The notes under the pieces were generated by a model. That model was given only the letters and a program-made list of their open reading frames with translations, was not told the origin of the DNA and did no database searches. A stretch of DNA of 64,000 nucleotides, taken from NCBI GenBank assembly GCA_022800625.1, contig JAAWQR010000002.1, positions 25,596-89,595 on the forward strand. Direction: 5' to 3'. Origin of the DNA: Clostridiales bacterium (lineage in GTDB: Bacteria; Bacillota; Clostridia; Oscillospirales; CAG-272). Positions 1 to 64,000 of the stretch are shown piece by piece; within the stretch, counting starts at the first letter, position 1, and each line of letters begins with the position of its first letter. Both the position numbers and the translations under genes were made by a program.

Positions 1-59
1 ATAGTCATGCCAAAAATTTTATCGTAGCAGTATTTCCCGACGGAAAGACAATTCCGCTT

Positions 60-1454
60 TTGGATATACATATGCGGTTGTTGCAATTTGTTCAGAAAGA
101 TTTTCATTATGATAACATATGCAATTATATACATACCCTTGATGAAAATCTGAATGCAGATAAAGTCATAGAGTGTCTTCTCAAAGAAAGAATATTACTT
201 GAAAAACCTTTACCGTATAGATGGAACAGCATGTCGTTCGGTAAATCATTAGTGGATGAAAATGAAATAAATGCTATAGTAAGTGTGTTAAAATCTAAAA
301 AATACTTTCAATATGATAATCTGACACTTGATGGATATTATTATCAGCCGAACAGTTTTGGCAACCTTTTTGAATCTGCTGTCAAAAAAATTTTGAATTG
401 TCAATTCTTTTTAACTACAAATTCTGGTACTAGCGCACTTGACGCCATATTGGAGGGATATGGGTTTAGCCATGGGGATGAAATAATTATACCGTGCTTT
501 TGTTACATTGGGGTGCCATCTGTTTTGATTAAGCGAGGGATCAAACCAATATTATGTGATGTTGATTCAGAGTTAATGTTGTCTCCTGACAAAGTGGTAC
601 AACTTATTACAAAAAAGACCAAAGCTATTATTTGTATGCATTATAAAGGACGAGCAGCAAAAATCATTCAATTGGCTGAAATAGCACAGAGTTATTCACT
701 CAAGCTGATAGAAGACTGTGCACAGTCATTTGGAACTATTATCAACGGAAAAGCATTAGGAACATTTGGAGATGCTAGTTACTTTAGTTTTCATCCACAC
801 AAGCTGATTACTTGTGGCGAAGGAGGAGGTATATGTACCAATAATCCACGGCTATACGAAAGGTTGCAATTGATTATTGACGCAAGTCGTTTGTTTGCTC
901 ACCAAAAAATGTTGCCTGGTATACCTGGTAACAATTACAGAATGTCAGAAATACATGCGGCGTTGGGATATATTCAATTATTTCGTTTACAGGATATTAT
1001 CAAATATCTGATGAATTTATATAACGCTGTAATTGCAGATATTGGCGAGATTAGAAATATTCGTATAGTGCCTGTTGAAAAAAACTTATACGGTGGGATC
1101 CAATCGGTGTGCTTACAAGTTGAAGATGACATCTGCCGAAAAGAATTGTTGAATTATTTGCATTCTTTAGGGGTGCAAGCCGCTACTTTGTATGATCCGC
1201 AGGGACTACATCATGATATTTTTCTTAACTGGCCATATGTTATGGAGAAGCTACAACTCACTATAAAGTGGAAGCCTCATGATGTATCGTTAATGAATTT
1301 GTATAAAGAATCTTTGACTATTCTGCAGAAGACTATAACGATTCCTTTAGGAATAAATGTAAGTCAACAGGAAGCCGAGGCATTATCGGCAGATATAAAA
1401 AAATTTTTAGTATCTTATTTTCCTGTTAATAATACACATACAAAAGAAGGATAG
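60..1454 (+). CDS. DegT/DnrJ/EryC1/StrS-family PLP-dependent aminotransferase
   Basis: Motifs NSGTSALDAIL, GDEIIIPCFCY, EDCAQSFGT and SFHPHKLITCGEGG (FHxxK lysine context) fit the DegT sugar-aminotransferase family. About 100 extra N-terminal residues, so the true start is uncertain. Confidence 0.8.
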   Translation: MDIHMRLLQFVQKDFHYDNICNYIHTLDENLNADKVIECLLKERILLEKPLPYRWNSMSFGKSLVDENEINAIVSVLKSKKYFQYDNLTLDGYYYQPNSFGNLFESAVKKILNCQFFLTTNSGTSALDAILEGYGFSHGDEIIIPCFCYIGVPSVLIKRGIKPILCDVDSELMLSPDKVVQLITKKTKAIICMHYKGRAAKIIQLAEIAQSYSLKLIEDCAQSFGTIINGKALGTFGDASYFSFHPHKLITCGEGGGICTNNPRLYERLQLIIDASRLFAHQKMLPGIPGNNYRMSEIHAALGYIQLFRLQDIIKYLMNLYNAVIADIGEIRNIRIVPVEKNLYGGIQSVCLQVEDDICRKELLNYLHSLGVQAATLYDPQGLHHDIFLNWPYVMEKLQLTIKWKPHDVSLMNLYKESLTILQKTITIPLGINVSQQEAEALSADIKKFLVSYFPVNNTHTKEG

Positions 1455-1459
1455 ACCTT

Positions 1460-2659
1460 ATGAATCTTTTGGACTTGTTATCATATGCTAAAGATAGAAT
1501 TCCGTTTTATAATGATAAAAATGTGGATGTACATGATATCCGGTCTTTTCCCATTATCACTAAACAGGATTATATCAAAGGGTATTATAAGTTTACAGTG
1601 TCAGAAAACTATGATAAATATATACATAAATTACGAACTTCTGGTTCAACGGGATCGCCTTTTGTGGTATATAAACAAGAAAAAGATTATTTTACACAAT
1701 TAAAACAATTATGGAACATACGTTATCAGTACCATAAAATAAGTCCTCTTGACAAAGGATTAGATTTTATATTCAGTCTCCATAACAATCAAGTTCTTTT
1801 TCCACCGAGTTTTAATAAAGACGTTAAAAAGTTATATATCAACCCAGATGGTTTACAGAATCACTTCTCTGAATGGATGGATGCTATATATCATTTCCAA
1901 CCGCGATATATGATAGGATATTCGAGCCTATTATTTATGTTTGCGCAATTACTGGAAAGAAAAAAAATGTTATTTCCGAAGAGCATCATATATGTAGAAT
2001 CCATGGGAGAATTTCTTTCTCGTTCATGCCGTGAATATTTAGAGCAATGTTTTCAAGTTCCTGTATCTAATTATTACGGATGTACAGAAATCTTTGGGAT
2101 TGCCTATTCCTGTCCTAATCATCATCTACATATCATAGAAAAAAATGCCTATGTTGAAGTGATACCGGAAAATGGAAATGAAAGCGTTTACGGAGTGGAA
2201 GGGAATATTGTTGTAACAGGTTTAAATAGTATGGACGCCACATTTATTCGCTATAATTTGCAAGATATTGGAATATTGTATCCTGGATATACGTGTGGTT
2301 GTGGTTCTAATAGTGACTATCTGGAGATTATGAGAGGTAGAAAGTATCAACAGATAAAGATATCTCCAGATAAATCAGTCCATTCAAACACTTTATTTAG
2401 TATCGTAGAACTTATAGGGCAACAAATGAACAAGTGTATACTATGGTTTCGTTTTGTTCAGCGTGACTATGATACCTTGTTGGTTTATCTTAAGCTTAAA
2501 GATGGATATTCAATGTTTCAACCGTTGATCAGTAAGGCAATTCGTAATCAACTATATCTTATATTCAACAATAATATAAATATTGAAGTGATGTATCTTG
2601 AAGCTGATTTTGACATAGATCAATACTCAAAATTTCAATTCATAAAAACAGACCTGTAA
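1460..2659 (+). CDS. PaaK/CapK-like adenylate-forming enzyme (phenylacetate-CoA ligase / F390 synthetase family)
   Basis: TSGSTGSPF and YYGCTE motifs. About 400 aa. Only a 5-nt gap after the upstream gene. Confidence 0.65.
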   Translation: MNLLDLLSYAKDRIPFYNDKNVDVHDIRSFPIITKQDYIKGYYKFTVSENYDKYIHKLRTSGSTGSPFVVYKQEKDYFTQLKQLWNIRYQYHKISPLDKGLDFIFSLHNNQVLFPPSFNKDVKKLYINPDGLQNHFSEWMDAIYHFQPRYMIGYSSLLFMFAQLLERKKMLFPKSIIYVESMGEFLSRSCREYLEQCFQVPVSNYYGCTEIFGIAYSCPNHHLHIIEKNAYVEVIPENGNESVYGVEGNIVVTGLNSMDATFIRYNLQDIGILYPGYTCGCGSNSDYLEIMRGRKYQQIKISPDKSVHSNTLFSIVELIGQQMNKCILWFRFVQRDYDTLLVYLKLKDGYSMFQPLISKAIRNQLYLIFNNNINIEVMYLEADFDIDQYSKFQFIKTDL

Positions 2660-2672
2660 TGGAGGAAATGAA

Positions 2673-3725
2673 TTGTTCACTTTACATACAGCACGATCAG
2701 TATACCGTTTAAATGCAATACCGGTATATCAGAAGTATAATTATAAACCCGCTAACATTGCTTGTTTTGGTATGACAATGACAGTAAATGGGTTATTGTA
2801 TTTTGATGATGATCAACATTATGTTTTACTATCTGAAGAAAATATATTTTACTGTACAAATCAACCGCTTGCATCTAATTTATTAAATAATAACGTAAAA
2901 AAAACGCGATGTATTCTTACAACTAAAAATGTTTTGTTAGATTATTATATTGCTGATCCTCAAATCTTGCTATTTCAAATCGATCCAAATGATTATCATG
3001 ATTTAAAAAATAGTATTCAATACAATCGATTTGTGTCAATAGTTATTGACATGCGAGAGTATTATGAATTCTTGTTAACTGATAATGGACAGATAATAGG
3101 ATGTCGTTTGTTTTCCCCTAATATTTTGGTAGATAGATTGGAGATAGCTCTTTCTAACCTCTGTCGTTTGTATAAAATAAATACTAGACCTACGTTTGAT
3201 ACCCTATATTTCAATGATAAAGCACAGATCCAAAGCATGACAGGTATGAGAACAACATTTGCATACAGAGATAAATTGGCTTGTTTATATTATTCACCAC
3301 TGCATTGGCAGTGTGAGTCACATGAACTAACGCATATTTTACTATATGGCATGGGAAATCCAATTTTTCTTTTCCAAGAGGGGTTAGCTGAGATATCATA
3401 TGATATTTGTCAGTTACAATCACGATATACACGGTATCGTTGTGATTTGATAATTAAACGTTCACGATTTCTTTCTAGGTTGGATATCAAGCACTATTTT
3501 TTATCAGCTGAATCTTTTCGGGAATATGACGGATGGGATTATATTATATCAGCATCTTTTGTTCTTTGGTTATATAAAAATTTTGGTATGGATGTCGTTT
3601 TAGCGTTGTATGCTAATATTTCGCGTTCTACTTCATATGATCAAAAAGTCGATATTGTTCGGAATTATACTAATATGACTATAGATGAGATGGAATCCAA
3701 TTGGAAGAAATCACTGAATGCATGA
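2673..3725 (+). CDS. MA-clan zinc-metallopeptidase-like protein
   Basis: SHELTHILLYG (HExxH) followed 18 aa later by QEGLAEI, as in Peptidase_MA_2-type gluzincins. TTG start 6 nt after GGAGGA. No signal peptide seen. Confidence 0.5.
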   Translation: MFTLHTARSVYRLNAIPVYQKYNYKPANIACFGMTMTVNGLLYFDDDQHYVLLSEENIFYCTNQPLASNLLNNNVKKTRCILTTKNVLLDYYIADPQILLFQIDPNDYHDLKNSIQYNRFVSIVIDMREYYEFLLTDNGQIIGCRLFSPNILVDRLEIALSNLCRLYKINTRPTFDTLYFNDKAQIQSMTGMRTTFAYRDKLACLYYSPLHWQCESHELTHILLYGMGNPIFLFQEGLAEISYDICQLQSRYTRYRCDLIIKRSRFLSRLDIKHYFLSAESFREYDGWDYIISASFVLWLYKNFGMDVVLALYANISRSTSYDQKVDIVRNYTNMTIDEMESNWKKSLNA

Positions 3726-3735
3726 GGAGTTTTTT

Positions 3736-5518
3736 ATGAATAATTTAATTAAAAAAATAAGTGCATGTGACTTATGTGATGTGACTAGTTTGCGTTCATT
3801 ATATCAAAATGGGAATAAATATGACTATAATGGGGTTTCTATAATATGCCGTGAAACACATAAATCTACCCCGGAATTTGTACGCTTTCAATTAGGTTTC
3901 CCTCTTTCTCTTTTAAATGTTCAAATAAAAGATACAGCGCAGGAGGTCATCACAGCAGACTATTGTTTGAGACGAATGGTTGAATTAATAGATGATATTT
4001 CAGTTGAAAGGCTACATAATACAGGTAAAGAGAAATATACGGGTAAATTTTATATTTATAAACCTCATCAAAAAGTGATAGTACGCAATGTATCTTATAT
4101 ACAAAATGATAAGGTGTATATCCAATTCAGTTTGCGTTTTCCCGTATATATGATGGAAAAACGAAATGTAGTATCAGGTAAGCTGTCCGTCAAATTAATA
4201 AAACGAGAACTGACTCGGATTATTAGAGCTTTTTTAGATACATTCAATACCTCAGAATATAAAAAGGCAGTGCAGTTATATTTCAGGCAGCTTGAAATTT
4301 ATTCAATTCTTGAAGAAAAGAATTTAGTAAGCTTTATAGCGAATGGAAGCATACATCCTAGATGTGATAAAGATAAGCCGTTAAAATCGGCTATTCCTTT
4401 TGTTTCTCCTCCGGAAGATGAAATTGAGTTATGCTTATCTGATGGGTTTCGTATCAAAGGAATGGGGATAAAGGAAGGAGTTACTGTTATTACAGGAGGT
4501 GGATATTCAGGCAAAAGTACGTTGCTCGATAGTATACAAAATGGCATTTACAATCATATCCTTGGAGATGGTCGAGAATATTGCATAACACGAAGAAATA
4601 GCATTGGGATTATTGCAGAAGATGGCAGAAACATATCTTCTTTGAATATTTCTCCTTTTATTTCTGAAACGAGATTACTTCGAACATCTAACTTTTCATC
4701 CCAACATGCTAGTGGGAGCACATCTCAGGCGGCCAATATTATTGAGGCAATTACATTCGGATGCGGAGCTCTGCTAATTGATGAAGATAGAACGGCGACA
4801 AATTTCATGATACGCGATTCACGTATGAAAGAACTAATTAAAAATGATCCAATCATTCCATTTACTGATCGAGTAAGACAACTGTATCATGAATTGAAAA
4901 TTTCCACAATATTAGTTATTGGAGGCAGCAGTGAATATTTAGAATTGGCTGACTCAGTATATATGATGCAAGACTATCATTTAAAAAAACATTACTGTTG
5001 GAATCAATAAGCATAAAAAACATTCTTTGGAATTCTACACCAATCAATACAGTAAACCTGTTCAATGGAAGCAGCAAAGAAAGTTGAAGTCAGGTGCGTT
5101 CAGCTGTTATAAATATGATAAAGCAACTAATCGAATAAAGGAATATATGAACATTTCTAACAGATGTATATATCTTGGTAATTATATTTTTGATACATCA
5201 CGCCTTAATACAATCATATCACAGCAACAATTATTGACAATTGCTCTTATTCTTAGGTCAATAATTCAAAAACAATCGACCGTAGATATTATTAACGAAG
5301 CTTGGCGAATATATCAAAATTTAATAAATAATGGTTTTGAATCGATATATACTACAAATTTCAACTTGGGATTAGATATGGAACTACCTACTTTTCATGA
5401 TATCCTGTTTGCACTATCTCGAATTGGACTAGTAGAAGATTTGGATGAGGAAAATATAAAGTTGCAAAATTATGAAGTGATGTTGACAAGCGAAGAAAAT
5501 AACGATGCAAATAATTGA
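3736..5518 (+). pseudogene. ABC-class ATPase (COG3044 / PF09818-like) split by a frameshift in an A7 run
   Basis: ITGGGYSGKSTLLDSIQ Walker A and LLIDEDRTATNFM Walker B region. ORF 3718-5010 stops at 5010. Reading A7 (4983-4989) as A6 gives ...DYHLKNITVGINKHKKHSLEFYT..., which joins ORF 5027-5518 into a product of about 590 aa. Confidence 0.6.
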
Positions 5519-5567
5519 ATTAAGTTACTTGCTTTTAATATTAATGAAGTATATAGGGGGAAACCAT

Positions 5568-5834
5568 ATGAATTCAAGGGATGATATTAAGAAAAAAGTT
5601 CGCGAAATCGTTGCTCATTGTTTGGATAATAACATTGATCCTGATGATTTAAAAGAGGATACACAACTGGGAGAAAATCTTCATTTTGATTCAATTGTTT
5701 ATATATCTTTAATTGTTATGCTTGAGGATCAATTCAATGTTATTATTCCAGATGATAGTCTTTCTTTAGTACAATATACAACATATGGTGATATAGAAAA
5801 CATGATATTGAGAGTTATTGAAGATGTTAACTAA
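5568..5834 (+). CDS. acyl/peptidyl carrier protein (DltC/ACP-like)
   Basis: 88-aa acidic protein with LHFDSIVYISLIV (phosphopantetheine Ser context). ATG 5568 preceded by a GGGGGA RBS. Confidence 0.75.
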   Translation: MNSRDDIKKKVREIVAHCLDNNIDPDDLKEDTQLGENLHFDSIVYISLIVMLEDQFNVIIPDDSLSLVQYTTYGDIENMILRVIEDVN

Positions 5835-5938
5835 TTAATCTCACCTGAAAAAAGCATTTTTTTCAATAAAATAAGTCAAAAGCGGCGGATATATGGTAAA
5901 ATAAGTGCAAGGGAAAAGCAAAGAAACGCACAAAAACC

Positions 5939-7262
5939 TTGCACATGGAGGAGCAAATGTATCGCTACAGTAACGGACAGATCAGTATATCAGACTTTAA
6001 GCAGCCGGTGGGAATGAACTTTAAAGAAAGCAACCGCTGGGTGAAGAAGCCCAAAAGATCCCATGGCTGGAAATTGAGGAACGATACGCCGCACTGTTCA
6101 CAAATCACAAGGGCAACGTAGCAAAGCCTCTTCGTCTTGCCTTAGGAGCCTGCATAATTCAGGCGGAGTATGGATACTCAGATGAAGAAACTGCGCTACA
6201 GATCCAGGAAAATCCCCACTTGCAGTACTTCTGTGGATACCCAACCCGGGGTATGATGACGAGAAACTGCCTTTTGATCCATCACTGATGGTGTATTTCC
6301 GCAAGCGACTGATGCCGGAGGTGCTTGGCGAGATCAACGAAATGATACTGAGGGACGCAAAGGAGCGTCAGGAGAAAGAGAACAAAGACAGTGACGATTC
6401 AGATAACACTTCCGTCGGGAGTGACAACAGCGGCACAATGATCGTTGACGCTACCTGCGCACGGTCCAATATTCGCTATCCGCAAAATGTGTCTCTGCTC
6501 AATGAAGCCAGAGAAAACGCAGAGAACTTTATTGACATTCTCCACGACCCTTCCGACGGTAAGAAACCCCGCACCTACCGCAAGTGTGCCCGAAAAGAAT
6601 ACCTGAAGTACGCAAAATGCCGCAAACATACTGTAAAAATGACACGCAAAGCCACAGAAAAGCAGCTGAATTATCTCAAACGGGACTTGGATGGCAATAT
6701 ACAGAGAGCTCCATCTCGGAAAGGTTCTGACAGATCGGCAGACAGAACGTTTGAATACGATCCGCACCGTCTACGAACAGCAGAAATATATGTACGACAA
6801 CCGGACGCACAGCGTTCCGGATCGTATCGTCAGCATCAGTCAGCCTTTTGTACGTCCGATCATCCGCGGCAAAGCCGGAAAACCGGTGGAATTTGGTGCA
6901 AAGCTGGATATCAGCGTTGTAAATGGTTGGACTCGAATCGTGAAAACCTCAGCTATTGCAAAGAACGTGGGATTCGTCTGTCTGGTACGACATTGGGCAG
7001 ACCGAAGAAAGACGAGATCCGGGACAAAACGCAGGATTACTTTGACGAATGTGAACGTGTAGAGGTGGAGCGCAAATTCAGCCTGGCAAAACGTAAATGC
7101 GGCATGGGACTGATCACCGCAAAGTTGCGTGAGACTGCTGCTCATGTTATTGCCATGTCGATTCTCGTGCTGAATCTGCGTAAAATTCGGTGCGCTCTTT
7201 TACGTCTTTGCGCGATACTGCTGGATTTCTCTCCCTCTCATCTAATAGAGGCTTTCGTTTAG
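5939..7262 (+). mobile_element. decayed IS5/IS1182-type transposase gene (DUF772 N-terminus plus DDE C-terminus), multiple frameshifts
   Basis: MYRYSNGQISISDFKQPVGMNFKESNRWVKK and LRLALGACIIQAEYGYSDEETALQIQENP are typical IS5-family N-termini. The reading frame is spread over at least 3 overlapping ORFs. The segment is much GC-richer than its flanks. Confidence 0.75.
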
Positions 7263-7318
7263 TAAATATTAATTATTGATAATCGGTATAATCTTATTTC
7301 ATTTATTAGAGGTATATT

Positions 7319-8827
7319 ATGAAAAGAATAGAAGATATTTTTTACCAAATGCAGAGCTTTCGATGTATAGATGATAAGGGGTGTCATAGTTTATTAGAAT
7401 TGAAGTTGGCTGTTGATAAGTTAAAAAAATTATTTATAACAAATCAATTAGGAGATAAAGAAAGAATTATTTATCTATGTGACAATTCATTCTGTGTGTA
7501 TGTAATTCTTTTTACTTCTGTTATAACTGATTGCATATTGGTGCCGGTTTCTAATACAATACCACTAAAAAAACTCATATCATATATTACAAGACTGAAA
7601 GCAAAAACGGTGATTATAGGGGATAATAGTTTTCAACAAGAAGAACAGCAAATCGTTCGAGATTATGCTAACTTGCTAATTTTAAAAAAGGACCAATGGA
7701 TATACCAACCAATAAAAAGAGAAATTAAAGCAAAATGTAAAGACCATATACCTGTACATTTGTTGAAAAAAGACCCGGCAATGATCCTATTTACTTCTGG
7801 AACTACTAGAGAACCAAAGGCCGTTATTTTATCACATTCACGTGTGATGAGTATGCTAGATGCAGTTTGTTCCTATATGCTACCGAATAAAGACGATGTT
7901 TTTGTAGTAGCTAAGAAGGCTCATCATGTCTCATCATGGATATGCGAGATACTACTGTCAGCTTATGTAGATGCAACAACATCAATAAGGAATCAGTCAC
8001 TCTTATTACCGCGAGTTTGTATGGAGAAAGTGCATGAAGATCATGGCACAATACTCTTTGTTAATCCCTTTCTCCTAAAAAAAATGATCAATATTGATGG
8101 CGGAGATGAAATGTTAAAATATACGCACTCAGTCTATACATCTGGAGCCCCCCTTGATAAATTGCTCCATAAACAAGCCAATGAGCGATGGCCTAATACT
8201 CGAGTGTATAATGTTTATGGTTTGACTGAAGCAGGGCCACGTGTTCTTGCGCAAGGACCCAATATTCCCATTGTATACGGGTCTGCAGGAGTGCCGATAA
8301 AGGGGGTTTCAGTATATTTTGAGAATAATAGTGGACCTATCAAAAGACCATATAAAATAGGAGAATTGTACGTAAAGACACCATATCAATCATTAGGTGT
8401 GTGGTTATCGGACAAACCGATGGACGGTTGGTTTCGTACTGGTGATGTTGGTTATTTTGATGATCAAGGAAATTACTATATTGTCGGCAGAAATGACGAT
8501 ATTCTTTGCTGTAACTCCCATAATGTTAATCCTGTTGCTGTAGAAGAAGTTGTTACATCTTTTCCTGGAATAGAAACAAGTATTGTATTAATTGATGTCG
8601 ATATAAATGGGGTTGATAAATTGATTACTCTTTACACAACAACTGATGATAAAAAAATCAATGAAAACATCTTGTATCAGTATTTAAGAGCGCATTTGGA
8701 GTCATATGAATGTCCTAATGAATTTCATAGGATAACTAATCGATTCATCTCGGCTACTGGAAAAACGCAACGTTTAGAGGCAAAGAAATATTACCAGAAT
8801 ATAATTAAGGCTTCTTTATACAAATAA
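7319..8827 (+). CDS. AMP-dependent synthetase/ligase (DltA-like adenylating enzyme)
   Basis: LFTSGTTREPKAVILSH, YNVYGLTEAGP and FRTGDVGYFDDQGNYYIVGRNDD core ANL-superfamily motifs. Confidence 0.85.
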   Translation: MKRIEDIFYQMQSFRCIDDKGCHSLLELKLAVDKLKKLFITNQLGDKERIIYLCDNSFCVYVILFTSVITDCILVPVSNTIPLKKLISYITRLKAKTVIIGDNSFQQEEQQIVRDYANLLILKKDQWIYQPIKREIKAKCKDHIPVHLLKKDPAMILFTSGTTREPKAVILSHSRVMSMLDAVCSYMLPNKDDVFVVAKKAHHVSSWICEILLSAYVDATTSIRNQSLLLPRVCMEKVHEDHGTILFVNPFLLKKMINIDGGDEMLKYTHSVYTSGAPLDKLLHKQANERWPNTRVYNVYGLTEAGPRVLAQGPNIPIVYGSAGVPIKGVSVYFENNSGPIKRPYKIGELYVKTPYQSLGVWLSDKPMDGWFRTGDVGYFDDQGNYYIVGRNDDILCCNSHNVNPVAVEEVVTSFPGIETSIVLIDVDINGVDKLITLYTTTDDKKINENILYQYLRAHLESYECPNEFHRITNRFISATGKTQRLEAKKYYQNIIKASLYK

Positions 8828-8847
8828 CACTGTAATATTGTAATGAT

Positions 8848-9491
8848 ATGAAGATAATGAAAAGTATAATGAAAATTTTGTTCTCAGATAGCTTAGAAAA
8901 AATAAATGAATATGAAAATAAATTGAGAATACAGACCACTACAACAAATAGTGATACAGCAAATGAAAGCCCGCTGAACCACATTTATGAAGTAACAGCG
9001 TACTCTTTTATAGAATATTTGTTTGACCGTTATCCATTTATGCCAGAGGATCATCTAGTTGACTTTGGATGCGGAAAGGGTCGAGTTATGATAATGGCAG
9101 CTGAATATGGTTGTCTTAACATAACAGGATATGAGATTAATAAAGAGCGTTTTATATTGTTGAAAAAAACATTGATAACTATAGTCAGAAAAATAGCGAA
9201 GCCAGCTTTAATATTCATAATTTAGATGCAGCAAAAGCAAGTATATATCCAACTCAAAATATTTTTTATTTTTTTGAGCCTTTTCACTTAAAGATTTTTA
9301 TTCGTGTACTCAATTCAATTAATAATTCTTTAAAACTGCAACCGAGAAAAATAAAAATTATGATGCATTATCCTCATATGGAAACTATAAAATACGTTCA
9401 GAAATACACTGATTTTACATTAATTGATAGTTTACAAGATGAAAAATTTGATGTTTTAACTCAGTTGGCTGTTTTTGAAAATAAATTATGA
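8848..9491 (+). pseudogene. class I SAM-dependent methyltransferase, frameshifted in an A7 run
   Basis: VDFGCGKGRVMIMAAEYG glycine-rich SAM motif. ORF stops at 9225. Adding one A to A7 (9163-9169) gives LLKKNIDNYSQKNSEASFNIHNLDAAKA...FFEPFH... up to TGA 9489-9491. Confidence 0.6.
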
Positions 9492-9680
9492 TACGAGATA
9501 TAAGGTAATTGACAGTTGTATTCATCTATCAACATATATGATGAAGTGTGTCTTGTTTATACTATTTCTTTGTATAAAAGTCGAACTCTATTAAAAAAAC
9601 GGATGAAAATATAATGGTGGAAATCAAATGATACTATATACTATAAAGGAGTATTCGAGTTTTACGATTATAAGAATTAT

Positions 9681-12221
9681 ATGGAATTAAGAGATACATA
9701 CTTTGAACTAGATAATCAAGCACTTATTCCTGATTGTTTCGGAATGACACAGGAGATAGATTCCAAAGAACTTTCATTTTTTACTGAAAAACCAGAGATA
9801 ATATTCCAAATATGCGATTTGTATAATGGTAACAACACGCTTTCTAATCAATATCAAATTTGTGACTTTAGTCATTCACACGAGCGAAAAATACTATATA
9901 AATTGATTGATTTTATTCCTGAAAAAACAACATATTTTTTTTGTAATGTTGTATGCAGAAGAACGTGTACTGTATCACTTATATTATCCACTGACCGTTA
10001 CTTGAGAATATGGGTAAACGGAGAATTGATAACAATAACTGAAGGAGGCACTGAATGCGTTAATTTATTTCATTTTCACAAAGGTAATAACGTCATATGC
10101 TTTGAACAATTGGATGGCAGAGAGCATCATGAGATAGGGATTAGAATTTCTCCTATTGATTCTGAAAACAAATTGTGTTCATTTGCTAATAATGGTGGTT
10201 ATATAAATAAAATTGCTACAATTTATTCAGAGACGTTTTCTGATGGTAATACTTATAATATATTGTATATGTTTGTTCCGATTAATTCAATAAAACTTAA
10301 TAGAAAATATAAAATACACTATACTATAGAAATTGGCAATAAAATAATTACCCAAAACATAATAGGCCTTTTTGAAAAATGCAATATTATAATTGATCAA
10401 GACGAACTACTAAATAACAATATGCCGTGCCTTATCTTTAAGTATACGTGCTGCCAAGATTATAATAATAGTGTTATATCGTCAGAAACTTTTGATATGT
10501 ATGTTGGGAGTATAGAAAACACAGTATCTAAGTTAATTGAGCGATGCAGTTATGTTAGAAACACAAAATTGATAACAAATGAAGATGATCTAATTTTGCA
10601 GTATTATTTGGATGAATTAAAAGAGTTCGGTTCTTTTGATTTAAATGCAATATGCTTTTTAAAAGAGTTAAATAAACATATTAAAAGAATTGAAACAGGC
10701 AAACAAAATAATATATATTCTCATGGATTACATAGAATTATCTTTAAATCAGAACTTGATCAAAATTTAGTATCGTATAATATCAGGGTTCCTCAAAAAT
10801 ATGATTCGAAAGTCAAATATCCTCTTTTTATCATATTTCAAATACACCATATAGAAAATCATTATTTTGAATACTCAGATATTAAATCATTGGATAATGT
10901 CATAATTGCTGAAATATCGGGGAGAGGTTTGACTCTTGGAAGTTATATAGGCGATGCTTCAATAAAAGAAATATATAATCACATAACCCAGTTATATAAT
11001 ATAGATTTTAAGCGTATATATTCAACAGGTCATTCAAGCGGGGCTTATGCATCTTGGATTCAAGCACAGATGAATCCTCATATATATGCTGGTATATATC
11101 CAAGCACAGGCGTTGGAAGAAGTGAAATGCTTAAGAATCTGAGCAATACGGCTGTGTGGTCGCTGACATCTGAATTGGATGATAGTTATAAGTACTCTAA
11201 AGCGAATGGAAATGATAAACTGGATGTTATTGAGAATTTCAATGAAATATGTGCTGAGCAATATACTCATCCGAATTTTCCGTATATATATAGAAATAAA
11301 TATGTTATTAATGAAATGCTAACCCACAGCCAAGTTGAATATCCTCATAAAATTGATTTTGTAACTGATAGAAATCGATATTTAAGAGCATATTGGATAT
11401 CTTTACATTCCATTTCTAAAGGTTGCTTAAATGCTAAGGTTCATGCTGAGTATTTGGAGAATATAATAATTGTTGAATGTGAAAATGCTAACGGAATACA
11501 AGTTGAAGTTCCGCCGGATATATATAAGTCTTGTTTTACAGTTATTATCAATGGGAAACAATTTGTTTATAGAAATTATGTATCAGATGTGATTAATTAT
11601 TGTATTGATACAGTTACTGGATCAGTATGTGAAATTGAGAAATATGATAGAAATAACTTTGAGATATACAAAGGAAACGGGTTGCTAGACGTTTATCTGT
11701 CACCATTAAATATCATTAAATTAGACGCTAATAGTACTATTATTGAGAAGACAGCTAAATCATTCGCGAGCCCGAATACACATACCTACATCCCTACAAC
11801 AGAAATTAATTATCCGATATATTCAGATGAGGAATTGAGCAACTCAGATTTTAATTATAGCAGTAGTATGATAATACTGGATAATTGTTGTCGAGAAAAA
11901 CGTCCAGAGATAATCGACAGTATTCTATCAAAAGCGGAAATAAAAACAGATGCTAATGGGTATACGTATGGTAGCCATAGTTGCGATGGAAAGTATATGG
12001 TTATGCAAATTCTAAAAAATCCTTTTAATGAATCTACATCGATTTTATATATCAATACTAACTCTGAAAAGTTATATCAGTCTAATCTTTTTACACGGAA
12101 TGTCACAATTCCATCTTATGTATCAGGCTACAATCCATACTTGAATAATTCTGCTCTAATCTTTAATGGAAAAGAGTATTCAATTATAAAGGATTGGGGG
12201 ATGGAAATTGAAGTTATTTAA
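9681..12221 (+). CDS. large multidomain protein with alpha/beta-hydrolase (GxSxG) domain
   Basis: 846-aa ORF. YSTGHSSGAYASW nucleophile-elbow motif in the middle. No signal peptide seen. Function otherwise unknown. Confidence 0.5.
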   Translation: MELRDTYFELDNQALIPDCFGMTQEIDSKELSFFTEKPEIIFQICDLYNGNNTLSNQYQICDFSHSHERKILYKLIDFIPEKTTYFFCNVVCRRTCTVSLILSTDRYLRIWVNGELITITEGGTECVNLFHFHKGNNVICFEQLDGREHHEIGIRISPIDSENKLCSFANNGGYINKIATIYSETFSDGNTYNILYMFVPINSIKLNRKYKIHYTIEIGNKIITQNIIGLFEKCNIIIDQDELLNNNMPCLIFKYTCCQDYNNSVISSETFDMYVGSIENTVSKLIERCSYVRNTKLITNEDDLILQYYLDELKEFGSFDLNAICFLKELNKHIKRIETGKQNNIYSHGLHRIIFKSELDQNLVSYNIRVPQKYDSKVKYPLFIIFQIHHIENHYFEYSDIKSLDNVIIAEISGRGLTLGSYIGDASIKEIYNHITQLYNIDFKRIYSTGHSSGAYASWIQAQMNPHIYAGIYPSTGVGRSEMLKNLSNTAVWSLTSELDDSYKYSKANGNDKLDVIENFNEICAEQYTHPNFPYIYRNKYVINEMLTHSQVEYPHKIDFVTDRNRYLRAYWISLHSISKGCLNAKVHAEYLENIIIVECENANGIQVEVPPDIYKSCFTVIINGKQFVYRNYVSDVINYCIDTVTGSVCEIEKYDRNNFEIYKGNGLLDVYLSPLNIIKLDANSTIIEKTAKSFASPNTHTYIPTTEINYPIYSDEELSNSDFNYSSSMIILDNCCREKRPEIIDSILSKAEIKTDANGYTYGSHSCDGKYMVMQILKNPFNESTSILYINTNSEKLYQSNLFTRNVTIPSYVSGYNPYLNNSALIFNGKEYSIIKDWGMEIEVI

Positions 12222-12283
12222 ATATTTTTATTGTAGCTACAAATGAATACAGTATAAGGATAACTGAGTTAAGCAAAATTGGT

Positions 12284-12333
12284 CGGGAGAGATTTATAGA
12301 ATGGAGGATTCTATAAACTTTCCCGGCTTTTTT
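12284..12333 (+). terminator. rho-independent terminator at the end of the AT-rich island
   Basis: cgggagagatttatag ... ctataaactttcccgg stem followed by cttttttg. Confidence 0.65.
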
Positions 12334-12481
12334 GTATAAGGGGATCAAGTAGTAATTGCAGGGTGAAATTTACATATCCCAATTTGATTTTCAAAAATCA
12401 AAAAAACTTTTTTGAATGTAACAGTAGGTGTTATATTCGCCTGATAGAATATATGCACAGGCAGAGAGAGGGGGTGGGAGC

Positions 12482-12814
12482 ATGATCGTAACGAATGACA
12501 GAAGGATGCAGATTCTCGAAGCGTTGATCGGTCGCAAAAGCGATACAATGGCGCATCTTGCAGAAGAATTCGGCGTTAGTCGAATGACAATTTTTCGTGA
12601 CATTCAAGTGCTGTCATGTTCTTATCCTATCATTACCAGAGTCGGCGGTTCGGGCGGTGTTAGCCTTACCGATGGATACCGCCTCGGAATGAAATATATG
12701 ACCGGCTCGCAAACTGCCTTGCTGAAAAGACTGTCTGAAACGCTGACAGGAGAAGATCTTTTAACGATGCACAGTATCATTAGAACGTTCTCATGGCCTG
12801 TTCCGGCTAAGTAG
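12482..12814 (+). CDS. HTH (DeoR/HTH_11-like) transcriptional regulator
   Basis: RRMQILEALIGRKSDTMAHLAEEFGVSRMTIFRDIQVL winged-helix motif. ATG 12482 preceded by a GGGGGTGGGAG RBS. Confidence 0.65.
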   Translation: MIVTNDRRMQILEALIGRKSDTMAHLAEEFGVSRMTIFRDIQVLSCSYPIITRVGGSGGVSLTDGYRLGMKYMTGSQTALLKRLSETLTGEDLLTMHSIIRTFSWPVPAK

Positions 12815-13308
12815 GAGTAAAGACAGCAGCGGTTCATTGACAACTGAATATACATTCATTAAGCACGTTACCTGCATTGTTTCGTGGTGAGCGGACAAGC
12901 CAAGCTCAAAAGGTGCGCTTAACAGCTATTCGTGATTTGTTTATATAACACTGAGTGTTATAGACAAGCGCGAGGGAGCATAGAGCGATCAAACGATACT
13001 TTGAGTGAAACGGGATTACTACCCGTGGAGGGCGAAGACAAATGCAAGGGATAATGATACTTCTGTAGCCGAAAGGCGCAGCCTGCGGAGAACCCGGGGG
13101 AGGTGAGATTCCTATGGAGTCGGCTCGTAACCGACAGCTTGATGATTCCCATGCCGATGAGGATATCGGTCACGCCGGGGTGTCGAGGACAAGTTGGCGT
13201 GTGAACCCGATACGCGTAAAAAGACTTATCTCTGATACAGAGTATTGTTTTGCATATCGGGTATACATACTATCACTTTGGAGTGAAAAAGCAAGGAGAG
13301 CAAAATAT

Positions 13309-13686
13309 ATGAGAGTATACAGAGGGGATATTTATATTGCAAATTTGGATGGCGTTGTAGGGTCTGAACAGGGTGGGGAACGCCCGGTGCTTGTGATTCA
13401 AAACGATACCGGAAACCGATTCAGCTCAACGACCATTATTGCACCGATCACCTGTAAAACAAAAGGGAAAGAATATTTGCCGACTCATGTTCCGATCAGA
13501 TCTTTAGGACTTTCTAAAGATTCAGTAGTGTTGCTTGAACAAATCCGTGTGGTTGACAGAAAAAGATTTAAGGGACAAAAGCTTTGCAGCTTGGACGAGA
13601 AATATATGGCAGATATTGAAAAGGCTATCGCTGTTAGTTTGGATTTGGAATGTGCTGCAGAGCAAGTCAGTCAGCACAATTTTTAA
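13309..13686 (+). CDS. mazF: MazF/PemK-family endoribonuclease toxin
   Basis: GDIYIANLDGVVGSEQGGERPVLVIQND...TTIIAPIT...LLEQIRVVDRKR is the canonical PemK fold signature. AAGGAGAG RBS 10 nt upstream of ATG 13309. Confidence 0.85.
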   Translation: MRVYRGDIYIANLDGVVGSEQGGERPVLVIQNDTGNRFSSTTIIAPITCKTKGKEYLPTHVPIRSLGLSKDSVVLLEQIRVVDRKRFKGQKLCSLDEKYMADIEKAIAVSLDLECAAEQVSQHNF

Positions 13687-14078
13687 TGCTTATGTTTACC
13701 TTAAAATATATGACAGAAAAAGGATCAAATAAAAATGCAGCTAACGTACGAAAGTCAAAAGCCTATATTAAAAACGGAAAATGAGGGAGTAAAAATCGTG
13801 ATATCCTTTTCCGAAAATCCGCGGAGCAGTAATTTGAAGGAGTCTATTGTCGAGCTGTTGACAGCAGCATATGAGAACAGAGTGACAGCATAGCGATGAA
13901 TATGTTTAAGTCATTTTGGGATATTGCTGTCAATGGAAAAATCGCACATTTGTCAAAACAAACGCAGAGTGCTATGATATGAATACAAGAGTAACATGGT
14001 TGAATTCCTGCTTATAGGAATATGTACTGTGCTTACTCATTACATAATAAATTAAGAGAAGAAGGAAACATAAAAATC

Positions 14079-15701
14079 ATGAAAGACATTACTGAAAGCA
14101 GAAAGCGCGTTATGTGCTTGTATCGCGTATCGACAACACAGCAGGTTGATAAAATTAAAGATGATATTCCGATGCAGAGGATCGTATGCCGTGAATTTGC
14201 TGAAAGAAACGGATGGATAATTATAGATGAAAAGGTTGAGAAGGGTATATCCGGATTTAAAGTTTCAGCCAATGACAGAGACGCTATTCAAGACCTAAAG
14301 GAAATGGCTCTGAAAAAAGAGTTTGACATTCTTCTTGTATTTATGTTTGACCGACTGGGCAGAATTGAGAACGAAACGCCGTTTGTGCTTCAGTGGTTTG
14401 TAGAGCACGGAGTTGAAGTGTGGTCTGCAAATGAAGGACAGCAGAAAATCGAGTCCCATGTAGACAAGCTGATGAACTACATACGCTTTTGGCAAGCATC
14501 GGGAGAGTCGGAAAAGACCGCAATCCGAGTGAAGACACGAATGAGTCAGATGACGAGCGAAGGCATTTTCACGGGAGGCTCAGTGCCATACGGTTATCGT
14601 CTTGTTTTCAAAGGGCGTAAGAATAAGAAGGGACAGGATGTGCGTGACCTTGAGGTGAACCCGGAGCAAGCTGAGGTTGTGAAAACCGTATTCAAATTTA
14701 CGGTCGAACGCGGCTACGGTTCATATATGATGGCTTCATATCTCAATGAGAAAGGCTATAAAACACAAAATAACGCACCGTTTCAAAGCAACTATATTAT
14801 TCGCATACTTAAAAATCAAATATACAGAGGGTATCTTAAAAGGGGAGATGCTAAATCCGACAGGATCGAAGATCTGCAGATCATCTCTGACTCAGACTTT
14901 TTTAAGGCACAGGATATTCTTGAACAAAGGGCACGCAAGGATGAATCCAAGCGGACGGTTGCTATGACAAACAAAGGTAAAACGCTGCTGAGCGGAAACA
15001 TTTATTGTGCTCATTGCGGATGTCGGCTTGCCACAACAAGCTATACCGAGCGATACAGGCGAAAGGACGGAAGCCTTTACGAGAAGATGAGCAGTCGATA
15101 TGTTTGCTATCATCGAAGCCGTGGGCTGAATGATTGCGACGGCGCGAGCACCTACATAGCGGAAAAGATCGACCGTGCAGTTATTAGCGCCATGCGACAA
15201 ATTTTTGACTGTATTTCCGGCTGCCCGCAGGAAGAAAAAATACATGCTGCATATAAGAATATGATGGCAAACAACCACAAGCTCCAGCAGAAGCTCTCTT
15301 GTGAAATTCAAAAGAATACGGACAAGCTTGAGACTTTGCGTATAGAAATTGCAAATGCCCTGACAGGAGACAGTGTGTACAGCTCGGAAGATTTAGCTAC
15401 TGCAATTACGACACTCAGACGGAAGATTTCTGATGCAAAGGAACAGCTCGAAGCTTTAAAGCAAGAAGACGCCGCAAAGAAAGCTGCCGATGACAGTATC
15501 ATTCCTGCATACAAGCAATTCAAAACTTGGGCGGAAGAGTTTGATAGTGCGCCTCTTGATATAAAAAAGATGATCGCGAGTCAGCTTTTCTCAAGAATTG
15601 AGATAGGAAAGGGATATGAGCTTCATTTGGAGCTTGACGAAACTTTCAAAACATTCTGTGAGGATTGGACCTCTATACAAAAATTAACTGCCACCGCTTA
15701 A
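14079..15701 (+). CDS. large serine recombinase (resolvase N-domain, recombinase domain, zinc ribbon, coiled coil)
   Basis: CLYRVSTTQQ catalytic serine motif, FMFDRLGR, CAHCGCRLA...CYHRS zinc-ribbon cysteines and a C-terminal coiled coil. Confidence 0.85.
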   Translation: MKDITESRKRVMCLYRVSTTQQVDKIKDDIPMQRIVCREFAERNGWIIIDEKVEKGISGFKVSANDRDAIQDLKEMALKKEFDILLVFMFDRLGRIENETPFVLQWFVEHGVEVWSANEGQQKIESHVDKLMNYIRFWQASGESEKTAIRVKTRMSQMTSEGIFTGGSVPYGYRLVFKGRKNKKGQDVRDLEVNPEQAEVVKTVFKFTVERGYGSYMMASYLNEKGYKTQNNAPFQSNYIIRILKNQIYRGYLKRGDAKSDRIEDLQIISDSDFFKAQDILEQRARKDESKRTVAMTNKGKTLLSGNIYCAHCGCRLATTSYTERYRRKDGSLYEKMSSRYVCYHRSRGLNDCDGASTYIAEKIDRAVISAMRQIFDCISGCPQEEKIHAAYKNMMANNHKLQQKLSCEIQKNTDKLETLRIEIANALTGDSVYSSEDLATAITTLRRKISDAKEQLEALKQEDAAKKAADDSIIPAYKQFKTWAEEFDSAPLDIKKMIASQLFSRIEIGKGYELHLELDETFKTFCEDWTSIQKLTATA

Positions 15702-15941
15702 TGCTGTGGCAGCTTCTATAGAGATAGGATGGTGGGATCAATCATCTATTGTAAATCTACTACATGATTTATTTGAAGGTTGACTCTATTGCTTGTATTT
15801 CTTGAATTTCTATGATATACTAATCATAGAAGAGAGGAAGAACTGCAATGGCATAGTCAGCTTTTGCTTCGTTTCATATAAATAATAACTTAAAGCAGGA
15901 TGCTATTGAGATAACGAATGCAGATCGGAGGAATGCGAAAT

Positions 15942-16949
15942 ATGAATCTTAAACCCTATAGTAACCAATTTCAGCAGGTAATCAATATTATTGAAGCTGC
16001 CAGAGAAAATGCCTATAGGAAAGTCAATGAAGAATTGATTTTAATGTACCGCAATATAGGGCAATATATCAGTGAGCAGTCTGAAAACGCATCTTACGGA
16101 GATGCATTTGTTCAACAATTGGCTGATTTTTTTGAGGAGAATTATCCGGATCTGAAAGGATTTAACCGTCGAGGGCTTTACCGCATGAAGCAGTTTTACG
16201 AGCTTTACAGGGCCGAAGAAAAAGTGTCTACGCTGTTGACACAATTAAGCTGGTCAAATCATTTGAAAATTATGTCCGCTTGCAAGACAATGGACGAACG
16301 TCTTTTTTATATGAATATGTGTATTAAGGAAAGATACAGCGCACGTGAATTGGCGAGACAAATAGACAGCGGGTATTATGAAAGATATATGTTGTCTCAA
16401 AATCCGGTTGCTCCGGCGATCGAAGAAGCAAAAAAGGCGACAGGTAATATATTTTTGGATACCTATGTGCTTGATTTTCTCGATGTTCCTGATACTGTCT
16501 CTGAATTTGATCTGCAAAAATCTATTATCCGAAATCTGAAGAATTTCATATTGGAAGTCGGAAAGGATTTTACTTTTGTAGGAGAGGAATACAGAGTTCA
16601 AGTCGGAAATCATGATTATTTTATTGATCTTCTGTTTTACAATCGCGGACTTTCATGTTTAGTGGCTTTTGAATTAAAGATCGGAGAGTTTAAGCCTGAG
16701 TACGTTGGAAAGGTTAATTTGTATCTTGAAGCACTCGACAGAGAAGTAAAGAAAGAGAATGAAAATCCAAGTGTCGGTGTTATTTTGTGTGCCAGCAAGG
16801 ATGATGAGGTTGTAGAATTTGCACTAAGTCGTAGCCTGTCTCCTACAATGGTTTCTGAGTACAAATTAAAGTTGATAGATAAGGCGTTGTTGCAGAAAAA
16901 ACTGAAAGAATATATTGAACTGGCGCAGTCGGCTGAAGTCGGAGAGTAA
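15942..16949 (+). CDS. YhcG/DUF1016-family PDDEXK nuclease
   Basis: NRRGLYRMKQFYELY, LSWSNHLKIMS and DLLFYNRGLSCLVAFELKIGEF (D...ELK nuclease core). Confidence 0.75.
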   Translation: MNLKPYSNQFQQVINIIEAARENAYRKVNEELILMYRNIGQYISEQSENASYGDAFVQQLADFFEENYPDLKGFNRRGLYRMKQFYELYRAEEKVSTLLTQLSWSNHLKIMSACKTMDERLFYMNMCIKERYSARELARQIDSGYYERYMLSQNPVAPAIEEAKKATGNIFLDTYVLDFLDVPDTVSEFDLQKSIIRNLKNFILEVGKDFTFVGEEYRVQVGNHDYFIDLLFYNRGLSCLVAFELKIGEFKPEYVGKVNLYLEALDREVKKENENPSVGVILCASKDDEVVEFALSRSLSPTMVSEYKLKLIDKALLQKKLKEYIELAQSAEVGE

Positions 16950-17057
16950 AGTATTGCTGCAATGTATTTGCTCGGGTAAATTCAGAGCATGGAATCTTAT
17001 GTAATAAGTATTATATTATTGGAAAGCTGTGTACGAATCAGGTGAGGTAGAGATGTT

Positions 17058-19646
17058 ATGAAAAAAGCAACTCGGTTTTTGAAGGATCTTAATGATATAC
17101 TGCCTTTGTCACTATGTATTATTATAACAATTGTGCTTAGCATTACTTTTATGTTTTTAGATTTACTCAATCCTGTTACCATGCTTATATCGCGACATGG
17201 ACTAAAAGTAACGGTACTTATTCTTGTTGCTATTATATCGATTATTATAATTCTTTTATTGAAATTTTGCAGATGTTTTTGCAATGATATGGTTAATGCT
17301 GTAGATTCAGTTTGCATAATTTCTATATTAACTTTTCTGTTCTACATGGTTATAATTTGTTTGATCGGTATTTCATCTACGTATAAAGTGATAGTTTCGG
17401 GAGTGTGTGCAGTTTCTTTAGCATTAACGGAGATTATTAGAGCAATAAGGTATTCTAAGCCAATCAAAAACTATGATGATGTGTCATTTGTTAGTCTTAA
17501 AGATATATATGAGGACAACATTAAAATCAATAATGGAAAAATGATATTGGTTGACGAAACGGCTGTTGATTATGATCTTTTAGACAGAGGATTCAGTATT
17601 AATTATTTATATAATTCAATAGTTACATATAATGTGAACAGTTCCCATGTAATAGGATTAGAGGGCGAATGGGGGAGTGGGAAAACAACGCTAATTAACA
17701 ATGTAAAATTAATGATTAAGCGGAATAACGAAAATGTTAAGATTATTGATGATTTTGATCCTTGGTCTTGTGGCTCAGAGGAAGCTTTATTCTCCTCTTT
17801 ATGTGAGGCTATTGATAAAACTATTAAACTTAGATATGGTTTTGTTTCAAATAAAAAACTTCTAAAGCAGATTAGCAGTATTGTTACCCAAAACTATATT
17901 ACCGGTGGGATTATTAGTGCTGTTTATGAGAGATTTTATGGTACAAGTAGTTTTGATCAATTAACAAAATTAAAAAACGAATAGGTGATTATTTAAAAAG
18001 GCATGATTTACACATTGTGATTGTCATAGATAATATTGACAGAGCAAGTGCGGATAATATAATCTTTCTATTTAAGGTAATAGGAGCTATTTTTGATATA
18101 CCTAGACTTACCTATGTATTAGCATATGATCCGAAGCGTATGGACAGTATTATGAGTGAATCACTTAAAATAAATCCTAAATACATTGAAAAAATAGTAA
18201 AGCAAGTCATAAGTATTCCTACTATGCAAAGTAGTAGTCTAAGATCTGTTTATTCTGTGTGTTTTGATAACTTATTAAGTTACTATGGAGTAGATGATAA
18301 AACCATTGAAGAATGTGATTTTATAAAGGATTATATATGCCACCGAATTACAGATTTAAGACAGTATAAAAGAATGATTAATTCGGTTTTTCCTATTGTA
18401 TTAACAGATAAAAGCGGATTGTGTGTATCTCATTTGTTAGCGATACATGTTTTAAAATTCTGTGAATATGATATTTATCATACTATATATAACAATAAAA
18501 AGTATTTCATTTCCAGTGACGTTATGTATGATAGAGACTTGGCTTTTAGAGGAGGTCAAGATACCTTTGATAAAAGGATAAAGGTATTTTTTGATGAATT
18601 ATCTGAGAAATACAGTCCTGAAAGTATGAAACTATTAAGAATTGTTATTTCCATATGCCAACGAATATTTGGACAAAACAGAATTCTTATCATACTACAG
18701 TAAAAATAAACGGATAAGATACAATTCCATCTATAGTGCTAAATACTTTGAACTGTATTTTGCGTATGGCAGCAATGAATTTTTGCAGATAAGTAAGAAT
18801 GTTGATGAGGCAATAATTCAGATCAATGAATCGAATAATGTTAGTGATATATGTTCGATTTTTAGAGAAAATGTATTTGGCTTTGATCCAGCTTATCAGC
18901 AAGAATGGCTTTCTCAATTTTGCAATAGGGAGTCAATGATAGACCCGAAGTCAGTGGAGAGCTGTGCGAAAGCTATATATATGGAAGTATATAGTTTTGA
19001 TGATTCGCAATTCTTTGTGATGCTTAATAGCAAGCAACTTATGATATCTTTTCTTGCAGATTTATTATTGAAATTTTCTGAAGATAGGTATAATTCTTTT
19101 CTAGAGGAGATTAAATGTGATTATTCTAAATTGAATGTTATTCGTAGCATTATATATTGGATTAAAAACAATAGTAATATACCTCAAGAACAAAGGGAGC
19201 ATTATAAAAACAAGATTGATGCAGTTCATAAAAAAATGTGTGACTCAGTAATGAAAGACATTGATCTGTATGATGATGACAATTATCATCAAAAAAATAT
19301 TTTTGGGTTGTTTAATGATAAAGACGAAAAAACGGAAGGTGAAAAAGAAGAGACAATTGTGGATTACATATCATCTGTAGTGTCTTGCCAAAATATCTAC
19401 CGAATATTGGGCGATACAATTAATTCTTCAATGGGACATAATTATAGTTATTATATATCAGAAAAAAACTTGAAATTGTTTTTTGACAACACGCAAATTA
19501 TTGATGATTTGATAAGAGAGAAAGAACCCAAAACAGAATCAGAAAATTTTGTTTATCGGGTATATGATAATTATAGGAATGGTTGTAGAAGTAGTATGGA
19601 TGAAAATGTAATCGTTCAAAATGAGGAAGTTAAATTGTTCCTTTGA
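17058..19646 (+). pseudogene. KAP-family P-loop NTPase with N-terminal transmembrane segments, two frameshifts
   Basis: GLEGEWGSGKTTL Walker A in ORF 17058-17984. IVIDNIDRASADNIIF Walker B in ORF 18017-18703. The C-terminus continues in ORF 18642-19646. The first break lies at an A6 run (17972-17977); the second lies near 18638-18645. Confidence 0.65.
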
Positions 19647-19850
19647 TTTTTTGATTGTACTCCGGCAATTATACAAATAAAAATATGAATCAATCTTATG
19701 AAAGTTAAGTTGTGATTTCTGCTGATTATTATTTTCGCTAAATTGCGATAGTGTCATACGCTACTTTTTTCCTACAACACTCATCTGATGAAATCCCGAA
19801 AATTACATTTTCGTGTAACAATTATCTGTAGGCACTGTTCATTGTAACGA

Positions 19851-19915
19851 GCGTAGTTCGCCAGAGCATGCGGCTGTTAACCGCAGGGTCGTTGGTTCGA
19901 GCCCAACACGGGGAG
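19851..19915 (+). tRNA. partial tRNA-Asn(GTT): D-arm to 3' acceptor strand, 5' acceptor strand missing
   Basis: Anticodon stem-loop tgcgg-CTGTTAA-ccgca. T arm gttgg-ttcgagc-ccaac. 3' strand acgggga. No complementary tccccgt upstream. Confidence 0.55.
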
Positions 19916-19925
19916 TTCATTCAAA

Positions 19926-19957
19926 GCCTGTAAACACTACTGTTTGCAGGCCTTTTT
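19926..19957 (+). terminator. rho-independent terminator after the tRNA fragment
   Basis: gcctgtaaaca / tgtttgcaggc stem followed by cttttt. Confidence 0.65.
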
Positions 19958-20383
19958 CTATACTATAACCTCAGTTTTGGTAGTACCGAATTGTAATTTA
20001 TCCTATTATGCTGTGAACTTTCATAGATGAATACTGAGCAGGATACTATACGTTTTATAGACACGGTTAAATCATTTAAATAAAAAGCCTATATTTTCTG
20101 AAATCGGAACTCTATAGAAAACTTTATATAGTACTTGATTAAAATAATAACCTATCAGATATGATCTGCCGTTGCTTAGAGGGATTTTGGCTTGATTATA
20201 TATATAATAATACTGTGCAAGCTTTTGCAGCTCTGCAGAGCATCTCTAACTCTTATGACTATGTTAGAGCCTAGTGGCACTTACTAAAATGTGTATTATC
20301 GAGACATGCCTCCGCATCGATAATTTCTGCACCTTTTGCGCTTGCTTGCAGTACTGAAGCCTTTTTGTTTCACCGGTAAATAA

Positions 20384-20423
20384 AATAGGCGTCATCAACG
20401 TGCATTGATGACGCCTATTTTGT
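20384..20423. terminator. strong hairpin, possibly a bidirectional terminator
   Basis: aataggcgtcatcaa-cgtgc-attgatgacgcctatt followed by ttg, with an A-run upstream. Confidence 0.55.
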
Positions 20424-20566
20424 TATCTTCTGTAAGGTGCACAGGTGAAGCTGGATTATTAAAATAAACTTATATATAATCTGAAAAGTATTCTAAGCTA
20501 ATCTAAGGATGAAAATAAGGCTACATTAGTATAGCACGAAATATCTCATGGGAAAAAAGCAGCCTA

Positions 20567-20770
20567 ATGATATTCAATCGACATGCAAACCTGAAATATA
20601 AATATGGAAGCATAAATTTTTGGTTAGGCGGGTATTTCGTAGATACTATATGTCAAAATCGCAAGATGATCGCAGAGTATATACGAAAGTAACTTGCGGA
20701 ATATTTTGCTCGGGTTCAAGTAGGTACCAAGGAATACTGCTACCCGTTCACGGACAGCAAAAATAAGTAG
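20567..20770 (+). pseudogene. IS200/IS605-family TnpA (Y1 transposase) C-terminal remnant
   Basis: Translation ...LKYKYGSINFWLGGYFVDTICQNRKMIAEYIRK*LAEYFARVQVGTKEYCYPFTDSKNK resembles the FW.RGY.V.T.G...I..YI... C-terminus of IS200 TnpA, with an internal stop. Confidence 0.55.
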
Positions 20771-20897
20771 TAAAAAAGACAGCCTTATGTGAGCCGGCTG
20801 CCTGTGATGGTAATGCGTTATTAAACTTTATGTGCCCCTTTCATAGACTATGCCTGCCTGTATTTGCCCCCTTTCAGGGGCTGTACAAACTACCGAT

Positions 20898-22220
20898 TTA
20901 CAGATCATCTTGACTTTGTTTTTCTGTTTCTTTAGGTTCAGGCTCGGGAAGAAGAACTTGAATTCCAAACATATTGTCTTCCTCAAAGTAATCTACAAGA
21001 CCTTTGTATTTATAAACAATCTTTTCTATTATAAGATGCCCGTAGCCGTGCTGCATCTCATTATTCTTTGTTGACTTGAGATCCTTATTAGTTGATAATA
21101 CAGACTGAGAAATAGTATTTTTGCAGATGATTACTCTATTTGAGTTTTGATTATGGAAAGTCAGCTCAATTTTCTTGTCATCAACATTATTAATTGCTTC
21201 AACAGCATTATCAAGTATATTTCCGATCAGACATGCAAGATCTGTGTCCGTAATATCGGAAATGTCGGAAACAGCTCCCGATATTATTACTTCGGTATCT
21301 TTTAGGGGAGACAGCTTGGAGTTAATCATATAATCGATGATGGAGTTATCCGACTTGATAAGCTTGCTTGAGCAATAAATATTTGGTAACAGCTTCTCAA
21401 TGTATTCCTTGCATTTATCAATGTTGTTATCTTCAATTTGACATTTCAATATCGTCAAATGCTGCTTGAAATCGTGCTGAGCCTTGCGAATATCATTCCA
21501 AATAATAGAAGCATCGTTATATCGTTTGGCCTCGTACGATAATTTTTGATTTAAGAATTCTACCTCATATTTGTCCTTTTGCAGTTTTTGAATCTGGTAT
21601 ATTAAAAAATACATCAGCATATTTATAACAAAATAGGTAATAATGATCACAAGTATCGGCATTTCGAAAGATGAATCTGCAACCATAACCTTCATTGCAG
21701 TTCCCATACCTAAGAGTGTTACAAGAGATACCAATAATGTCAGTACACCGTTTTTAAGAGCAATTGATCTGTCTGATTTTGTTGTTGCAAGAATAAATTT
21801 TATAATTGCTAATAGAAATACTTTATGAAGTAATAAGAAAATGTATCGAGGTAATTCTGTTGAACCCTGTAATATATCATTAAAATCTGCAATAGTAATA
21901 GAAAGTATTTGATGTAAAAGTGAACTGAGAAGTATATACAATATTGTCCATATACATGCAGAGAAAATTGCATATATATATTGGTTCTGAGAAATCAATA
22001 CGGCATATGCGATAGTTATTATTAATAACATTATTGAAATAACAGTATTAAATCCCGGTGAAATATAATCGCCGATTAAAGTGGTAATAAAAATTAATAG
22101 TATTGCCGGGAGAAAAAATTTGTTATTTCTAATAGTGTATTTATTAAATTTTGTTATAAAGTAAATACGTAATACACTATCAAATAAGGATACAAGAATT
22201 TCAATTAATATAGGTATCAT
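20898..22220 (-). CDS. AgrC-like (HPK10) membrane sensor histidine kinase
   Basis: About 6 N-terminal TM helices. H-box RKAQHDFKQHLTIL. N-box GNILDNAVEA. G-box HGYGHLI. Start overlaps the regulator stop. Confidence 0.8.
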   Translation of the reverse strand: MIPILIEILVSLFDSVLRIYFITKFNKYTIRNNKFFLPAILLIFITTLIGDYISPGFNTVISIMLLIITIAYAVLISQNQYIYAIFSACIWTILYILLSSLLHQILSITIADFNDILQGSTELPRYIFLLLHKVFLLAIIKFILATTKSDRSIALKNGVLTLLVSLVTLLGMGTAMKVMVADSSFEMPILVIIITYFVINMLMYFLIYQIQKLQKDKYEVEFLNQKLSYEAKRYNDASIIWNDIRKAQHDFKQHLTILKCQIEDNNIDKCKEYIEKLLPNIYCSSKLIKSDNSIIDYMINSKLSPLKDTEVIISGAVSDISDITDTDLACLIGNILDNAVEAINNVDDKKIELTFHNQNSNRVIICKNTISQSVLSTNKDLKSTKNNEMQHGYGHLIIEKIVYKYKGLVDYFEEDNMFGIQVLLPEPEPKETEKQSQDDL

Positions 22221-22948
22221 TTTATAAACCTCTTTCGCAAAAATGCCATATAAGCTTTTTTAAATCCTGATGCTTTCTTTTGACTAATAGGAAGAAATTT
22301 TTTGTTTGTCAATTGAACTTCAGTTCCATGCTTTACTTTATCTATATTTTCCATGTTTACTATAAAGGCGGCATGAATTCGATGAAAATTGAACTCTTTC
22401 AGGCTTTCTTCCAAATTACACAGCGTACCGCGGCATTTATATACATCATCAGCTGTATGTATGAGAAAATAATTCTTATCTACCTCGAAGTATAAGATAT
22501 CGTTCGTTCTGAGTATAATATCTTTTTTAATCGTGTTAAATGTCAGTATATTATTTGCCGCCATGCACTTTTCTATAGCTTTACTAAGAGCGCTTTGCAG
22601 CTCATCATCTATATGGCTTTTTCTAAGGAATCCAAGCGGACGATATTCAAAAGAGCTGTAAACAAAATTTTCGTGTGAAGAAACAAAAATAATAATTATA
22701 TCAGGATACAGTTTATTAAGCTTTCCGGCTAAATCAAAACCATTCATCTGCGGCATATCTATGTCCAACAGCAATATGTTTATAGGATACTTGTCTAAAT
22801 AAGTTAAAACATCCTCAGCACAGTTGAATTCTGCAACAGAAAAGCTTAAATATTCTTTGAAACCAATATCATTACATATCTTTTCGGCAGATAATGCAAG
22901 ATATTTAGAAAAAGTAACATCATCATCGCAAACAGCAATAGTTATCAT
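22217..22948 (-). CDS. LytTR-family response regulator (AgrA-like)
   Basis: MITIAVCDDD...LLLDIDMPQMNG receiver domain plus a LytTR domain (ILYFEVDKNYFLIHT...HRIHAAFIVN). GAGG RBS before ATG 22948. Confidence 0.85.
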   Translation of the reverse strand: MITIAVCDDDVTFSKYLALSAEKICNDIGFKEYLSFSVAEFNCAEDVLTYLDKYPINILLLDIDMPQMNGFDLAGKLNKLYPDIIIIFVSSHENFVYSSFEYRPLGFLRKSHIDDELQSALSKAIEKCMAANNILTFNTIKKDIILRTNDILYFEVDKNYFLIHTADDVYKCRGTLCNLEESLKEFNFHRIHAAFIVNMENIDKVKHGTEVQLTNKKFLPISQKKASGFKKAYMAFLRKRFIK

Positions 22949-22976
22949 AAGAACCTCATACACTATGTTATTTGTA

Positions 22977-23005
22977 ATTATAACAAACAACTGAGTTTAT
23001 ATCAA
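22977..23005 (-). promoter_or_regulatory. sigma-A-type promoter for the regulator-kinase pair
   Basis: Minus strand reads TTGATA, 17 nt, TATAAT (-35 at 23005-23000, -10 at 22982-22977), about 30 nt upstream of ATG 22948. Confidence 0.6.
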
Positions 23006-23016
23006 GAACTACAAAT

Positions 23017-23065
23017 AAATGTCGAGCAGAATGCCACCCTATTTGGCGCATTCTGCTCGACATTT
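23017..23065 (-). terminator. 18-bp perfect-stem hairpin between agrD and the response regulator gene
   Basis: aaatgtcgagcagaatgc (23017-23034) pairs perfectly with gcattctgctcgacattt (23048-23065). T-rich sequence follows on the minus strand. Confidence 0.65.
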
Positions 23066-23068
23066 GAA

Positions 23069-23197
23069 TCACTTCAATATTTTTTTCAAATTTGCGGGTT
23101 CCTTCGGCTGATAAGCATTCCATTCAGAAGCAGAGCCGGCAGCTGATTTTGCAGCAAACATTGCAGCAGCAGCGATCTTTTCAGCAAGTTTTTTCAT
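23069..23197 (-). CDS. agrD: AgrD-like autoinducing-peptide precursor, copy 1 (42 aa)
   Basis: My translation is MKKLAEKIAAAAMFAAKSAAGSASEWNAYQPKEPANLKKILK. GGAGA RBS present. Amphipathic leader, then a PKEP..L tail resembling the VPKEL region of S. aureus AgrD. Too short for the ORF track. Confidence 0.7.
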   Translation of the reverse strand: MKKLAEKIAAAAMFAAKSAAGSASEWNAYQPKEPANLKKILK

Positions 23198-23211
23198 TTT
23201 TCAGTGTCTCC

Positions 23212-23326
23212 TTTTTTAGTATAGGTATTATCATAAGTGCAATAATTGCCGACATTGAGTAGAAAGCAGTATTGCATAATGAACTGTTGTAAACCCGAAT
23301 GCCAAGGAAAGCAACGCTAAGATAAC
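23212..23326 (-). repeat. duplicated, disrupted 3' fragment of agrB (part of a tandem duplication of about 305 bp)
   Basis: Near-identical to 23517-23632 (the agrB 3' end) but carries in-frame stops (tgagtag). Confidence 0.75.
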
Positions 23327-23370
23327 AAACACAAATTCAGTGTATTATGCTTTTATGCTTTGCACTTGAA

Positions 23371-23502
23371 TTACTTCTTCAAAATTTTCTTTAAATTTGC
23401 GGGTTCCTTCGGCTGGTAAACATCCCATTCAGAAGCAGAGCCGGCAGCTGATTTTGCAGCAAACATTGCAGCAGCAGCGATCTTTTCAGCAAGTTTTTTC
23501 AT
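23371..23502 (-). CDS. agrD: AgrD-like autoinducing-peptide precursor, copy 2 (43 aa)
   Basis: My translation is MKKLAEKIAAAAMFAAKSAAGSASEWDVYQPKEPANLKKILKK. Its start overlaps the agrB stop by 17 nt. Confidence 0.7.
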   Translation of the reverse strand: MKKLAEKIAAAAMFAAKSAAGSASEWDVYQPKEPANLKKILKK

Positions 23503-24073
23503 TTTTCAGTGTCTCCTTTTTAAGTATAGATATTATCATAAGTGCAATAATTGCCGACATTGTATAGAAAGCAGTATTGCATAATGAACTAACGTAATTT
23601 TCGAACACCAAGGAAAGCAACGCTAAGATAAAAAATACAATTAGAGAAAGAATCTTATATAGCTTTTTTTCATTGTCATCTAATGGCTTATTTGGATTTT
23701 CTATCGGTCCAAACAGGGCAATCAATAATATGCCGGCTAAATAACATAGCATCTTTATCACAGTCGGAGGATAATATAAACTTGAAAGGCAAAGGACGGC
23801 TATATATGTTCCTACCGTTATTATTTTGCATTTCAAATATGTATTTGCATGAAATCCTCCTGTGAATCTCCTGACTGCAACAAACAATATCAGAAAAATT
23901 AAAGTAGGGAGTATCTTTCCGCTGACAATACCGATCAAAAGAATTATAACGGTATTTATAATAAAAGATAAAAGTAACTCCATTCCGTATATGTAAATAT
24001 CAAATAATTCCTGACTGATTACGTTGATTGACAAAAGATATTTGCATATTTTTTCTGACATAATATGTTCCAT
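23486..24073 (-). CDS. agrB: AgrB-family AIP-processing membrane endopeptidase
   Basis: Polytopic protein with VRRFTGGFHANTYLKCKI (conserved His and Cys of AgrB). AGGTGG RBS before ATG 24073. Confidence 0.85.
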   Translation of the reverse strand: MEHIMSEKICKYLLSINVISQELFDIYIYGMELLLSFIINTVIILLIGIVSGKILPTLIFLILFVAVRRFTGGFHANTYLKCKIITVGTYIAVLCLSSLYYPPTVIKMLCYLAGILLIALFGPIENPNKPLDDNEKKLYKILSLIVFFILALLSLVFENYVSSLCNTAFYTMSAIIALMIISILKKETLKNEKTC

Positions 24074-24137
24074 AAAAACCACCTACAGCTTGTATCACAT
24101 ATATTGTACCATAAAAATCGACAAAATAAACATGTTA

Positions 24138-24168
24138 GGGATAAATAATCAAAAAGTGGGATAAATAA
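24138..24168. promoter_or_regulatory. candidate LytTR-regulator binding site (direct repeat pair) upstream of agrB
   Basis: GGGATAAATAA at 24138-24148 and again at 24158-24168, 20 bp start to start, 65-95 nt upstream of the agrB start. Confidence 0.5.
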
Positions 24169-24242
24169 CGATTATTTTGGACAAATTATGTAAAAAACAA
24201 GCTGTAATTGCATATTAAAAGGCAGAAATGACCTATATTGAA

Positions 24243-24536
24243 TTATTCTATGCTTTCTGCATGTTTCAGTTTATACTTATCTGAATTCTCATAAATCTTC
24301 AACTGATAAATCATGTTATTACTTCTTTTATAGAATGTCTCAAGCATTGATACTTCAACTTCATACAGGTCACAAAGATTCATAATGGTAATGAAATCAG
24401 TTTTCTTTTTGCCTTTTTCAAAATTTTGTATTGTTCTGTCACTGACTTCTACAAATGTTGCTACCTCATGCTGGGTATATTCTTTTTTATCCCTTAGATT
24501 TGCGAAAAACTTTCCCATTGATATCCAATCAATCAT
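24243..24536 (-). CDS. XRE-family HTH transcriptional regulator
   Basis: YTQHEVATFVEVSDRTIQNFEKGKKKTDFITIMNLCDLY is a Cro/C1-type HTH. Confidence 0.75.
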   Translation of the reverse strand: MIDWISMGKFFANLRDKKEYTQHEVATFVEVSDRTIQNFEKGKKKTDFITIMNLCDLYEVEVSMLETFYKRSNNMIYQLKIYENSDKYKLKHAESIE

Positions 24537-24817
24537 ATTTACACCTCATCATATATAAGTCCGTATATAAACGGTTTTTCTTATATTTTACGGCGAGTTG
24601 TTAAGTTTGAACAGGAAACGGATTTCCGGTAGCGGGTGATAAGGGATGTCATTAAAATATGGATAATAATACCAAATGTCTAATATTACAATAAATCAGC
24701 ACTTATTGTCGTTTATTTGTTAAAGATGTTTTCTGCTGAGCTTCGCATACGAGCTCTTTATGAATTAATAACTGCAATTTGTTGGTTTTTATTCACCATT
24801 ATATCATAACATGTCAC

Positions 24818-24844
24818 TTATCCCTATGCATAATTGATTATCCC
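24818..24844. promoter_or_regulatory. second GGGATAA direct-repeat pair (minus-strand orientation) upstream of xre
   Basis: ttatccc at 24818-24824 and 24838-24844, again exactly 20 bp apart. This is the reverse complement of the GGGATAA core. Confidence 0.4.
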
Positions 24845-25081
24845 ACAAGGGCGAAATGTATAGGTTTGTGTAAGACTAAGACCGTTGATCTGCCTGAGCG
24901 GATCATATATAATACTTATCTGAGTATATAGCTTGAATTAAACATAGATTGTTATAACGAGGTTTGGGCAAGGTAAAAGGTAAGGAAGGGTGGTAAGCTA
25001 AAAAGATCGCTTGTTTTGAACGAGGAGCGCTGATAAGGCATATTTATTATTTGTAATGCGTAAAAAAGGTCCTATGAACGA

Positions 25082-25116
25082 ACAGAGGGCACAAACATTA
25101 CGTTTGTGCCCTCTGT
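25082..25116. terminator. 15-bp-stem hairpin terminator downstream of the O-acylation operon
   Basis: acagagggcacaaac-attac-gtttgtgccctctgt. T-rich sequence on the plus side. Confidence 0.6.
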
Positions 25117-25122
25117 ATTTGT

Positions 25123-26112
25123 TTAATAGACATATTGTTTGCGGTACATATCAAGCTGATCATTCCATGCAGAATAATTCGTATCTTCACGTCTGTCGGG
25201 AAGATTGCAGTTTTCGGAAAAATAATTTCCTAAATAAGAGGTGACCTTCATTGCGCCGTAAGCATTGCAGTGATAAGGGTCTCTGTAATCCGTTGCGGTG
25301 TCAAAGCCGATCAGCTCTGTATTTTGGTTCAAATCAATAAAATCAATATTGTATTCCGCAGCAAGATCCTTTACCGAATTGCAGCGCGGAATACTGTTCG
25401 CTTCTTCTAAAGCCGGAGAGTTAAACAGCAGGGGAGTTATTTCATTATCAATACACAGCTCTATTATTTTTCTGAGATATTCTTCTGCCGTCGGATAAAT
25501 TTCCATTTTGTAATCGGTTGGATATTCAGGGTTCGGTTCGGCAGGAGTGCAGTCCGTACTTATATAAGCGCCTTTTGTAAGCGAAGTGATTTTCTTATAA
25601 TCTTCGCTTGTAACTTCTTTCCATCTCGAATGAAATCTGATGATATTAAATATGTACTCAGACATTTCGCTCTTATCAAACAAATCAAAGATTGCCTGAT
25701 ATTTAATAGGAGAAAAAGACATATTATCGATTTGAACGTGAGCATATTCGTTTGAAGAAATTTTTGTATCGTAAATTATCCCTGATACGTCAACGACAAC
25801 GACCTTCGGAGACTGATACCTGAGAGCTTCCTTTAACTGATAGTACGACTGCGGCAAAAGCTGTGCCGAGCTTGCAAAGACATATGAAGCAATTCCGTAT
25901 CTGTCATAAAGCTCCATAGGATAGATTGAACACATCATATGCGATGAACCTATAAATACAACGTCAAGGGAGTTTTTAGGCTCGTCATAAAACGGCAAAA
26001 CAATATTAGCTTCGTTTTTGTTTCTCAAAACGAACGTAGCGTAGGAAAACAGAACACAAAATATTAGCATAAAAGCCGTAACTTTTACGATTCTGAAAAT
26101 TGTACGTTTCAT
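25123..26112 (-). CDS. DltD-like / SGNH-hydrolase-fold protein with N-terminal membrane anchor
   Basis: N-terminal TM helix, VVFIGSSHM block-I-like motif and C-terminal DPYHCN (DxxH-like). Positioned after the MBOAT gene, as dltD follows dltB. Confidence 0.6.
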   Translation of the reverse strand: MKRTIFRIVKVTAFMLIFCVLFSYATFVLRNKNEANIVLPFYDEPKNSLDVVFIGSSHMMCSIYPMELYDRYGIASYVFASSAQLLPQSYYQLKEALRYQSPKVVVVDVSGIIYDTKISSNEYAHVQIDNMSFSPIKYQAIFDLFDKSEMSEYIFNIIRFHSRWKEVTSEDYKKITSLTKGAYISTDCTPAEPNPEYPTDYKMEIYPTAEEYLRKIIELCIDNEITPLLFNSPALEEANSIPRCNSVKDLAAEYNIDFIDLNQNTELIGFDTATDYRDPYHCNAYGAMKVTSYLGNYFSENCNLPDRREDTNYSAWNDQLDMYRKQYVY

Positions 26113-26127
26113 GTAAAACACCAATCT

Positions 26128-27702
26128 TTAAAACTGGAAGTAAATAAACGATGCGGAAGAGTATCCCGGACCGTAGATTCCGTAAATTAAAACAGCAAAA
26201 ATAAAAGCAAAATAAATTATCCAGCGAAGCCACAGTCCCTGCTTTGAAATAACAGACCGCGGATCGATTTTCTTATAACGGAACAGATCGACCGCAAATA
26301 AGACCGCAACGGCAACCAGAGCGACTTTTAAATCCTTTGCATCAAGACCGATACCGAGAGGAGTGCTCAGAGGAACGGCAGGACTTAAAACAGACATGAA
26401 TATTCCCTTTGCCTGACTGAGAGAATCGCTTCTGAAGAGCACATATCCGACGCATACAAGCGCAAATGTTTTAAGTATCTGCACCAGCTTGTAGCTCGGT
26501 CTTTCTCTGTCAAGAGAAAGCTTATCAACTGCCTTGTCAAATAACGGAGCAAGGAGCATAGAGAGAATTATTAAAATTCCGTAGTACACGCCCCACGCAA
26601 CGTAGTGCCAGCTTGAACCGTGCCAAAGTCCCGTGAAAAACCATACACACAGCAGAGCTATAACGGTTGTAGTTTTAGATGACACGCCTTTTCCGAGGGA
26701 TTTTTTGAGCTTTTTACCGAGAGCGGAGCACCAACCCGAACGCATTACCGGATAGAAAAGATATTCGCGGAACCATGAACCGAGCGTCATATGCCATCTG
26801 CGCCAAAATTCAGGTACGGAAGCCGCAAAATACGGAGCGTCGAAATTCTCCGCCATTTTAATTCCCATGACTTCGGAAGCGCCGAGCGCAATATCCATGT
26901 AACCTGCAAAGTCTGCATATATCTGTATTGCATATAAGATGCAGGCAAATATAATTTCAGCTTTTCCGTATGAAGCATAATCTGCCCATACCGTATTGAC
27001 CGCTATGGCTAATCTGTCAGCTATTACGAGCTTTTCAAAAAATCCGAACGTCATACGCTGCAGACCGAACATTGCGCGGTCATAGTCAAACGAGCGTCCC
27101 TCAAAAAGTCCGCCGGAAACAAGATCCTGATATCTTCCTATAGGTCCCTGCATTATTTGCGGGAAATATGATGCAAACAGCGCGTATTTGAAAAAGTTCT
27201 TTTGAGGATCGCAGACTCCCCTGTAAACGTCGATAATATATCCGATAACCTGAAATGTATAAAATGATATTCCGACGGGCAGGACAAGAGATAAAGTATG
27301 CGGAGAGAAGTCAAAGCCGAATAATCCAGTAAATTTTGCCAGACTTAAAACTGAAAAATTATAATATTTAATAAAGAAAAGTATTCCGAAATTTATAAGA
27401 ACAGCGGCGGAGACAACAAGTTTCTTTTTTCTGTCGTTTTTTCGTCTCAGAGCTTTCTTTTCTTCCTTTCCCATGTCAGGAGGAACTGAAAAGCGCTCTG
27501 TGATTTTTCCTATTGCAAGAGCCGCGATGTAGGTTGATATCGTTGAAAATACAAGATAAAAGCCGTACTTTATACTTGCAGAGAAATAAAAGCAGTAGCT
27601 TGATATTAAAAGCCAAATCCAACGGTATCTTTTCGGAAAGATAAAATATCCTATAAATACGGCTGATATAAACAGAATAAACTTTAAAGATGTAAAAATC
27701 AT
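26128..27702 (-). CDS. MBOAT-family membrane O-acyltransferase (DltB/AlgI-like)
   Basis: Polytopic 524-aa protein with EFWRRWHMTLGSWFREY and the WHGSSWHY histidine region. Confidence 0.85.
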   Translation of the reverse strand: MIFTSLKFILFISAVFIGYFIFPKRYRWIWLLISSYCFYFSASIKYGFYLVFSTISTYIAALAIGKITERFSVPPDMGKEEKKALRRKNDRKKKLVVSAAVLINFGILFFIKYYNFSVLSLAKFTGLFGFDFSPHTLSLVLPVGISFYTFQVIGYIIDVYRGVCDPQKNFFKYALFASYFPQIMQGPIGRYQDLVSGGLFEGRSFDYDRAMFGLQRMTFGFFEKLVIADRLAIAVNTVWADYASYGKAEIIFACILYAIQIYADFAGYMDIALGASEVMGIKMAENFDAPYFAASVPEFWRRWHMTLGSWFREYLFYPVMRSGWCSALGKKLKKSLGKGVSSKTTTVIALLCVWFFTGLWHGSSWHYVAWGVYYGILIILSMLLAPLFDKAVDKLSLDRERPSYKLVQILKTFALVCVGYVLFRSDSLSQAKGIFMSVLSPAVPLSTPLGIGLDAKDLKVALVAVAVLFAVDLFRYKKIDPRSVISKQGLWLRWIIYFAFIFAVLIYGIYGPGYSSASFIYFQF

Positions 27703-27717
27703 ATCCCGAAACTCACC

Positions 27718-27957
27718 TTAGGCTTCACGCTCAATAATATCCGCCATATCTCCTACATTTTTCATTCCGACAATGCTTTTCATATCAAACTTTATATCAA
27801 ATTCGTCCTCAACCGCTGAAATCAGCGTGATGTGCACAAGCGAATCCCATCCGTCAACGTCTGCGGCTGTTGTATCTTCGGTCACTGTTAGCTCCTCGTC
27901 GTCAAATACATCTCTGAATACTTCATTAAGTCTTTCAAATATTTCTTCTCTGTTCAT
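27718..27957 (-). CDS. acyl carrier protein (DltC-like)
   Basis: 79-aa acidic protein with DVDGWDSLVHITLISAVEDEF. Confidence 0.8.
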   Translation of the reverse strand: MNREEIFERLNEVFRDVFDDEELTVTEDTTAADVDGWDSLVHITLISAVEDEFDIKFDMKSIVGMKNVGDMADIIEREA

Positions 27958-27958
27958 T

Positions 27959-29737
27959 TTAGTTTTCCACCTTTATATACTTATTTTTATTTTGATAACT
28001 TTCAATGTTAAGACGCCATTCTCCGGAGTCTTCGCTTTCGGATATTTTTTCAAATCCGAGAGAGGAGTAAAAATCTTTAACCATGGAGTTTTTCGCAGTC
28101 TTATAATAATACCCTTTAAGATATTTTATTCCCGCAGAGGCAGCTTCAGCTACCAAAGAATCAAGCATTGCAAGTTCCATGTCTCTCTTCAACACGCGGC
28201 AGCTCATGAGCCAAAGTCTTATGTGTAAAGAATCGCCGTCTTTTTCGCCGATTACGACCGTAACGACTCCGTTGTCGCCGTATTTGTCCGATAATTTTCC
28301 GTAAAGTCTTATGTATGATTCACTTTTCGCTATCTCTTCCATTTCACTTTCGGATATGCGCCATGTTGTGAGATTGAATTGATTGGATTTGTTTGTAAGC
28401 TGAGCTATTCTCGGAATATATACAGGTTCAAAATCACGAATAACGGCGTTCATCGACAAAGACGACAGATATTCTCCGTAATCTGCAAATGAGTTCTGCT
28501 CAGCAGCTCTTTTTACGTTTGAGCGGTACATGTCGTTTCTCTTCAGATCGTCGCCTGAAAGCTCGGTGACTTCAAAGAATCTCGAACGGTCTATTATCCC
28601 TATATAATTTTCCGGAGATAGCATATCGGGAGCATCAACTTCGGGAAGGCTTGCGTTTACCATAGCGCGTTCTGCCGGGTTGTCATCGACAAAAACAATA
28701 CTGTCCGAGCCTATATTCAGTTCAGATGCAATTTCCGCTATATTCCTGTCCTTTGAATTCCAATTTGCCTTTATAATAATAAAGTCGTCGGGTTTAAGCG
28801 TTCCTTCGGGATGATTCAGTCCCGCCAGTGCATTTTCATGATCGTTCTTTGAATTGACGTTTAATGTAATTCCAATCGAGGACAATTCCTTAATATATGC
28901 CTGAAATTCGCTGAATACCTGACCCATAGAGGTTTCATGGCCTATTTCAATGCCCTCAACTCCGTCATCGCCGACAACTCCGCCCCACAGGGTATTGTCA
29001 AGATCAAGTGCCAGAGCTTTTTTATTTTTACCATATATTGCCTTGATTATTGATGCGAGATTAAAAGCAAATTCGGGAATCGCGTCCATAGACATGCAGT
29101 ACTTGTACATGTGCCAAAAGAGAGGATCCGCCCATTTTCGGATTCCGTAATCAGCGGCGAGATAGTTGATATCGTTTATGAAAAATCCGCTTGTGTTTTC
29201 GGCATACTGTGCAAACCTCATGTTGAGCCTGTTAATGAAATTCGTGCGTCCTCTGTTGTCTGAAAAATCTAAATTTCCGAGTAAGCGGTAATACGGCGCC
29301 TCGAAATTATTTTGAATGATTACCGCGTTTGTATTTTTTCTGAGCGATTCCCATGCCGCTTCAAAACGGGAGTATTCCGAGTCAAGCAAAGCTTCTGTTT
29401 CGTCGGATGATGAAGACGGAGCGGGAAATAATGTTATGTTTCTGGAGGACGTATGTATAAATACAATATCGGGATCAAAAATTTTAAGCTCGTCGGGAAG
29501 AAACATTGCATCTTGCCACCACTGCCCGAATTCCGATTCATAAAATACCGCCTCTATGCCGTAGTTCAGCAAGAAAAGCTCTGTAATTTCTTTAATATCG
29601 TGGGTTGTAGATCCGCCGAGCATTGCAATTTTTTTCTTTAATCTCGGCTTACCGTCCGCTAGGAGTTCTTTTTTTATTGATCGTCTTTTTTTCAGCACAG
29701 TCTGTGCATCGAAGGGATATTTTAACAGCGGGTGCAT
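27959..29737 (-). CDS. FkbH-like HAD-IIIC phosphatase-fold protein with C-terminal GNAT-like domain
   Basis: ALDLDNTLWGGVVGDDG (the DxDxT HAD motif of the IIIC/FkbH subfamily). AGGAGG RBS before ATG 29737. The longer track ORF start is not supported. Confidence 0.75.
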   Translation of the reverse strand: MHPLLKYPFDAQTVLKKRRSIKKELLADGKPRLKKKIAMLGGSTTHDIKEITELFLLNYGIEAVFYESEFGQWWQDAMFLPDELKIFDPDIVFIHTSSRNITLFPAPSSSSDETEALLDSEYSRFEAAWESLRKNTNAVIIQNNFEAPYYRLLGNLDFSDNRGRTNFINRLNMRFAQYAENTSGFFINDINYLAADYGIRKWADPLFWHMYKYCMSMDAIPEFAFNLASIIKAIYGKNKKALALDLDNTLWGGVVGDDGVEGIEIGHETSMGQVFSEFQAYIKELSSIGITLNVNSKNDHENALAGLNHPEGTLKPDDFIIIKANWNSKDRNIAEIASELNIGSDSIVFVDDNPAERAMVNASLPEVDAPDMLSPENYIGIIDRSRFFEVTELSGDDLKRNDMYRSNVKRAAEQNSFADYGEYLSSLSMNAVIRDFEPVYIPRIAQLTNKSNQFNLTTWRISESEMEEIAKSESYIRLYGKLSDKYGDNGVVTVVIGEKDGDSLHIRLWLMSCRVLKRDMELAMLDSLVAEAASAGIKYLKGYYYKTAKNSMVKDFYSSLGFEKISESEDSGEWRLNIESYQNKNKYIKVEN

Positions 29738-29769
29738 GATTCCTCCTAAATACTTGAATTTTTTCTGTT

Positions 29770-29937
29770 TTCGCACGGCAGGGCCGTGTATTGACATTTA
29801 TATTTTTATTAACCCAGCATTTTTTCCTTAAATAGCTGCCATATGGCGGCAAAACAATGAAGAAATCAGCCGTCAATAAAAATATCCTTGAAAATTGTCG
29901 CACGGCAAAGCCGTGCAATGACATTCATATTTTTATT
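29770..29937. repeat. two 41-nt direct repeats (36/41 identical), each with a 6-bp hairpin
   Basis: tcgcacggcagggccgtgtattgacatttatatttttatta (29770-29810) and tcgcacggcaaagccgtgcaatgacattcatatttttatta (29897-29937). Confidence 0.8.
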
Positions 29938-30128
29938 ATAGCATTTCTGTAAAATAAAGTCAATGTAAATGGTTCAAAATTGCACATGTCGGCATGGGAC
30001 TTCTGAAAAATATTTGAAGCATGGAAAAAGGTATATACAAACTTTTTCCGACACATTTATGTATAGCGAAAGTATAGTACAATAGGATTCGGATATGCTA
30101 AATAAAATAAAATTCGGAGGAAATAAAA

Positions 30129-30980
30129 ATGACGCAGTTATATTACAGGGATCAAGTGAAAAAATTTGAGGAATATCTTATAAATGAGGAAAAAAGCAGC
30201 GCAACGATAGAAAAATATATGCGTGATGTGCGCGGTTTTTTGACATATATTTCAGGTTTGTCCGAAGAAACATCTATTTGCAAAGAACATACGGTGGAGT
30301 ATAAAAAAATGCTTTCGGATAACGGATATGCTCCTGTCAGTATAAACTCTATGCTGACAGCCGTGAACGGTTTTTTGAAATTTTGCGGCTTTCAGAATTT
30401 GTGCGTAAAGCTTTTAAAAATTCAAAGACAAATATTTTGCCGAGAAGAGAGGGAACTTGGCAAGGTCGAATACCGGCGTTTGATCGAGGCATCAAGAGGT
30501 ACGCGGCTGTTTTATATAATTCGCGCTATCGGCGAAACTGGTATACGAGTCAGTGAGCTTCAATATATAACTGTTGAGGCAGTGCGTTCCGGCCGTGCTC
30601 AGGTCAGAAACAAAAATAAAATCCGCGTGATTTTTATACCGAAAAATTTACAGGCGGTTTTGAAAAAATATATTGCAGAGACGAAAGTAAAAAGCGGAAG
30701 CATTTTTGTGACCAAGGGCGGCAAGCCGATAAATCGCAGTAACATTTGGAGGGATATGAAAAGCTTATGTAAACGTGCGGGTGTTTCCGCCGAAAAAGTT
30801 TTTCCTCATAATCTGAGGCATCTTTTTGCCCGTACTTTTTACAGCATAGATAAAGATATAGTCCGCCTTGCAGATATCCTCGGTCATTCAAGTATTGATA
30901 CTACAAGAATTTATACGGTTGAGTCGGGGGCAAAACATATTCTCGGACTTGAAAGGGTACAAAAAATGCTTACAACATAA
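30129..30980 (+). CDS. tyrosine recombinase (XerC/XerD / phage-integrase family)
   Basis: N-terminal SAM-like domain. Catalytic ETGIRVSEL (Arg), HNLRHLFA (HxxR) and LGHSSIDTTRIY (His, Tyr). Confidence 0.85.
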   Translation: MTQLYYRDQVKKFEEYLINEEKSSATIEKYMRDVRGFLTYISGLSEETSICKEHTVEYKKMLSDNGYAPVSINSMLTAVNGFLKFCGFQNLCVKLLKIQRQIFCREERELGKVEYRRLIEASRGTRLFYIIRAIGETGIRVSELQYITVEAVRSGRAQVRNKNKIRVIFIPKNLQAVLKKYIAETKVKSGSIFVTKGGKPINRSNIWRDMKSLCKRAGVSAEKVFPHNLRHLFARTFYSIDKDIVRLADILGHSSIDTTRIYTVESGAKHILGLERVQKMLTT

Positions 30981-30995
30981 TTTTGATTATGTTGT
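30975..30995. repeat. left inverted repeat of candidate inverton, within the 13-6-13 palindrome 30968-30999
   Basis: acataattttgattatgttgt. The surrounding gcttacaacataa-ttttga-ttatgttgtaagc is a perfect palindrome and overlaps the recombinase stop codon. Confidence 0.8.
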
Positions 30996-31030
30996 AAGCG
31001 GTGATAGATATTTAATTTCAACACGCAGTC

Positions 31031-31059
31031 ATTATATCATAAAAGGAATAAATCGTCAA
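31031..31059 (-). promoter_or_regulatory. near-consensus sigma-A promoter inside the invertible segment, currently pointing left
   Basis: Minus strand reads TTGACG (31059-31054), 17 nt, TATAAT (31036-31031), with a TGA extended -10. Confidence 0.6.
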
Positions 31060-31122
31060 TATAATTCGCCGATAATTTTTAAATACCGTCAAAATTATAC
31101 ATATTGCGATATGCAGATAAGA

Positions 31123-31156
31123 CCGGAAAATTTACTGATTTTTCCGGCTGCTTTTT
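31123..31156 (+). terminator. weak rho-independent terminator inside the invertible segment
   Basis: ccggaaaa-9 nt loop-ttttccgg followed by ctgcttttt. Confidence 0.45.
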
Positions 31157-31252
31157 GTGCGCCATATAGGCGGTTATTTAGTTGCGATATCAGCTGATAT
31201 TTATCAATTTACTCTTTTTTATCTTGGATTCTTCATGCAGAAAGGAATTAAA

Positions 31253-31273
31253 ACAACATAATCAAAATTATGT
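31253..31273. repeat. right inverted repeat of candidate inverton
   Basis: acaacataatcaaaattatgt is the exact reverse complement of 30975-30995. Confidence 0.8.
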
Positions 31274-31427
31274 AATGAAGGCTTACTTTAAACAAAAAAC
31301 ATTGCGCATAATACAGATATTTACCACGTAAAAGCGACAGAAATAATGATAAGTGATTATATAAAAAATCTATTTTACAGATCATGATATTGTGAAAAAA
31401 ATGGTACATAAAATTTTATATTTGCTA

Positions 31428-31456
31428 TTGCAGTAAATTACAATTTGTGATATAAT
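31428..31456 (+). promoter_or_regulatory. sigma-A-type promoter upstream of the giant surface protein gene
   Basis: TTGCAG (31428-31433), 17 nt, TATAAT (31451-31456), with TGA directly upstream. About 340 nt of leader before ATG 31799. Confidence 0.5.
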
Positions 31457-31798
31457 GTTTTTTGCAAAAAAATGCTGTTTTGTCTTAAATATGGCGAGAT
31501 TTATCGCTTTGCCGCCATTGGTTTGAAGTTATATTTAATTATAAGCATGGATCAGTCGACCTTGAGTTTATACTTATAGAAATGCCGCAATCCGAATACA
31601 TAATGTTGTTTTTTATTATAAAAATAGATAATTCCATTATTGTTACTCGTGTATGTACGGCTTTTTTGCGTGTATTTTAAATCGATGCGGACTGATTCTA
31701 CACAATGCTTTTAAATTATAATGCTTATTTTGTACAGTTTTAAATTGATTCTGATTCTTTTAAAGGATTTTGAATAAATTTGTAAAGGAGACATTATT

Positions 31799-34700
31799 AT
31801 GAACAGATTGAAATTTTCAATCAGACGGACAACTGCTGTATTTTTGGCTGTGCTGATGACTGTTTCCGCATTAAACGGAGCTTTCCTTGTAGGCGCGCTT
31901 CCTACAGCAAAAGAAGTCAAAACGGTAACATCAGCCGAATTGATTGCAAAAGAGTATGCCGGACAGCTGTCGGACGCTGAAATTCAGCTTCTTAAATCCG
32001 GAATGCTCTCGGATACTGTGTATACATATACAGTGCCCGGCGACGACGACGGTCTTGTGACTGTAGATGCTGAGAAAAAGCAGATAAGCGCTTCTTCCTA
32101 TACGGATTCCAACAATAATATATGGAAACCAGACGGTGCCTCTGTGGTTTATACGGAAGATGGTGCAGAGAGTACGGAAAGAGTCGAGTTGAATTCTGAC
32201 GGAGACGCATTTAACGGCACTTTTGCATATGCCGGAAACGCATATAGCGTTCAAGTTAAGTATGTGTTGAAGACTTCCGTATCTTCTGACGAGCAGAAGG
32301 CGCTTCTTGAAAGCGCAGCTGCTTTGAAAAACGGTGTTGATAATCTTGACGCTTTGAATTCTCCTGATATCACATCAACACTCGCAACGCTTGAAACTTA
32401 CCTTTATGAGCTGAAGCGTCTTGTTGACGGTGTAGATGTAACAATTCCGGGCAGCTCGGCAACTATAAATATGAAGATAGTTGACGAGGGTTTTGTAAAA
32501 GGAGTTACAAGTCTTGATAATCAAAAGGAAGCTAACGGCGGTCATTTTGATTTAACTGTTCTTTTAAATGATTACAGTAAGGCTCAGAGTAAGAATGAAT
32601 ACCTGGTAAATCATGCTTCAGAAGTTCGCGCTGCTGCCGAAAAGACATATGAAGATCTTATCGGCATATATACATATAAGCAGAGCATCGAGAATTACGA
32701 AAACTTGATGAATCAGCTCGGATTCGATAACCAGCTTGCTTCAATTGCTTTCAATAGTATAAAGATAACGACTGACGCAATTAAGCCGGTTATTGACGCA
32801 GATTGGTCTGTTACAGCCGGAACAGCTTTAAGAGATGATCTGAGCGCAGCTCAGTACAAAGTTCTTGATACTGTTATTGAAAAAATTGAAACTACCGTTG
32901 ATCTTGACGGTTTTGCATATGCTGATACATTTACTGCTGACGAAAACGTAATAACGGTAAATCAGAACAGACATGATGTTTCGGTAACTGTTTCGGCTGA
33001 AGTTGTAAGTCCTGTTCTTGCCGATACAAGCGATACGGTAAAACTTGCGCCTTACAGCGCGACAGTAACTGTTGCGGACGGAGCGAGCGCTGAAGACGTT
33101 CTTAAGGCTGTTACAGAATCGGGAATTGAGAATCAGGCGCTTGCAGGATGGAATTCCGAAAATGCGCTTTACTCCATTGATCCGGAGAATTACGTAAGAA
33201 GCTCATCGGAGCTTTCGGGTGTTCTGAGCGAGGATATCGATTATAATATTTCATATTCTCCCAAATCATTTGAGATCACCTGTGACGGAGAATACGGTAT
33301 TCCCGCAAGCGTTCCTTTCGGATATAATATCACGCTTCCTTCATATGAAGATGATACTCAGGTTTATGAGTATATTGTAAACGGAGCTGAGTACCTTCAG
33401 GGCGATATTTTCCGAGTGACGGGAAATACTGAAATCACACGCAAGCAGGATAAACCGAAAACCGAATATGAAGTAAACAAGATAGCAGCTTCGCTTATCG
33501 GAAACGATGAAGCGGCGGCTGTGCTGAACAGCTCCGCTTTGCTCGGAGAAAAGATCAGCCTTCGCACTCCCGACGGCGATTTGGTAAAGGTTGAATGGGC
33601 TGACGGAAATTATAAGGTGACGGCGGCAACTTATAATGCTGCTTTTAACGGACTTCTTTGGATACCGATAAACGGTATTGTTAAGACTGAAAACGGAAGC
33701 ATTGTCGAAACATTTGATATTACATCAAACGGCAGTGCTTATGTCGGAACATTTAATTCATCGGTCTTCGATCATGTTGAAGTAAATTACAGATTGGATC
33801 TGAACGGAATCATCGGCGGAGAAACTCTCCTGAAAACGATGAATCTTCCGTATGTTCTTACAACTGAAGCTTCACAGTTAAAGGATCAGCTTGCGATTCT
33901 GAATAATCAGTACAGCAATATGGCTCAGCTGAAGGATCAGGCAAGCACGATTCGCATGGCTATTCGCGGCGCCGAGGACGGCGCTCTTACTGACGCGATA
34001 AAGGAAGCAGGTCTTGATCTTGTTGACAGGTGCTTTAATCCCGATACGGGTAATTTGTACGCTTATGATTATATGACAGAGTACCGTGCAGGCGGACTCG
34101 GCTGGTACTACAAGCAGGATCAGAGCGGCGCATTTGTAAATTATGATAAAATGAATGCACAGCTTGCGGTTCTAAAGCGCGATCTTCCCGTTCTTTGCGA
34201 CGAAGACGGCGTGTTTAAAGCGTTCCTTGACGGAGTTAAAACTCCCGGAGGAAACAGCGCGGGTAAATATTATACTGTTCTTGAGGACATGGTTGAAGCC
34301 ATTTCCGCACTTGATCTTGTTAAACCCAACACATCGGTTAACGGTGCCGGCGAAGAACTTTCAGGACTTATCCGTGCGATTGAAAATGCGATCGGAAAAA
34401 CGCAGGAGATCACATCTGTTGAAGGATATGATGTTTTTCTCAATGCTGTAATGATCGGCTCTGCTCCCGGACGCGCCGTTGTAAAAATAACGGTTAAGGT
34501 TCAGAACGCACAGGGAACTGTAATTTCAGAAAATTCTCTTACAAGTCCGAGCATTCAGGTCGGTGAACTTACATCTGCTGACGCTGCTGTGCTGAATGAC
34601 CTCTTTGCTTCGCTTGAAGCTGGAGTTGACGGTCACTATGAACTGAGTGCAAGCTCCGATAAGATGCTTGAGGCAGGTTATGAGCTTCGCGGAAACGAAA

Positions 34701-37700
34701 ATCTTACATTTATATATGTACCTAAGACATACAACGTACATTTTATCTCTCCTGAGGGAACTGCTGTAGACGGTGTGTCGGATACAGTTATCAGCTACAG
34801 CGGCAATGTACAGCTGAATCTTACCGCATGCCGCGAAGCAGGTTATCGCTATGATTATATCATCGGCGGAGAACGGGTTCGCGTTATGTCGGATATGACA
34901 TACAGCGTGGGCGACAAGTTTGATTCTCTCTTTGAGAACGGCGAGACAACGATTGTTGTTGAAAAAGTTTATGTAGCTCGCGAAAACTTCCTTAACATGG
35001 TAGATAAGCTCAACCGCTCTGTTTCGGATATGACGTTTGCAAGCGGCGGACATAACTGCCTTACTGCTGCGTTTATTCCGGTTGAGGACAGCGATGGCAA
35101 TATGTCTGTTGTGCTTCGTGTTGCCCCGCAGAAAAGTATGGATCCGGCTGATCTTGCAAAAGGTATTATGCAGACCGTAATTTCCGCAGGATATAATAAT
35201 GTATCTGTCGGCGGCAGTACTCTGTACAGCGGAAGCGAAGATAAAATTTATCTTCAGGCCGTCGTAGATATGCTTCTCAACAGCGGTATGGGACTTAAAA
35301 CCATTGCCGAGGCTGTTGATGAGAACGGCAGAATCAACGAGATGTCCATCGACGGAGACGTTGCTTTTGATCTTGACAATATGGGGGGATTTGCTCCTAC
35401 AGGCAATTCGTATGTAAACAATGCTGAAACATACGGCGGAAAGCTGCTTGAATCTACTCTCGGACTTGACGGCGTAAATGTTGCGCTTTATGTAACTATT
35501 GAGGACTTTGGTCTTAGCACATCTACTCTTTCAAAGCTCAGAAGCTCTGTCGAAAATCTCCGCAGTTATGTTGACGTAACTTTTGAGAACGGAGAAGCGG
35601 TCGCTTCTGTAAGAATTCCCGATAAAGCTTATCAGGCTTATCTTGCGGCAATGCTTGTAACAGGTAACTCAGAGCTTGCCGAAGCATGCGAGCCGGATAT
35701 CGGAAAATCTGTAGAATATATATATAATCTGCTTCTTCCGATACTGACCGATACAGATGTTACGGTAGATACATATCAGAATACTCTCGCAATGCTCGGA
35801 GTACATAAAGATATAACATCGGCTGCACGCATTTATACTACTCTTCAGAAGATTCTGATTCATGTTATAGACAATGCAACAGTTAAGGGCGGTTCTGTCG
35901 GATCAACATATACAGCTGAATGCGCATACTCGCCTGCTGCTCTGATCGACAGCTTGGGAGTCGGCTCTCTCAAGGGAGCAATCGCAGAGGCTGCCGACGG
36001 CGCAGCTATCAAGGCAAATCTCAGAGCTACGCTTCAGAACAGAGACAGCTCGTATGAAGCAATTGTTATTGATCCTCACGCCGCAGGAATCAAGAACAAA
36101 GCAGGATTTACCGGCGACGTTAAGTCGGCGCTTGCAAAAGTCGGCGACAACTCGATCGTTATTCTGACATCAGACGTTACAGGTGATCTTACCTGTGACA
36201 AGACGGTATATATCGATCTTAACGGACATAATCTTGACGGAAATATTACAGGCGCAGGAATTACGCTTGTTGACAGCACGTTTGCAAATAACGGTCAGAT
36301 CAGCGGAAATGTTTTCGTAAAGAGAGACGCCCGTACAAACGATTACTACTTCCTTACTGTTGAAGGAAATGAAGTCAGAGTAAATATTAAAGCAGACATT
36401 TTGAACAGGGACGCCTTCGGCGGACTCAAAACTCTCGCTTTCGATCTGGCGTTTGATCTTGCGCTCAACTATTATACAAGCGCAGCTCTTTCCGTAGACG
36501 GAAACGAGATATACAACACCGATAAGGTTCAGGATCTTGTTGATCTTTATGTGAACGGCAGAAATGCCGCAACGGTTAACGAGCTTCTTGATGTTATCAA
36601 CTGTGAAGGTCTTACCGCTTTTGCAAACAGCATGATCGCAAAACTCACAGACTTCGGAACTATGGCTCAGAAGGCTGAAAGAGGAAATGCGCTATGTACG
36701 TTTGATGTTTCGACATCAGCATGGGATCTGAAGCTTTACCGAGCTGAGGGTAATTATGTTACAGCCGATATCGCACCCTCCGCAGAGAGAGGAAAGAATC
36801 AGACTATCGGTATTTATCTTGCAGGCGAAGAAAATGATGTAAAAGCGGCAACGAAGCTGCTTGCAGCTCTCGGAGACGTACTTGACATGTCGGCTGAGGT
36901 TGCGTTTGAAAGCATAGACTACGCTGACAAGAATATAAACATTAAGGCTGTCGGCAAAGCTGCTGCAAGATTTGATCTTACCGATCCCGATTATGCGGTT
37001 CTGTTTGCAGCAGTTGTAGCTTACGGCTCGGAAGACGCTGTACGCACGGCTCTTACAGACGGAATCAAGGCTTACTACAGTGAAAACAGCACAGATGTGC
37101 TTCATGAAGCCGTAAACGAGCTGACTACCGCTCAGGTTATCGGTGCGCTTCGTAAATTTAACTCGGGCAGCGATATTGCTCAGATGATGGCTGATCTCGG
37201 ACTTGGCGATATTGTCGGAGACAGCGCGATTGAAATGATGGGCACATACCGCAGCGTTATTAACGCTATGTGCTATCTTATCCGCCGTGCCGATGTTAAC
37301 GGAAATGATGCAAAGCTCGGCTCACGCGAATCCTCCGAGACATACGGACTCTATAACCTTATTGATAAGAGCGATATTAACCGCACAGGTTCAAAAAAGA
37401 TATACAACAGCTACGGCATAGGCTATGACCTAACTGTTGAATCTCTTCTCCTTGACGTTCGTCTCTTTACAGACGAAAAACCTGAAGAATTTGCAATTAC
37501 AGTTATTGATTCAGAGGGTGTAACTCATAATACGAACGATCCGTCCGAAGCGTTTGCCCTTGCCGCAAACGGCGGTATGATCATATTTAACAAGGATATT
37601 GTTCTGAGCGAGAATGTCACCATCAACAGCAGCATCGTTATGAACGGAGCATACAGACTTGCATTCACAAATGACGCTAAGCTTCTCATCTCAGAGAACG

Positions 37701-39373
37701 GCGAGCTTGTGTCCGACGGAGATATATCGGGAAATACAGCGGCTCTGAACCCTGATTATTATGAGCTTAAATCGGAAGAACTTGCAGACGGCAAGGTAAG
37801 ATATACGGTTTCACTTTACGACATTATCGTTACAAAAGACGGCTCCGATAAGCCGCTTTACGCAGGACACAGTCTGAAGGACGCATTCGCAGCTGCAGCA
37901 GATAATGACGGCAGCGTAATAACTCTCAACGGAACCGCAGTTCTTGATGGAAATGTAAGCATAAATAACAGTGTAACCGTTAAGGGCGCGGATAAGATCT
38001 CATTTGCAGATAATGCAAAAATTCTTATCGGTGCAGACGGTTCTCTGACAACAGACGCCGATGTTACAGTCAGCGTAGCTCCGCTTGATACTGCGTACTA
38101 CGACCTGAAATGCGAATCATCTGCCGACGGTACATTCAGATACACGGTATCGCTTTACGATATTATCGTAACTGCCGCAGGCTCTGATACACCTCTTTAT
38201 ACAGGATACAGTCTGAAAGACGCATTCGCGGCGGCAGATATTGTCTGTGACAGCACGATCACGCTTAACGGAGATGCGGCGCTTGAAGAAAATGTTCTTG
38301 TAAACAACAGAGTTATCATTTCAGGTGCTGACAAGATCACGTTTACGAATGGTGCGGCACTTATGATAGGCGGCAGCGGAGCGATTATTTCAGACTCCGA
38401 TATCGGTTCGAATGTAGCTCTTGAGGACAGCGTAAACTATTCACTTCTTGCAGAAAAACTCGGCGACAGATATGTATACTGCGCAGAACTTTATGCAATA
38501 GTAGTTACAAACGACGGTTCTGTCCGCTATCGCGGCGATAACCTCAAGCGTGCTCTTAATCTGGCAAGTGCCGGAAGCACAGTCAGAGTTAACAGCGCAG
38601 TTACATGGAACTGTGAAGGTGCGGTTGACGAGAGATATCTCCTTGACCGTGAGATCACTCTGCTCGGAGCAGATAATATGTCCCTCAGAGACGGAACTTA
38701 CTTCAGCCTCACGGTAGACGGCTCGCTTATAAGCGACCGTGAGTTCAGTGCAGGCGTCGATGTAAGATCACAGTCCAAATACAGCTCTGTTACAAAGATT
38801 TTTGACAACGGATTCTTTAAGTATAAACTTGCTCCGATCGATCCTGTACTCACAGGCGCCGCTCCGACAGTAAATACTTCAAGTAGTGTAATCTACGGTG
38901 CGAAGGTTGACAATGTGAACAGATATATTTATCTTGACGTTCAGTCGAGCGGAATCACCGAAGCTCAGTTTGCGGCTCTCGTAAGCTTCAGCGGAGCGGC
39001 GGATAACGCTTCTCACATTGATGTCAAGATAGATGAAGGCGGACTCGCTGAGAACAATAACAGATATACGATACGCAACGGTGCTACAGTTACTGTTACA
39101 GCTCAGAATCCCGATTCAAGCGTTGCACCGTCGGTTAAGTACACCGTTATAATCATGGGTGATACCAACTGCAACGGTATGACGGACGCAGGAGACTGCC
39201 GTGCAATTCAGTATCATGTTCTCGGTATGGAACTTTTGAAAGACGCATCTCTCTTAGCGGCAGACATAAACGGTCAGTCCTCGGAGCTTACGGGAAGCGT
39301 TGATACAGGTGACGCAAGAGTTAATCAGTTTAAAATTCTGAACGGTTCAGAATACAAAAGTGCATTGAAATAA
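31799..39373 (+). CDS. giant secreted surface protein (2524 aa) with Sec signal peptide, beta-helix-like repeats and a dockerin-like C-terminus
   Basis: N-terminus MNRLKFSIRRTTAVFLAVLMTVSALNGAFL. C-terminus GDTNCNGMTDAGDCRAIQYHVLG...AADINGQSSELTGSVDTGDARVNQFKIL resembles a duplicated dockerin Ca-binding segment. AAGGAG RBS. Confidence 0.8.
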   Translation: MNRLKFSIRRTTAVFLAVLMTVSALNGAFLVGALPTAKEVKTVTSAELIAKEYAGQLSDAEIQLLKSGMLSDTVYTYTVPGDDDGLVTVDAEKKQISASSYTDSNNNIWKPDGASVVYTEDGAESTERVELNSDGDAFNGTFAYAGNAYSVQVKYVLKTSVSSDEQKALLESAAALKNGVDNLDALNSPDITSTLATLETYLYELKRLVDGVDVTIPGSSATINMKIVDEGFVKGVTSLDNQKEANGGHFDLTVLLNDYSKAQSKNEYLVNHASEVRAAAEKTYEDLIGIYTYKQSIENYENLMNQLGFDNQLASIAFNSIKITTDAIKPVIDADWSVTAGTALRDDLSAAQYKVLDTVIEKIETTVDLDGFAYADTFTADENVITVNQNRHDVSVTVSAEVVSPVLADTSDTVKLAPYSATVTVADGASAEDVLKAVTESGIENQALAGWNSENALYSIDPENYVRSSSELSGVLSEDIDYNISYSPKSFEITCDGEYGIPASVPFGYNITLPSYEDDTQVYEYIVNGAEYLQGDIFRVTGNTEITRKQDKPKTEYEVNKIAASLIGNDEAAAVLNSSALLGEKISLRTPDGDLVKVEWADGNYKVTAATYNAAFNGLLWIPINGIVKTENGSIVETFDITSNGSAYVGTFNSSVFDHVEVNYRLDLNGIIGGETLLKTMNLPYVLTTEASQLKDQLAILNNQYSNMAQLKDQASTIRMAIRGAEDGALTDAIKEAGLDLVDRCFNPDTGNLYAYDYMTEYRAGGLGWYYKQDQSGAFVNYDKMNAQLAVLKRDLPVLCDEDGVFKAFLDGVKTPGGNSAGKYYTVLEDMVEAISALDLVKPNTSVNGAGEELSGLIRAIENAIGKTQEITSVEGYDVFLNAVMIGSAPGRAVVKITVKVQNAQGTVISENSLTSPSIQVGELTSADAAVLNDLFASLEAGVDGHYELSASSDKMLEAGYELRGNENLTFIYVPKTYNVHFISPEGTAVDGVSDTVISYSGNVQLNLTACREAGYRYDYIIGGERVRVMSDMTYSVGDKFDSLFENGETTIVVEKVYVARENFLNMVDKLNRSVSDMTFASGGHNCLTAAFIPVEDSDGNMSVVLRVAPQKSMDPADLAKGIMQTVISAGYNNVSVGGSTLYSGSEDKIYLQAVVDMLLNSGMGLKTIAEAVDENGRINEMSIDGDVAFDLDNMGGFAPTGNSYVNNAETYGGKLLESTLGLDGVNVALYVTIEDFGLSTSTLSKLRSSVENLRSYVDVTFENGEAVASVRIPDKAYQAYLAAMLVTGNSELAEACEPDIGKSVEYIYNLLLPILTDTDVTVDTYQNTLAMLGVHKDITSAARIYTTLQKILIHVIDNATVKGGSVGSTYTAECAYSPAALIDSLGVGSLKGAIAEAADGAAIKANLRATLQNRDSSYEAIVIDPHAAGIKNKAGFTGDVKSALAKVGDNSIVILTSDVTGDLTCDKTVYIDLNGHNLDGNITGAGITLVDSTFANNGQISGNVFVKRDARTNDYYFLTVEGNEVRVNIKADILNRDAFGGLKTLAFDLAFDLALNYYTSAALSVDGNEIYNTDKVQDLVDLYVNGRNAATVNELLDVINCEGLTAFANSMIAKLTDFGTMAQKAERGNALCTFDVSTSAWDLKLYRAEGNYVTADIAPSAERGKNQTIGIYLAGEENDVKAATKLLAALGDVLDMSAEVAFESIDYADKNINIKAVGKAAARFDLTDPDYAVLFAAVVAYGSEDAVRTALTDGIKAYYSENSTDVLHEAVNELTTAQVIGALRKFNSGSDIAQMMADLGLGDIVGDSAIEMMGTYRSVINAMCYLIRRADVNGNDAKLGSRESSETYGLYNLIDKSDINRTGSKKIYNSYGIGYDLTVESLLLDVRLFTDEKPEEFAITVIDSEGVTHNTNDPSEAFALAANGGMIIFNKDIVLSENVTINSSIVMNGAYRLAFTNDAKLLISENGELVSDGDISGNTAALNPDYYELKSEELADGKVRYTVSLYDIIVTKDGSDKPLYAGHSLKDAFAAAADNDGSVITLNGTAVLDGNVSINNSVTVKGADKISFADNAKILIGADGSLTTDADVTVSVAPLDTAYYDLKCESSADGTFRYTVSLYDIIVTAAGSDTPLYTGYSLKDAFAAADIVCDSTITLNGDAALEENVLVNNRVIISGADKITFTNGAALMIGGSGAIISDSDIGSNVALEDSVNYSLLAEKLGDRYVYCAELYAIVVTNDGSVRYRGDNLKRALNLASAGSTVRVNSAVTWNCEGAVDERYLLDREITLLGADNMSLRDGTYFSLTVDGSLISDREFSAGVDVRSQSKYSSVTKIFDNGFFKYKLAPIDPVLTGAAPTVNTSSSVIYGAKVDNVNRYIYLDVQSSGITEAQFAALVSFSGAADNASHIDVKIDEGGLAENNNRYTIRNGATVTVTAQNPDSSVAPSVKYTVIIMGDTNCNGMTDAGDCRAIQYHVLGMELLKDASLLAADINGQSSELTGSVDTGDARVNQFKILNGSEYKSALK
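37490..38830 (+). repeat. four tandem in-frame repeats of about 105-110 aa inside the giant gene
   Basis: Recurring YTVSLYDIIVT..GSD.PLY.G.SLKDAFAAA....S.ITLNG.A.L..NV..NN.V...GADKI.F. Confidence 0.7.
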
Positions 39374-39394
39374 TAGAGCGAAGGAGATATGATA

Positions 39395-40612
39395 ATGAAA
39401 ATAACAAAACGGATTTTCCCTTTGCTGGTGGCATGCCTGATGATTTTTTCAATGCTGCCGGCGGTACTCGCGGCAGATGTTGCTCCCGGCGGTACGGTTC
39501 AGATATCCCATACTTTCAGAGAAGCAGGCGCGATAGACGGAAGATTTGAGTGCAGCAATTCTGCATTCACTCTTTCACAGAAACAGATAAGTGTTTATGC
39601 GGTCGATGTCGGCGCGGGCGTCAGCGCGGTAACAAATGTTACCGCGCCCGCAGGTGCAAAGGACGGAGACAGCTGTGTTATAACTCTTACATATCAGCTT
39701 TATAATATTTCGGGACAGCAAATGATCGGAAGCACAAGCAAGCTGTCATGGACCGTAACAGTTAAAAATAATAAGGTTGAAACAACCAAGGCTCCCGATA
39801 CAACAAAAGCGCCGGTTGCGACGAATCCTCCGTCAACAACCAAAGCTCCCGATACAACAAAGGCTTGGGTGCCGAGTGATCCGCAGACAAATGCTCCGTC
39901 AGAAGATGTAACCCCAAATGTTCCGTCACAGGGATACGATGAGCCTGCATATCAGCCGTCCGCTGACGAACCGACGGTTTCAGGCGTTGACTATGCTGAA
40001 CTTGACCGCCAAATAGCGATTGCTGAAGGACTGGTTTCTTACGAGTATAGAAAAGATGGTTGGGAAAAGCTTGACATTGAGCTCACAGATGCAAAGGGAG
40101 CTAAGGGCAGCAGTTCTCAGTCCGATGTAGACAAAGCTGCAACTGATCTTAAAGACGCAATTGCAGCACTTGTTAAGATGAATTATGAGGGACTTGAGAA
40201 AGCTGTTAAGGATGCGAATGAGCTTCGCGACAGCGAAAAGCTTGCCTCTCTCTTTGATTCGCTCAACGAGAAGCTTGCACTTGCAGCCGAACTGCTCGAA
40301 AGCGGAGATCAGGAGGCGGTTGATAAAGCAGGCCGTGAAATAACTGATCTTATTGACGATATCAAAAAAGAGCTTGACGGAATGAAAGAGGTCAAAGAGG
40401 TTGTAAAGGAAGTAGAGGTCGAGGTAGAGCCTAAGGATGATTTCTGCAACATTTCGATACACAAGGTTTGGCCGATTCTCTTCTGGATCAGCCTTGCACT
40501 GAATGTTGCTCTTGCCGCTCTGATTGTTGTTTACATCATTCGCCGACGCAGTAGCACTCAGAAGGACGATACTCCTCTTGTTGATTACAACATAAGCGAT
40601 GACGATAAATAA
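39395..40612 (+). CDS. secreted, C-terminally membrane-anchored coiled-coil protein with TTKAPDTTKA linker repeats
   Basis: Signal peptide MKITKRIFPLLVACLMIFSMLPAVLA. Pro/Thr linker. Coiled-coil region. C-terminal TM WPILFWISLALNVALAALIVVYII followed by RRR. Confidence 0.7.
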   Translation: MKITKRIFPLLVACLMIFSMLPAVLAADVAPGGTVQISHTFREAGAIDGRFECSNSAFTLSQKQISVYAVDVGAGVSAVTNVTAPAGAKDGDSCVITLTYQLYNISGQQMIGSTSKLSWTVTVKNNKVETTKAPDTTKAPVATNPPSTTKAPDTTKAWVPSDPQTNAPSEDVTPNVPSQGYDEPAYQPSADEPTVSGVDYAELDRQIAIAEGLVSYEYRKDGWEKLDIELTDAKGAKGSSSQSDVDKAATDLKDAIAALVKMNYEGLEKAVKDANELRDSEKLASLFDSLNEKLALAAELLESGDQEAVDKAGREITDLIDDIKKELDGMKEVKEVVKEVEVEVEPKDDFCNISIHKVWPILFWISLALNVALAALIVVYIIRRRSSTQKDDTPLVDYNISDDDK

Positions 40613-40646
40613 TTATTGCGGAAATAGGATTTAACTAAACTTACTT

Positions 40647-40674
40647 TATCAGTGCGGCATAATCCGCACTGATA
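40647..40674 (+). terminator. hairpin after the anchored coiled-coil protein gene
   Basis: tatcagtgcgg-cataat-ccgcactgata. The T-run is not immediately adjacent. Confidence 0.45.
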
Positions 40675-40800
40675 GAGACATAGTTTTATTTAAGCCCTTT
40701 TTTTGTACTAAATAGGGTGTAAATATGACATATGTCTCAAAGAAATACTGAGTGCAGAGTCGGCTGAAACCGAAGCTGTTTATAATAAGGAGTACAACCG

Positions 40801-42264
40801 GTGGAAAAATGGACCAGAAAAGAATACGGCACATGGGATGAAGCGTTCCGCGGTCTTACACCGCGAATCCGTCAAAGCTCTGTCAGGATTGCATCATATA
40901 CACGAGAGCTGTTTGTGCAGGCGTGCGCCGACTCATTTGCCAAGGGAACGCATGACGGAAGTGCAAGGATCCGCGGTAAATATGCCGATCTTGCATATAA
41001 ATGCGGCATGTATCACCAGCTCGGAAAGGCTCTTGTGCCGCCAGAATATCAGATTTTTCAGAGCGACTTTACAGATGAAGAAAAATCTGTTTATTGGAAG
41101 TATATGACGGACGGACGGACGCTTGTCTCCATTCTTCAGGAAAGAGGCGCTGCCGCTAAAAGAAAGCGAGGCATGCCTGACGGAGAAGAAGCGCCGACTG
41201 ATAATATTACATGGCTGATGCTCCGCGAAGCGTGTGAACAGCATATGGAACGCTGGGACGGAACAGGCCTTCCCGAAGGCAGGCGCGGAGACGAAATCAG
41301 CCCTGTTGCACAGATCGTCGGACTTGCGCATGAGCTTGACAGACTTGCATCCGAAACAAAGTCAGAAAAGCCGTTTGACGAAGCGCTTGAAAAGCTGAAA
41401 GGCGAGGTCGGTGCGGCTTGGTCGCCTGCTCTTATAGATGTGCTGACTCACGCTAAGGAAGCGTGCCGCGGAGTATACAAAAAATATATTCATTATACGA
41501 TGACGCTTCCCGAAACGATACCGCTTGTTGAAAAGCGAGAGGACAGACCTATGGGACTTAAATACCGTCCTATGGTAAGCGATAAAAACGGCAGCGTATC
41601 CTATTACGAAGCGATTCCATGGTACGGCGGAATTGCCGATAATCCCGATGAAACGGAGAGCACGGAAGACGTTTCGGAACTGCTCAAAAAAAGCGAGCTT
41701 ATTTCGGATATATCTGTTTACTTCATGTATGAGGCTGCGGACGCAGTTCTGAGACTTGAAAACTGCAAGCTTGACGTCAGCGGAATTATCTTAAATGTGC
41801 CTGCGAATTTTTATTCCGAGAGCGAGCAGCTTTTCAGAATAAATCAAGTTTTTGAAGATGAAGGAATATCAAAGGACAAGCTTCTGTTTACTATTCCTGA
41901 GTCGGTTTTACTGAGTGCTGACAGAGAAACAGCTGAGAATGTCATTGAATATCTGAACGCCGGCTGCAAGTTGGTTCTTGACGGATATCACCCGGATAAG
42001 ATCAGCACAGAGCAGCTGCGTGAGCTTGGATTCAGTATGATTCGCATGTCTCCCGAGCTTAATCTTAAATCTGAAACTGCGGTTCAAATAAAATCTCTCC
42101 GTGAGAGCGGCTTTACGCTTATCGGCGGAGCTGCCGATTCGCAAAACTCGCTTGCCTGGCAGCTTGCCTGCGGAGTTGTTGCCGTCGGCGGACCTGTAGT
42201 GGGCGCGCTCGCCTGTGAAAACGAAATGATTCGCGACGGGCTTGTAAGAGAGCAGACAATATGA
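40801..42264 (+). CDS. degenerate HD-GYP-like plus degenerate EAL-like protein (candidate c-di-GMP sensor)
   Basis: MERWDGTGLPEGRRGDEISPVAQIVGLAHELD matches the HHExxDGSGYP region, but the upstream HD is HQ (YHQLGK). C-terminal YRPMV...YYEAIPW, ILNVPANF, FTIPES and VLDGYHPD follow EAL-domain spacing with catalytic residues replaced. GTG start 8 nt after AAGGAG. Confidence 0.6.
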   Translation: MEKWTRKEYGTWDEAFRGLTPRIRQSSVRIASYTRELFVQACADSFAKGTHDGSARIRGKYADLAYKCGMYHQLGKALVPPEYQIFQSDFTDEEKSVYWKYMTDGRTLVSILQERGAAAKRKRGMPDGEEAPTDNITWLMLREACEQHMERWDGTGLPEGRRGDEISPVAQIVGLAHELDRLASETKSEKPFDEALEKLKGEVGAAWSPALIDVLTHAKEACRGVYKKYIHYTMTLPETIPLVEKREDRPMGLKYRPMVSDKNGSVSYYEAIPWYGGIADNPDETESTEDVSELLKKSELISDISVYFMYEAADAVLRLENCKLDVSGIILNVPANFYSESEQLFRINQVFEDEGISKDKLLFTIPESVLLSADRETAENVIEYLNAGCKLVLDGYHPDKISTEQLRELGFSMIRMSPELNLKSETAVQIKSLRESGFTLIGGAADSQNSLAWQLACGVVAVGGPVVGALACENEMIRDGLVREQTI

Positions 42265-43343
42265 GCAGAAATATAGACGTATTTGAAAACAAACAGCGGC
42301 GTCTGTTTAAGAAAAAAAGAGCAGGTATTGTTCTGACTCGCGATGAAGTCCGCGAGATAAAAAAGGGCAGGAAAAAGCTTCGCCGTGAAATGAAAGCCCG
42401 CGGGATTCGGAGTAAGGCGGAATTTGAACTGACAGCCGGAAATCTCGGACTTTATTTTGATAAACGAAGAGGACTGCTCGGGTGGCTGAGACTTCATTGG
42501 CTCGGAACGCTTCTCGGTTCATTGTTGGCTTTTTTAACCGTTCTTTTCCTGTTCTCAATTGTCCAGCATATGCGCGGTCATTTCACAATACATTTGTCGG
42601 ACGGAATGTTTAAAGAAGGCTTTACCCTGTCGGACAATGTTGACTTTACCAATCCTACGACACAGCTTTTCGCAAATCCTGCGCAGGGCGTGCCGTGTAT
42701 ATCAATAAATCAGCTGCCGACCGATATCGATGAGATCGACGGTGAGCACAACGACCAATATTTTGCGTATACCTACTATATTCGCAACGAAGGCGAAAAC
42801 ACGGTTGATTTTGATTGGACGCTTGATCTGACGTCTGAGACTCAGAGTGTCTCGGAGGCAGTTTGGGTAATGCTTTTCTGTGACGGAGAAATGCGCTTCT
42901 TTGCAAAGCAAAACCGAGAGAGCGGTGAGAGGGAAGCAATTCCGTCTTTCGGTGACAACGGACGCGGATATACAAATCTACCGATAAAAAGTCTTGCAGA
43001 AAACAGCGATCAGTTTGAGGTTGTGAAGCAGGACGGTCAGATAACATATTGGCGCATTGTTCCCGACAAATTCGAGTCACCGCTGCGCGTCACTCATGGC
43101 AGTCAGTCAGAGGTCAATCCGATGGAGGTACACAAATTTACAGTTGTAATGTGGCTCGAAGGCGACGATATTGATACAAACGACTCTGTGATAGGCGGGC
43201 ATCTGGGTATAGAAATGAACTTCAAACTCATATCCGAAACTGAGAAAGAATTGGAAAACGGAGGAGCGGCGGCTGATGGATCGTTTAGGGCTCGTTGGAA
43301 GAGCTTCTGGAACAGTATATGGAGCAACCTGACCTCACGATAA
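42261..43343 (+). CDS. membrane-anchored paralog of the TasA-like fibre proteins (basic cytoplasmic N-tail, one TM helix)
   Basis: ATGA start/stop overlap with the upstream gene. TM LGTLLGSLLAFLTVLFLFSIV. C-terminal VVMWLEGDDIDTNDSVIGGHLGIEMNF motif shared with ORFs 45746 and 51452. Confidence 0.55.
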   Translation: MSRNIDVFENKQRRLFKKKRAGIVLTRDEVREIKKGRKKLRREMKARGIRSKAEFELTAGNLGLYFDKRRGLLGWLRLHWLGTLLGSLLAFLTVLFLFSIVQHMRGHFTIHLSDGMFKEGFTLSDNVDFTNPTTQLFANPAQGVPCISINQLPTDIDEIDGEHNDQYFAYTYYIRNEGENTVDFDWTLDLTSETQSVSEAVWVMLFCDGEMRFFAKQNRESGEREAIPSFGDNGRGYTNLPIKSLAENSDQFEVVKQDGQITYWRIVPDKFESPLRVTHGSQSEVNPMEVHKFTVVMWLEGDDIDTNDSVIGGHLGIEMNFKLISETEKELENGGAAADGSFRARWKSFWNSIWSNLTSR

Positions 43344-43541
43344 ACGGCATAAATCGAAAGGGGAAAGCTAACCGGGAACCCGTTTAAAGGCTTCTCCTTT
43401 CGGTGAAGCCTTTAATAAATATTAAATTCATATATTTTCCGAAGGAACGGAAGTCATTCCATTCCGGACCTGCGGTTTATATAGCTCCGGCGGGAGCAAA
43501 AAAACGTAAAACAGAAAATTCCGAAAGGGGAAAAACAAACA

Positions 43542-45437
43542 ATGACAAACAACGCTAAAAAGCGGGAAGTCAAGATGCCCGGCGGACTTAGACAGAAGCT
43601 TACAGCTGCAATTGCAATGCTTCTTGTTTCCGCTATTATGCTTGTTTCCGCAACCTACGCATGGTTCACGCTGTCAACAGCGCCCGAAGTCAAGGGTATT
43701 TCGACAAGCGTCGGCGCAAACGGAAGCCTTGAAATGGCGCTTCTGACAAAGACAGTCGGAGATATCAAATCAGGCGTCGGCGATTCATCAGCCGTTCAGG
43801 ATGTTAAGCTTGCAAACCGTACATGGGGTAATCTTGTGGATCTTAGTGACGAAGCATACGGTTTCAACGCTCTTACACTGAATCCTGCCCGTCTGATGTT
43901 CAACGAAGACGGTACCGCTCTTAAAGATGCAAATATGCTTCTCGGTACTGCCGACTACGGTTCAGACGGACGTGTATCTGCAATTTCTTCGGCCCGCAGC
44001 ATGATATCTGTTGCAGGTTCCTATGCCGGAGAAGGAGATTTATACGGTGTACGTGCTATCGGTGACAACTCAGCTCTCAGTCCTGAGGAAGTTGCTGTTA
44101 ACAAAGCAAAGATAACCTTCAATTCATCTCTCGAAACTGCAAAGAGCGGAGCTAAATCTGTTCTTGATATGTACGGCGAACAGCTTGCTAATATTGCAGT
44201 AAGACACGGTACTGCTGATGCAGGCACTGATACTTATACAAAGGCAGAAGTTAATGCAATCAGAGACGTTATTACAGCTCTTGAAGCTGAGGCTGCAAAT
44301 ATTGAAACCGTACTTAAGGCTGAAGCTCTTGTAAGAGCTACAGTTGTTGACGGCAGCGCCGATCATACTCTTGAGGAGCAAGTTGTAACGAATGATAAGC
44401 TTACAGCGTTAACTACAGCGATTGCAACAGCTAAGGCTGCAATTCCGGCTGCTGAAAAAGACAGTTACACATGGACTGAAATTCAGCCGGCTCTTTCGGC
44501 AATAATTGATCCCACAGGCGTTACAGTAAACGGCACAACGATATCGGATCTCAAAGATAATCTGATCGGTGAAGACGGACAAATAAATTCCGACTATGCT
44601 TTGGAAATTGCTACAAATCCTTCAGTTGAGACATCAGAGGGAATTTTGGCGTCTGTTGCAGAGTTTACCGGAAACTATAAGTCCATCGGATTTAGTCTTC
44701 CTGTTACGGCTATGGGAATGAGCGTAACTCTGAAAAATGCTACATTGGCTGCAACCACAACAGCAAATCCGGCAGTTCTCATGGGTATTGCGGCAGACAT
44801 AGTTAACCTTAAGTATGAAGGCGAAACATCAAGCGACAATGCAGTTATCTCTGATAACTACGGTTACGCTGTTGACCTTGCGTTCCGTTCAAATACTAAT
44901 ACCAATCTCCAGCTTCAGACAGACGGTGTACAACGTATTTACAACGATGCGACTGTTGTTAACCCTGACACGCAGGGCGGCGGAAGCAAAATGACATTTA
45001 CATCAACTGTTCTTACAGAGGCTCAGATGAAGGCACTCATGGGCGCTATCCGCGTTGTATTCACTGTTCCCGGAGGCACTGAAGTATACGGTGTAGCTAC
45101 TCTTGATCTTGCAGCTCCTGCTGAAGGAACCGAGCCTACATACAGCTTTACAACAACAGGCAGCACTGTTACAGGTACAGCTAACCTTGTAATGAGCAAG
45201 TATACAGTAGATGCAGACGGAAAGATTGTAGTTGCTGGCAAGGCTGATAATGATACTATTACAACCCTTAATCAGGGCGAGGCTAAAGGCGTTACAGCTA
45301 TTGTTTACCTTGACGGTGATATAGTTGATAACTCAATGGTTGCTAATGCGTCCAACTCTATGGCAGGCAGTCTCAACCTTCAGTTCAGCAGCAGCGAACA
45401 GTTGACTCCTATGAATTATACACCTCTTAAAAAATAA
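43542..45437 (+). CDS. TasA/camelysin-like SipW-cognate secreted protein, candidate major fibre subunit (631 aa)
   Basis: N-terminus ...LLVSAIMLVSATYAWFTLSTAPEVKGISTSVGANGSLEMAL. Cys-free mature part rich in A/T/G/S/N. C-terminal IVYLDGDIVDNSMVANASNSMAGSLNLQF. GGGGA RBS. Strong hairpin downstream. Confidence 0.6.
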   Translation: MTNNAKKREVKMPGGLRQKLTAAIAMLLVSAIMLVSATYAWFTLSTAPEVKGISTSVGANGSLEMALLTKTVGDIKSGVGDSSAVQDVKLANRTWGNLVDLSDEAYGFNALTLNPARLMFNEDGTALKDANMLLGTADYGSDGRVSAISSARSMISVAGSYAGEGDLYGVRAIGDNSALSPEEVAVNKAKITFNSSLETAKSGAKSVLDMYGEQLANIAVRHGTADAGTDTYTKAEVNAIRDVITALEAEAANIETVLKAEALVRATVVDGSADHTLEEQVVTNDKLTALTTAIATAKAAIPAAEKDSYTWTEIQPALSAIIDPTGVTVNGTTISDLKDNLIGEDGQINSDYALEIATNPSVETSEGILASVAEFTGNYKSIGFSLPVTAMGMSVTLKNATLAATTTANPAVLMGIAADIVNLKYEGETSSDNAVISDNYGYAVDLAFRSNTNTNLQLQTDGVQRIYNDATVVNPDTQGGGSKMTFTSTVLTEAQMKALMGAIRVVFTVPGGTEVYGVATLDLAAPAEGTEPTYSFTTTGSTVTGTANLVMSKYTVDADGKIVVAGKADNDTITTLNQGEAKGVTAIVYLDGDIVDNSMVANASNSMAGSLNLQFSSSEQLTPMNYTPLKK

Positions 45438-45452
45438 TTTTCGTTTATTTTC

Positions 45453-45478
45453 CGCCGAGACGGTTTTCCGTCTCGGCG
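45453..45478 (+). terminator. 11-bp GC-rich hairpin after the candidate major subunit gene (no adjacent U-tract)
   Basis: cgccgagacgg-tttt-ccgtctcggcg. A 300-bp spacer follows before the next gene. Confidence 0.4.
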
Positions 45479-45745
45479 TGGGGACGGTTTTCCGTTTCCC
45501 TCGGAAAATTTCCGCAGATAAAATCCCATGGAACTCTTTCTGTGGAGACCATTCCGCGGAAACCTTTGAAGAACTGTATTTTCGGAGCGGGAATGAGGCC
45601 TCGAAAACGGCGAATTATCGCAGCAATTTTTTAAGGGACGGAATTTCGGTACTATCAATTCCGCCCTTTATGAAAGGGTTGCGGGCACGGCTTATGGGCG
45701 GTGCCTATTCCCCTTTACAGACTATCCTATGAAAGGATGGAGTAA

Positions 45746-46735
45746 TTGAACATAATAACGGCAGATAAAAAACAAAGCCGCCGTACTTTTCTTTATCTTT
45801 GGATACTTATTGCTCTGCTTGCTCTGCTTGTCTGCGCTACATACACGTGGTTTTCTCTGAGCACGCGTCCGCGTGTCAGCAGTATGGAGATGTATATTTC
45901 CTCAGGCGCGGGACTTGAACTTGCAAAAACTTATGACGCTCCTGACAGCGAATGGGGGCAGGAGATAGACGGAGGCTCCATTATCGGTGAAAATGTATCG
46001 CTGAAGCCTGCCACATGGTCGGAGTCGAAACAAAAGCTGATAGCAGTAAATTATGGTACTGACGGCAGAATCACCGATGTGTCATCTGAGCTTGAAGACA
46101 CGGCGGACGCAAACCGTCCCGACGGATATTATGCTCTCGGAACATTCTATGCAAGGACGGATCAAAGCTGTAAGGTTTCCCTTGCGGAAGCGGTTGCGGT
46201 AAACGGAGGTGAAAATGCTTCCGGCACTTATGTTATAGGCACGCCTGTATGGAACATTGAGACGATACTTCACGACGACGGCGGCAGCGGTGCGGAAAGC
46301 GCGGTAAGATTCGGCTTTAAGCTAACACAGATAAATCCTGCGACAGGCGAAGATATATCGGATTCGGTTATGTTTATATACGAACCGAACAGCGATAAGC
46401 ATACAGGCGGTGAAACAGGTTATATTCCCACGCCGAGCATCGACGGCACTGATACGCTCTCTCCGAGACTGATAACACAAAGCGCGTCGCTCTGGACGGA
46501 CACATATCCTGTGCAGAGGGAAGTTATCTTACATACTCCCGGCAAATTTGATTCAACCCCGATGCTTTTTTCTGTGAAAGCCGGTGAGATATATAAAATA
46601 CAGCTTTATATATGGCTTGAGGGGCAGGACGCGGACTGTACGAACGATATAAGGGATGCAATGATCTTAGCAAATATCGGATTCAAAACAGATTACAGCG
46701 GTCAGACAGGTCTTGAAGAGATTCCGCAGAACTGA
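45746..46735 (+). CDS. TasA-like SipW-cognate secreted protein (329 aa)
   Basis: LLALLVCATYTWFSLSTRPRVSSMEMYISSGAGLELA N-terminus. C-terminal LYIWLEGQDADCTNDIRDAMILANIGF. TTG start after GGATGGAG. Confidence 0.6.
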   Translation: MNIITADKKQSRRTFLYLWILIALLALLVCATYTWFSLSTRPRVSSMEMYISSGAGLELAKTYDAPDSEWGQEIDGGSIIGENVSLKPATWSESKQKLIAVNYGTDGRITDVSSELEDTADANRPDGYYALGTFYARTDQSCKVSLAEAVAVNGGENASGTYVIGTPVWNIETILHDDGGSGAESAVRFGFKLTQINPATGEDISDSVMFIYEPNSDKHTGGETGYIPTPSIDGTDTLSPRLITQSASLWTDTYPVQREVILHTPGKFDSTPMLFSVKAGEIYKIQLYIWLEGQDADCTNDIRDAMILANIGFKTDYSGQTGLEEIPQN

Positions 46736-46795
46736 AAACGTAAAATTGAAAGTAAAAATTAAGAAAATATAAAAATGATAGAGAGGAAGTTTATT

Positions 46796-47917
46796 ATGAG
46801 GAAAAGTCAGGTTGATATTCCCGTAGCTGAAGGCTCAGAAGCTGTTTTGACGAAGCCGAAAAAAGGGAAAAAAATTGCGAGCATCGTTATAAATGTAGTT
46901 TTAATAATTGCTATTGTGCTTGCAGCCATGTGTACTTATGTTTCATATGTCAGCACATCGGGAAGCGGGGTTCCCAGTATCTTCGGCGCACGTATCTTTT
47001 CAATTCAGACAAAATCAATGTATCCTACGCTTAATTCCGGAGACTTGATTTTTGATGTCAGAGTTAAAGATGCGTCGGAACTTCAGGTTGATGATATTAT
47101 TACGTACTGGACTGTAATTGACGGAGAGCGTGTACTCAATACGCATAGAATCAACGAAATATATGACGGCGGAGGATACCGTATTTTTCAAACAAAAGGT
47201 GATGCTAACACTCTGGAGGACTCACTGACTGTTCATGAGTCGGAGATCGTCGGCCGTTATACCGGTCGCAAGATCAACGGACTCGGAAAGGTTTTCGACT
47301 ATTTACAGACAAGCACGGGATTTATGATAGTTGTGGTAGTTCCCGTAGCAATATTCTTCCTTTTTCACCTGATTCAGTTCTTCCGTGTTCTGTTTGAGTA
47401 TCAGAATGTTAAGAATAAACTTCTTTATGAGCAGGAGCGCGGAAAGACGGAAGACTTGGTTGCAGATGAAAAGCGTGCGAACGAGGAAGCAAAGCAGAAG
47501 GAGAGAGAACGTCTTGAGGCTGAGCTTCGCGAACAGCTTAAAGAAGAAATACTTAAATCAGGTGCGCTTGATTTAAGCGGGGAAACAAAGACGATTTCTG
47601 AAAAAGATAGTAAAGCAGACGATGCAGAAGCTAAAGTAAAGGCGGAAGCTGAAGAACGCGCAAAGCTTGAAGTCGAGCTTCGCGAAAAGATTATGGCTGA
47701 AGAAGCTGCAAAGGCAGAGGCTGCTGCAAAGGCAAAAGCCGAAGAAGAAGCTAAGGCTGAAGAACGCGCAAGGCTTGAAGCCGAGCTTCGTGAAAAGATC
47801 AAAGCGGAGATGGCAGCAGAAGCTGCGTCAGCCGCAAAGACTGAAGCTGTTTCCGATGACTCAGAATCAGCCGCAGAAAACGGCGAGTTTCAGTCAGTCG
47901 AGACGGACAAAGAATAA
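46796..47917 (+). CDS. sipW: SipW-type (S26B, ER/archaeal-type) signal peptidase I with a cytoplasmic E/A/K-rich tail of about 170 aa
   Basis: SIQTKSMYPTLNSGDLIF (catalytic Ser), NTHRINEI (His), TKGDANTLED. A second TM FMIVVVVPVAIFFLFHLIQFF, then three ER..LE.ELRE repeats. Confidence 0.8.
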   Translation: MRKSQVDIPVAEGSEAVLTKPKKGKKIASIVINVVLIIAIVLAAMCTYVSYVSTSGSGVPSIFGARIFSIQTKSMYPTLNSGDLIFDVRVKDASELQVDDIITYWTVIDGERVLNTHRINEIYDGGGYRIFQTKGDANTLEDSLTVHESEIVGRYTGRKINGLGKVFDYLQTSTGFMIVVVVPVAIFFLFHLIQFFRVLFEYQNVKNKLLYEQERGKTEDLVADEKRANEEAKQKERERLEAELREQLKEEILKSGALDLSGETKTISEKDSKADDAEAKVKAEAEERAKLEVELREKIMAEEAAKAEAAAKAKAEEEAKAEERARLEAELREKIKAEMAAEAASAAKTEAVSDDSESAAENGEFQSVETDKE

Positions 47918-47954
47918 GTTAAACACGATTTTTGGTATGATCCGATAATACGGC

Positions 47955-49529
47955 ATGGAGGAAAACATGGATCACTTTTTAAAGTATTTCTTTCAGGATA
48001 TAGGCAGGGTGTTCCGTGCTTTTCTTGAGATTCTCAGCTCGTTTTTCAACTTTTTGAATTATCTGCTCAATTTTCCGATGCGTCTTGAGCTTATCCGTGA
48101 ATATAACGGTGAATTTTCCGTCATGGAATGGGTGATGCTTGTTATTACCGAGATCGTATTGATCGCGCTGATTGTGTTGCTTATTTTAGGACTTTTGAGA
48201 CTGTTCAGAAAATTGTTCAGATTCAGGGTTCCGGTCAAAAAGTATGATGAACTTACACGTCAGGTGAGAAATCTGCAAAGAGATCTGCTTCGCGCAAACT
48301 ACGAAAAGGATCGGCTTCTTAATATGAAAGTCGCTGAGCTTGGCGGAAATCCCGAACTGCCCGAGGAAGAGGGCGAGGACGGTGATAAGCCGGATCTTCC
48401 CGAGAGTAACAGAAATACCTTTGAGTCTCCGTGCATAGCGCCGGGGGACAGCAGATTCTTCAGGCTGACAACGGTTGATAATTTCTACAAAACCGATTAT
48501 ATTCCGCCGATATATGATTCTGACTTTGATCTTGCGGGTATTTGTGAGCAGTTCAGGCTGTTTGCAGCTTCAGAACTCGGACTTTACTATGATCTTGATA
48601 TGATGCGTTACTTTATTGCATCGATGGGCGCTGCGCGGATCATCATTTTGCAGGGTATTTCAGGTACGGGTAAAACATCGCTTCCGTATGCGTTCGGTAA
48701 ATTTGTCGGAAAGGATACTACTGTCGTATCCGTGCAGCCTGCATGGCGTGAACGTACTGAGCTTTACGGTTATTACAATGAATTTACCAAAAAATACTCG
48801 GAAACAGACTTTTTGCGTGCGATTTATGAGGCTAATTATTACAGAGATCCGCATATCGTTATTCTTGATGAGATGAATATTGCTCGAGTCGAATATTATT
48901 TTGCCGAAATGCTTTCCATTCTTGAAATGCCGAGGCAGGATGAGTGGAAGGTAAATATCGTGTCTTCTCTGTGGGCTAACGATCCATGCCTTATAAACGA
49001 CGGCGCTGTACAGATACCGAACAATGTCTGGTTTGTAGGAACGATCAATAACGACGACTCAACCTTTGCTGTATCCGACAAGGTGTATGACCGTGCTATT
49101 CCGATTGACCTAGACGCAAGAGCTGAAGCGTTTGAGTGTGAACACACTTCAGCTGTCAGCATTTCAACGGATCGCTTGGCAAAGCTGTTTGAAAAGGCAA
49201 AAGAAGAGTATACTGTATCCGATGAAATGTGGAAAAAGCTTGATGAGCTTGACGCTTATCTTGTTAAAAATTTCAAACTCACTTTCGGTAACCGTATAAA
49301 TAAACAGATCGGCGACTTTATTCCGTGCCTTATCGCCTGCGGCGGTACTGAGATACAGGGCGCTGACTTTATGGTGGCAAAAAAAGTGCTCAGAAAATTT
49401 GAGTCTCTTTCTCTCGGTTTTATGAAAGATGAGTTGACAAAATTCAACGCATATCTTGATAAGCTGTTCGGTAAAAACAGTATGCCGATATGTAAGGAAT
49501 ACATAGATTATCTAAAGAAAAACAACTAA
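47955..49529 (+). CDS. membrane-tethered McrB-like AAA+ NTPase
   Basis: N-terminal TM WVMLVITEIVLIALIVLLILGLL and a coiled coil. Then LQGISGTGKTSLPYAFGKF (Walker A), SVQPAWRERTELYGYYN, HIVILDEMNIARVEYYFAEMLSILE (Walker B) and WFVGTINNDDSTFAVSDKVYDRA, as in the McrB/AAA_5 family. The start may be ATG 47967. Confidence 0.7.
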   Translation: MEENMDHFLKYFFQDIGRVFRAFLEILSSFFNFLNYLLNFPMRLELIREYNGEFSVMEWVMLVITEIVLIALIVLLILGLLRLFRKLFRFRVPVKKYDELTRQVRNLQRDLLRANYEKDRLLNMKVAELGGNPELPEEEGEDGDKPDLPESNRNTFESPCIAPGDSRFFRLTTVDNFYKTDYIPPIYDSDFDLAGICEQFRLFAASELGLYYDLDMMRYFIASMGAARIIILQGISGTGKTSLPYAFGKFVGKDTTVVSVQPAWRERTELYGYYNEFTKKYSETDFLRAIYEANYYRDPHIVILDEMNIARVEYYFAEMLSILEMPRQDEWKVNIVSSLWANDPCLINDGAVQIPNNVWFVGTINNDDSTFAVSDKVYDRAIPIDLDARAEAFECEHTSAVSISTDRLAKLFEKAKEEYTVSDEMWKKLDELDAYLVKNFKLTFGNRINKQIGDFIPCLIACGGTEIQGADFMVAKKVLRKFESLSLGFMKDELTKFNAYLDKLFGKNSMPICKEYIDYLKKNN

Positions 49530-49550
49530 CAGTCGAAGGGAGGAGTCATA

Positions 49551-51386
49551 ATGGCTGATATGGAAATAAAAACTAAAGAGGCAGATGACGAGCAGAGTGA
49601 TTCTTCTCTTATCGATCCTATTTATAAAAGCTTTACGGGAAGTGTGATGAGGGCACTTGACAGCACGGAATTTTATGAGTTTTTCATGGATGCGATGTCA
49701 AGGAGCAATCACCGGATACAGTTTTCAAATAGACGTGAGATTAAGAGCGTTGATCCGACATGGGTTGAAGCTATCGAAGAAGCGCTCGACAGCGTGCAGG
49801 GAGTTATAAATTCTCCGCGCAGTATAATTAAAGAAGACGAGCTTATAGTCAATATTGCAAACGCGAAAATGACAGGTCCCGATGTTGTCCGCCATATTGC
49901 ACAGCATGCGTCTCTTGTTGAATCTTACGATGAAGCTACGGGAGACGTTCACCCGAACAAAGTAATGCAGAAATATCGGGACGAATCAAATGATTTGTAC
50001 GAAAACAGGGTTGTATATACAACGCTTGAGAGAGCTTATCATTTTGTAAAGATAAGACATGACGCGCTGTTCGCAGTTATGAATGATGAATTCGGCGCGA
50101 AACTGAAAGTAAATTCCGATATGAGCACTGCGACGGAACAAATCAAATTTGATATGTTCGTTCACATTAAAGATATTGACAGTATGATGGCAACCGATGA
50201 AAAGAACCGCAAAATATTTGAGAGGATTTCAAGAATATATCGCCTGCTCAGTATGTTTATGAATACTCCTTTTGCGGAGCAGATGAAAAGATTGCCGAAA
50301 GTGCACGGAGCAATTTCAAAGACGAATGTTCTTAAAAAGAATCCGAACTACCGTACAGTTGTAAAGCTTTATGAATTTCTTAAATCTTATGACGATATTG
50401 GTTATAATATTAAGGTGGTAGAGCAGAATCCTGTAGTCAGCGAAGAATTCCGGCGGGATATTTTCCATAATATTATGTTTAATTATATCGTGCTGAAGGG
50501 ATATCTCGAAAGCGAGCGAGACAGGCAGACCGTTACTGCTGCAAGGGAAAAGAAGCGTAAGCTAAAGCCGAAATTTATAAAGCAGATAATTGAAGAACTA
50601 ACGGAAAATTACGACCTGCCTGACGTTGAGGTTCGCAAAGTTCTGATTGAAGAGCTGACGCGGGAGCAGCTTATGCAGGAGGAAGAAGCCGAGCGATTGC
50701 GACTTGTTGAAGAAGCGGAAGCACGCCGCCGCGAGGAAGATGAAAGAGCACGCCTTGAGAGAGAGGCGGAGGAAGAACGAATTCGCCTTGAAAGAGAAGC
50801 TGAGGAGGAGAGAATCCGTCAGGAAGAGGCAGCTAAGGAAGAACTGAGACTTCAGGCTGAAAAGGCGAAGCTTGCGGAAGAGCGCCGCCGTGCTAATCTT
50901 TTCAGACGTGAGATTGAATATTTCAGAAATCACATATATAATCAGATGGAAGAGCGGCGCGAAACTGCCGCTGAAATTATAGCTGAGACAGAAGACTTTG
51001 CGGATGCAGTACTTATCCTTGAAGAAACAGAGCGCTTAAAGAGAGAAGAACTTGAGCGTGAGCGAACTCGCCGCCGTGAAGAGGAAGAACGTATAAAACG
51101 CAAAGCTGAGCTTGAAGCAGAGGCTGCGCGGAAGAAAGCTGAGGAACGGCTGGCAAAACTGAGGCTTGCAAAGGAAGAGGAAGAAGCACGCCTTGAAAGA
51201 GAGCGGCAGGAGCAAAGAGAATCTGAAAAGCAGAGATGCCGCGAACTTCTCGTTGACTATGTCAGGGAATTGCGGGACTTTTCAGAAAAACTTAATGACA
51301 GAATGGCAGATCGTGAGCGTCAGCGTGCCGAAACAGAGGCAAGAGAGCTTCAGCGTAAGCTGGCGCGTGACAGACGCGGGGCTTAA
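49551..51386 (+). CDS. McrC-N-terminal/DUF2357-like protein fused to an ER/K-rich helical tail of about 250 aa; no nuclease motif seen
   Basis: Sits 21 nt after the AAA+ gene. DLYENRVVYTTLERAY resembles the ENR motif of McrC-like partners (weak call). Residues from about 365 to 611 are E/R/K/A-rich (ERARLEREAEEERIRLEREAEEERIRQEE...). Confidence 0.45.
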   Translation: MADMEIKTKEADDEQSDSSLIDPIYKSFTGSVMRALDSTEFYEFFMDAMSRSNHRIQFSNRREIKSVDPTWVEAIEEALDSVQGVINSPRSIIKEDELIVNIANAKMTGPDVVRHIAQHASLVESYDEATGDVHPNKVMQKYRDESNDLYENRVVYTTLERAYHFVKIRHDALFAVMNDEFGAKLKVNSDMSTATEQIKFDMFVHIKDIDSMMATDEKNRKIFERISRIYRLLSMFMNTPFAEQMKRLPKVHGAISKTNVLKKNPNYRTVVKLYEFLKSYDDIGYNIKVVEQNPVVSEEFRRDIFHNIMFNYIVLKGYLESERDRQTVTAAREKKRKLKPKFIKQIIEELTENYDLPDVEVRKVLIEELTREQLMQEEEAERLRLVEEAEARRREEDERARLEREAEEERIRLEREAEEERIRQEEAAKEELRLQAEKAKLAEERRRANLFRREIEYFRNHIYNQMEERRETAAEIIAETEDFADAVLILEETERLKREELERERTRRREEEERIKRKAELEAEAARKKAEERLAKLRLAKEEEEARLERERQEQRESEKQRCRELLVDYVRELRDFSEKLNDRMADRERQRAETEARELQRKLARDRRGA

Positions 51387-51451
51387 AACGGCGATATGAT
51401 ACTTTTTCGGCAGTCCGAATAAAAAATCAAAGGAAAGGTACGGTTATTTAT

Positions 51452-52723
51452 ATGTTAAAGCATTCAACAAAGCTTATATTTGCATTTATTCTGTTAATCG
51501 TTGCCTTTACTATGATAGTTGCAAGCACATACGCATGGCTTAATATTTCAACAAATCCTGCGGCTGACGGTATCAAGGTTGCTGTGGCGGGCGGAAACAC
51601 GATTTTGGTAGCGCCTGATATTACATCGAACGAATACGGAGAAGTTTGCCACTTTCCCGGTGAGTTTTCCGAGCGGCTTGATTTTGAGAGCAACGTCAAT
51701 TATGATTATTTGAAGAATCTGTCAGGCTTGACTCCGGTATCTACGGCTGACGGTATTCACTGGTTTTACCCTGTATATAACGGTCTTACGGGACATACTG
51801 ATACAGGGCGGATCGGCGGATATGCTGAGGATACGGATATGCTTCACGCGAATCTTACGGAAAGCAGTGAAGTGTCTGCGGCGGAGGCTCATTATGCTTT
51901 TCTTGATTTTTGGGCAGTAGCCCCGGCGGCTGAATATACGCTGAGAGTGTCCACTGTTCCGGGAAATTCAAATACATATGTGTTGAGCGTGCCCAAGCCG
52001 GTTGAGGCGGAAAACGGCGGATTTGAGCTTGATTCGGGGAACGCCGTCACGGAGGCTTGTCTCAGAGTCGGATTTTTGACAAATAATACGGTGCTCGGAA
52101 CACCGTCAATGCTGAGTTATACTCAGAGCGAGAGATACTCTGACAGATATCGTTCCCTGCGAGGAGAATATGAAAATATTTCGACAAGCGGTGAAGGGCA
52201 GTTTAAATTTACGATTTTCGAACCAAATGCAGATCTTCACCCGACAGATGAATTGTTAAACGGCGCTTATATTACGACCGAGCCGATAGTGTCTCAGGAC
52301 GGAAGCGTTGCCGATATAAGAGACAGAGTTACAGTTCAGCGGCACAGCAGTTGGAACAGAACTTTGCACCAGAGCTTTGCAGCTGTCGGACAAGGTATAG
52401 ATTCAATTGACGGCGCGTTGAATTTATTTAAAAATGATTTTGAAGGCAGGCTTTCAGGGTACGCGGAGTCGGGAAGCTTTGTGTCAAGCACGCGAGGTTT
52501 GTATGACGCAGCGGATATGACGGGCGGCACAGTAGCTTCTGACGTGCTGCAAAAAGCTGCATCTGGCGGATCGGCTGAGGATATATCAATAGTAAAGCTT
52601 GAAAAAAATGTTCCGCAGAGAATACGAATGTTTGTATGGCTTGAGGGACAGGATGCCGACTGTGTGAACAGCGCGGCGGACGCCGGTATTTCAATAAATA
52701 TTGAGTTTGCCGGAGGCAATTGA
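51452..52723 (+). CDS. TasA-like SipW-cognate secreted protein (423 aa)
   Basis: LLIVAFTMIVASTYAWLNISTNPAADGIKVAVAGGN N-terminus. C-terminal RMFVWLEGQDADCVNSAADAGISINIEF. Confidence 0.6.
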   Translation: MLKHSTKLIFAFILLIVAFTMIVASTYAWLNISTNPAADGIKVAVAGGNTILVAPDITSNEYGEVCHFPGEFSERLDFESNVNYDYLKNLSGLTPVSTADGIHWFYPVYNGLTGHTDTGRIGGYAEDTDMLHANLTESSEVSAAEAHYAFLDFWAVAPAAEYTLRVSTVPGNSNTYVLSVPKPVEAENGGFELDSGNAVTEACLRVGFLTNNTVLGTPSMLSYTQSERYSDRYRSLRGEYENISTSGEGQFKFTIFEPNADLHPTDELLNGAYITTEPIVSQDGSVADIRDRVTVQRHSSWNRTLHQSFAAVGQGIDSIDGALNLFKNDFEGRLSGYAESGSFVSSTRGLYDAADMTGGTVASDVLQKAASGGSAEDISIVKLEKNVPQRIRMFVWLEGQDADCVNSAADAGISINIEFAGGN

Positions 52724-53501
52724 TCAGAGGTACGATTACACTGTGAGGAAAAGTAAAAAAGCGGGAAAGATAATTTCCGGATGCATAAATGTAATTCTCG
52801 GAATTGTGCTGGTCTTGTGTATCGGAATTACGGCTCAGGTGCTTACAAGAGGATACGCAAGCTGCTTCGGATTCAGTATGTTCAGGGTAGTTACAGGGAG
52901 CATGGAACCGACGCTTCATATAGGAACGGTTCTTGTTTCCCGTGATGTTGATATAAATACTGTACAGAAGGACGATATCATATGCTTCAAATCTCTTGAC
53001 TCTGCGATGCGCGGACAGTCTGTGACTCACCGCGTTGTATCAGTCATGAAAGACGGCAGCGGAGAAATATTGCTTGAAACAAGAGGAGATGCAAACAGTT
53101 CTGCCGACGGCAGTCTTGTCAGAGAATCGAATTTTATCGGTAAGGTGATATGGTATTCAAAGGGTGAAAATGTGGGGACGGTAATTTTGGGAATCCTTTC
53201 AAACCGAATCGGCTTTTTAGCCTGTGTGCTTTTCCCCTGTCTGCTTTGTGCAGGGATAGTAATGAGCCATTGCGTCCGTAATATTAAGCGTGAGATGGAT
53301 GAAGCTTTGCGTCAGCTTGAAAAGCTTGAAAACGAACAACAGGGCGATGGGGAGACTCAGTCGCTGTCTGTATACGACGTATTTACGCCTGAAGAAATTG
53401 AAGCCATTCGAGAGCAGGTTTTAGAGGAATTGATGATACAGGCAAAGCCAGAGAGGGAATATGAGGATATTGAAACGGAATCAGAAGGAAAAACAGAATA
53501 A
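52701..53501 (+). CDS. sipW: second SipW-type signal peptidase I
   Basis: FRVVTGSMEPTLHIGTVLV, VTHRVVSV, TRGDANSSADG, a second TM and a short acidic tail. The start codon is uncertain (TTG 52701 or GTG 52743). Confidence 0.75.
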   Translation: MSLPEAIDQRYDYTVRKSKKAGKIISGCINVILGIVLVLCIGITAQVLTRGYASCFGFSMFRVVTGSMEPTLHIGTVLVSRDVDINTVQKDDIICFKSLDSAMRGQSVTHRVVSVMKDGSGEILLETRGDANSSADGSLVRESNFIGKVIWYSKGENVGTVILGILSNRIGFLACVLFPCLLCAGIVMSHCVRNIKREMDEALRQLEKLENEQQGDGETQSLSVYDVFTPEEIEAIREQVLEELMIQAKPEREYEDIETESEGKTE

Positions 53502-55374
53502 TGAACTGAATTCATTCCGAAAAAGAATATACCTGAAGCTTGCAATGGCAATATCCCTCGGAGTTTTGATAGTGGCTCTAATATTTGCTGTAAGCATCGC
53601 ATGGTATACCAATGTAGTGCAGACAAGCGGACTGAGCTTTGAGGCGTCTGTTTGGGGATTTAAAGGAAATGTGGAGATTCAGGATGAAAGCATTATAGGT
53701 GCGCGTCCCGGAAAAAACGGCACTGTCGGTATGACTTTTGAAAATTCGGGAGATGAGATTGTTTATGCAGGCGTTGAAGTGAGCAAAGAGCTTATGAGCC
53801 GCGATCTACAAAAACGTATATATTTTTATATTGATTCTTCAAAGGGAATCAATGAAGAAACTGTTGAAAAAGTTTATCTCGGCGGAAGCGATAATTATTC
53901 TTATTTGCTGATGCCTAAGGATACATTATCTTTGACTGATGAAGTACATGACAATGCTCCCGTAAAATGGGAGTGGGTGTACGATGTTTTGGGTTATTAC
54001 GTTAAAGGCACGGTTACTGAGGGAGATGACGGAAAATTCAATCTTTCATCAGATGCCGAATATATAATGCCTGTAAAATATGACTATGACAAGGCTACAT
54101 TTGACGATGACGGATTTTTAGAAACCGTTGACGGAGAAAAAACGTCGGCGGAATTTATAGCTGAGATTTCCTCAAAAGACGGATATAAGGGAACGGTTGA
54201 CACGAACGCGGCACGCGGAAATTATTATGCAGTTGATGTTGAGGAGAACACGGGCATTTGGCTTTGTCTGCTTACGAAGCCTGAGATAGAATATGAGACT
54301 GTTATTGATACGGCATTAGGAAGTAAAAATCCCGATGAGGAGCTTTCAAAATTTACAGCACGTCTTACCGTGACAGCTGTAAACGGAGATTTGGTTCAGA
54401 ACAATATCGGTACTGCAGAAGATTTGAAAGAGGCGCTGTCGGCGGGAGACGAGTATATAAAGCTGACAAATTCAGTTACTCTTGACAGTTATATTGAGCT
54501 TCCGAGAGGAAAATCATCAGTTCTTGATCTTAACGGGAATGTGCTTACGGCGTCATATGTTGCAATGGTGACATGGGAAGGCTCTTCTCTTACTGTTGTA
54601 AACGGCGATATAGAGTGTATAGGGGAAAAAGTGCCGGCATTTCAGATCGTAGGAAGCAAACTTGAATTGGTGAATGTCGGTGTTAAATCCAAGTGGCAAG
54701 GTTTGCTTATTGCAGATTATGTCGGATCGGGAGCTACATCTGAGGTAAGATTGTCCGGGTGCAAAATTGACGCTGAATATTGTGCACTTACACTTTGCGG
54801 AAACGGAACGCTTTCTGAGCAGAAAACTCATGTTTATATTAAGGACAGCGAAATCACAAGTTCCAATTTAGCGATAAGCGGTAGCGGAACGGTTACGGAA
54901 AACGGACAATGGGGTACCGATGTCTATATTTTGAACAGCAAAGTTAACGGTGGTGCGGCAGCGATATATCAACCGCAGCAAAAAAGCTCTCTAACAGTTT
55001 CGGGAAGTGACATTACGGGAGGCGTAGGAATTGCCGTAAAGGGCGGAGATATATTGATAAAAGGCGGCAGTATTGTAAAGGGAACTGATGAAAAAATGCC
55101 TGCGGACTTTACATCAGGCGGATTTACACAGACAGGAGACGGACTTTACATCGAAACAAATTATGACTGGGATCGCAGCGTTCAAATCGACGGAGGAAGC
55201 AGAATAATCAGTGAAAAATCCGAGGCAATCGAAGTTTATAAGGCAGACGACGCGAGAACCTCACTTTCTGTTCGGGAAGGTTTTTACAGCTCAGATGTTT
55301 CAAGTCTGATCGATGTAACTCAATATTCCTGCGCCCTCGGTGAAGATGGTTTTTATGAAGTAGTTAAAAAATAA
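53461..55374 (+). CDS. SipW-cognate protein with C-terminal parallel-beta-helix-like domain (637 aa)
   Basis: LIVALIFAVSIAWYTNVVQTSGLSFEASVWG N-terminus. The C-terminal half has G-rich turn repeats and SSVLDLNGNVLTA, similar to YIDLNGHNLDGN in the 2524-aa protein. Overlaps the sipW-2 3' end by 41 nt. Confidence 0.55.
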   Translation: MRILKRNQKEKQNNELNSFRKRIYLKLAMAISLGVLIVALIFAVSIAWYTNVVQTSGLSFEASVWGFKGNVEIQDESIIGARPGKNGTVGMTFENSGDEIVYAGVEVSKELMSRDLQKRIYFYIDSSKGINEETVEKVYLGGSDNYSYLLMPKDTLSLTDEVHDNAPVKWEWVYDVLGYYVKGTVTEGDDGKFNLSSDAEYIMPVKYDYDKATFDDDGFLETVDGEKTSAEFIAEISSKDGYKGTVDTNAARGNYYAVDVEENTGIWLCLLTKPEIEYETVIDTALGSKNPDEELSKFTARLTVTAVNGDLVQNNIGTAEDLKEALSAGDEYIKLTNSVTLDSYIELPRGKSSVLDLNGNVLTASYVAMVTWEGSSLTVVNGDIECIGEKVPAFQIVGSKLELVNVGVKSKWQGLLIADYVGSGATSEVRLSGCKIDAEYCALTLCGNGTLSEQKTHVYIKDSEITSSNLAISGSGTVTENGQWGTDVYILNSKVNGGAAAIYQPQQKSSLTVSGSDITGGVGIAVKGGDILIKGGSIVKGTDEKMPADFTSGGFTQTGDGLYIETNYDWDRSVQIDGGSRIISEKSEAIEVYKADDARTSLSVREGFYSSDVSSLIDVTQYSCALGEDGFYEVVKK

Positions 55375-55436
55375 GAGACTGCGATCTTGATTGTGCGCAC
55401 ATTACTGTTTTTAATATTAAAGGGGGAAGCGCGGAA

Positions 55437-56021
55437 ATGATAAAAAATAATAAGTTTTTGTACGCTGCGCTGCGCCCTATGATAATAATTACAAGCTTTT
55501 TGATATGCGCGGTTCTGATTGTGGGTATTACACTCAGCAGATATGAAACAACAATAAAAAAAAGTGTAAATTTCCGCTCAGAAGAGATGGGAATGCTTGA
55601 TATCAAATCAGACAAAGGATGGACAGTAGCGGATGGTACTTTGAGTATGGATTTTGAGGTTACAAATTCTGCATGTAGTCCGGACGGTGTTGAATTTGTT
55701 CTGTATTTAGCCGCATCGCCTGCGAGCGAGGCTGAATCAGCGTCGGTTATTCTTATTATCGGAGAGACGGAATATACAGCTGTCTCTGAGGAGATTGATC
55801 CTGAGAGCAGCTTGTACCGTGCGTTTGGGTATGGATACGTATACCGATTTTACAGCAGCAGTGAAGAAAAATTACAGCAGATGTTTGAGCTTAATAAAAA
55901 ATCAGAAGAAAATGAAGAAATATTGACTTCTGAAAAAATGACTGTAAAAATAAGCGGAAAAACAGGAGATAAAGAAATAGATTCAGTCGGACTCATAAAG
56001 CTTTATGCAGTTCTTGTCTGA
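55437..56021 (+). CDS. small SipW-cognate-like secreted protein (194 aa), candidate minor subunit
   Basis: IIITSFLICAVLIVGITLSRYETTIKKSVNF N-terminus. GGGGGA RBS. Confidence 0.45.
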   Translation: MIKNNKFLYAALRPMIIITSFLICAVLIVGITLSRYETTIKKSVNFRSEEMGMLDIKSDKGWTVADGTLSMDFEVTNSACSPDGVEFVLYLAASPASEAESASVILIIGETEYTAVSEEIDPESSLYRAFGYGYVYRFYSSSEEKLQQMFELNKKSEENEEILTSEKMTVKISGKTGDKEIDSVGLIKLYAVLV

Positions 56022-56060
56022 CAATAACAGCAGAGAATAAGTTAAGAAGGAGGGGAGCGC

Positions 56061-57104
56061 TTGAAAAGAGAAAAAATAAGGATAGGTCTGATACTCGGCT
56101 GCATGTCGGCTTTGTTGATATGCGGAAGTCTTGCCGTTGGACAGACGAGATCCAGATATGTTTCATCGGCAAGCGCGCCGTTCGGGTATATAATTACTGC
56201 TGATTCCGCAGAAACGATAGGCGATATCATTATAAAGGAAGAACAGACGGCAAGTGAGGACGTGACAAAAGAAAACTCTGATACCGTGAATGACAGCCAT
56301 GAAACTATAGCTGTGACAGGAAGCGAAGAATCGGATATACCGAAAACCGACGAAGAGAGCGGTAATACTTCTGAACCGGTTGAACCAAAAATTACAGACC
56401 CGACTTTGATTCCCGAATTTATGACAGACTTTTTCGGCGACGGTCCGCTGGCGTTAAAGCTTGATAAATCTCGCGGAGCACTAAAACTTAAATTTATGAG
56501 CGGGGGCGAAGTTGCGAAGCCCTTAACAGACGTCAGATACAGTATTGACCGAGGAAAAACATGGTACAAACTTGAGAACATTTCCGAATTTACATTAAAA
56601 GATATGAGTACGGACGGTTATATTATTTTTGACTTCAATGCGACAGGTGAAATATCAGAAAACGTAATTCGGATTTATGCCGAGGACGGAAGCGGAAATA
56701 TGTGCGAGATCGAGGCAGAAAAGAAAGACGGCTTGTGCATTGAATATGACGCGAATCTTCCATGGCTTATAGATGCGTCGGGTTCAGGCACGGCGGATAA
56801 GACAGTTACGGGATATAATATATCAAACTGTGAAATGACAAAAAAACTTGAATATATGGAAAAGACAGACAGCGGATACGGATTTAAAACAGTCGACGGC
56901 GAAGCTTTAAAAGGACTTATTAAATCTGAAGTTTCAACAGACGGAGAAGCATTCAGAGACACATTTAATGTGACAGACCTGGAAAGCGGACAAACTGCAG
57001 TTGTACCGCCCGGTCAGTACCGAATGACATACACATGGAATTTCGGTGATATTACTGTGTACGAAACGGTGATTCCGTTTTTTATAAATTATTCGATGAA
57101 ATAA
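56061..57104 (+). CDS. secreted protein (347 aa) with SRY-type N-terminus, candidate minor subunit
   Basis: GLILGCMSALLICGSLAVGQTRSRYVSSASAPFG. TTG start after GGAGGGGAG. Confidence 0.45.
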   Translation: MKREKIRIGLILGCMSALLICGSLAVGQTRSRYVSSASAPFGYIITADSAETIGDIIIKEEQTASEDVTKENSDTVNDSHETIAVTGSEESDIPKTDEESGNTSEPVEPKITDPTLIPEFMTDFFGDGPLALKLDKSRGALKLKFMSGGEVAKPLTDVRYSIDRGKTWYKLENISEFTLKDMSTDGYIIFDFNATGEISENVIRIYAEDGSGNMCEIEAEKKDGLCIEYDANLPWLIDASGSGTADKTVTGYNISNCEMTKKLEYMEKTDSGYGFKTVDGEALKGLIKSEVSTDGEAFRDTFNVTDLESGQTAVVPPGQYRMTYTWNFGDITVYETVIPFFINYSMK

Positions 57105-57144
57105 TATATCTGTTAAGCAGCAGTGATTAAGGAGATATAAAGCA

Positions 57145-60100
57145 GTGAAAAAAGATACACGGGAAAGAATAAATTTATATGAAGAGCGCTTGCCGAAAGT
57201 AAAGGAGAAGGCGCTCGGAGCAGCCGCCATGCTTGTTGTTGCGGGCGTTATGGCTGTAAGCGCAACATTTGCGTGGGTTACTCTGTCAGCAGCTCCGGAA
57301 GCAGGAAAAATAAGTACGACGGTATCGGCTAACGGAAACCTTGAGATCGCACTGGCTGATCTTGACGGAGCCGAACCCGACGTCAGCGCAGTTGGGGATT
57401 CTACGGCAGCGGGAAAGAAGCTGACTGAAGCGAATCTCACATGGGGAAACCTTGTCAATTTATCGGATGACAGCTATGGACTGTCAAACCTGACTTTGCG
57501 CCCGGCTCGTTTGAATACGGAAGCGCTGCGTAAGAAACCTTTGCGCGGAGTTAAATACGGAACTGACGGAAGAATTACGGACTATGACTCAAGCTATGCT
57601 TTCAGTATATGGGATACCAAGGAAGGCAGATTTGTTGTAAAAGAAGGCGATGTATTCGGCGTCAGAGGTATATCTTCCGTTACATATGAAGCTTCAAGCG
57701 AAGAGTGGCAATTTGTCAATACTCTTGTTGAAAATTATGATTCTGCCATAACAAAGGCTCAGCAGAAGTATTCGGAGCTTGTAAACAGTTCCGAGAGTCA
57801 GGGATTGGTTCAGGCGCTGCTTGAAAAGTATATTGATATAAAAGTCAATACTGTTCCTATGGCTAATAAAGACTGCTCGGATGTTTTGGAGCAAATGTAT
57901 AATCTACTCGTTGATTATGAGAAGTGCATGAACGCTGAGGGTGAAGCTTATCTGCGGTTGATTGATTTGCAGATGTATCAAAAATGGGGCATGGCTGAAT
58001 ATGGAAATCATACCATAAAATCAGTTGATGAGCTTAGACAGAACAGCGCTGCACAATTGACAGGTAAAAATATTGTGTTGGACGGTGTAACACGTAAAGA
58101 GAAGTATTGGGGTACTGCACCTGAACGTACCACTAACTATGGATATAACCAATACAGAACCGACTATAATAATATCGACACAGATGTTGCCCGCCTGAAA
58201 AAATTGATCGATGACGGCGGAGTAGCAACTTGGGCAGATCTGAATGCTATAATTAACAGAGTTGTTGATATCAATACAGCAACTCTTGTAGTCGGTGACA
58301 AAACGAAAGCAGTTGCTTCTATCGGTATTAGCGACGGCTTGACTTTAAACAGTGAGAGAAATATAGTCCATCCGGCTAAGCTTAATAACGGTTATCTTAA
58401 AAATTTTGAACAGCGAGTCGGAGGAAGCGGTCGCTTCAACTATAGTACAACAGTTTCGGCTACAGCTATGGGAATTACGGTTCCGGTAAAGACAATGGTA
58501 ACAACAAGTGCTGAAGCTGTGACTACGGAGCATTCCGAGTCAAAGGTTTACGGTATGGGTAACGATTTGGCTTATACCAATAAACTTATAGAGTCAGGAC
58601 TCGAGGGAGGCTCGCTTGCTGCGGCTGAGGATACTTACGGTATGGCAATTGACATGTGGGTCCGCACAAATGCGCCCGACGCTGCGCTGATCCTTGAAGG
58701 AAAAGCCGATATCGAAACTGAGATTGTCAAAGTGACCGGAACGGTAAACGGTAAGACAGTTGAGCTATACACAACTACTGTTAGGGGAGCAGGAAAGACA
58801 GAGCAGGCAAGCGTACCTCTTTATCATAAACCGGGAGACGATTTGACATGGTATGAATACGGAACACGCGATTTCGCGGGAACTGAAAATAACAGTCCGT
58901 ATACTTTACCTGATGGAAAGATACCTGCTCCCACGATGAAAACAGATGACGAAACCGGCGCTGAAGTTCAGGAACAGCTTGAAATTACAGTGGGCGGGGA
59001 AAAGATAATGGTAGACGCATACTACATTATCGTAGATAAAACTGTATATGAAGAGCGTGAGGTTTCTCTTTACAAAACAGACAGCGGTGAGTTCCGCGGA
59101 TATGATGAAGCATCCGGCAATACTTACGATATTACTCTGACCGAAGCAGAAAAGGCTGCGGTTAAAGAAAAAACTAAACAAGTTGAGCGAGTTACCGGAT
59201 TTGAAGGAGAAAACAGAGTTTGGAACGAATCTGATTCTGACGCATTACTTCTTAAAGATAATAACACAACGCAGGGTGTGGGAAGCAGTTATGTGTTCTA
59301 TTCCTACACTCCGACGGATCAGGCAAATACTCTTAAGCTTCTCGGAAGCATGAAAGTTGCATTTGTAGATGAGTTCGGAGACTTGCTTGCGATCGCGGGA
59401 ATGGATACGGATCATGCATATGCAGAGATTGGTAAGGTCACAGTTCCGCTTGTAATCGAATCAGGCATTAACGCAGGCGAGGATGAAGACGGAAATGCCA
59501 TATACGGAATTACAAAGCTTCGTCAGAATGAAGCATCTATGATTACATCTATTCTGTATATCGACGGTGAAAAGATTACAAACGATCAGGTTCTTGCCGT
59601 AAACGATATTCAGGGACAGCTCAATATTCAATTCGGAACGAACTGTGATCTTGACGCAGCGACAAACGAGCCTCTTGCAATTAAAGAGCGTACAGTCAGT
59701 GCAACAATATCAAAGAACAGCTTTACAGCTTCGGATAATAACCGAAATGCAATGGTGACGGTTACAGTGGAAGGCGACGAACCGAATATAGTTGAAGCGA
59801 ACTTTATGCGTCAGATCAGTAAAACGCAGGGTACCCGTATGGATACACTGAGCTTTACAAATGAAAATGGCAGTTGGACTGCTGAGGCAAACTTCGGAGC
59901 ACCCGGAAAGTATGTGCTTCGGTCGGTAAAACTCAACGGAATAGATATAGACCTGAAAGAACCGATAGAAGTAACGGTTGACGGATTCGGGTTGTCGCGG
60001 CTTGATGTTAAGTCGATATCAGCCGATGCAACAGCGTTTGGAGATACGCACATATTTACGGCAAAGAGCTCTGCCGATTCGGTTGAGGGAGAGATAAATC

Positions 60101-62628
60101 TTACCTTAACGGGAGAATGGGCAGGAAATGTTAAGTCGCTGAAAGCTCAGCTTGTAGATGTAAACGACGCATCCAATACCGTAACGGTTGATATGAAAGA
60201 GGAGGGCAACGGCGGTGCTTGGAGCGGAATTGCAGCATTCACACAAAGCCGTAAATATAAGCTTGCATATCTGATTGCGGACGGAGAATACTTTGATATT
60301 GACGAGCTTGGCGCAAGACAAGGAACAAATTTTGCTTGGACGGCTGATATACATCTCGGACTGCGGGCTGCGGTAAGTATAGAGAGACGAAATCAGGAAT
60401 TCCTGTTTGAGGGGGAAGCACGTTCTATTCCGGTAAAAGTACAAATCCTTGACAACAGCGGAAACTTGATGCCGTATGAGAATAATGTTAAGCTTGTATA
60501 TCAAAAACGCGGCTCGGCGCAGGAAATTTCTGCGGAAGGTCTTGTATGGAATGCGTTCAGTGAATATTATGAAGGCGGAAACTTCCCGATAACGCAAGCA
60601 GGCGTATACAGCTTCTCATATCTTGAGGCAGACGGCAGCCGTATCAATGTTGCGTCATCTGCTCCGATGATACGCGCAATGTCCCTCAATCCTCCGGAAT
60701 TTACAAACAGTTATAATACTTCCGCATATCAGTTTGCGCCTGATGCAGACGCTGTGATGTATGCACAGCTTGCATATGCGACAGCAGTTGAAGTTGAAGC
60801 ATATGCTGTAAATACAAGAGGAGCGCAGGCAGGCACAGGAGAATGGGTAGCGGGAATACCTGTAGACACAAACGATCCGAATCTGCCGTCAGATTCCGCT
60901 GTATTCAGCTTTATGCCCAAAAACGGAAGCACACAGGACGGAGACTGGGAAATCAGAGAATTGCGCTTTACAGGCGTAACAACTGAGGACGGACATACAT
61001 ATGACGGTGAAGAAAACGGCGGATACTATCCGGTCAAGCTGAGTAAGGATGAATATGTAAAATCATCTATCCGTACAAGTGTGAATGTTGAATTAACTAA
61101 TCCGGACGAAACTGCGTTCAGCGGAAAGTTTATGGATGCTCATACGATCGGCGGCTTAAAGGTTATTGTTTCAGATGCTTACCGAGAAGAACTTCGTACA
61201 GATGCGGCAAAAGTCGGCGGAGTGAATGTAACCTACACCCATAAGGCGGGCACGGCGTCAGAGTACGGTCATTATACACTTGCTGACGGAAGTGAAGCAG
61301 ATGGCGAATCGGTTGTTGCTAATTTGCCTATGTCTGACAATAAAACGGCGGTGCAAAACGGTTCACCGGAATTCAGAACTGCCGGTGAATATGACGGAGT
61401 TCTCACTTTCAGTATATCGGCAAACGAAAAGAATTATAATTATTCTACAAATTCGTCAGATGATCCTGAAATTAAGAATCCTGTAAATTATGTTGATGTT
61501 AAGCAGATAAAGATATCGTCTGAGAAGCCGATGCTTAAGATAACGTCAGTATCTCCTGCACCTAGTACAACTTTCCAGATTAACCCAAATGGCTTAAGCG
61601 ATCCCAAATGGTTAAATAGTCATAATTTTTTAAGTCCTGATGGTTTATATGCAAGATTGTCTTGTAATGCAAAAAGCACATCATCGACCTCTTGGTCAAA
61701 AGCAACAGTTAGATTGATTGATGCCGGAACCAACTATACAAGCGCATCGTTTACAGTTAAAGCACAATTTGAAGGTGAAACTGATTATTCTGCGACATAT
61801 TCCTATACACCTAATACAATTGAAATTACTAAAGAAATTGGTGGAGGAGGAGAACTTGGAATTTTTGGCATTAAACATTATGCACGCGCAGGATATCAAA
61901 AATTTGATGATATTGAAATGAGCTATGACGGTGATACATACAAAGTTGAATTGAGTGATAGACTTGAGATCTATGGTTACGATACAAAGATTCCTTCATT
62001 CCAATATAGTGCTGGAGATTATAGTAGCAACGGAGTTGTAGTGCCTTCGGAAACGGTTGAATTTCCATACTATGATCAGAATAAGAATGTGATAACGCTT
62101 GGATCGGTAGATGATGCTCATAAGACTCTTAATGACACATATGAAGAAGCCGGAGATTTGGACAGTACAAGAACACAAACTACAGAAAGCACTGAAACGC
62201 TTTACTATGAAGGCAGCGAGGGAAGCGGATGTAACAAAAAAACCGTTTATTTCCCATATACTGTCAAGACTGTTATAGAAAAAACACCGGCTGTCAAGAA
62301 CACATATAATGCTACCTACAATTTTGCCGGATGGAAAATTATGCAGAAGACTCAGCAAACAGGAGCAGAGACACAGTATGGCGGAGGACGTACATATACC
62401 GTTGGTACTAAACTTACATTTGCAACAAGTGCTCAGCAGGACTATACAGCAACTCCTGTTTATAATGTAGGTGACAAGGAATTTGTTTCTTCGACTGAGC
62501 AGAACTACATAGTAACAAAAGTAACGGTAACAGCCGGCACTAAAACGGAAACAAAGCCAAGTGGAACAAAAAAGGACAGCGCTGCTGATATCACGAGTTT
62601 AGCTGGGACAACGGAAAGCTGGGAGTAA
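57145..62628 (+). CDS. 1827-aa protein: TasA-like SipW-cognate module fused to a C-terminal extension of about 1000 aa (candidate tip adhesin)
   Basis: AMLVVAGVMAVSATFAWVTLSAAPEAGKISTTVSANGNLEIALAD N-terminus. The family C-terminal motif SILYIDGEKITNDQVLAVNDIQGQLNIQF sits near residue 800. No LPXTG and no C-terminal TM. GTG start after AAGGAG. Confidence 0.6.
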   Translation: MKKDTRERINLYEERLPKVKEKALGAAAMLVVAGVMAVSATFAWVTLSAAPEAGKISTTVSANGNLEIALADLDGAEPDVSAVGDSTAAGKKLTEANLTWGNLVNLSDDSYGLSNLTLRPARLNTEALRKKPLRGVKYGTDGRITDYDSSYAFSIWDTKEGRFVVKEGDVFGVRGISSVTYEASSEEWQFVNTLVENYDSAITKAQQKYSELVNSSESQGLVQALLEKYIDIKVNTVPMANKDCSDVLEQMYNLLVDYEKCMNAEGEAYLRLIDLQMYQKWGMAEYGNHTIKSVDELRQNSAAQLTGKNIVLDGVTRKEKYWGTAPERTTNYGYNQYRTDYNNIDTDVARLKKLIDDGGVATWADLNAIINRVVDINTATLVVGDKTKAVASIGISDGLTLNSERNIVHPAKLNNGYLKNFEQRVGGSGRFNYSTTVSATAMGITVPVKTMVTTSAEAVTTEHSESKVYGMGNDLAYTNKLIESGLEGGSLAAAEDTYGMAIDMWVRTNAPDAALILEGKADIETEIVKVTGTVNGKTVELYTTTVRGAGKTEQASVPLYHKPGDDLTWYEYGTRDFAGTENNSPYTLPDGKIPAPTMKTDDETGAEVQEQLEITVGGEKIMVDAYYIIVDKTVYEEREVSLYKTDSGEFRGYDEASGNTYDITLTEAEKAAVKEKTKQVERVTGFEGENRVWNESDSDALLLKDNNTTQGVGSSYVFYSYTPTDQANTLKLLGSMKVAFVDEFGDLLAIAGMDTDHAYAEIGKVTVPLVIESGINAGEDEDGNAIYGITKLRQNEASMITSILYIDGEKITNDQVLAVNDIQGQLNIQFGTNCDLDAATNEPLAIKERTVSATISKNSFTASDNNRNAMVTVTVEGDEPNIVEANFMRQISKTQGTRMDTLSFTNENGSWTAEANFGAPGKYVLRSVKLNGIDIDLKEPIEVTVDGFGLSRLDVKSISADATAFGDTHIFTAKSSADSVEGEINLTLTGEWAGNVKSLKAQLVDVNDASNTVTVDMKEEGNGGAWSGIAAFTQSRKYKLAYLIADGEYFDIDELGARQGTNFAWTADIHLGLRAAVSIERRNQEFLFEGEARSIPVKVQILDNSGNLMPYENNVKLVYQKRGSAQEISAEGLVWNAFSEYYEGGNFPITQAGVYSFSYLEADGSRINVASSAPMIRAMSLNPPEFTNSYNTSAYQFAPDADAVMYAQLAYATAVEVEAYAVNTRGAQAGTGEWVAGIPVDTNDPNLPSDSAVFSFMPKNGSTQDGDWEIRELRFTGVTTEDGHTYDGEENGGYYPVKLSKDEYVKSSIRTSVNVELTNPDETAFSGKFMDAHTIGGLKVIVSDAYREELRTDAAKVGGVNVTYTHKAGTASEYGHYTLADGSEADGESVVANLPMSDNKTAVQNGSPEFRTAGEYDGVLTFSISANEKNYNYSTNSSDDPEIKNPVNYVDVKQIKISSEKPMLKITSVSPAPSTTFQINPNGLSDPKWLNSHNFLSPDGLYARLSCNAKSTSSTSWSKATVRLIDAGTNYTSASFTVKAQFEGETDYSATYSYTPNTIEITKEIGGGGELGIFGIKHYARAGYQKFDDIEMSYDGDTYKVELSDRLEIYGYDTKIPSFQYSAGDYSSNGVVVPSETVEFPYYDQNKNVITLGSVDDAHKTLNDTYEEAGDLDSTRTQTTESTETLYYEGSEGSGCNKKTVYFPYTVKTVIEKTPAVKNTYNATYNFAGWKIMQKTQQTGAETQYGGGRTYTVGTKLTFATSAQQDYTATPVYNVGDKEFVSSTEQNYIVTKVTVTAGTKTETKPSGTKKDSAADITSLAGTTESWE

Positions 62629-62637
62629 TTGTGAATT

Positions 62638-62670
62638 TCTCCACACCTGCCTTTATGGCAGGTGTGGAGA
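62638..62670 (+). terminator. 14-bp-stem hairpin closing the fibre operon
   Basis: tctccacacctgcc-tttat-ggcaggtgtggaga. No clear U-tract. Confidence 0.45.
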
Positions 62671-62708
62671 TGAGGTGATTATTAAAAAGTATAAAAAAAG
62701 GGGATATT

Positions 62709-63380
62709 ATGTTAACGTATATTGCATTGGTTGTCTCAACAGTAGTTATGCTTGCTGTAATGCTATACTGTCGCAAGTATTGCGAAATATCATTAGTAAA
62801 AACAATCATCATTGCACCGATTCTTATGCTAGCAGGAGTTGAGTGCGACCACCTCATGAATTATATTGAGCAAGGGTATTGGTCCGGTATGTCATTTTAT
62901 GGATCAGTGTTATTTTTGCCGATTGTGTTTATTCTGGTAGCTTTGATACTAAGAGTTCCATATGGACGAATGATGGATATGCTTGCTATAGCAGCTTGTC
63001 CAACACTTGCGTTAATGAAGCTGAATTGCTTTTTAAACGGATGTTGCTATGGATTTGTTTTGAAAGAATATGAGGATGGATTAACTATTCGCTTCCCCAG
63101 CCAAATTGTGGAATTGATCAATGGGGTTATTTTGATGTTCGTTCTGCTGCATATATTGAAAAAAGGAAATAGAAAGGGAGAGATTTATCCTTTGTTTATG
63201 ATTATCTACGGGACTACTCGATTTATTTTGAATTTCTTCCGTGGAGACTTGCGTGGATTTTTATGGATCATTCCGCAGGGACATTTATGGTCGCTGATTT
63301 CAGTTATTATCGGCATAATATGGATAACCGTCGTGAAAGAACGCAGGAGCAATAAAGACTCGTGCGAGGTCTTGAATTGA
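62709..63380 (+). CDS. Lgt-family (prolipoprotein diacylglyceryl transferase-like) membrane protein
   Basis: Polytopic. LNCFLNGCCYG, FPSQIVELINGVIL and YGTTRFILNFFRGD resemble Lgt motifs. Confidence 0.6.
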   Translation: MLTYIALVVSTVVMLAVMLYCRKYCEISLVKTIIIAPILMLAGVECDHLMNYIEQGYWSGMSFYGSVLFLPIVFILVALILRVPYGRMMDMLAIAACPTLALMKLNCFLNGCCYGFVLKEYEDGLTIRFPSQIVELINGVILMFVLLHILKKGNRKGEIYPLFMIIYGTTRFILNFFRGDLRGFLWIIPQGHLWSLISVIIGIIWITVVKERRSNKDSCEVLN

Positions 63381-63420
63381 TTTTACCATCCAACACCAAA
63401 GAAAGGCATAGATAAAATTA

Positions 63421-64000
63421 TGATACAAAATCAAAAAAAGAAGGGCATAGTATGTTTTGCATATGTACTTCTTGTAGCTCTGTTTATGGCTCTGTGCCTT
63501 CCGATTAATGTCTCTGCAGATGACATGACGGATCTTTGCGGCGAGAGTGTTTCGTGGACTTTTGATAACGGAACGCTTACGGTGTCAGGCGAAGGAGACA
63601 TGACAAACTATACTACCGATCTCCTCGCCCCGTGGCAAAAGTTTGCGAAAGAAATTACATCGGTTGTAATTGAGGACGGGGTTACGTCAGTTGGCGCGAT
63701 GAGCTTCTATGGCTGTACCGCGGTAGCTTCTGTAAGAATTCCCGACAGCGTAGTTAAAATCGGCAGTTTTGCTTTTATGGGCTGCGAAGACTTGACTCAG
63801 GTGTTTATTGGAAACGGAGTTGTGACTATCGGTCAAAGCGCATTTGAAGCATGTTCGTCTCTTACATCGATCAGACTTCCGTCGTCACTTGAAACGATTG
63901 ATGAGAGGGCGTTCAGCCGCTGTTATGAGCTGAAAGGGATAACCATACCCGAGTCCGTTACATCGCTCGGTAAGGTATGCTTTGCGTACGATTATGCCCT
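63421..64000 (+). CDS. secreted leucine-rich-repeat (BspA-like) surface protein, 3'-truncated by the window end
   Basis: Signal peptide VCFAYVLLVALFMALCLPINVSA. Repeats of the form IPDSVVKIGSFAFMGC..L..V.I. No stop codon before 64000. Confidence 0.65.

Follow-up and report, generated by a model that had tools for sequence, protein, structure and literature searches.

The window, by which we mean the whole 64,000-nucleotide stretch of a Clostridiales contig that was analysed, contains a tyrosine recombinase gene followed on the same strand by a gene for a giant protein of 2524 residues, with a 257-bp segment bounded by inverted repeats and a long leader lying between them. The features of this region are listed below with their window coordinates; the promoter and terminator calls, here and throughout, are consensus or energy predictions.

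30129-30980, plus strand: Xer-like tyrosine recombinase gene, 283 aa, presumed invertase (Pfam Phage_integrase 4.9e-24, Phage_int_SAM_1 3.5e-09)
30959-30999, minus strand: predicted orientation-dependent intrinsic terminator for transcripts exiting the segment leftwards (IRL hairpin then AUUUUUUGU; terminator-like by the scanner)
30968-30999, no strand: left putative recombination site (IRL), a perfect 14-4-14 palindrome containing the 21-nt repeat 30975-30995 and the recombinase stop codon 30978-30980
30996-31252, no strand: putative invertible segment, 257 bp, bounded by the IRL and IRR repeats
31031-31059, minus strand: predicted SigA-type (Sigma-70) promoter TTGACG-17-TG-n-TATAAT, matching the consensus at 11/12 positions and in register with the promoter block conserved across 60 related segments
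about 31109-31161, plus strand: internal hairpin (AGACCGGAAAA...TTTTCCGGCT) plus U-run, -13.3 kcal/mol, then UUUU; a hairpin at a similar position is kept in relatives
31253-31273, no strand: right putative recombination site (IRR), the exact reverse complement of 30975-30995
31274-31798, plus strand: leader to the giant gene, 525-526 nt, with a candidate fixed extended -10 promoter (31428-31456) and a possible dead site (31597-31612)
31799-39373, plus strand: presumed cargo gene, 2524-aa protein with a signal-peptide-like N terminus and a sub-threshold C-terminal dockerin match

The initial annotation of this DNA had described a 21-nt inverted repeat whose left copy lies in a 13-6-13 palindrome overlapping the recombinase stop codon and whose right copy carries the spacer reversed, and each of these points could be read directly in the sequence. 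The two repeats are 100% complementary over 21 nt and 257 nt apart. The palindrome is perfect, the 14-4-14 division returned by our tool being another parse of the same sequence, and the stop codon within it is a TAA. The centre reads TTTG (TTTTGA in the longer parse) at IRL and CAAA (TCAAAA) at IRR. Since this centre is asymmetric and identical in both sites, strand exchange would be permitted and inversion would be its fixed outcome. When up to three mismatches were allowed, the repeat motif occurred just twice in the 64 kb, at IRL and IRR, and 100 dinucleotide shuffles of the window yielded no match.

The recombinase reading frame is full length, and the catalytic residues R140, K164, H227, R230, H253 and Y262 are all present and invariant in an alignment of 26 sequences. 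The nearest solved structures are archaeal XerA/XerC-like proteins, followed by XerD and XerH. The protein fell under every NCBIfam equivalog cut-off, scoring 155.9 against 220 for XerA, 116.6 against 329.6 for XerD, 109.1 against 335 for XerC and 55.3 against 267 for XerS, and it reached 28 bits with the tyrosine-type DNA invertase models NF007370/NF007371 (FimB/FimE), whose cut-offs are 221-222. As to a phage origin, only 16 relatives were found among 2.9 million viral contigs.

A near-consensus minus-strand promoter aimed away from the giant gene had also been proposed, and both its sequence and its direction held up. The -35 box TTGACG (31059-31054) is followed after 17 nt by the -10 box TATAAT (31036-31031), which is preceded by TG. 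The end of the -10 box lies 35 nt from IRL and the promoter faces the recombinase gene, the arrangement in which the cargo would be OFF. Likewise recovered was the plus-strand hairpin with a T-run, as an 8-bp stem CCGGAAAA/TTTTCCGG followed by CTGCTTTTTGTG; a simple scanner overlooked it, since its T-run begins 4 nt past the stem. The minus strand of this hairpin has no U-run, and the plus-strand terminator-like structure exists in the current orientation only, in line with the earlier proposal that a flip would disarm it.

The ends of the segment are also predicted to behave differently in the two orientations. The RNA of the leftward terminator at IRL folds with -17.7 kcal/mol (z = -5.6), and its 14-bp stem requires AAGC from the present end of the segment. 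In a modelled flip, with ACATAATTTTGATTATGTTGT+TTTAATTCCTTTCTGCATGAAG as the left junction and AAATATCTATCACCGCTT+ACAACATAATCAAAATTATGT+AATGAAGGC as the right one, the IRL stem is reduced to a 9-bp hairpin of -6.8 kcal/mol, and a rightward transcript over IRR is left with no more than a 7-bp AU stem that lacks a U-run (MFE -9.1 kcal/mol, z = -0.98). Scanning the 525-526-nt leader from IRR to the giant gene revealed no plus-strand terminator-like element.

The following mechanism can be proposed. The 283-aa recombinase would bind the two inverted dif-like cores (ACATAAT-N4-ATTATGT) and flip the 257 bp between them, a segment that would amount to a single strong promoter set 35 nt in from one end with a hairpin terminator behind it. 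In the present, OFF orientation the promoter would fire toward the recombinase gene from a predicted start near 31024, its transcript meeting the 14-bp IRL hairpin and U6 within ~30-70 nt and ending at about 30960, while the internal terminator would halt recombinase read-through before the giant gene. In the flipped, ON orientation the promoter would lie at about 31189-31217 facing rightward, and its transcript, with a predicted start near 31224, would meet no terminator-like element over IRR or the 526-nt leader. The gene for the 2524-aa secreted, possibly dockerin-bearing protein would then be transcribed, and probably the genes after it too.

The giant gene is the presumed target of the switch. 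It has an AGGAG 8 nt ahead of its ATG, and the dockerin assignment of its product comes from a Dockerin_1 match with E = 0.0068 and 17 bits, under the cut-off of 22.9; no further Pfam or NCBIfam match was obtained for the protein. The 526 bp separating IRR from this gene exceed the 10-130 bp usual in relatives, most of which have shorter gaps. Comparison of the leader with Rfam gave chance-level matches only, with no riboswitch or other known RNA. The candidate fixed promoter within it, TTGCAG-17-TGATATAAT, is on the plus strand 343 nt 5' of the ATG; its -10 region is identical to that of the invertible promoter at 13/14 positions, and it was not called by the scanner because its -35 box matches only 3/6 positions. 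Giant-gene expression may thus not be strictly ON/OFF. The initial annotation had further pointed to a relic of the right repeat in the leader. The match itself stands, as TACATAA|TGTTGTTTT at 31597-31612 corresponds to the right repeat minus 9 central nt, and a relic-like match arose in 77/5000 Markov simulations of the 525-bp region (p about 0.015); its origin as a relic may be real but is not established. A separate reading of 31274-31545 as the 3' end of the recombinase gene, duplicated in inverse orientation and decayed, prompted by a 25-nt inverted match of 88%, was rejected because global alignment outside the 25-mer was no better than with shuffled sequences and blastx was empty.

We compared the window with about 190 related loci, 134 of which have a homologous recombinase gene with sufficient downstream sequence. 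The recombinase relatives form at least 120 clusters at 59-100% identity, with hundreds of loci in species-representative genomes. Conservation of the repeats beside orthologous recombinases had been suggested as a check on the original proposal; at 123 of the 134 loci the pair is in the same place, as ACATAAT-N4-ATTATGT at or just past the stop codon with an inverted copy downstream (median 227 bp). In these 123 the inverted repeat is at least 14 nt long and starts between -11 and +50 nt relative to the stop codon, a range that excepts one chimeric contig and three later starts, and at 51 of them the stop codon is overlapped by the perfect repeat. Repeats have a median length of 21 nt, as in the window, and the segments range from 171 to 375 bp around their 227-bp median. 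IRL of the window fits the relatives' consensus A(C/A)CACATAAT-N4-ATTATGT(T/G)GTA, and the window site GCTTACAACATAATTTTGATTATGTTGTAAGC agrees with the logo from 95 loci. The centres vary: these 95 loci hold 58 distinct hexamers, none palindromic, and centres differ among cassettes within one genome.

The promoter is conserved along with the sites. An end-proximal promoter was found in 60/65 loci and then in 111/123 (about 90%), as an aligned TTGACA-17-TGnTATAAT located 13-49 nt from one repeat. Besides the repeats, its -35 and extended -10 boxes are the best-conserved blocks of the aligned segments (AAAnnATTGACA and TGnTATAAT). The promoter faces the recombinase in 88 of the 111 oriented loci and the cargo in 23, at an equal distance from the repeat in both classes. 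A terminator for leftward exit, on the recombinase side, is present in 68/116 loci, against 33/116 for the cargo side, which on sequence grounds is an enrichment and not a rule. The notion that the internal terminator is always unidirectional was rejected as a rule, as it is unidirectional in the window but looks bidirectional in 51/105 loci. The fine transcriptional logic of the window is therefore not universal among its relatives. Most loci have a co-oriented gene downstream of the right repeat, and among the cargo are TetR regulators with large proteins after them, cohesin, SLH and collagen-repeat proteins, TasA-like fibre operons and an Abi defence gene. At 17 loci the contig breaks off in the 100 bp past the stop codon, against 4 where it does so in the 100 bp ahead of the start (p = 0.007).

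Inversion itself was observed directly in homologous cassettes. Two loci, L169 and L171, whose recombinases are identical to each other and 67% identical to that of the window, match over 800/800 positions of the left flank and 38/38 of the right, with segments that are exact reverse complements over 252/252 positions. In a second pair, L159 and L156, the flanks agree at 994/1000 and 969/1000 positions and the segments are about 98% reverse complementary. Another recombinase (P0083) occurs in identical form on 9 contigs, 8 of them classifiable: 3 have a three-site forward arrangement, 2 the whole block inverted and 3 a two-site deletion. Judged by their sequences, these isoforms are the products expected of recombination among three sites. 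Look-ups by recombinase and giant protein did not find a flipped form of the window locus itself, which has a single orientation in three public assemblies (contigs from runs SRR11195283 and SRR11195291 plus one duplicate place), and a metagenome scan returned no relative closer than 67%.

The 257-bp promoter segment, the two dif-like sites and the adjoining Xer-like recombinase gene very probably constitute a real DNA flip-switch. We further consider it likely that the locus is a self-contained phase-variation cassette in which the recombinase inverts the promoter segment and so switches the cargo OFF and ON. The sites, promoter and hairpins, the intact catalytic residues, the conserved architecture and the inversions in homologues are what the sequences show; on this reading the window copy would be flipped by its own recombinase, and the predicted promoter would be active.

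A different role for the repeats has to be weighed, as termini of a small non-autonomous transposon or as a dif/IMEX-type site serving dimer resolution or element integration. Chromosomal dif sites share the core CATAAT-N4-ATTATG (PMC3025954), the recombinase is Xer-like, and one species has three different right flanks, all starting precisely at the right repeat. The segment and its repeat pair are, however, single-copy in the 64 kb, which also led us to reject a multi-copy element or MITE; the pair always adjoins a recombinase gene of its own and surrounds an aligned promoter, several cassettes can share a genome (L040 and L066 lie on one contig), and the XerC, XerD, XerA and XerS cut-offs are missed widely. 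The existence of exact inversion pairs between identical flanks largely refutes this explanation, which we regard as very improbable. That the cassette has decayed, its sites and promoter inherited from an active ancestor and its inversion lost, is somewhat less far-fetched but still improbable. The single orientation of the three assemblies would fit such a locked copy, but consensus assemblies of active invertons normally show one majority orientation, most oriented relatives face the same way, and both 21-nt repeats are perfect with an intact centre next to a full-length recombinase frame with every catalytic residue.

Less improbable than either, though we still think it unlikely, is a genuine switch beside a giant gene whose expression is not strictly phase-variable. 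The fixed leader promoter, with a predicted start near 31463, would then be constitutive, and the invertible one would be only additive or would act mainly on the recombinase gene, by convergent transcription or a changed mRNA 3' end. The likeness of the two -10 regions and the unusual length of the leader are consistent with this possibility, and the possible dead site would match an earlier second inverton that has since become locked. Against it stand the poor -35 box that left the scanner silent and the relatives, in which the cargo gene normally comes directly after the right repeat on the same strand. In addition, the left exit of the window segment is shut by a strong predicted terminator, which makes antisense control of the recombinase unlikely. 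We thus favor the interpretation of the locus as a cassette that switches the giant gene.

If it does, the switch would render a 2524-aa secreted, possibly cellulosome-docked protein phase-variable in an uncultured gut or rumen Clostridium, with a bearing on adhesion, substrate binding and evasion of phages or host immunity. One compact module may explain much of the phase variation of Clostridia, and the consensus site together with the promoter would allow such switches to be annotated directly from sequence. The cassettes would also help to explain the contig breaks just past these recombinase genes, and one gene plus about 300 bp could become a genetic switch for Firmicutes.

A broader and more tentative idea, which we hold possible but doubtful, is that the recombinase gene, the dif-like site embedded in it and the promoter segment together form a portable platform that gut Clostridia set before many different cargo genes, with the variable 4-6 nt centre as an address that prevents cross-reaction between cassettes and the right site as a point of cargo exchange. 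The idea is compatible with the three unrelated right flanks in one species, for each of which the last base of the right repeat is the precise starting point, with extra tandem sites in 14/117 cassettes and with the P0083 isoforms. An AbiH abortive-infection gene stands first in one of the three alternative right flanks. Should the idea hold, the locus would belong to a Xer-derived system joining phase variation with integron-like cargo turnover, a combination of which we found no mechanistic description in the literature searched.

Several known systems resemble parts of this arrangement. In the fim system of E. coli, one or more recombinase genes lie directly upstream of a ~300-bp invertible segment with the promoter of a surface-structure gene, and the fate of recombinase-side transcripts depends on which way the segment is turned. 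This layout is summarised in PMC2784873. Both loci have a recombinase gene upstream of a short invertible promoter segment. However, FimB and FimE are short invertases without an N-terminal SAM-like domain, whereas the window protein has Phage_int_SAM_1, and where fim has two recombinases and 9-bp repeats, the window combines a single recombinase with 21-nt dif-like sites.

RecV of C. difficile serves several switches, among them those of flgB and cmrRST, in addition to that of cwpV. The latter has 21-bp repeats about 195 bp apart upstream of a large cell-surface protein gene, with an intrinsic terminator formed at the junction of repeat and segment in one orientation only (PMC2784873). The initial annotation had likened the window to RecV-dependent switches, and the functional likeness stands, with a Xer-family tyrosine recombinase, 21-bp repeats, a large surface-protein gene and a one-orientation terminator. 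The analogy fails for the location of the recombinase and the placement of the promoter: recV is encoded away from the cwpV switch, whose promoter is outside the segment (PMC2784873), whereas the recombinase gene of the window ends inside the left site, the promoter is inside the segment, and each related cassette has its own recombinase.

With the Xer/dif systems (XerCD, XerA, XerH and XerS) the window shares the recombinase fold and domain order, its best NCBIfam and PDB matches being XerA, XerD and XerH, and positions 7-22 of E. coli dif equal the window core apart from the centre (PMC3025954). It differs in having two inverted sites 257 bp apart around a promoter, and its relatives in having several cassettes per genome with different centres. 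Dimer resolution employs a single dif per replicon, in direct orientation on dimers, unlike the inverted, paired sites of the window, and nothing in the sequence of the locus indicates such a role. Xer-like tyrosine recombinases also stand beside surface-protein genes in Mycoplasma, as does Xer1 at the vpma locus of M. agalactiae, and switch them by site-specific inversion, and the mpl genes of M. penetrans are governed by inversion of small promoter segments. These invertases, likened to ours by description only, belong to another lineage and act on other sites.

Our literature searches on the site sequence and on inversion switches in Ruminococcus or in organisms with cellulosomes gave no specific result. 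The closest counterpart comes from the hCom2 PhaseFinderDC survey (Microbiome 2025), whose Clostridia inverton group 139 has a tyrosine recombinase of invertase group 35 adjoining nearly every inverton (PMC11892184). Its repeats of 13-25 nt enclose 206 bp in Clostridium sp. D5 and 228 bp in Intestinimonas butyriciproducens; flipping was demonstrated in reads and shifted across culture passages, and the link between group 139 and the recombinase is a statistical association only (PMC11892184). The class Clostridia, the adjacent recombinase and the geometry all agree with the window and its relatives; 206 and 228 bp fall within the relatives' range, and 206 bp recurs among them. That paper does not describe a dif-like core, stop-codon overlap, promoter or terminators (PMC11892184), which are features of the window cassette. 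The relatives' group has probably been catalogued already as “inverton group 139”, a match made by geometry, taxon and adjacent recombinase and not by sequence. As judged from its sequence, the window switch is thus not a new kind of thing but belongs to a large group of such switches in gut Clostridia.

Every sequence element cited in the initial annotation is present in the window, and our analysis supports its reading of the locus as an invertible promoter switch. The elements lie between a recombinase gene and a giant gene encoding 2524 residues, the presumed cargo.

Elements of the switch locus in the window
30129-30980, plus strand: Xer-like tyrosine recombinase, 283 aa, with Phage_integrase and N-terminal SAM-like domains
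30968-30999: perfect palindrome around the left repeat copy, holding the recombinase stop codon (TAA, 30978-30980)
30975-30995 and 31253-31273: left and right sites, a 21-nt inverted repeat, 100% complementary, with 257 nt between the arms
31059-31031, minus strand: predicted promoter TTGACG-17-TATAAT with an upstream TG, matching the consensus at 11 of 12 positions
31428-31456, plus strand: candidate fixed promoter TTGCAG-17-TGATATAAT
31597-31612: possible relic of a site, TACATAA|TGTTGTTTT
31799-39373, plus strand: giant gene

A search of the 64 kb allowing up to 3 mismatches placed the repeat motif at these two positions only, and the motif was absent from 100 of 100 dinucleotide shuffles of the window. 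The left palindrome was parsed as 14-4-14, which is the same sequence as the 13-6-13 arrangement described initially. A 25-nt inverted match (88%) joins the recombinase coding region (30711-30735) and the giant-gene leader (31498-31522), at most 15 nt from the mirror position predicted for an inverted duplication. Alignment checks around it found no other residual similarity, and the match may be due to chance.

Residues R140, K164, H227, R230, H253 and Y262 of the recombinase are invariant in a 26-sequence alignment. In family and structure searches it matches XerA, XerD, XerC and XerH best, in every case far under the curated equivalog cut-offs. The protein can therefore be classed as an intact Xer-like recombinase that belongs to no named family. 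FimB/FimE-type invertase models gave 28 bits only. The family is large: the best 120 clusters listed share 59 to 100% identity, and a scan of species-representative genomes returned at least 600 matches.

In the present orientation, the promoter points leftward and its transcript would run into a good predicted intrinsic terminator at the left site, consisting of the 14-bp palindrome followed by AUUUUUUGU (-17.7 kcal/mol, z = -5.6). The present segment end (AAGC) supplies 4 of the 14 pairs of this stem. Read-through from the recombinase gene would be halted, as had been proposed, at a second predicted terminator inside the segment. This hairpin, a CCGGAAAA/TTTTCCGG stem with CTGCTTTTTGTG after it, folds at -13.3 kcal/mol with its U-run and is terminator-like on the plus strand only. 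Modeling the flip places the promoter at about 31189-31217, facing right, with its -10 box 582 nt from the ATG (31799) and hence a 5′ leader of about 575 nt. The right-site transcript then has a 7-bp AU stem only and no U-run (MFE -9.1 kcal/mol, z = -0.98), and no plus-strand terminator-like element was found in 31240-31830. A rightward transcript would thus meet no such element across the right site and leader. The elements themselves and their conservation are observed, whereas activity of the window copy, its start sites and its effect on the giant gene are inferred.

We compared the locus with 80 homologous loci from species-representative genomes, 80 from metagenomes, and extra contigs from look-ups of specific relatives. 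The repeats are conserved beside homologous recombinases: among the 134 loci with at least 330 bp past the stop codon, 123 carry inverted repeats measuring 14 nt or more. The left arm begins -11 to +50 nt from the stop codon, except in one chimeric contig (L067) and three loci with later starts, and in 51 loci a perfect repeat and the stop codon overlap. Median lengths are 21 nt for the repeat and 227 bp for the enclosed segment (range, 171 to 375). The site logo, A(C/A)CACATAAT-NNNN-ATTATGT(T/G)GTA, has near-invariant ACATAAT and ATTATGT blocks and a free center. Its core corresponds to positions 7 to 22 of E. coli dif, GGTGCG-CATAAT-GTAT-ATTATG-TTAAAT (PMC3025954); by this match the family sites are dif-like sites deployed as inverted pairs. 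The 95 parsed loci have 58 distinct central hexamers, none palindromic, and centers differ between cassettes of one contig or assembly. At L084, whose recombinase is 65% identical, the stop-codon site ACAACATAATCAAAATTATGTTGT is that of the window with its center reversed. Its partner repeat was not found in the downstream sequence searched, and the site may be solitary or its partner further off.

When the segments were aligned in promoter orientation, the conserved blocks besides the repeats were AAAnnATTGACA, a 17-nt spacer and TGnTATAAT, 13 to 49 nt from one repeat. Such an end-proximal promoter is present in 111 of 123 loci, directed toward the recombinase in 88 and toward the downstream gene in 23. 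A hairpin rich in GC, in many cases AGACC...GGTCT, is conserved behind the promoter; it resembles a terminator on the opposite strand in 73/105 loci, on the promoter strand in 68/105 and on both in 51/105.

Inversion can be observed directly among relatives. Two loci from separate sequencing runs, L169 and L171, encode the same recombinase, 67% identical to that of the window; their left (800/800) and right (38/38) flanks are identical, and the 252-bp segment of one is the exact reverse complement of the other (252/252). A second pair (L159/L156) matches at 994/1000 and 969/1000 flanking positions, with segments that are reverse complements at about 98% and junctions exactly at the repeats. 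Flipped segments between collinear flanks are also seen among more distant homologues. Nine contigs encode one identical related recombinase, P0083, and the eight that could be classified represent three isoforms of a three-site cassette, from different samples.

Isoforms of the P0083 cassette
Isoform 1: site-spacer-site-segment-site; 3 contigs
Isoform 2: whole inner block inverted; 2 contigs
Isoform 3: two sites only, with the spacer and one of the three sites missing; 3 contigs

Inversion at inverted sites and deletion at direct sites would be expected to give these forms. Extra exact site cores in tandem with one repeat, 30 to 82 bp away, occur in 14 of 117 family loci; examples are L188 (sites at -5, +39 and +271 relative to the stop codon), L034, L012 and L073. 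At 17 loci the contig breaks off no more than 100 bp past the stop codon, against 4 loci where it does so no more than 100 bp ahead of the start (binomial p = 0.007). L067 consists of the left flank, a site, the segment, a second site and then the left flank again as its reverse complement. We interpret both as assembly signatures of mixed orientation.

The window locus itself appears in one orientation only, in three public contigs. The giant-gene leader is long, and if its candidate fixed promoter is active, the gene would not be strictly OFF; the -10 region of that promoter (TTTGTGATATAATG, 31444-31457) is identical at 13 of 14 positions to that of the invertible one (31030-31043). The suggested relic does equal the right site minus its 9 central nt, at p of about 0.015, and may be a dead site. 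The label "surface protein" is plausible, given a signal-peptide-like N terminus, but not established, as the dockerin match is sub-threshold (E = 0.0068).

In the family, the first downstream gene is mostly on the same strand, 10 to 130 bp past the right repeat. Cargo is varied: TetR regulators come first in 10 of 49 operons, and others encode YpsA, cohesin, SLH, collagen-repeat or subtilase proteins, or signal peptidase with TasA-like (Peptidase_M73) proteins. The cargo position downstream of the switch is hypervariable. Three loci of one species (L119, L123, L127) are 98 to 99% identical over 4.1 kb (positions 1-4110), a stretch that ends with the final base of the right repeat; beyond it lie three completely unrelated cargos, one of which opens with a gene for the abortive-infection protein AbiH (Pfam, 1e-37). 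Such a boundary would suit a portable platform whose cargo is exchanged through its sites, a reading we consider rather unlikely. Between L148 and L153/L147/L151 the break falls 17 nt past the repeat, right after the palindrome spanning it, which argues for ordinary replacement there. In these four loci, that palindrome, CAGCGGCATCAACA...TGTTGATGCCGCTG, is longer than the right repeat it encloses and runs into a series of T residues (TTTTT in most and TTTGTT in L151; L148 diverges there). It would be a predicted orientation-dependent terminator on the cargo side, mirroring the left repeat of the window.

Of the recombinase relatives, P0002 is the closest (72% identity; L163/L164), and its switch has abhydrolase, AMP-binding, decarboxylase-like, PP-binding and MBOAT genes as cargo. 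This set resembles the window operon divergent from the recombinase (25123-29924, minus strand), which encodes FkbH_N/HAD, carrier (PP-binding) and MBOAT acyltransferase proteins; a separate near-consensus promoter at 29963-29935 serves this operon. Two genes past the giant gene and on the same strand, an HD_5 (HD-GYP-like) and EAL gene (40801-42264) is a possible cyclic-di-GMP link to its transcription unit. Neighboring AAA_5 (524 aa) and DUF2357 (611 aa) genes at 47955-51386 look like a McrBC-type restriction pair.

Functionally, the system is of the fim type, with the recombinase gene directly upstream and the promoter within the segment. As for the proposed parallel with RecV and cwpV of C. 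difficile, the cwpV switch likewise has a terminator that arises where a repeat meets the segment in only one of the two orientations, but RecV is encoded away from cwpV, whose promoter lies outside the segment (PMC2784873). The system type is well known, and the family has probably been catalogued before. Among published items, "inverton group 139" (PMC11892184) comes closest. It consists of 33 invertons, 32 from Clostridia, in 17 strains, nearly all adjoining a tyrosine recombinase; repeats of 13 to 25 nt enclose 206 or 228 bp, and reads showed flipping. What that survey reports is an association only. As published, the geometry and taxonomy of the group agree with those of the window family. 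The present analysis is the source for the dif-like core, the overlap of site and stop codon, the conservation of promoter and hairpin, and the isoforms with three sites.

Follow-up and report, generated by a model that had tools for sequence, protein, structure and literature searches.

The same-strand genes between positions 31799 and 62628 of the window (the whole stretch of DNA that was analysed, 64,000 nucleotides) form an operon-like unit of about 31 kb which, on balance and with some reserve, we read as the genetic basis of a multi-subunit surface fibre whose subunits are processed by SipW-type signal peptidases, probably polymerise by strand exchange and are accompanied by a module derived from McrBC. 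This reading is built on features that were observed directly, namely the gene content, the sequence motifs, the type and active-site boxes of the peptidases, the paralogy of proteins A, B, C, G and L, the predicted beta-rich fold, synteny and phylogenetic distribution. A more tentative proposal, which may well not hold, is that the locus represents a new class of Gram-positive surface filament, in which SipW-cleaved beta-sandwich subunits of a hitherto unannotated superfamily, strand exchange, a membrane-anchored McrB-type GTPase required for biogenesis, its nuclease-less McrC and control by c-di-GMP would come together in abundant, uncultured Oscillospirales of the gut and rumen.

Extent and distribution of the locus

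The 16 proteins of the window (U1, U2, U3 and A to M; Table 1) were scanned with profiles from Pfam, NCBIfam and PADLOC, orthologue sets were drawn from 84 related loci, and a gene-by-gene tblastn tally was taken over 45 long loci. By tblastn the order U1-U2-U3-A-B-C-D-E-F-G-H-I, where D and H are the SipW genes, is held in about 45 species-level genomes, so that the strong conservation of the array expected from the sequence-only reading was borne out by the gene-neighbourhood survey. That reading had let the locus run from 42261 to 62628; the end fits, whereas the conserved unit begins further upstream, at 31799.

Relatives of C are encoded in at least 288 GTDB species representatives, and the C family comprises at least 2636 representatives of 50%-identity clusters (E ≤ 1e-3); none of the 1738 relatives of B carries a name, the subunit family being without annotation of any sort. 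The closest relatives belong nearly all to uncultured gut and rumen Clostridia, mostly Oscillospiraceae, and some come from metagenome-assembled genomes labelled Lachnospiraceae, Erysipelotrichaceae or Bacteroidaceae. Further afield, at 24-28% identity, C-like proteins are encoded in three incompletely recovered loci of matching gene order: the compact locus L085 contains the entire core, that is HD_5 (HD-GYP), A, C, SipW, E and F; L090, a contig of 4.4 kb, contains HD_5, an A-like and a C-like gene; and L091 contains a C-like gene, two unassigned genes for 248 and 512 amino acids and a DUF2357 gene.

Table 1. Features of the locus in window coordinates, with the number of the 45 long loci in which each gene was found
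Feature	Position	Strand	Description	Loci (of 45)
U1	31799..39373	+	Giant secreted protein, 2524 aa; ordinary signal peptide, dockerin-like C-terminus; first gene of the array	39 (upstream; tblastn)
U2	39389..40612	+	Secreted, 407 aa; Thr/Pro-rich linker, weak FIVAR match, C-terminal transmembrane anchor	39 (syntenic)
U3	40801..42264	+	Cytoplasmic HD-GYP (HD_5) + EAL protein; Pfam HD_5 6.7e-12, EAL 5.3e-12	43
A	42261..43343	+	Bitopic membrane paralogue	43
B	43542..45437	+	Candidate major subunit, 631 aa; invariant SATYAWFTLSTAPEV...GANGSLE motif	
Tandem stem-loops (two)	45453..45499	+	Directly 3' of the B stop codon; MFE -34.6 kcal/mol, z -5.2	
C	45746..46735	+	Compact subunit, 329 aa; TTG start preceded by AAGGATGGAG; motif ATYTWFSLS	
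D	46775..47917	+	SipW-type signal peptidase 1; S81/H124/D143	45
E	47955..49529	+	Membrane-anchored McrB-type AAA+ GTPase; AAA_5	45
F	49551..51386	+	McrC-like; N-terminal DUF2357 domain, 24.9 bits against a cut-off of 23.3	45
G	51452..52723	+	Subunit paralogue, 423 aa; motif STYAWLNIS	
H	52701..53501	+	SipW-type signal peptidase 2; S67/H110/D130	42
I	53461..55374	+	637 aa; signal-anchor, invariant A-W-Y-T-N	37
J	55437..56021	+	Small, 194 aa; signal-anchor	13 (tblastn)
K	56061..57104	+	347 aa; N-terminal hydrophobic helix; variable accessory gene	
L	57145..62628	+	Giant, 1827 aa; residues 1-844 a B-like module, motif SATFAWVTLSAAPE	
M	62709..63380	+	Short Lgt-like membrane protein; Pfam LGT 6e-24	2 (adjoining the array)

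Five related proteins and three that share a signal

Profile-profile comparison with hhalign, run with the signal regions removed, links B to C (probability 93.7%), C to G (99.6-99.8%), B to G (86.9%) and A to C (88.9-89.7%), and BLAST joins B to L through a stretch of 291 aa at 35% identity (3.5e-31) and a C-terminal one at 31%. Kinship can be demonstrated among A, B, C, G and L only. G is homologous to C along its full length. In A, which answers to the membrane-anchored paralogue of the sequence-only reading, the homology pairs the C-terminal half of the outer domain with the C-terminal half of C and includes a WLEGDDxD motif; the outer domain is preceded by a conserved basic cytoplasmic N-terminus and a transmembrane helix (83-101) without the cleavage motif. 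The giant tip-like protein that had also been named is present as L, a candidate adhesin or tip protein in which the B-like N-terminal module is followed by about 980 residues without known domains in Pfam or the PDB.

The remaining three motif-bearing proteins stand apart. With the signal regions removed, I and J reach at most 1.1% in hhalign against every other family, the mature part of I showing no detectable kinship to B, C or G; what I, J and K have in common with the other subunits is the signal-anchor and a short motif only. J is poorly conserved, essentially no orthologues of K were detected, and some loci run I-J-L. The earlier count of at least seven paralogues is accordingly reduced to five. 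A match of I to the CFA/I fimbrial subunit B (3F84, E 1.3e-4) was rejected, since the PDB chain was made as a tandem duplicate and each of the matching stretches, taken singly, has an i-E of 0.85 and overlaps the transmembrane helix.

Nothing in the Pfam, NCBIfam and PADLOC scans matched A, B, C, G, I, J, K or L, and neither B and L nor the profiles A1, A2 and A5 found a match among the sequences of the PDB. In the AF2 models of B and C the mature domains are mostly or partly beta, in line with the sequence-only reading. The model of B (pLDDT 74.7) shows a beta domain interrupted at about 181-300 by a helical insertion, and the least confident part of the model is the motif segment 35-61 (pLDDT 30-48), as is expected for a strand that has no place in the monomer. 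The model of C (pLDDT 80.5, pTM 0.77) consists of an N-terminal helix and about 20 strands, the mature part being nearly all beta with WLEGQDADC at the C-terminus; its first mature strand (44-53) packs into the protein's own fold, which is compatible with self-complementation and is no evidence for exchange.

A hairpin had been noted after the candidate major subunit. A stable structure does stand there after B, but it is neither conserved nor a canonical terminator: the two stem-loops are not followed by a U tract, the consensus scan marked 45468-45487, and a comparable element was found in just 8 of 73 other loci. We therefore rejected it as a marker of a major subunit.

The signal-anchor helix and its predicted cleavage

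A single N-terminal hydrophobic helix preceded by basic residues is found in B, C, G, I, J, K and L, and in five of these, all on one strand (B at 43542, C at 45746, G at 51452, I at 53461 and L at 57145), it runs into the motif [ST]-x-[AT]-W. The peptides quoted in the sequence-only reading were all recovered at the ORFs to which they had been assigned, and the arrangement of basic residues, helix and motif is real, the motif being invariant or nearly so in 54-83 orthologues per family: Y39, A40, W41, S45, T46, P48 and E49 are invariant in B (63 sequences), Y33 in C (W35 in 82 of 83), A-W in G (58 sequences) and A47, W48 and N51 in I (54 sequences), and the J family reads [AT]-Y-[AG]-R-Y. Outside the motif these proteins share just 30-55% identity with their orthologues. 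The motif at the end of the helix is not a product of chance.

TasA is cut at G-T-W-A/A-F-N-D (the slash marks the cut; A28 is the mature N-terminus in PDB 8AUR), and the site here, T-Y-A/W-F-T-L, has the same register and satisfies the -3/-1 rule. In B, G and I, positions -3 and -1 directly ahead of the invariant Trp hold invariant small residues, and the -3/-1 residues of J also fit such a cut; C would have Thr at -1 if cut before Trp, which is unusual for a signal peptidase. The claim of a SipW-cognate signal therefore stands as regards the register of TasA cleavage but found no backing in the corresponding profile, TIGR04088, which matched none of the window proteins at E ≤ 1 and one of 60 diverse relatives (E 0.0039).

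Two SipW-type peptidases do lie among the subunit genes, as had been claimed. D and H score 83.8 and 78.5 bits against TIGR02228, the profile of ER/archaeal-type signal peptidase I (cut-off 51.85), and their Ser, His and Asp boxes (SM.P, THR, GD.N), which from work on SipW and Sec11 we take to be catalytic, are kept in 78 orthologues of D and 61 of H. Against the Bacillus SipW equivalog NF046067 they reach 100.7 and 77.8 bits, below its cut-off of 190, and so both belong to the SipW enzyme type without being orthologues of the Bacillus protein. D has a second transmembrane helix and a cytoplasmic tail of 176 aa rich in E, K, R and A.

That tail, long and conserved, suggests that D does more than catalysis and is one reason to consider that the helices might stay uncleaved, the proteins then being type II membrane-tethered components of the envelope, for example of a lattice or sheath, and the SipW paralogues acting on other substrates or as scaffolds. 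The AF2 helix does run through the motif (6-39 in C, 14-45 in B), and A is clearly an uncleaved anchor. We nevertheless regard this account as distinctly unlikely, given that the boxes are intact in both peptidases across 60-78 orthologues, that small -3/-1 residues are invariant just before an invariant Trp in B, G and I, and that the register is that of TasA.

Relation to TasA and other fibres

Membership of the subunits in the TasA/CalY/camelysin family, to which the sequence-only reading had likened them, found no support. Like TIGR04088, Peptidase_M73 (PF12389) matched no window protein, the search with A, B, C, G, I, J, K and L extending to E ≤ 0.1; one of 60 diverse relatives reached E 0.0098, short of the threshold. 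When the family profile was compared with TasA by hhalign, only the signal peptide and motif aligned, at a probability of 2.4%. Foldseek searches of the PDB with the AF2 monomer models of B and C, examined to the top 50 each, returned no match at E ≤ 1e-3 and TM-scores of at most 0.34, and the TasA entries 5OF1 and 8AUR were absent from both lists. Jelly-roll, lectin and beta-sandwich proteins dominate these lists, weakly, with the archaeal thread 7pnb at rank 1 (probability 0.84) and the AbpA pilin 7ueg at ranks 5 and 9 with two different models. The E-values of these entries (8.5e-3 to 8.9e-2) and the TM-scores are such that homology to archaeal filaments is not established. AbpA and TasA themselves are kin at the profile-profile level only, which illustrates the extent to which this fold can diverge. 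The top matches of the B model, a megabody/HopQ structure and FlgK, were rejected as homology and reflect the combination of a helical insertion with a beta domain.

The lack of significant similarity to known pilins in these searches would suit a dedicated sorting system, in which the SipW-type peptidases process surface or secreted proteins, such as adhesins, enzymes or envelope proteins, that have a sorting signal in common and do not polymerise, as in the exosortase and rhombosortase pairs. It would also suit such a system that I, J and K resemble B, C and G in the signal-anchor and short motif alone, that L and I are large multidomain proteins, and that His, Glu, Asp and Cys residues, invariant in the C family, could form a metal or active site. 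Yet in B the invariance reaches far past the site of cleavage: about 25 residues beyond the predicted cut are conserved, including TLSTAPE..GI.T..GANG.LE, a pattern that points to a structural function of the newly made N-terminus. Moreover, A is an uncleaved membrane paralogue with just the C-terminal half of the fold, and the best structural neighbours, weak as they are, are strand-exchange filaments. Sorting without polymerisation is on these grounds unlikely, and the fibre remains the reading we prefer.

As a fibre, the system can be set beside three others. Like the tapA-sipW-tasA operon of B. subtilis, it encodes a dedicated ER-type signal peptidase among its substrates, an accessory anchoring or nucleating protein and beta-rich secreted subunits with the register T-aromatic-A/x-F and a G-x-L-[DE] soon past the cut (GTLDL in TasA; GSLEM, GLELA and GNLEI here). 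It differs in size (about 31 kb as opposed to 3 kb), in having two peptidases, five paralogues and three unrelated proteins with the motif, the longest of all these being 1827 aa, and in its additional McrB/McrC-like pair, HD-GYP/EAL protein and giant dockerin-like protein. The C. perfringens operon sipW-bsaA-bsaB-bsaC, whose Bsa fibres are reported to be membrane-anchored (10.1101/2024.11.04.621531; PMC7395162), likewise comes from a clostridium and combines SipW with at least two TasA-like subunits and a further, large protein that is secreted; BsaA and BsaB are, however, recognisable TasA relatives of about 200 aa whose secretion is tied to type IV pilus genes, and the operon has neither a McrBC-like module nor the YAWF motif family. 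Finally, the archaeal AbpA bundling pili (7UEG, PMC9245690) and the threads of S. acidocaldarius (7PNB), our best though weak Foldseek neighbours, are built of beta-sandwich subunits that, once cut by a signal peptidase, polymerise by way of an N-terminal donor strand, but these subunits are of about 180 aa and are cut by a general peptidase, and no McrBC-like genes accompany them.

The two standard routes to Gram-positive pili, sortase-dependent and type IV, are excluded by the absence of LPxTG and prepilin (G/F-T-L-x-E) motifs from the 16 proteins; Pfam scans of the window likewise detected no sortase, prepilin peptidase or PilB-type ATPase.

The McrBC-like pair

E has a transmembrane helix (60-78), Walker A at 234, Walker B at 301 and an INNDD signature (NxD+D), and these motifs are invariant in 70 orthologues. 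No gene of the locus is better conserved (62-74% identity across loci), and the AAA+ core of E aligns with McrB in the PDB (6HZ4, 2.8e-4) over Walker A, Walker B and the Asn signature. A homologue search with E gave at least 8000 matches, the best 120 of which are all at least 69% identical and hence close orthologues. The segment after the helix is conserved (KKYDE..QV..LQ.DL.RANYEKD.LL) and, judged by eye, has the look of a coiled coil; no FtsB/DivIC match to the N-terminus appeared in Pfam even at E ≤ 10. F follows its DUF2357 domain with a C-terminal region of 237 aa that is 68% E, R, K and A, and neither a nuclease domain in Pfam nor a relative in the PDB was detected for it.

Set against E. 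coli McrBC, in which DUF2357 plugs and activates the McrB hexamer, the pair retains the McrB core in E and the N-terminal domain of McrC in F; where McrB reads DNA, however, E has a membrane anchor, a PD-(D/E)xK nuclease was not detected in F, the signature has the form NxD+D and not NxxD, and the neighbours are secreted proteins and not restriction or defence genes.

The locus matches the brief description of CoCoPALM, the "pilus assembly linked to McrBC" of Bell et al. 2024 (PMC11090510), who independently tied this McrB clade to signal peptidases and pilus assembly and assigned to the GTPase an FtsB-like transmembrane helix plus coiled coil, and to the McrC homologue a coiled-coil region. 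In the present locus the McrB-type GTPase is of the NxD clade and has an N-terminal transmembrane helix with a conserved helical segment, the McrC (DUF2357) homologue has a long charged helical region, and genes of the signal-peptidase family lie alongside. That paper gives CoCoPALM two sentences and defers its analysis, and no follow-up was found in the literature. The word undescribed in the sequence-only reading is thus almost but not fully accurate, for the CoCoPALM name and the link between McrB/McrC pairs and signal peptidases are already known. Absent from that account are the substrate or subunit families with their motif, as well as the membrane-anchored paralogue, the HD-GYP/EAL gene, a second peptidase and the taxonomic range.

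Could E and F instead be an anti-phage or conflict system of McrBC type that merely sits inside, or travels with, a surface-protein locus? E matches McrB and, at 1e-42, the candidate phage-defence model PDC-M26A of PADLOC (a literature search for the name "PDC-M26" returned no paper), F has DUF2357, and the NxD-clade relatives known as CoCoNuTs are predicted defence systems. We consider this very improbable indeed. The two genes, the most conserved of the array, occupy the same place between D and G in all 45 long loci, with D directly upstream of E in each; of the distant loci, the two long enough to include that position, L085 and L091, have the E-like and F-like pair or, at the minimum, a DUF2357 gene, L085 with its SipW gene as well. 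Furthermore, E bears a transmembrane anchor and no DNA-binding domain, F has no detectable nuclease, and the Pfam and PADLOC scans detected no methyltransferase or other defence gene in the array.

Proposed assembly and its significance

On the preferred reading, B, C, G and L, as members of one family, together with I and J would be inserted through Sec as N-in signal-anchor proteins, and D and H would cut them after the invariant [ST]-x-[AT] and before the invariant Trp, in the register of SipW on TasA, so that the mature chains would begin at W41 (B), W35 (C), W29 (G), W48 (I) and W44 (L). The N-terminus so produced (W-F-T-L-S-T-A-P-E-V-x-G-I...), the most conserved part of these proteins, might then be donated as a strand to the beta-sandwich of a neighbour and thereby bring about polymerisation. 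A, which combines the acceptor half of the fold with an uncleaved transmembrane helix, may tether the fibre to the membrane, and L, with its additional C-terminal residues, could serve as adhesin or cap. E and F, which would form a membrane-anchored McrB-type GTPase and a McrC-like activator deprived of its nuclease, are invariably associated with the array and would be its obligatory cytoplasmic part, perhaps coupling GTP hydrolysis, and possibly c-di-GMP sensing by U3, to the assembly or release of subunits. To our knowledge, the known SipW fibres (TasA, BsaA) and the archaeal bundling pili are simple and need no energy source or NTPase, and the role that we propose for E and F is for this reason a guess.

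A system of about 13-16 genes that adds a McrBC-derived GTPase would be a new route to surface filaments in Gram-positive bacteria and an evident example of cell-surface biogenesis having recruited a motor of the defence type; if true, the motor of a restriction enzyme would have been exapted for the assembly or extrusion of pili. CoCoPALM gains from the present analysis a concrete list of parts, a substrate motif and predicted cleavage sites.

Flanking genes

The Lgt-like gene M, which adjoins the array in so few of the long loci, is doubtful as a part of the system. At the other end, Dockerin_1 scores 18 bits in U1 of the window, which is sub-threshold, and is on record for the orthologue in locus L001; an interpretation of the N-terminus of U2 as a cohesin was rejected for want of Pfam support. 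U3 is a candidate c-di-GMP input, and since its HD position reads HQ and its EAL position EAI, it may be a degenerate sensor. The HD_5 gene comes first in both compact loci, L085 and L090.

Gene organisation and putative cleavage motif

The locus, which probably encodes a variant of SipW-linked surface fibres, is an unbroken array of genes on a single strand of the window (see table), and the genes U1, U2 and U3, upstream of A, form one unit with the fibre genes. The C-terminus of U1 (2524 aa) resembles a dockerin (Dockerin_1 18 bits, sub-threshold; the domain is on record for the orthologue in related locus L001). U2, which is secreted, has a membrane anchor at its C-terminus, and a search for a cohesin in it found none. 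In 39/45 loci U1 and U2 keep their synteny with the fibre genes. M, after L, is short (223 aa; Pfam LGT 6e-24, under NCBIfam cut-offs), and its relatives stand at the array end in just a few other loci (L011, L018, L027).

Genes of the array, in window coordinates
Gene	Position	Strand	Product
U1	31799-39373	+	dockerin-like C-terminus
U2	39389-40612	+	secreted protein
U3	40801-42264	+	HD-GYP/EAL protein
A	42261-43343	+	family member, membrane-anchored
B	43542-45437	+	family member
C	45746-46735	+	family member
D	46775-47917	+	SipW-type signal peptidase 1 (SipW1)
E	47955-49529	+	membrane-anchored McrB-type GTPase
F	49551-51386	+	McrC-like protein
G	51452-52723	+	family member
H	52701-53501	+	SipW-type signal peptidase 2
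I	53461-55374	+	motif-bearing protein
J	55437-56021	+	motif-bearing protein
K	56061-57104	+	motif-bearing protein
L	57145-62628	+	family member
M	62709-63380	+	Lgt-like protein

B, C, G, I, J, K and L start with basic residues followed by a single hydrophobic helix, and all the N-terminal peptides quoted in the sequence-only reading were found in the window. In orthologue alignments made per gene from 84 related loci, overall identity is only 30-55%, yet the motif positions are nearly constant: Y-A-W and S-T-x-P-E are invariant in B (63 sequences), A-W in G (58 sequences) and A-W..N in I (54 sequences); C has an invariant Y33 and retains W35 in 82/83, and the J family carries [AT]-Y-[AG]-R-Y. 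Small, invariant residues occupy -3 and -1 before the invariant Trp in B (T, A), G (S/T, A) and I (T/S, A), C having an unusual Thr at -1. TasA is cut between G-T-W-A and A-F-N-D, as PDB 8AUR shows by a mature chain beginning at A28, and hhalign sets ATYAWF opposite its GTWAAF; the suggested likeness to a SipW site therefore holds, and the register is that of TasA. The peptidases D and H score 83.8 and 78.5 bits on TIGR02228 (ER/archaeal-type signal peptidase; cut-off 51.85), both below the Bacillus SipW equivalog cut-off, and contain SM.P, THR and GDAN boxes conserved in 78 and 61 orthologues, respectively. We judge it quite improbable that the products are uncleaved, membrane-tethered envelope proteins. 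A public gene call on the identical contig (L087) places the start of C at Met47, which shortens the protein to 283 aa and costs it the signal-anchor and motif; of the alternative starts, 45746 versus 45884, the TTG at 45746 has AAGGATGGAG upstream and yields an N-terminus conserved in 36 homologues. Automated annotation of the C family may be systematically truncated.

Subunit family and relation to TasA

At least seven paralogs had been proposed, a count that the comparisons do not confirm. BLAST aligns B with L in two blocks, one of them 291 aa long at 35% identity (3.5e-31), and profile-profile comparison, done with signal regions trimmed off and also with untrimmed profiles, links C to G over the full length (99.6%), B to C in the N-terminal part (93.7%), B to G in the C-terminal part (86.9%) and A to C in the C-terminal 90 columns around WLEG.D.DC (89.7%), with I and J reaching at most 1.1% against all other families. 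A, B, C, G and L thus form one family; I, J and K have only the signal-anchor and short motif in common with it. The cytoplasmic N-terminus of A is conserved and its transmembrane helix lacks a cleavage motif; A is a membrane-anchored paralogue, as had been supposed. H176, E213-P214, H219, D295, D297 and C298 are invariant in the C family and N215 nearly so, and an acidic motif, [WY]-L-[ED]-G-x-D-x-D, is common to A, B, C and G; these residues could form a metal (Ca2+ or Zn2+) site.

Membership of the TasA family was not borne out. No window protein matches Peptidase_M73 or TIGR04088 in profile scans, 60 diverse relatives give one weak match per model (E 0.0098 and 0.0039, respectively), and profile searches against PDB sequences found nothing. 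The AlphaFold model of C (pLDDT 80.5, pTM 0.77) shows about 20 strands after a helix at the N-terminus; that of B (pLDDT 74.7), a beta domain with a helical insertion, is least confident at the invariant segment 35-61. Foldseek against the PDB returned nothing at E <= 1e-3 for either model: rank 1 for C is a weak match to the thread filament of S. acidocaldarius (7pnb, E 8.5e-3, probability 0.84), AbpA (7ueg) ranks fifth for C amid lectin and viral jelly-rolls and ninth for B, and TasA is absent from the top 50 of both.

Distribution and the McrBC-like pair

Relatives of C number 988 in 90% clusters, every one unnamed, and at E <= 1e-3 there are 2636 representatives of 50% clusters. Among GTDB species representatives 288 encode a relative, and the best 80 of these 288 assemblies are nearly all uncultured, from gut or rumen, and labelled mostly Oscillospiraceae, Angelakisella, Faecousia, Vescimonas or Ruminococcus. 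The gene-neighbourhood survey upheld the array as conserved: the order U1-U2-U3-A-B-C-D-E-F-G-H-I is nearly universal in the 45 loci that span 20 kb or more, B, C, D, E and F being present in 45/45, A and U3 in 43/45, H in 42/45, G in 41/45 and I in 37/45. E is the most conserved gene (62-74% identity across loci), and many loci have two B genes. L005, L014 and L018 lack G-H-I, with L-like genes following F; among these loci, L062 and L077, some have a single SipW without the G-H-I block and others have, where G would stand, a G- or B-like gene of 757-1088 aa. Three remote proteins resembling C at 24-28% identity lie in loci of like gene order: L085 runs HD_5, A-like, C-like, E-like (50% identity), F-like and SipW, after which come two small proteins bearing the motifs TIAWYT and SYAWY, and the short contigs L090 and L091 each hold just part of that order. 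Given this conservation in long and distant loci, the system has as its core HD-GYP, A, motif-bearing subunits, SipW, E and F.

In E, a transmembrane helix precedes a conserved helical segment, likely a coiled coil, and the AAA_5 core aligns with E. coli McrB (2.8e-4), its Walker A, Walker B and INNDD being invariant in 70 orthologues. F carries DUF2357, the domain by whose N-terminal copy McrC activates McrB (PMC11090510), with no nuclease detectable by Pfam or PDB comparison. Its residues 375-611 form a long E/R/A-rich tail resembling the long cytoplasmic tail of SipW1 (residues 205-380); both are 62-68% E, K, R, A, and their joint absence from the compact L085 suggests that they work together. 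Bell et al. (eLife 2024; PMC11090510) described, under the name CoCoPALM, a pair in which an NxD-clade GTPase is fused to an FtsB-like transmembrane/coiled-coil region, with coiled coils on both proteins and adjoining signal-peptidase genes, and put off its analysis; we found no later paper on CoCoPALM. E and F appear to be that kind of pair, and the locus fits the description of this named, otherwise uncharacterised class, for which our analysis supplies a list of parts, a motif of the substrates and a distribution; the view of the system as undescribed was thus nearly, but not fully, true. The AAA+ core of E also matches the PADLOC candidate-defence model PDC-M26A (1e-42); no paper mentions the PDC-M26 candidate, and the model may therefore take in, or border on, E's non-defence clade. 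A passenger defence module is highly improbable: E and F keep their position in all long loci and in those distant ones whose length suffices to show it, which argues that they are part of the machine. U3 has HQ instead of HD and EAI instead of EAL, its orthologue consensus keeping HxERxDGSGYP, and may sense c-di-GMP without being active as a phosphodiesterase.

Proposed mechanism

Taken as a whole, the mechanism that we favour by a modest degree is as follows. Sec would insert the subunits as signal-anchors; SipW-type cleavage ahead of the invariant Trp would expose a highly conserved N-terminal segment, which, once freed, would be handed to a neighbouring beta-sandwich. A would hold the polymer at the membrane, L (~980 residues in addition to a B-like module) would act as adhesin or cap, and I, J and K would be accessory substrates, with E and F, possibly together with U3 as c-di-GMP sensor, supplying or gating energy from the cytoplasmic side. 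What had been seen in the sequence largely holds; the original interpretation is supported in part, SipW dependence and a fibre role both being plausible. A sorting system that does not polymerise its substrates is unlikely. Sortase pili and type IV pili were excluded, their motifs being absent.

Other features of the window

Directly after the B stop codon, at 45453-45499 (+; MFE -34.6, z -5.2), lie two stem-loops in tandem, in which the unit GACGG-TTTT-CCGTC is repeated and which lack a U tract; a consensus scan instead pairs 45468-45474 with 45481-45487, with TTTTCCGTTT behind them, so alternative, mutually exclusive pairings are possible. G+C rises from ~0.30-0.34 to 0.42-0.47 at about 31-32 kb (window 1-32000 versus 32000-64000), directly after a tyrosine recombinase gene (30129-30980, +; Phage_integrase 4.9e-24), and a large serine recombinase gene lies at 14022-15701 (+); one half of the window may be a mobile insertion, or the contig a mosaic. 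An agr-like quorum-sensing cassette occupies 20898-24082 (-), with AgrB (5.8e-39), a LytTR response regulator and a GHKL histidine kinase. At 25123-29797 (-), an MBOAT (DltB-like) acyltransferase and an FkbH N-terminal-domain protein adjoin a 333-aa ORF without family match, and this group could be a surface-polymer acylation cassette.

Follow-up and report, generated by a model that had tools for sequence, protein, structure and literature searches.

A membrane-tethered McrB-like GTPase and its McrC-like partner of the CoCoPALM group in a SipW-type signal peptidase gene cluster of gut Clostridia

A gene pair encoding a McrB-like AAA+ GTPase with a membrane anchor (ORF1) and a McrC-like partner without a detectable nuclease (ORF2) is, as judged from gene order in related genomes, a fixed and integral part of a sipW-containing operon-like cluster in gut Clostridia. 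The pair is a member of CoCoPALM, and the idea is not new, since the arrangement has carried that name since 2024. On balance we favour a role for the pair in assembling or controlling a SipW-processed surface fibre, as a GTP-driven module that lies in the cytoplasm and is tethered to the membrane.

The window analysed is a stretch of 64,000 nucleotides from contig JAAWQR010000002.1 of a Clostridiales bacterium (assembly GCA_022800625.1), and all positions are given within it. Translation confirmed two ORFs on the + strand, ORF1 at 47955-49529 (524 aa) and ORF2 at 49551-51386 (611 aa), together with the motifs quoted in an initial annotation (GISGTGKTS, SVQPAWRERTELYGYYN, VILDEMNIARVEYYFAEMLSILE, VGTINNDDSTFAVSDKVYDRA and DLYENRVVYTTLERAY, all present in the ORF1 and ORF2 translations) and its gaps of 37 nt between the upstream peptidase gene and ORF1, 21 nt between ORF1 and ORF2, and 65 nt between ORF2 and the next gene. 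The true start of ORF1 is very probably the ATG at 47967 (Met5), to judge from the GGAGG Shine-Dalgarno sequence ahead of it at 47957-47961; its homologues start MDNFL and gene callers record a 520-aa product. With this start, 49 nt separate ORF1 from the peptidase gene ahead of it. The features of the cluster are as follows.

40801 to 42264, + strand: HD_5 (HD-GYP-type) and EAL protein, c-di-GMP phosphodiesterase or sensor
42261 to 43343, + strand: membrane protein p360, a recurring core gene
43542 to 45437, + strand: secreted 631-aa protein p631, N-terminal module of ~130 aa of the p329 family, signal motif ATYAWF
45468 to 45487, + strand: terminator-like hairpin after p631, from the terminator scan
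45746 to 46735, + strand: secreted protein p329, a core gene, SipW-type signal motif ATYTWF
46775 to 47917, + strand: SipW-type (archaeal/ER-type) signal peptidase I, copy 1 (TIGR02228)
47967 to 49529 (ORF opens at 47955), + strand: McrB-like AAA+ GTPase ORF1, the CoCoPALM McrB homologue
49551 to 51386, + strand: McrC-like partner ORF2, DUF2357-type N-terminal domain
51452 to 52723, + strand: p329-family paralogue (hhalign probability 99.7, E 2.6e-26)
52701 to 53501, + strand: SipW-type signal peptidase I, copy 2, overlapping both adjacent genes at its ends
53461 to 55374, + strand: p637
55437 to 56021, + strand: p194
56061 to 57104, + strand: p347
57145 to 62628, + strand: 1827-aa protein, signal motif ATFAWV

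The layout is operon-like, with genes on one strand, short gaps or overlaps and strong ribosome-binding sites. Because the matches listed by the terminator scan on the + strand between the hairpin at 45468-45487 and ~57 kb are all weak (5-7 pairs, 3 G-C), the genes from 45746 onward, the GTPase pair included, probably form one transcription unit. The genes for p637, p194, p347 and the 1827-aa protein are kept in Oscillospiraceae-type loci, and their products are presumed to be further fibre or adhesin components.

The assignment of ORF1 to the McrB/AAA_5 proteins, proposed in the initial annotation, was supported by a Pfam AAA_5 match that clears the gathering score (E 3.7e-5) and by alignment of aa 227-382 to the E. 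coli McrB chains 6hz4 and 6ut6 (E 2.8e-4), which spans the Walker A, Walker B and signature motifs (GISGTGKTS, ILDEMN and INNDDS, followed by a C-terminal lid). The NCBIfam McrB model matches weakly, and PADLOC PDC-M26A matches with an E value of 1e-42. Comparison of homologues shows strong purifying selection on the NTPase motifs of the family, with GISGTGKT in 81 of 82 sequences, NNDDST in all 82, and the Walker B core DEMN in all 71 matched by pattern.

Ahead of the AAA+ domain, family profile scans matched no DNA-binding family, and the region consists of a conserved hydrophobic N-terminal helix (~5-45), a transmembrane (TM) helix (60-78, hydropathy 3.24, with a basic C-terminal flank), a basic juxtamembrane stretch, a helical stalk (~85-130) that includes the conserved segment RDLLRANYEKDKLL, and an acidic linker. 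The suggestion that a TM helix and coiled coil replace the DNA-binding domain thus stands as to the anchor and a helical stalk, but the protein does not begin with the TM helix, which is preceded by a conserved hydrophobic segment of ~55 aa. An N-terminal TM helix occurs in all 78 full-length homologues, and the charge distribution suggests that stalk and GTPase lie in the cytoplasm.

ORF2 likewise agrees with its first description as a McrC/DUF2357-like protein with an E/R/K-rich C-terminal helix and no recognisable nuclease. Its N-terminal domain, which spans aa ~20-345 and contains the invariant motifs YENR and PR..I.E, matches Pfam DUF2357 at E 1.4e-5, above the gathering score; the profile also matches 27 of 43 family members (best E 5e-11), and Lachnospiraceae homologues are titled 'DUF2357 domain-containing protein' at NCBI. 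Among the 43 members there was no match to PD-(D/E)xK, HEPN or other nuclease families at E <= 0.1, and the invariant columns of the family alignment hold no conserved D...(D/E)xK triad. In AlphaFold models, aa 210-355 are predicted as helices with a single isolated strand, and aa 359-610 as one helix (55 % E/R/K), the heptad periodicity of which is not above shuffled controls (z 0.5); the tail may be a single charged helix instead of a true coiled coil. Because a Foldseek search with the ORF2 models returned no PDB structure, McrC included, the link to McrC is drawn from the DUF2357 profile and the gene position. No PADLOC model matches ORF2 at E <= 1. A McrB-like/McrC-like pair of this kind is far beyond chance, because full-length ORF1 homologues number thousands and the ORF2 N-terminal domain forms ~1,300 clusters at 50 % identity.

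CoCoPALM was named by Bell et al. (eLife 2024, PMC11090510) in one paragraph and a supplementary figure, with further analysis deferred, and no follow-up was found in the literature; the proposal of a new functional context for the pair was thereby anticipated. In the accessible text of that article, the group comprises McrB GTPases fused to an FtsB-like TM helix and coiled coil, the fusion being homologous to FtsB by HHpred; they pair with coiled-coil McrC homologues, are linked to signal peptidases, and carry a signature shortened from NxxD to NxD, usually followed by D or E (PMC11090510). The INNDDS motif, invariant in 82 of 82 homologues, can be read as NxD and a second D, but in an ungapped alignment with E. 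coli MNTADRS, D368 falls on the NxxD aspartate with the same spacing to [FL]AV. Pfam DivIC matched two of five homologues tested weakly (E 0.15) and the window protein not at all, and a profile search of PDB sequences with the ORF1 N-terminal region returned neither FtsB nor DivIC. Nothing contradicts membership.

Synteny was assessed in 80 loci from different species-level genomes at 44-72 % identity. The McrC-like gene follows the GTPase gene wherever the sequence continues, the exceptions to the pair match being two loci that end within the GTPase gene and two without a match. The pair co-occurs with sipW-type genes in other genomes and, in line with the operon membership thought likely in the initial annotation, is integral to the operon-like cluster: an adjacent SipW-type peptidase is present in 75 of the 80 loci, four of the other five are truncated on the relevant side, and one keeps the pair without an adjacent peptidase (L051). 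Homologues of p360 and p329 recur across the 80 loci, metagenome contigs show the same gene order, and a one-genome-per-species scan gave at least ~580 matching stretches, which come from gut and rumen Clostridia. Within the locus, conservation is highest for the GTPase (median identity 67 %) and falls to 34-48 % among the secreted proteins, as would be expected if a core machine part were combined with variable surface parts. The alternative first entertained, that the operon had acquired a small defence island by insertion, is ruled out by the gene order kept in these 80 loci.

Two SipW-type peptidase genes flank the GTPase pair. They score 83.8 (copy 1) and 78.5 bits (copy 2) against TIGR02228 (cutoff 51.85) and match the equivalog model for SipW of Bacillus with E values of 7e-29 (copy 1) and 8e-22 (copy 2), both below the model cutoff; the Ser, His and Asp motifs (SMYP/SMEP, THR, GDAN) were seen by eye in both translations. 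Copy 1 has two TM helices and, past the second, an E/K/A/R-rich tail of ~180 aa that is probably cytoplasmic, and copy 2 has a charged tail of ~85 aa past its second TM helix.

The neighbouring secreted proteins bear the SipW-type signal-peptide motif A[ST]Y[AT]W[FL], which across loci occurs in 168 same-strand ORFs and 7 opposite-strand ORFs. Besides its signal, p329 has the conserved motif EPN and, at its C-terminus, WLEGQDxDCxN, and its paralogue at 51452-52723 has the signal STYAWL and a C-terminal WLEGQDADC. The N-terminal module of p631 matches the p329 family (probability 97.5, E 5.8e-12), and p631 is a candidate abundant or major subunit because the strong terminator-like hairpin at 45468-45487 follows it. 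The candidate membrane anchor or base is p360, in which ~80 basic, probably cytoplasmic N-terminal residues precede a single TM helix (aa 83-101) and an outer domain with WLEGDDIDTND at its end, and which does not contain the SipW-type motif. Labels such as 'TasA-like' or 'fibre subunit', applied earlier to these neighbours, derive from the signal-peptide motif and found no further backing: p329, p423, p631, p637 and their homologues matched no Pfam, NCBIfam or PDB-sequence family, and sequence searches linked the secreted neighbours to no known pilin, TasA or adhesin family.

In the favoured reading, the McrB-derived GTPase ORF1 sits on the cytoplasmic side of the membrane, anchored by its TM helix and short stalk. 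Solved relatives of the ORF1 family form hexamers, and in McrBC the N-terminal (DUF2357) domain of McrC plugs the McrB ring and stimulates GTP hydrolysis; ORF2 may in the same way activate a membrane-tethered GTPase ring. The complex would then serve, on the cytoplasmic side, as energy or checkpoint module for a platform of SipW-dependent assembly of a surface fibre, the existence of which we infer, and would cut no nucleic acid. Membrane-spanning partners, namely the conserved N-terminal helices of ORF1, the peptidases and p360, could couple GTP hydrolysis to the secreted subunits, at the step of their processing, their release or their polymerisation. To our knowledge TasA-type fibres assemble without an NTPase, and a motor is therefore not obviously needed. 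Descent from defence systems and a closest profile match to a PADLOC defence candidate were also counted against the fibre module. More tentatively, and with rather less than even confidence, the CoCoPALM pair could be the cytoplasmic, GTP-driven engine of a widespread, unrecognised class of Gram-positive filaments built from SipW-processed p329/p631-family subunits on a p360 anchor; at the sequence level these subunits resemble no sortase pilins, type IV pilins or TasA.

Among the alternatives, a regulatory GTPase switch is unlikely but the most serious: ring and McrC-like activator would time or gate the SipW peptidase or subunit release and do no mechanical work. The HD-GYP/EAL protein encoded in the cluster could tie such a switch to c-di-GMP signalling. 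Donor-strand fibres of the TasA-like kind do not require an energy source, which suits a switch, as does the GTPase activity of McrB, reported in the accessible text of PMC11090510 to be low until stimulated by McrC. The HD-GYP (+EAL) gene is also conserved at the head of the cluster, on its 5' side, where the Lachnospiraceae-type variant encodes a short HD-GYP-only protein. Against this, the motifs of the window's HD-GYP/EAL protein are degenerate by eye (QHMERWDGTGLP; EAI), so that it may only sense c-di-GMP, and a Pfam scan found no PilZ or other c-di-GMP-binding domain in ORF1 or ORF2. The sequence evidence does not distinguish between switch and motor.

A defence or abortive-infection system, in which the tethered GTPase senses phage at the envelope and blocks fibre export or arrests the cell, is improbable. 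Such phages might, for example, use the fibre as receptor, hence a location beside fibre genes. The characterised members of the McrB lineage are restriction enzymes and CoCoNuT, its sister clade, has a predicted role in defence (PMC11090510, accessible text), and PDC-M26A is the best profile match of ORF1. Yet family scans found no nuclease, HEPN or other effector in the pair and conserved core, and PADLOC leaves ORF2 unmatched. The fixed order and the grouping of identity by taxon name in 80 species differ from defence genes, which are typically patchy and island-like, and no other gene of the locus evolves as slowly as the GTPase. A search of 2.9 million viral contigs, made with two peptide patterns only, returned no relatives.

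An envelope or cell-division complex with an FtsB-like anchor, merely co-located with surface-protein genes, is very improbable, since the DivIC/FtsB similarity is not significant, the conserved neighbourhood holds no division genes, and the stalk and GTPase of ORF1 are placed in the cytoplasm by charge, whereas the coiled coil of FtsB is extracytoplasmic. In its favour are the weak DivIC matches and the FtsB homology given by Bell et al. (PMC11090510).

Should the proposed role as a fibre module be true, a DNA-cutting motor minus its DNA-reading and DNA-cutting parts would have been turned into a membrane machine that serves a structure on the cell surface, and an NTP-dependent route would join the SipW/TasA-type fibres, which are thought to self-assemble; the filament-engine reading would make it a clear case of a restriction-enzyme motor exapted for organelle assembly. 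Oscillospiraceae, Ruminococcus and Lachnospiraceae rank among the gut and rumen bacteria that are most abundant and least cultivated, and the role would provide a handle on adhesion or biofilm structures of gut and rumen Clostridia. A cultured carrier, Lachnospiraceae bacterium 10-1, makes it directly testable.

Compared with canonical McrBC (E. coli; PDB 6hz4, 6ut6), the AAA+ core is alignable over ~155 residues and a partner with a McrC N-terminal domain is encoded directly downstream. In McrBC, however, McrB has an N-terminal domain that binds DNA and reads modified bases where ORF1 has a membrane anchor, McrC has a PD-(D/E)xK nuclease where ORF2 has a charged helix, and the genes sit in a restriction locus, whereas ORF1 and ORF2 are fixed within a secretion/fibre cluster. 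The CoCoNuT (CnuB/CnuC) and PDC-M26 systems share the McrB-like GTPase branch and helical N-terminal fusions. A CoCoNuT whose McrC nuclease is missing always has a HEPN or another nuclease as partner, according to the accessible text of PMC11090510; between 31.8 and 63.4 kb of the window no ORF matches a nuclease family, and the sole HD-superfamily protein there is of HD-GYP (HD_5) type, fused to EAL. CoCoNuT GTPases are not described as membrane-anchored, whereas ORF1 has a TM helix, and of the two-component PDC-M26 system component A is matched by ORF1 but the partner is not matched by ORF2.

With PilB, FlaI and TadA of type IV pili, archaella and Tad systems there may be an analogy of function only: a hexameric cytoplasmic membrane NTPase, a dedicated (prepilin) peptidase and multiple filament subunits. 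Those NTPases have the RecA/secretion-ATPase fold and not the McrB-type AAA+ fold, the peptidase class differs, signal peptides are cleaved before the hydrophobic segment in type IV pili and after it here, and a PilC-type platform is absent here. The tapA-sipW-tasA operon of Bacillus subtilis and sipW-bsaA of Clostridium perfringens likewise combine a dedicated SipW-type peptidase with secreted proteins whose cognate signal motif ends in an aromatic-rich A-x-[FW] region. Those operons are without an NTPase, whereas the cluster here has a GTPase; its peptidases, unlike theirs, have long charged C-terminal tails, and its secreted proteins have no detectable sequence similarity to TasA/camelysin (Peptidase_M73) or BsaA. 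The p360/p329/HD-GYP core, SipW-type signal motif, nuclease absence and peptidase tails are features not described for CoCoPALM in the accessible text of PMC11090510, with which the locus shares a McrB-like GTPase that bears a TM helix and a helical stalk at its N-terminus, a DUF2357 McrC homologue next to it with a long helical extension, signal-peptidase-family genes associated in the genome, and a signature that can be read as N-x-D and then a second D.

The McrB-like AAA+ GTPase (ORF1) and its McrC-like partner (ORF2), together termed the pair, are a core component of a gene cluster at 40.8-63.4 kb whose genes all share the + strand, overlap or are separated by short gaps, and have good ribosome-binding sites. 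Both reading frames of the initial annotation, and all motifs quoted for them, were recovered in the translations. The principal genes, with neighbours of the pair named by their length in amino acids, are as follows.

42261-43343, + strand: p360, transmembrane (TM) protein
43542-45437, + strand: p631, protein with a SipW-type signal motif
45746-46735, + strand: p329, protein with a SipW-type signal motif
46775-47917, + strand: SipW1, SipW-type signal peptidase
47955-49529, + strand: ORF1, McrB-like GTPase, 524 aa
49551-51386, + strand: ORF2, McrC-like partner, 611 aa
51452-52723, + strand: p423, protein with a SipW-type signal motif
52701-53501, + strand: SipW copy 2, SipW-type signal peptidase
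57145-62628, + strand: 1827-aa protein with a SipW-type signal motif

Strong terminator-like hairpins in the cluster region occur only after 40612 and, past the p631 gene, at 45468, so that the stretch that begins at 45746, includes the pair and runs to at least 57 kb is probably one transcription unit. The second hairpin (45468-45487) lies directly 3' of the p631 gene inside an otherwise unbroken same-strand cluster; a hairpin right after a gene is an arrangement often seen with major pilin genes, and by this analogy p631 may be the abundant subunit. The HD_5 and EAL protein at the cluster head (40801-42264) has, by eye, non-canonical motifs (QHMERWDGTGLP in place of HHExxDGxGYP, and EAI in place of EAL) and its role may be to sense c-di-GMP, not to degrade it; its short Lachnospiraceae counterpart carries a canonical HHERFDGKGYP. 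At 62709-63380, after the 1827-aa secreted protein, a 223-aa protein aligns with the C-terminal two-thirds of Pfam LGT (E 6e-24), and prolipoprotein diacylglyceryl transferase-like homologues occupy the same position in the related loci L005, L008 and L031; it is a putative Lgt paralogue dedicated to this locus.

ORF1 contains an AAA_5 domain above the Pfam threshold (aa 230-380), and the E. coli McrB chains 6hz4 and 6ut6 align to aa 227-382 (E 2.8e-4), taking in Walker A (GISGTGKT), Walker B (ILDEMN) and the signature segment (GTINNDDSTFAV versus GLMNTADRSLAV). A far stronger match was to the PADLOC candidate defence protein PDC-M26A (E 1e-42). The NTPase motifs are strongly constrained, with GISGTGKT retained in 81 of 82 homologues, NNDDST invariant (82/82) and the DEMN core of Walker B present in all 71 homologues caught by the search pattern, a sign that the NTPase is active and strongly constrained. 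Because GGAGG lies 6 nt 5' of the ATG at 47967, within the first four 'codons' of ORF1, homologues start MDNFL and the gene callers' records hold a 520-aa product, ATG 47967 is almost certainly the true start. The protein had been described as opening with a TM helix; this helix is predicted at aa 60-78 and an N-terminal one is present in 78/78 full-length homologues, but it is preceded by a hydrophobic, strongly conserved segment (aa ~5-45) that includes invariant Phe and Asn residues. The pre-TM part (aa 5-58, 47967-48130) is moderately hydrophobic, exceeds the TM helix itself in conservation, has invariant F, N and L residues (e.g. F31, F33, N35, L37, N39 and F40) and may form a second membrane-embedded helix serving as a specific interaction surface. 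A basic stretch, RLFRKLFRFRVPVKK, directly follows the TM helix and by the positive-inside rule places the remainder of ORF1 in the cytoplasm, in the order conserved helix (QRDLLRANYEKDRLL), acidic linker and AAA+ module. A profile search of PDB sequences with the N-terminal stalk returned chance-level matches only.

The assignment of ORF2 as McrC-like was borne out, as DUF2357, the McrC N-terminal domain, was found above the Pfam threshold at aa 40-173, the same model matched 27 of 43 relatives (best E 5e-11), and Lachnospiraceae homologues are labelled 'DUF2357 domain-containing protein' by NCBI. The conserved unit comprises only the first ~345 residues; in 1,288 clusters (50% identity) the N-terminus matches aa ~20-345 and is followed by a C-terminal tail of about 60 to 800 residues. 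An AlphaFold model built on the 43-sequence alignment (mean pLDDT 70) contained helices and beta-hairpins to aa ~320 followed by a single helix at 359-610, and the N-domain modelled alone gave the same secondary structure (pLDDT 73, pTM 0.54). The proposed lack of a nuclease also held: there was no nuclease family match in the 43 relatives, nothing similar to the alpha-beta-beta-beta-alpha-beta core of PD-(D/E)xK nucleases after the DUF2357 region of the model, and no D...(D/E)xK triad among the invariant columns, which include P89, R90, E95, Y150, N152, R153, E180 and E196. No nuclease or DNA-binding module was detectable in the pair. Foldseek searches of the PDB with the full-length and N-domain-only models returned nothing better than E 0.1, McrC included; at the level of these predicted models the search neither confirmed an McrC fold nor revealed a hidden nuclease, and the McrC relationship is thus supported by the profile match and by where the gene lies rather than by fold. 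Matches in a PDB sequence profile search with the ORF2 family were at chance level, and the gene contexts of very distant ORF2 relatives were uninformative, the contigs being too short. The C-terminal helix is 55% E/R/K and its heptad periodicity was not above shuffled controls (z 0.5), so 'single-helix-like', the term of the initial annotation, is as good a description as 'coiled coil'.

Both peptidases flanking the pair exceeded the cutoff of the archaeal-type signal peptidase I model and also matched the Bacillus SipW model, below its cutoff. In p329, p423, p631 and the 1827-aa protein the N-terminal hydrophobic segment ends in the motif A/S-T/S-Y/F-A/T-W-F/L/V, which resembles SipW-dependent signal peptides. 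Alignment with hhalign identified p423 as a full-length paralogue of the p329 family (probability 99.7%) and p631 as a relative over its N-terminal ~130 residues only (97.5%), and p360 has only a C-terminal WLEGxDxD motif in common with that family; the basic N-terminal region of p360 is probably cytoplasmic. The earlier label 'TasA-like' for these neighbours could not be upheld, as p329, p423, p631, p360 and the 1827-aa protein had no Pfam, NCBIfam or PDB-sequence match and a PDB sequence profile search with the p329 family gave chance-level matches only. Charged, probably cytoplasmic tails of about 180 aa in SipW1 and 85 aa in copy 2 extend past the second TM helix. Such tails reach at least 40 residues in 93 of 119 SipW-type homologues, and those of Lachnospiraceae-type copies are only 8-20 aa; Bacillus SipW is not known to have such a tail. 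Heptad periodicity of the SipW1 tail was likewise not above shuffles. A specific pairing of the SipW tail with the ORF2 helix was considered and was not supported: BLASTP gave compositional resemblance only (E 3.2), and the two lengths correlated weakly across 64 loci (Spearman 0.20, p 0.11).

Full-length ORF1 homologues number in the thousands, the best 120 all being at least 69% identical. A scan of one genome per species gave at least 580 stretches encoding ORF1 homologues, and all window proteins were compared with the ORFs of the best 80 of these (44-72% identity), which came mostly from gut or rumen and belonged to Oscillospiraceae, Ruminococcus, Lachnospiraceae (including the cultured strain 10-1), Acutalibacteraceae and a few Bacilli-like MAGs. 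Among these 80 loci the GTPase gene was followed by the McrC-like gene wherever the sequence continued, the exceptions being two loci that stop within the GTPase gene and two (L028, L057) without a match. A sipW-type gene lay beside the pair in 75/80 loci, and four of the other five were truncated on the relevant side. The fifth, L051 (9974-21638), has complete flanks and keeps the other core genes and three signal-motif proteins without an adjacent peptidase; since the SipW-type signal motif persists in its downstream proteins, the peptidase must be encoded at another site or have a substitute. Homologues of p360 and p329 are also conserved, and a compact Lachnospiraceae version consists of HD-GYP, p360, p329, GTPase, McrC-like protein (~440 aa), SipW and three small signal-motif proteins. 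The linkage of the pair to peptidase and secreted-protein genes is fixed. In close loci the GTPase was the most conserved cluster gene (median identity 67%), followed by SipW1 (62%), the McrC-like protein (57%), p360 and p329 (46-48%) and the other secreted proteins (34-38%). Across loci the signal motif occurred 168 times on the operon strand versus 7 times on the opposite strand. One Faecousia MAG (JAZMZW01) has two separate GTPase/McrC-like/SipW modules on different contigs (L066, L070), so some genomes carry more than one such system. A search of viral contigs with two peptide patterns, a weak negative, found no relatives.

Most of the left half of the window (1-32000) has a G+C content of about 0.28-0.35, against 0.42-0.48 across the whole locus. 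Directly upstream of the locus is a tyrosine recombinase gene (30129-30980; Phage_integrase, E 5e-24), and 14022-15701 encodes a large serine recombinase; in Lachnospiraceae bacterium 10-1 a serine recombinase is also upstream (L052, 1563-3146). The ~32-kb locus may lie within or adjoin horizontally acquired DNA in this genome. The upstream 2524-aa protein (31799-39373) has an ordinary Sec-type signal peptide, no SipW-type motif and, by eye, a pair of C-terminal dockerin-like calcium-binding repeats (GDTNCNGMTDAGD ... DINGQSSELTGSVDTGD); Pfam did not call dockerin in it, and a Dockerin_1 protein stands at the equivalent position in L001. In the low-GC flank, 20898-24082 (- strand) looks like an Agr-type quorum-sensing module unrelated to the pair, with a LytTR response regulator and a GHKL histidine kinase adjoining a small multi-TM protein (23486-24082). 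Two minus-strand ORFs at 26-30 kb (524 and 612 aa), considered as a second copy of the pair, encode an MBOAT acyltransferase and an FkbH-like protein, and the size match is coincidental.

McrBC structures show a ring whose GTPase switches on by insertion of the McrC N-terminal (DUF2357) domain. By analogy, ORF1 would form a ring with its GTPase turned on by the inserted DUF2357 domain of ORF2, and the membrane-tethered complex would serve a SipW-dependent surface fibre as its energy or checkpoint module in the cytoplasm, communicating through the conserved N-terminal membrane helices of ORF1, the two-TM peptidases and p360. We tentatively favour the reading that the pair is an energy-consuming machine acting in the assembly of the fibre. 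A switch that is purely regulatory and linked to c-di-GMP is considered unlikely, and a defence role is improbable. The small inserted defence islet raised in the initial annotation is rejected on the synteny of the best 80 loci and the comparative results.

Because it has neither a DNA-binding domain nor a nuclease, the pair cannot be classed as canonical McrBC; it is not a CoCoNuT, as no tandem nuclease is present, nor, with ORF2 unmatched by PADLOC models, a complete PADLOC PDC-M26 system. The passages of Bell et al. (eLife 2024; PMC11090510) on 'another large clade', which belongs to the NxD branch of McrB-like GTPases, describe a GTPase carrying a fused FtsB-like domain of TM helix and coiled coil, with coiled coils usual on both the McrB and the McrC homologues and a link to signal peptidases, name it CoCoPALM and defer its analysis to 'a separate, forthcoming publication'. 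The central idea of the initial annotation was therefore not new, having appeared there as a short note that, in those passages, gives no mechanism or experiment. The portions of the eLife supplementary text consulted contained no CoCoPALM details, and beyond that paper and its preprint a literature search turned up no use of the name, related terms adding nothing. The N-N-D-D of ORF1 fits two readings, NxD plus D and NxxD, its alignment to E. coli McrB being ungapped, and homology of its N-terminal region to FtsB/DivIC was not significant with HMMER. The locus is genuine, biologically interesting and correctly described in the initial annotation; added here are the conserved core gene set, the corrected ORF1 start codon, the evidence against any nuclease, the conservation ranking of the locus genes and secreted partners belonging to no known family. 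The pair is very probably a member of the CoCoPALM class, four of whose six features are well supported here: the GTPase domain, the TM helix and stalk, the DUF2357 partner with a long helix, and the association with signal peptidases.
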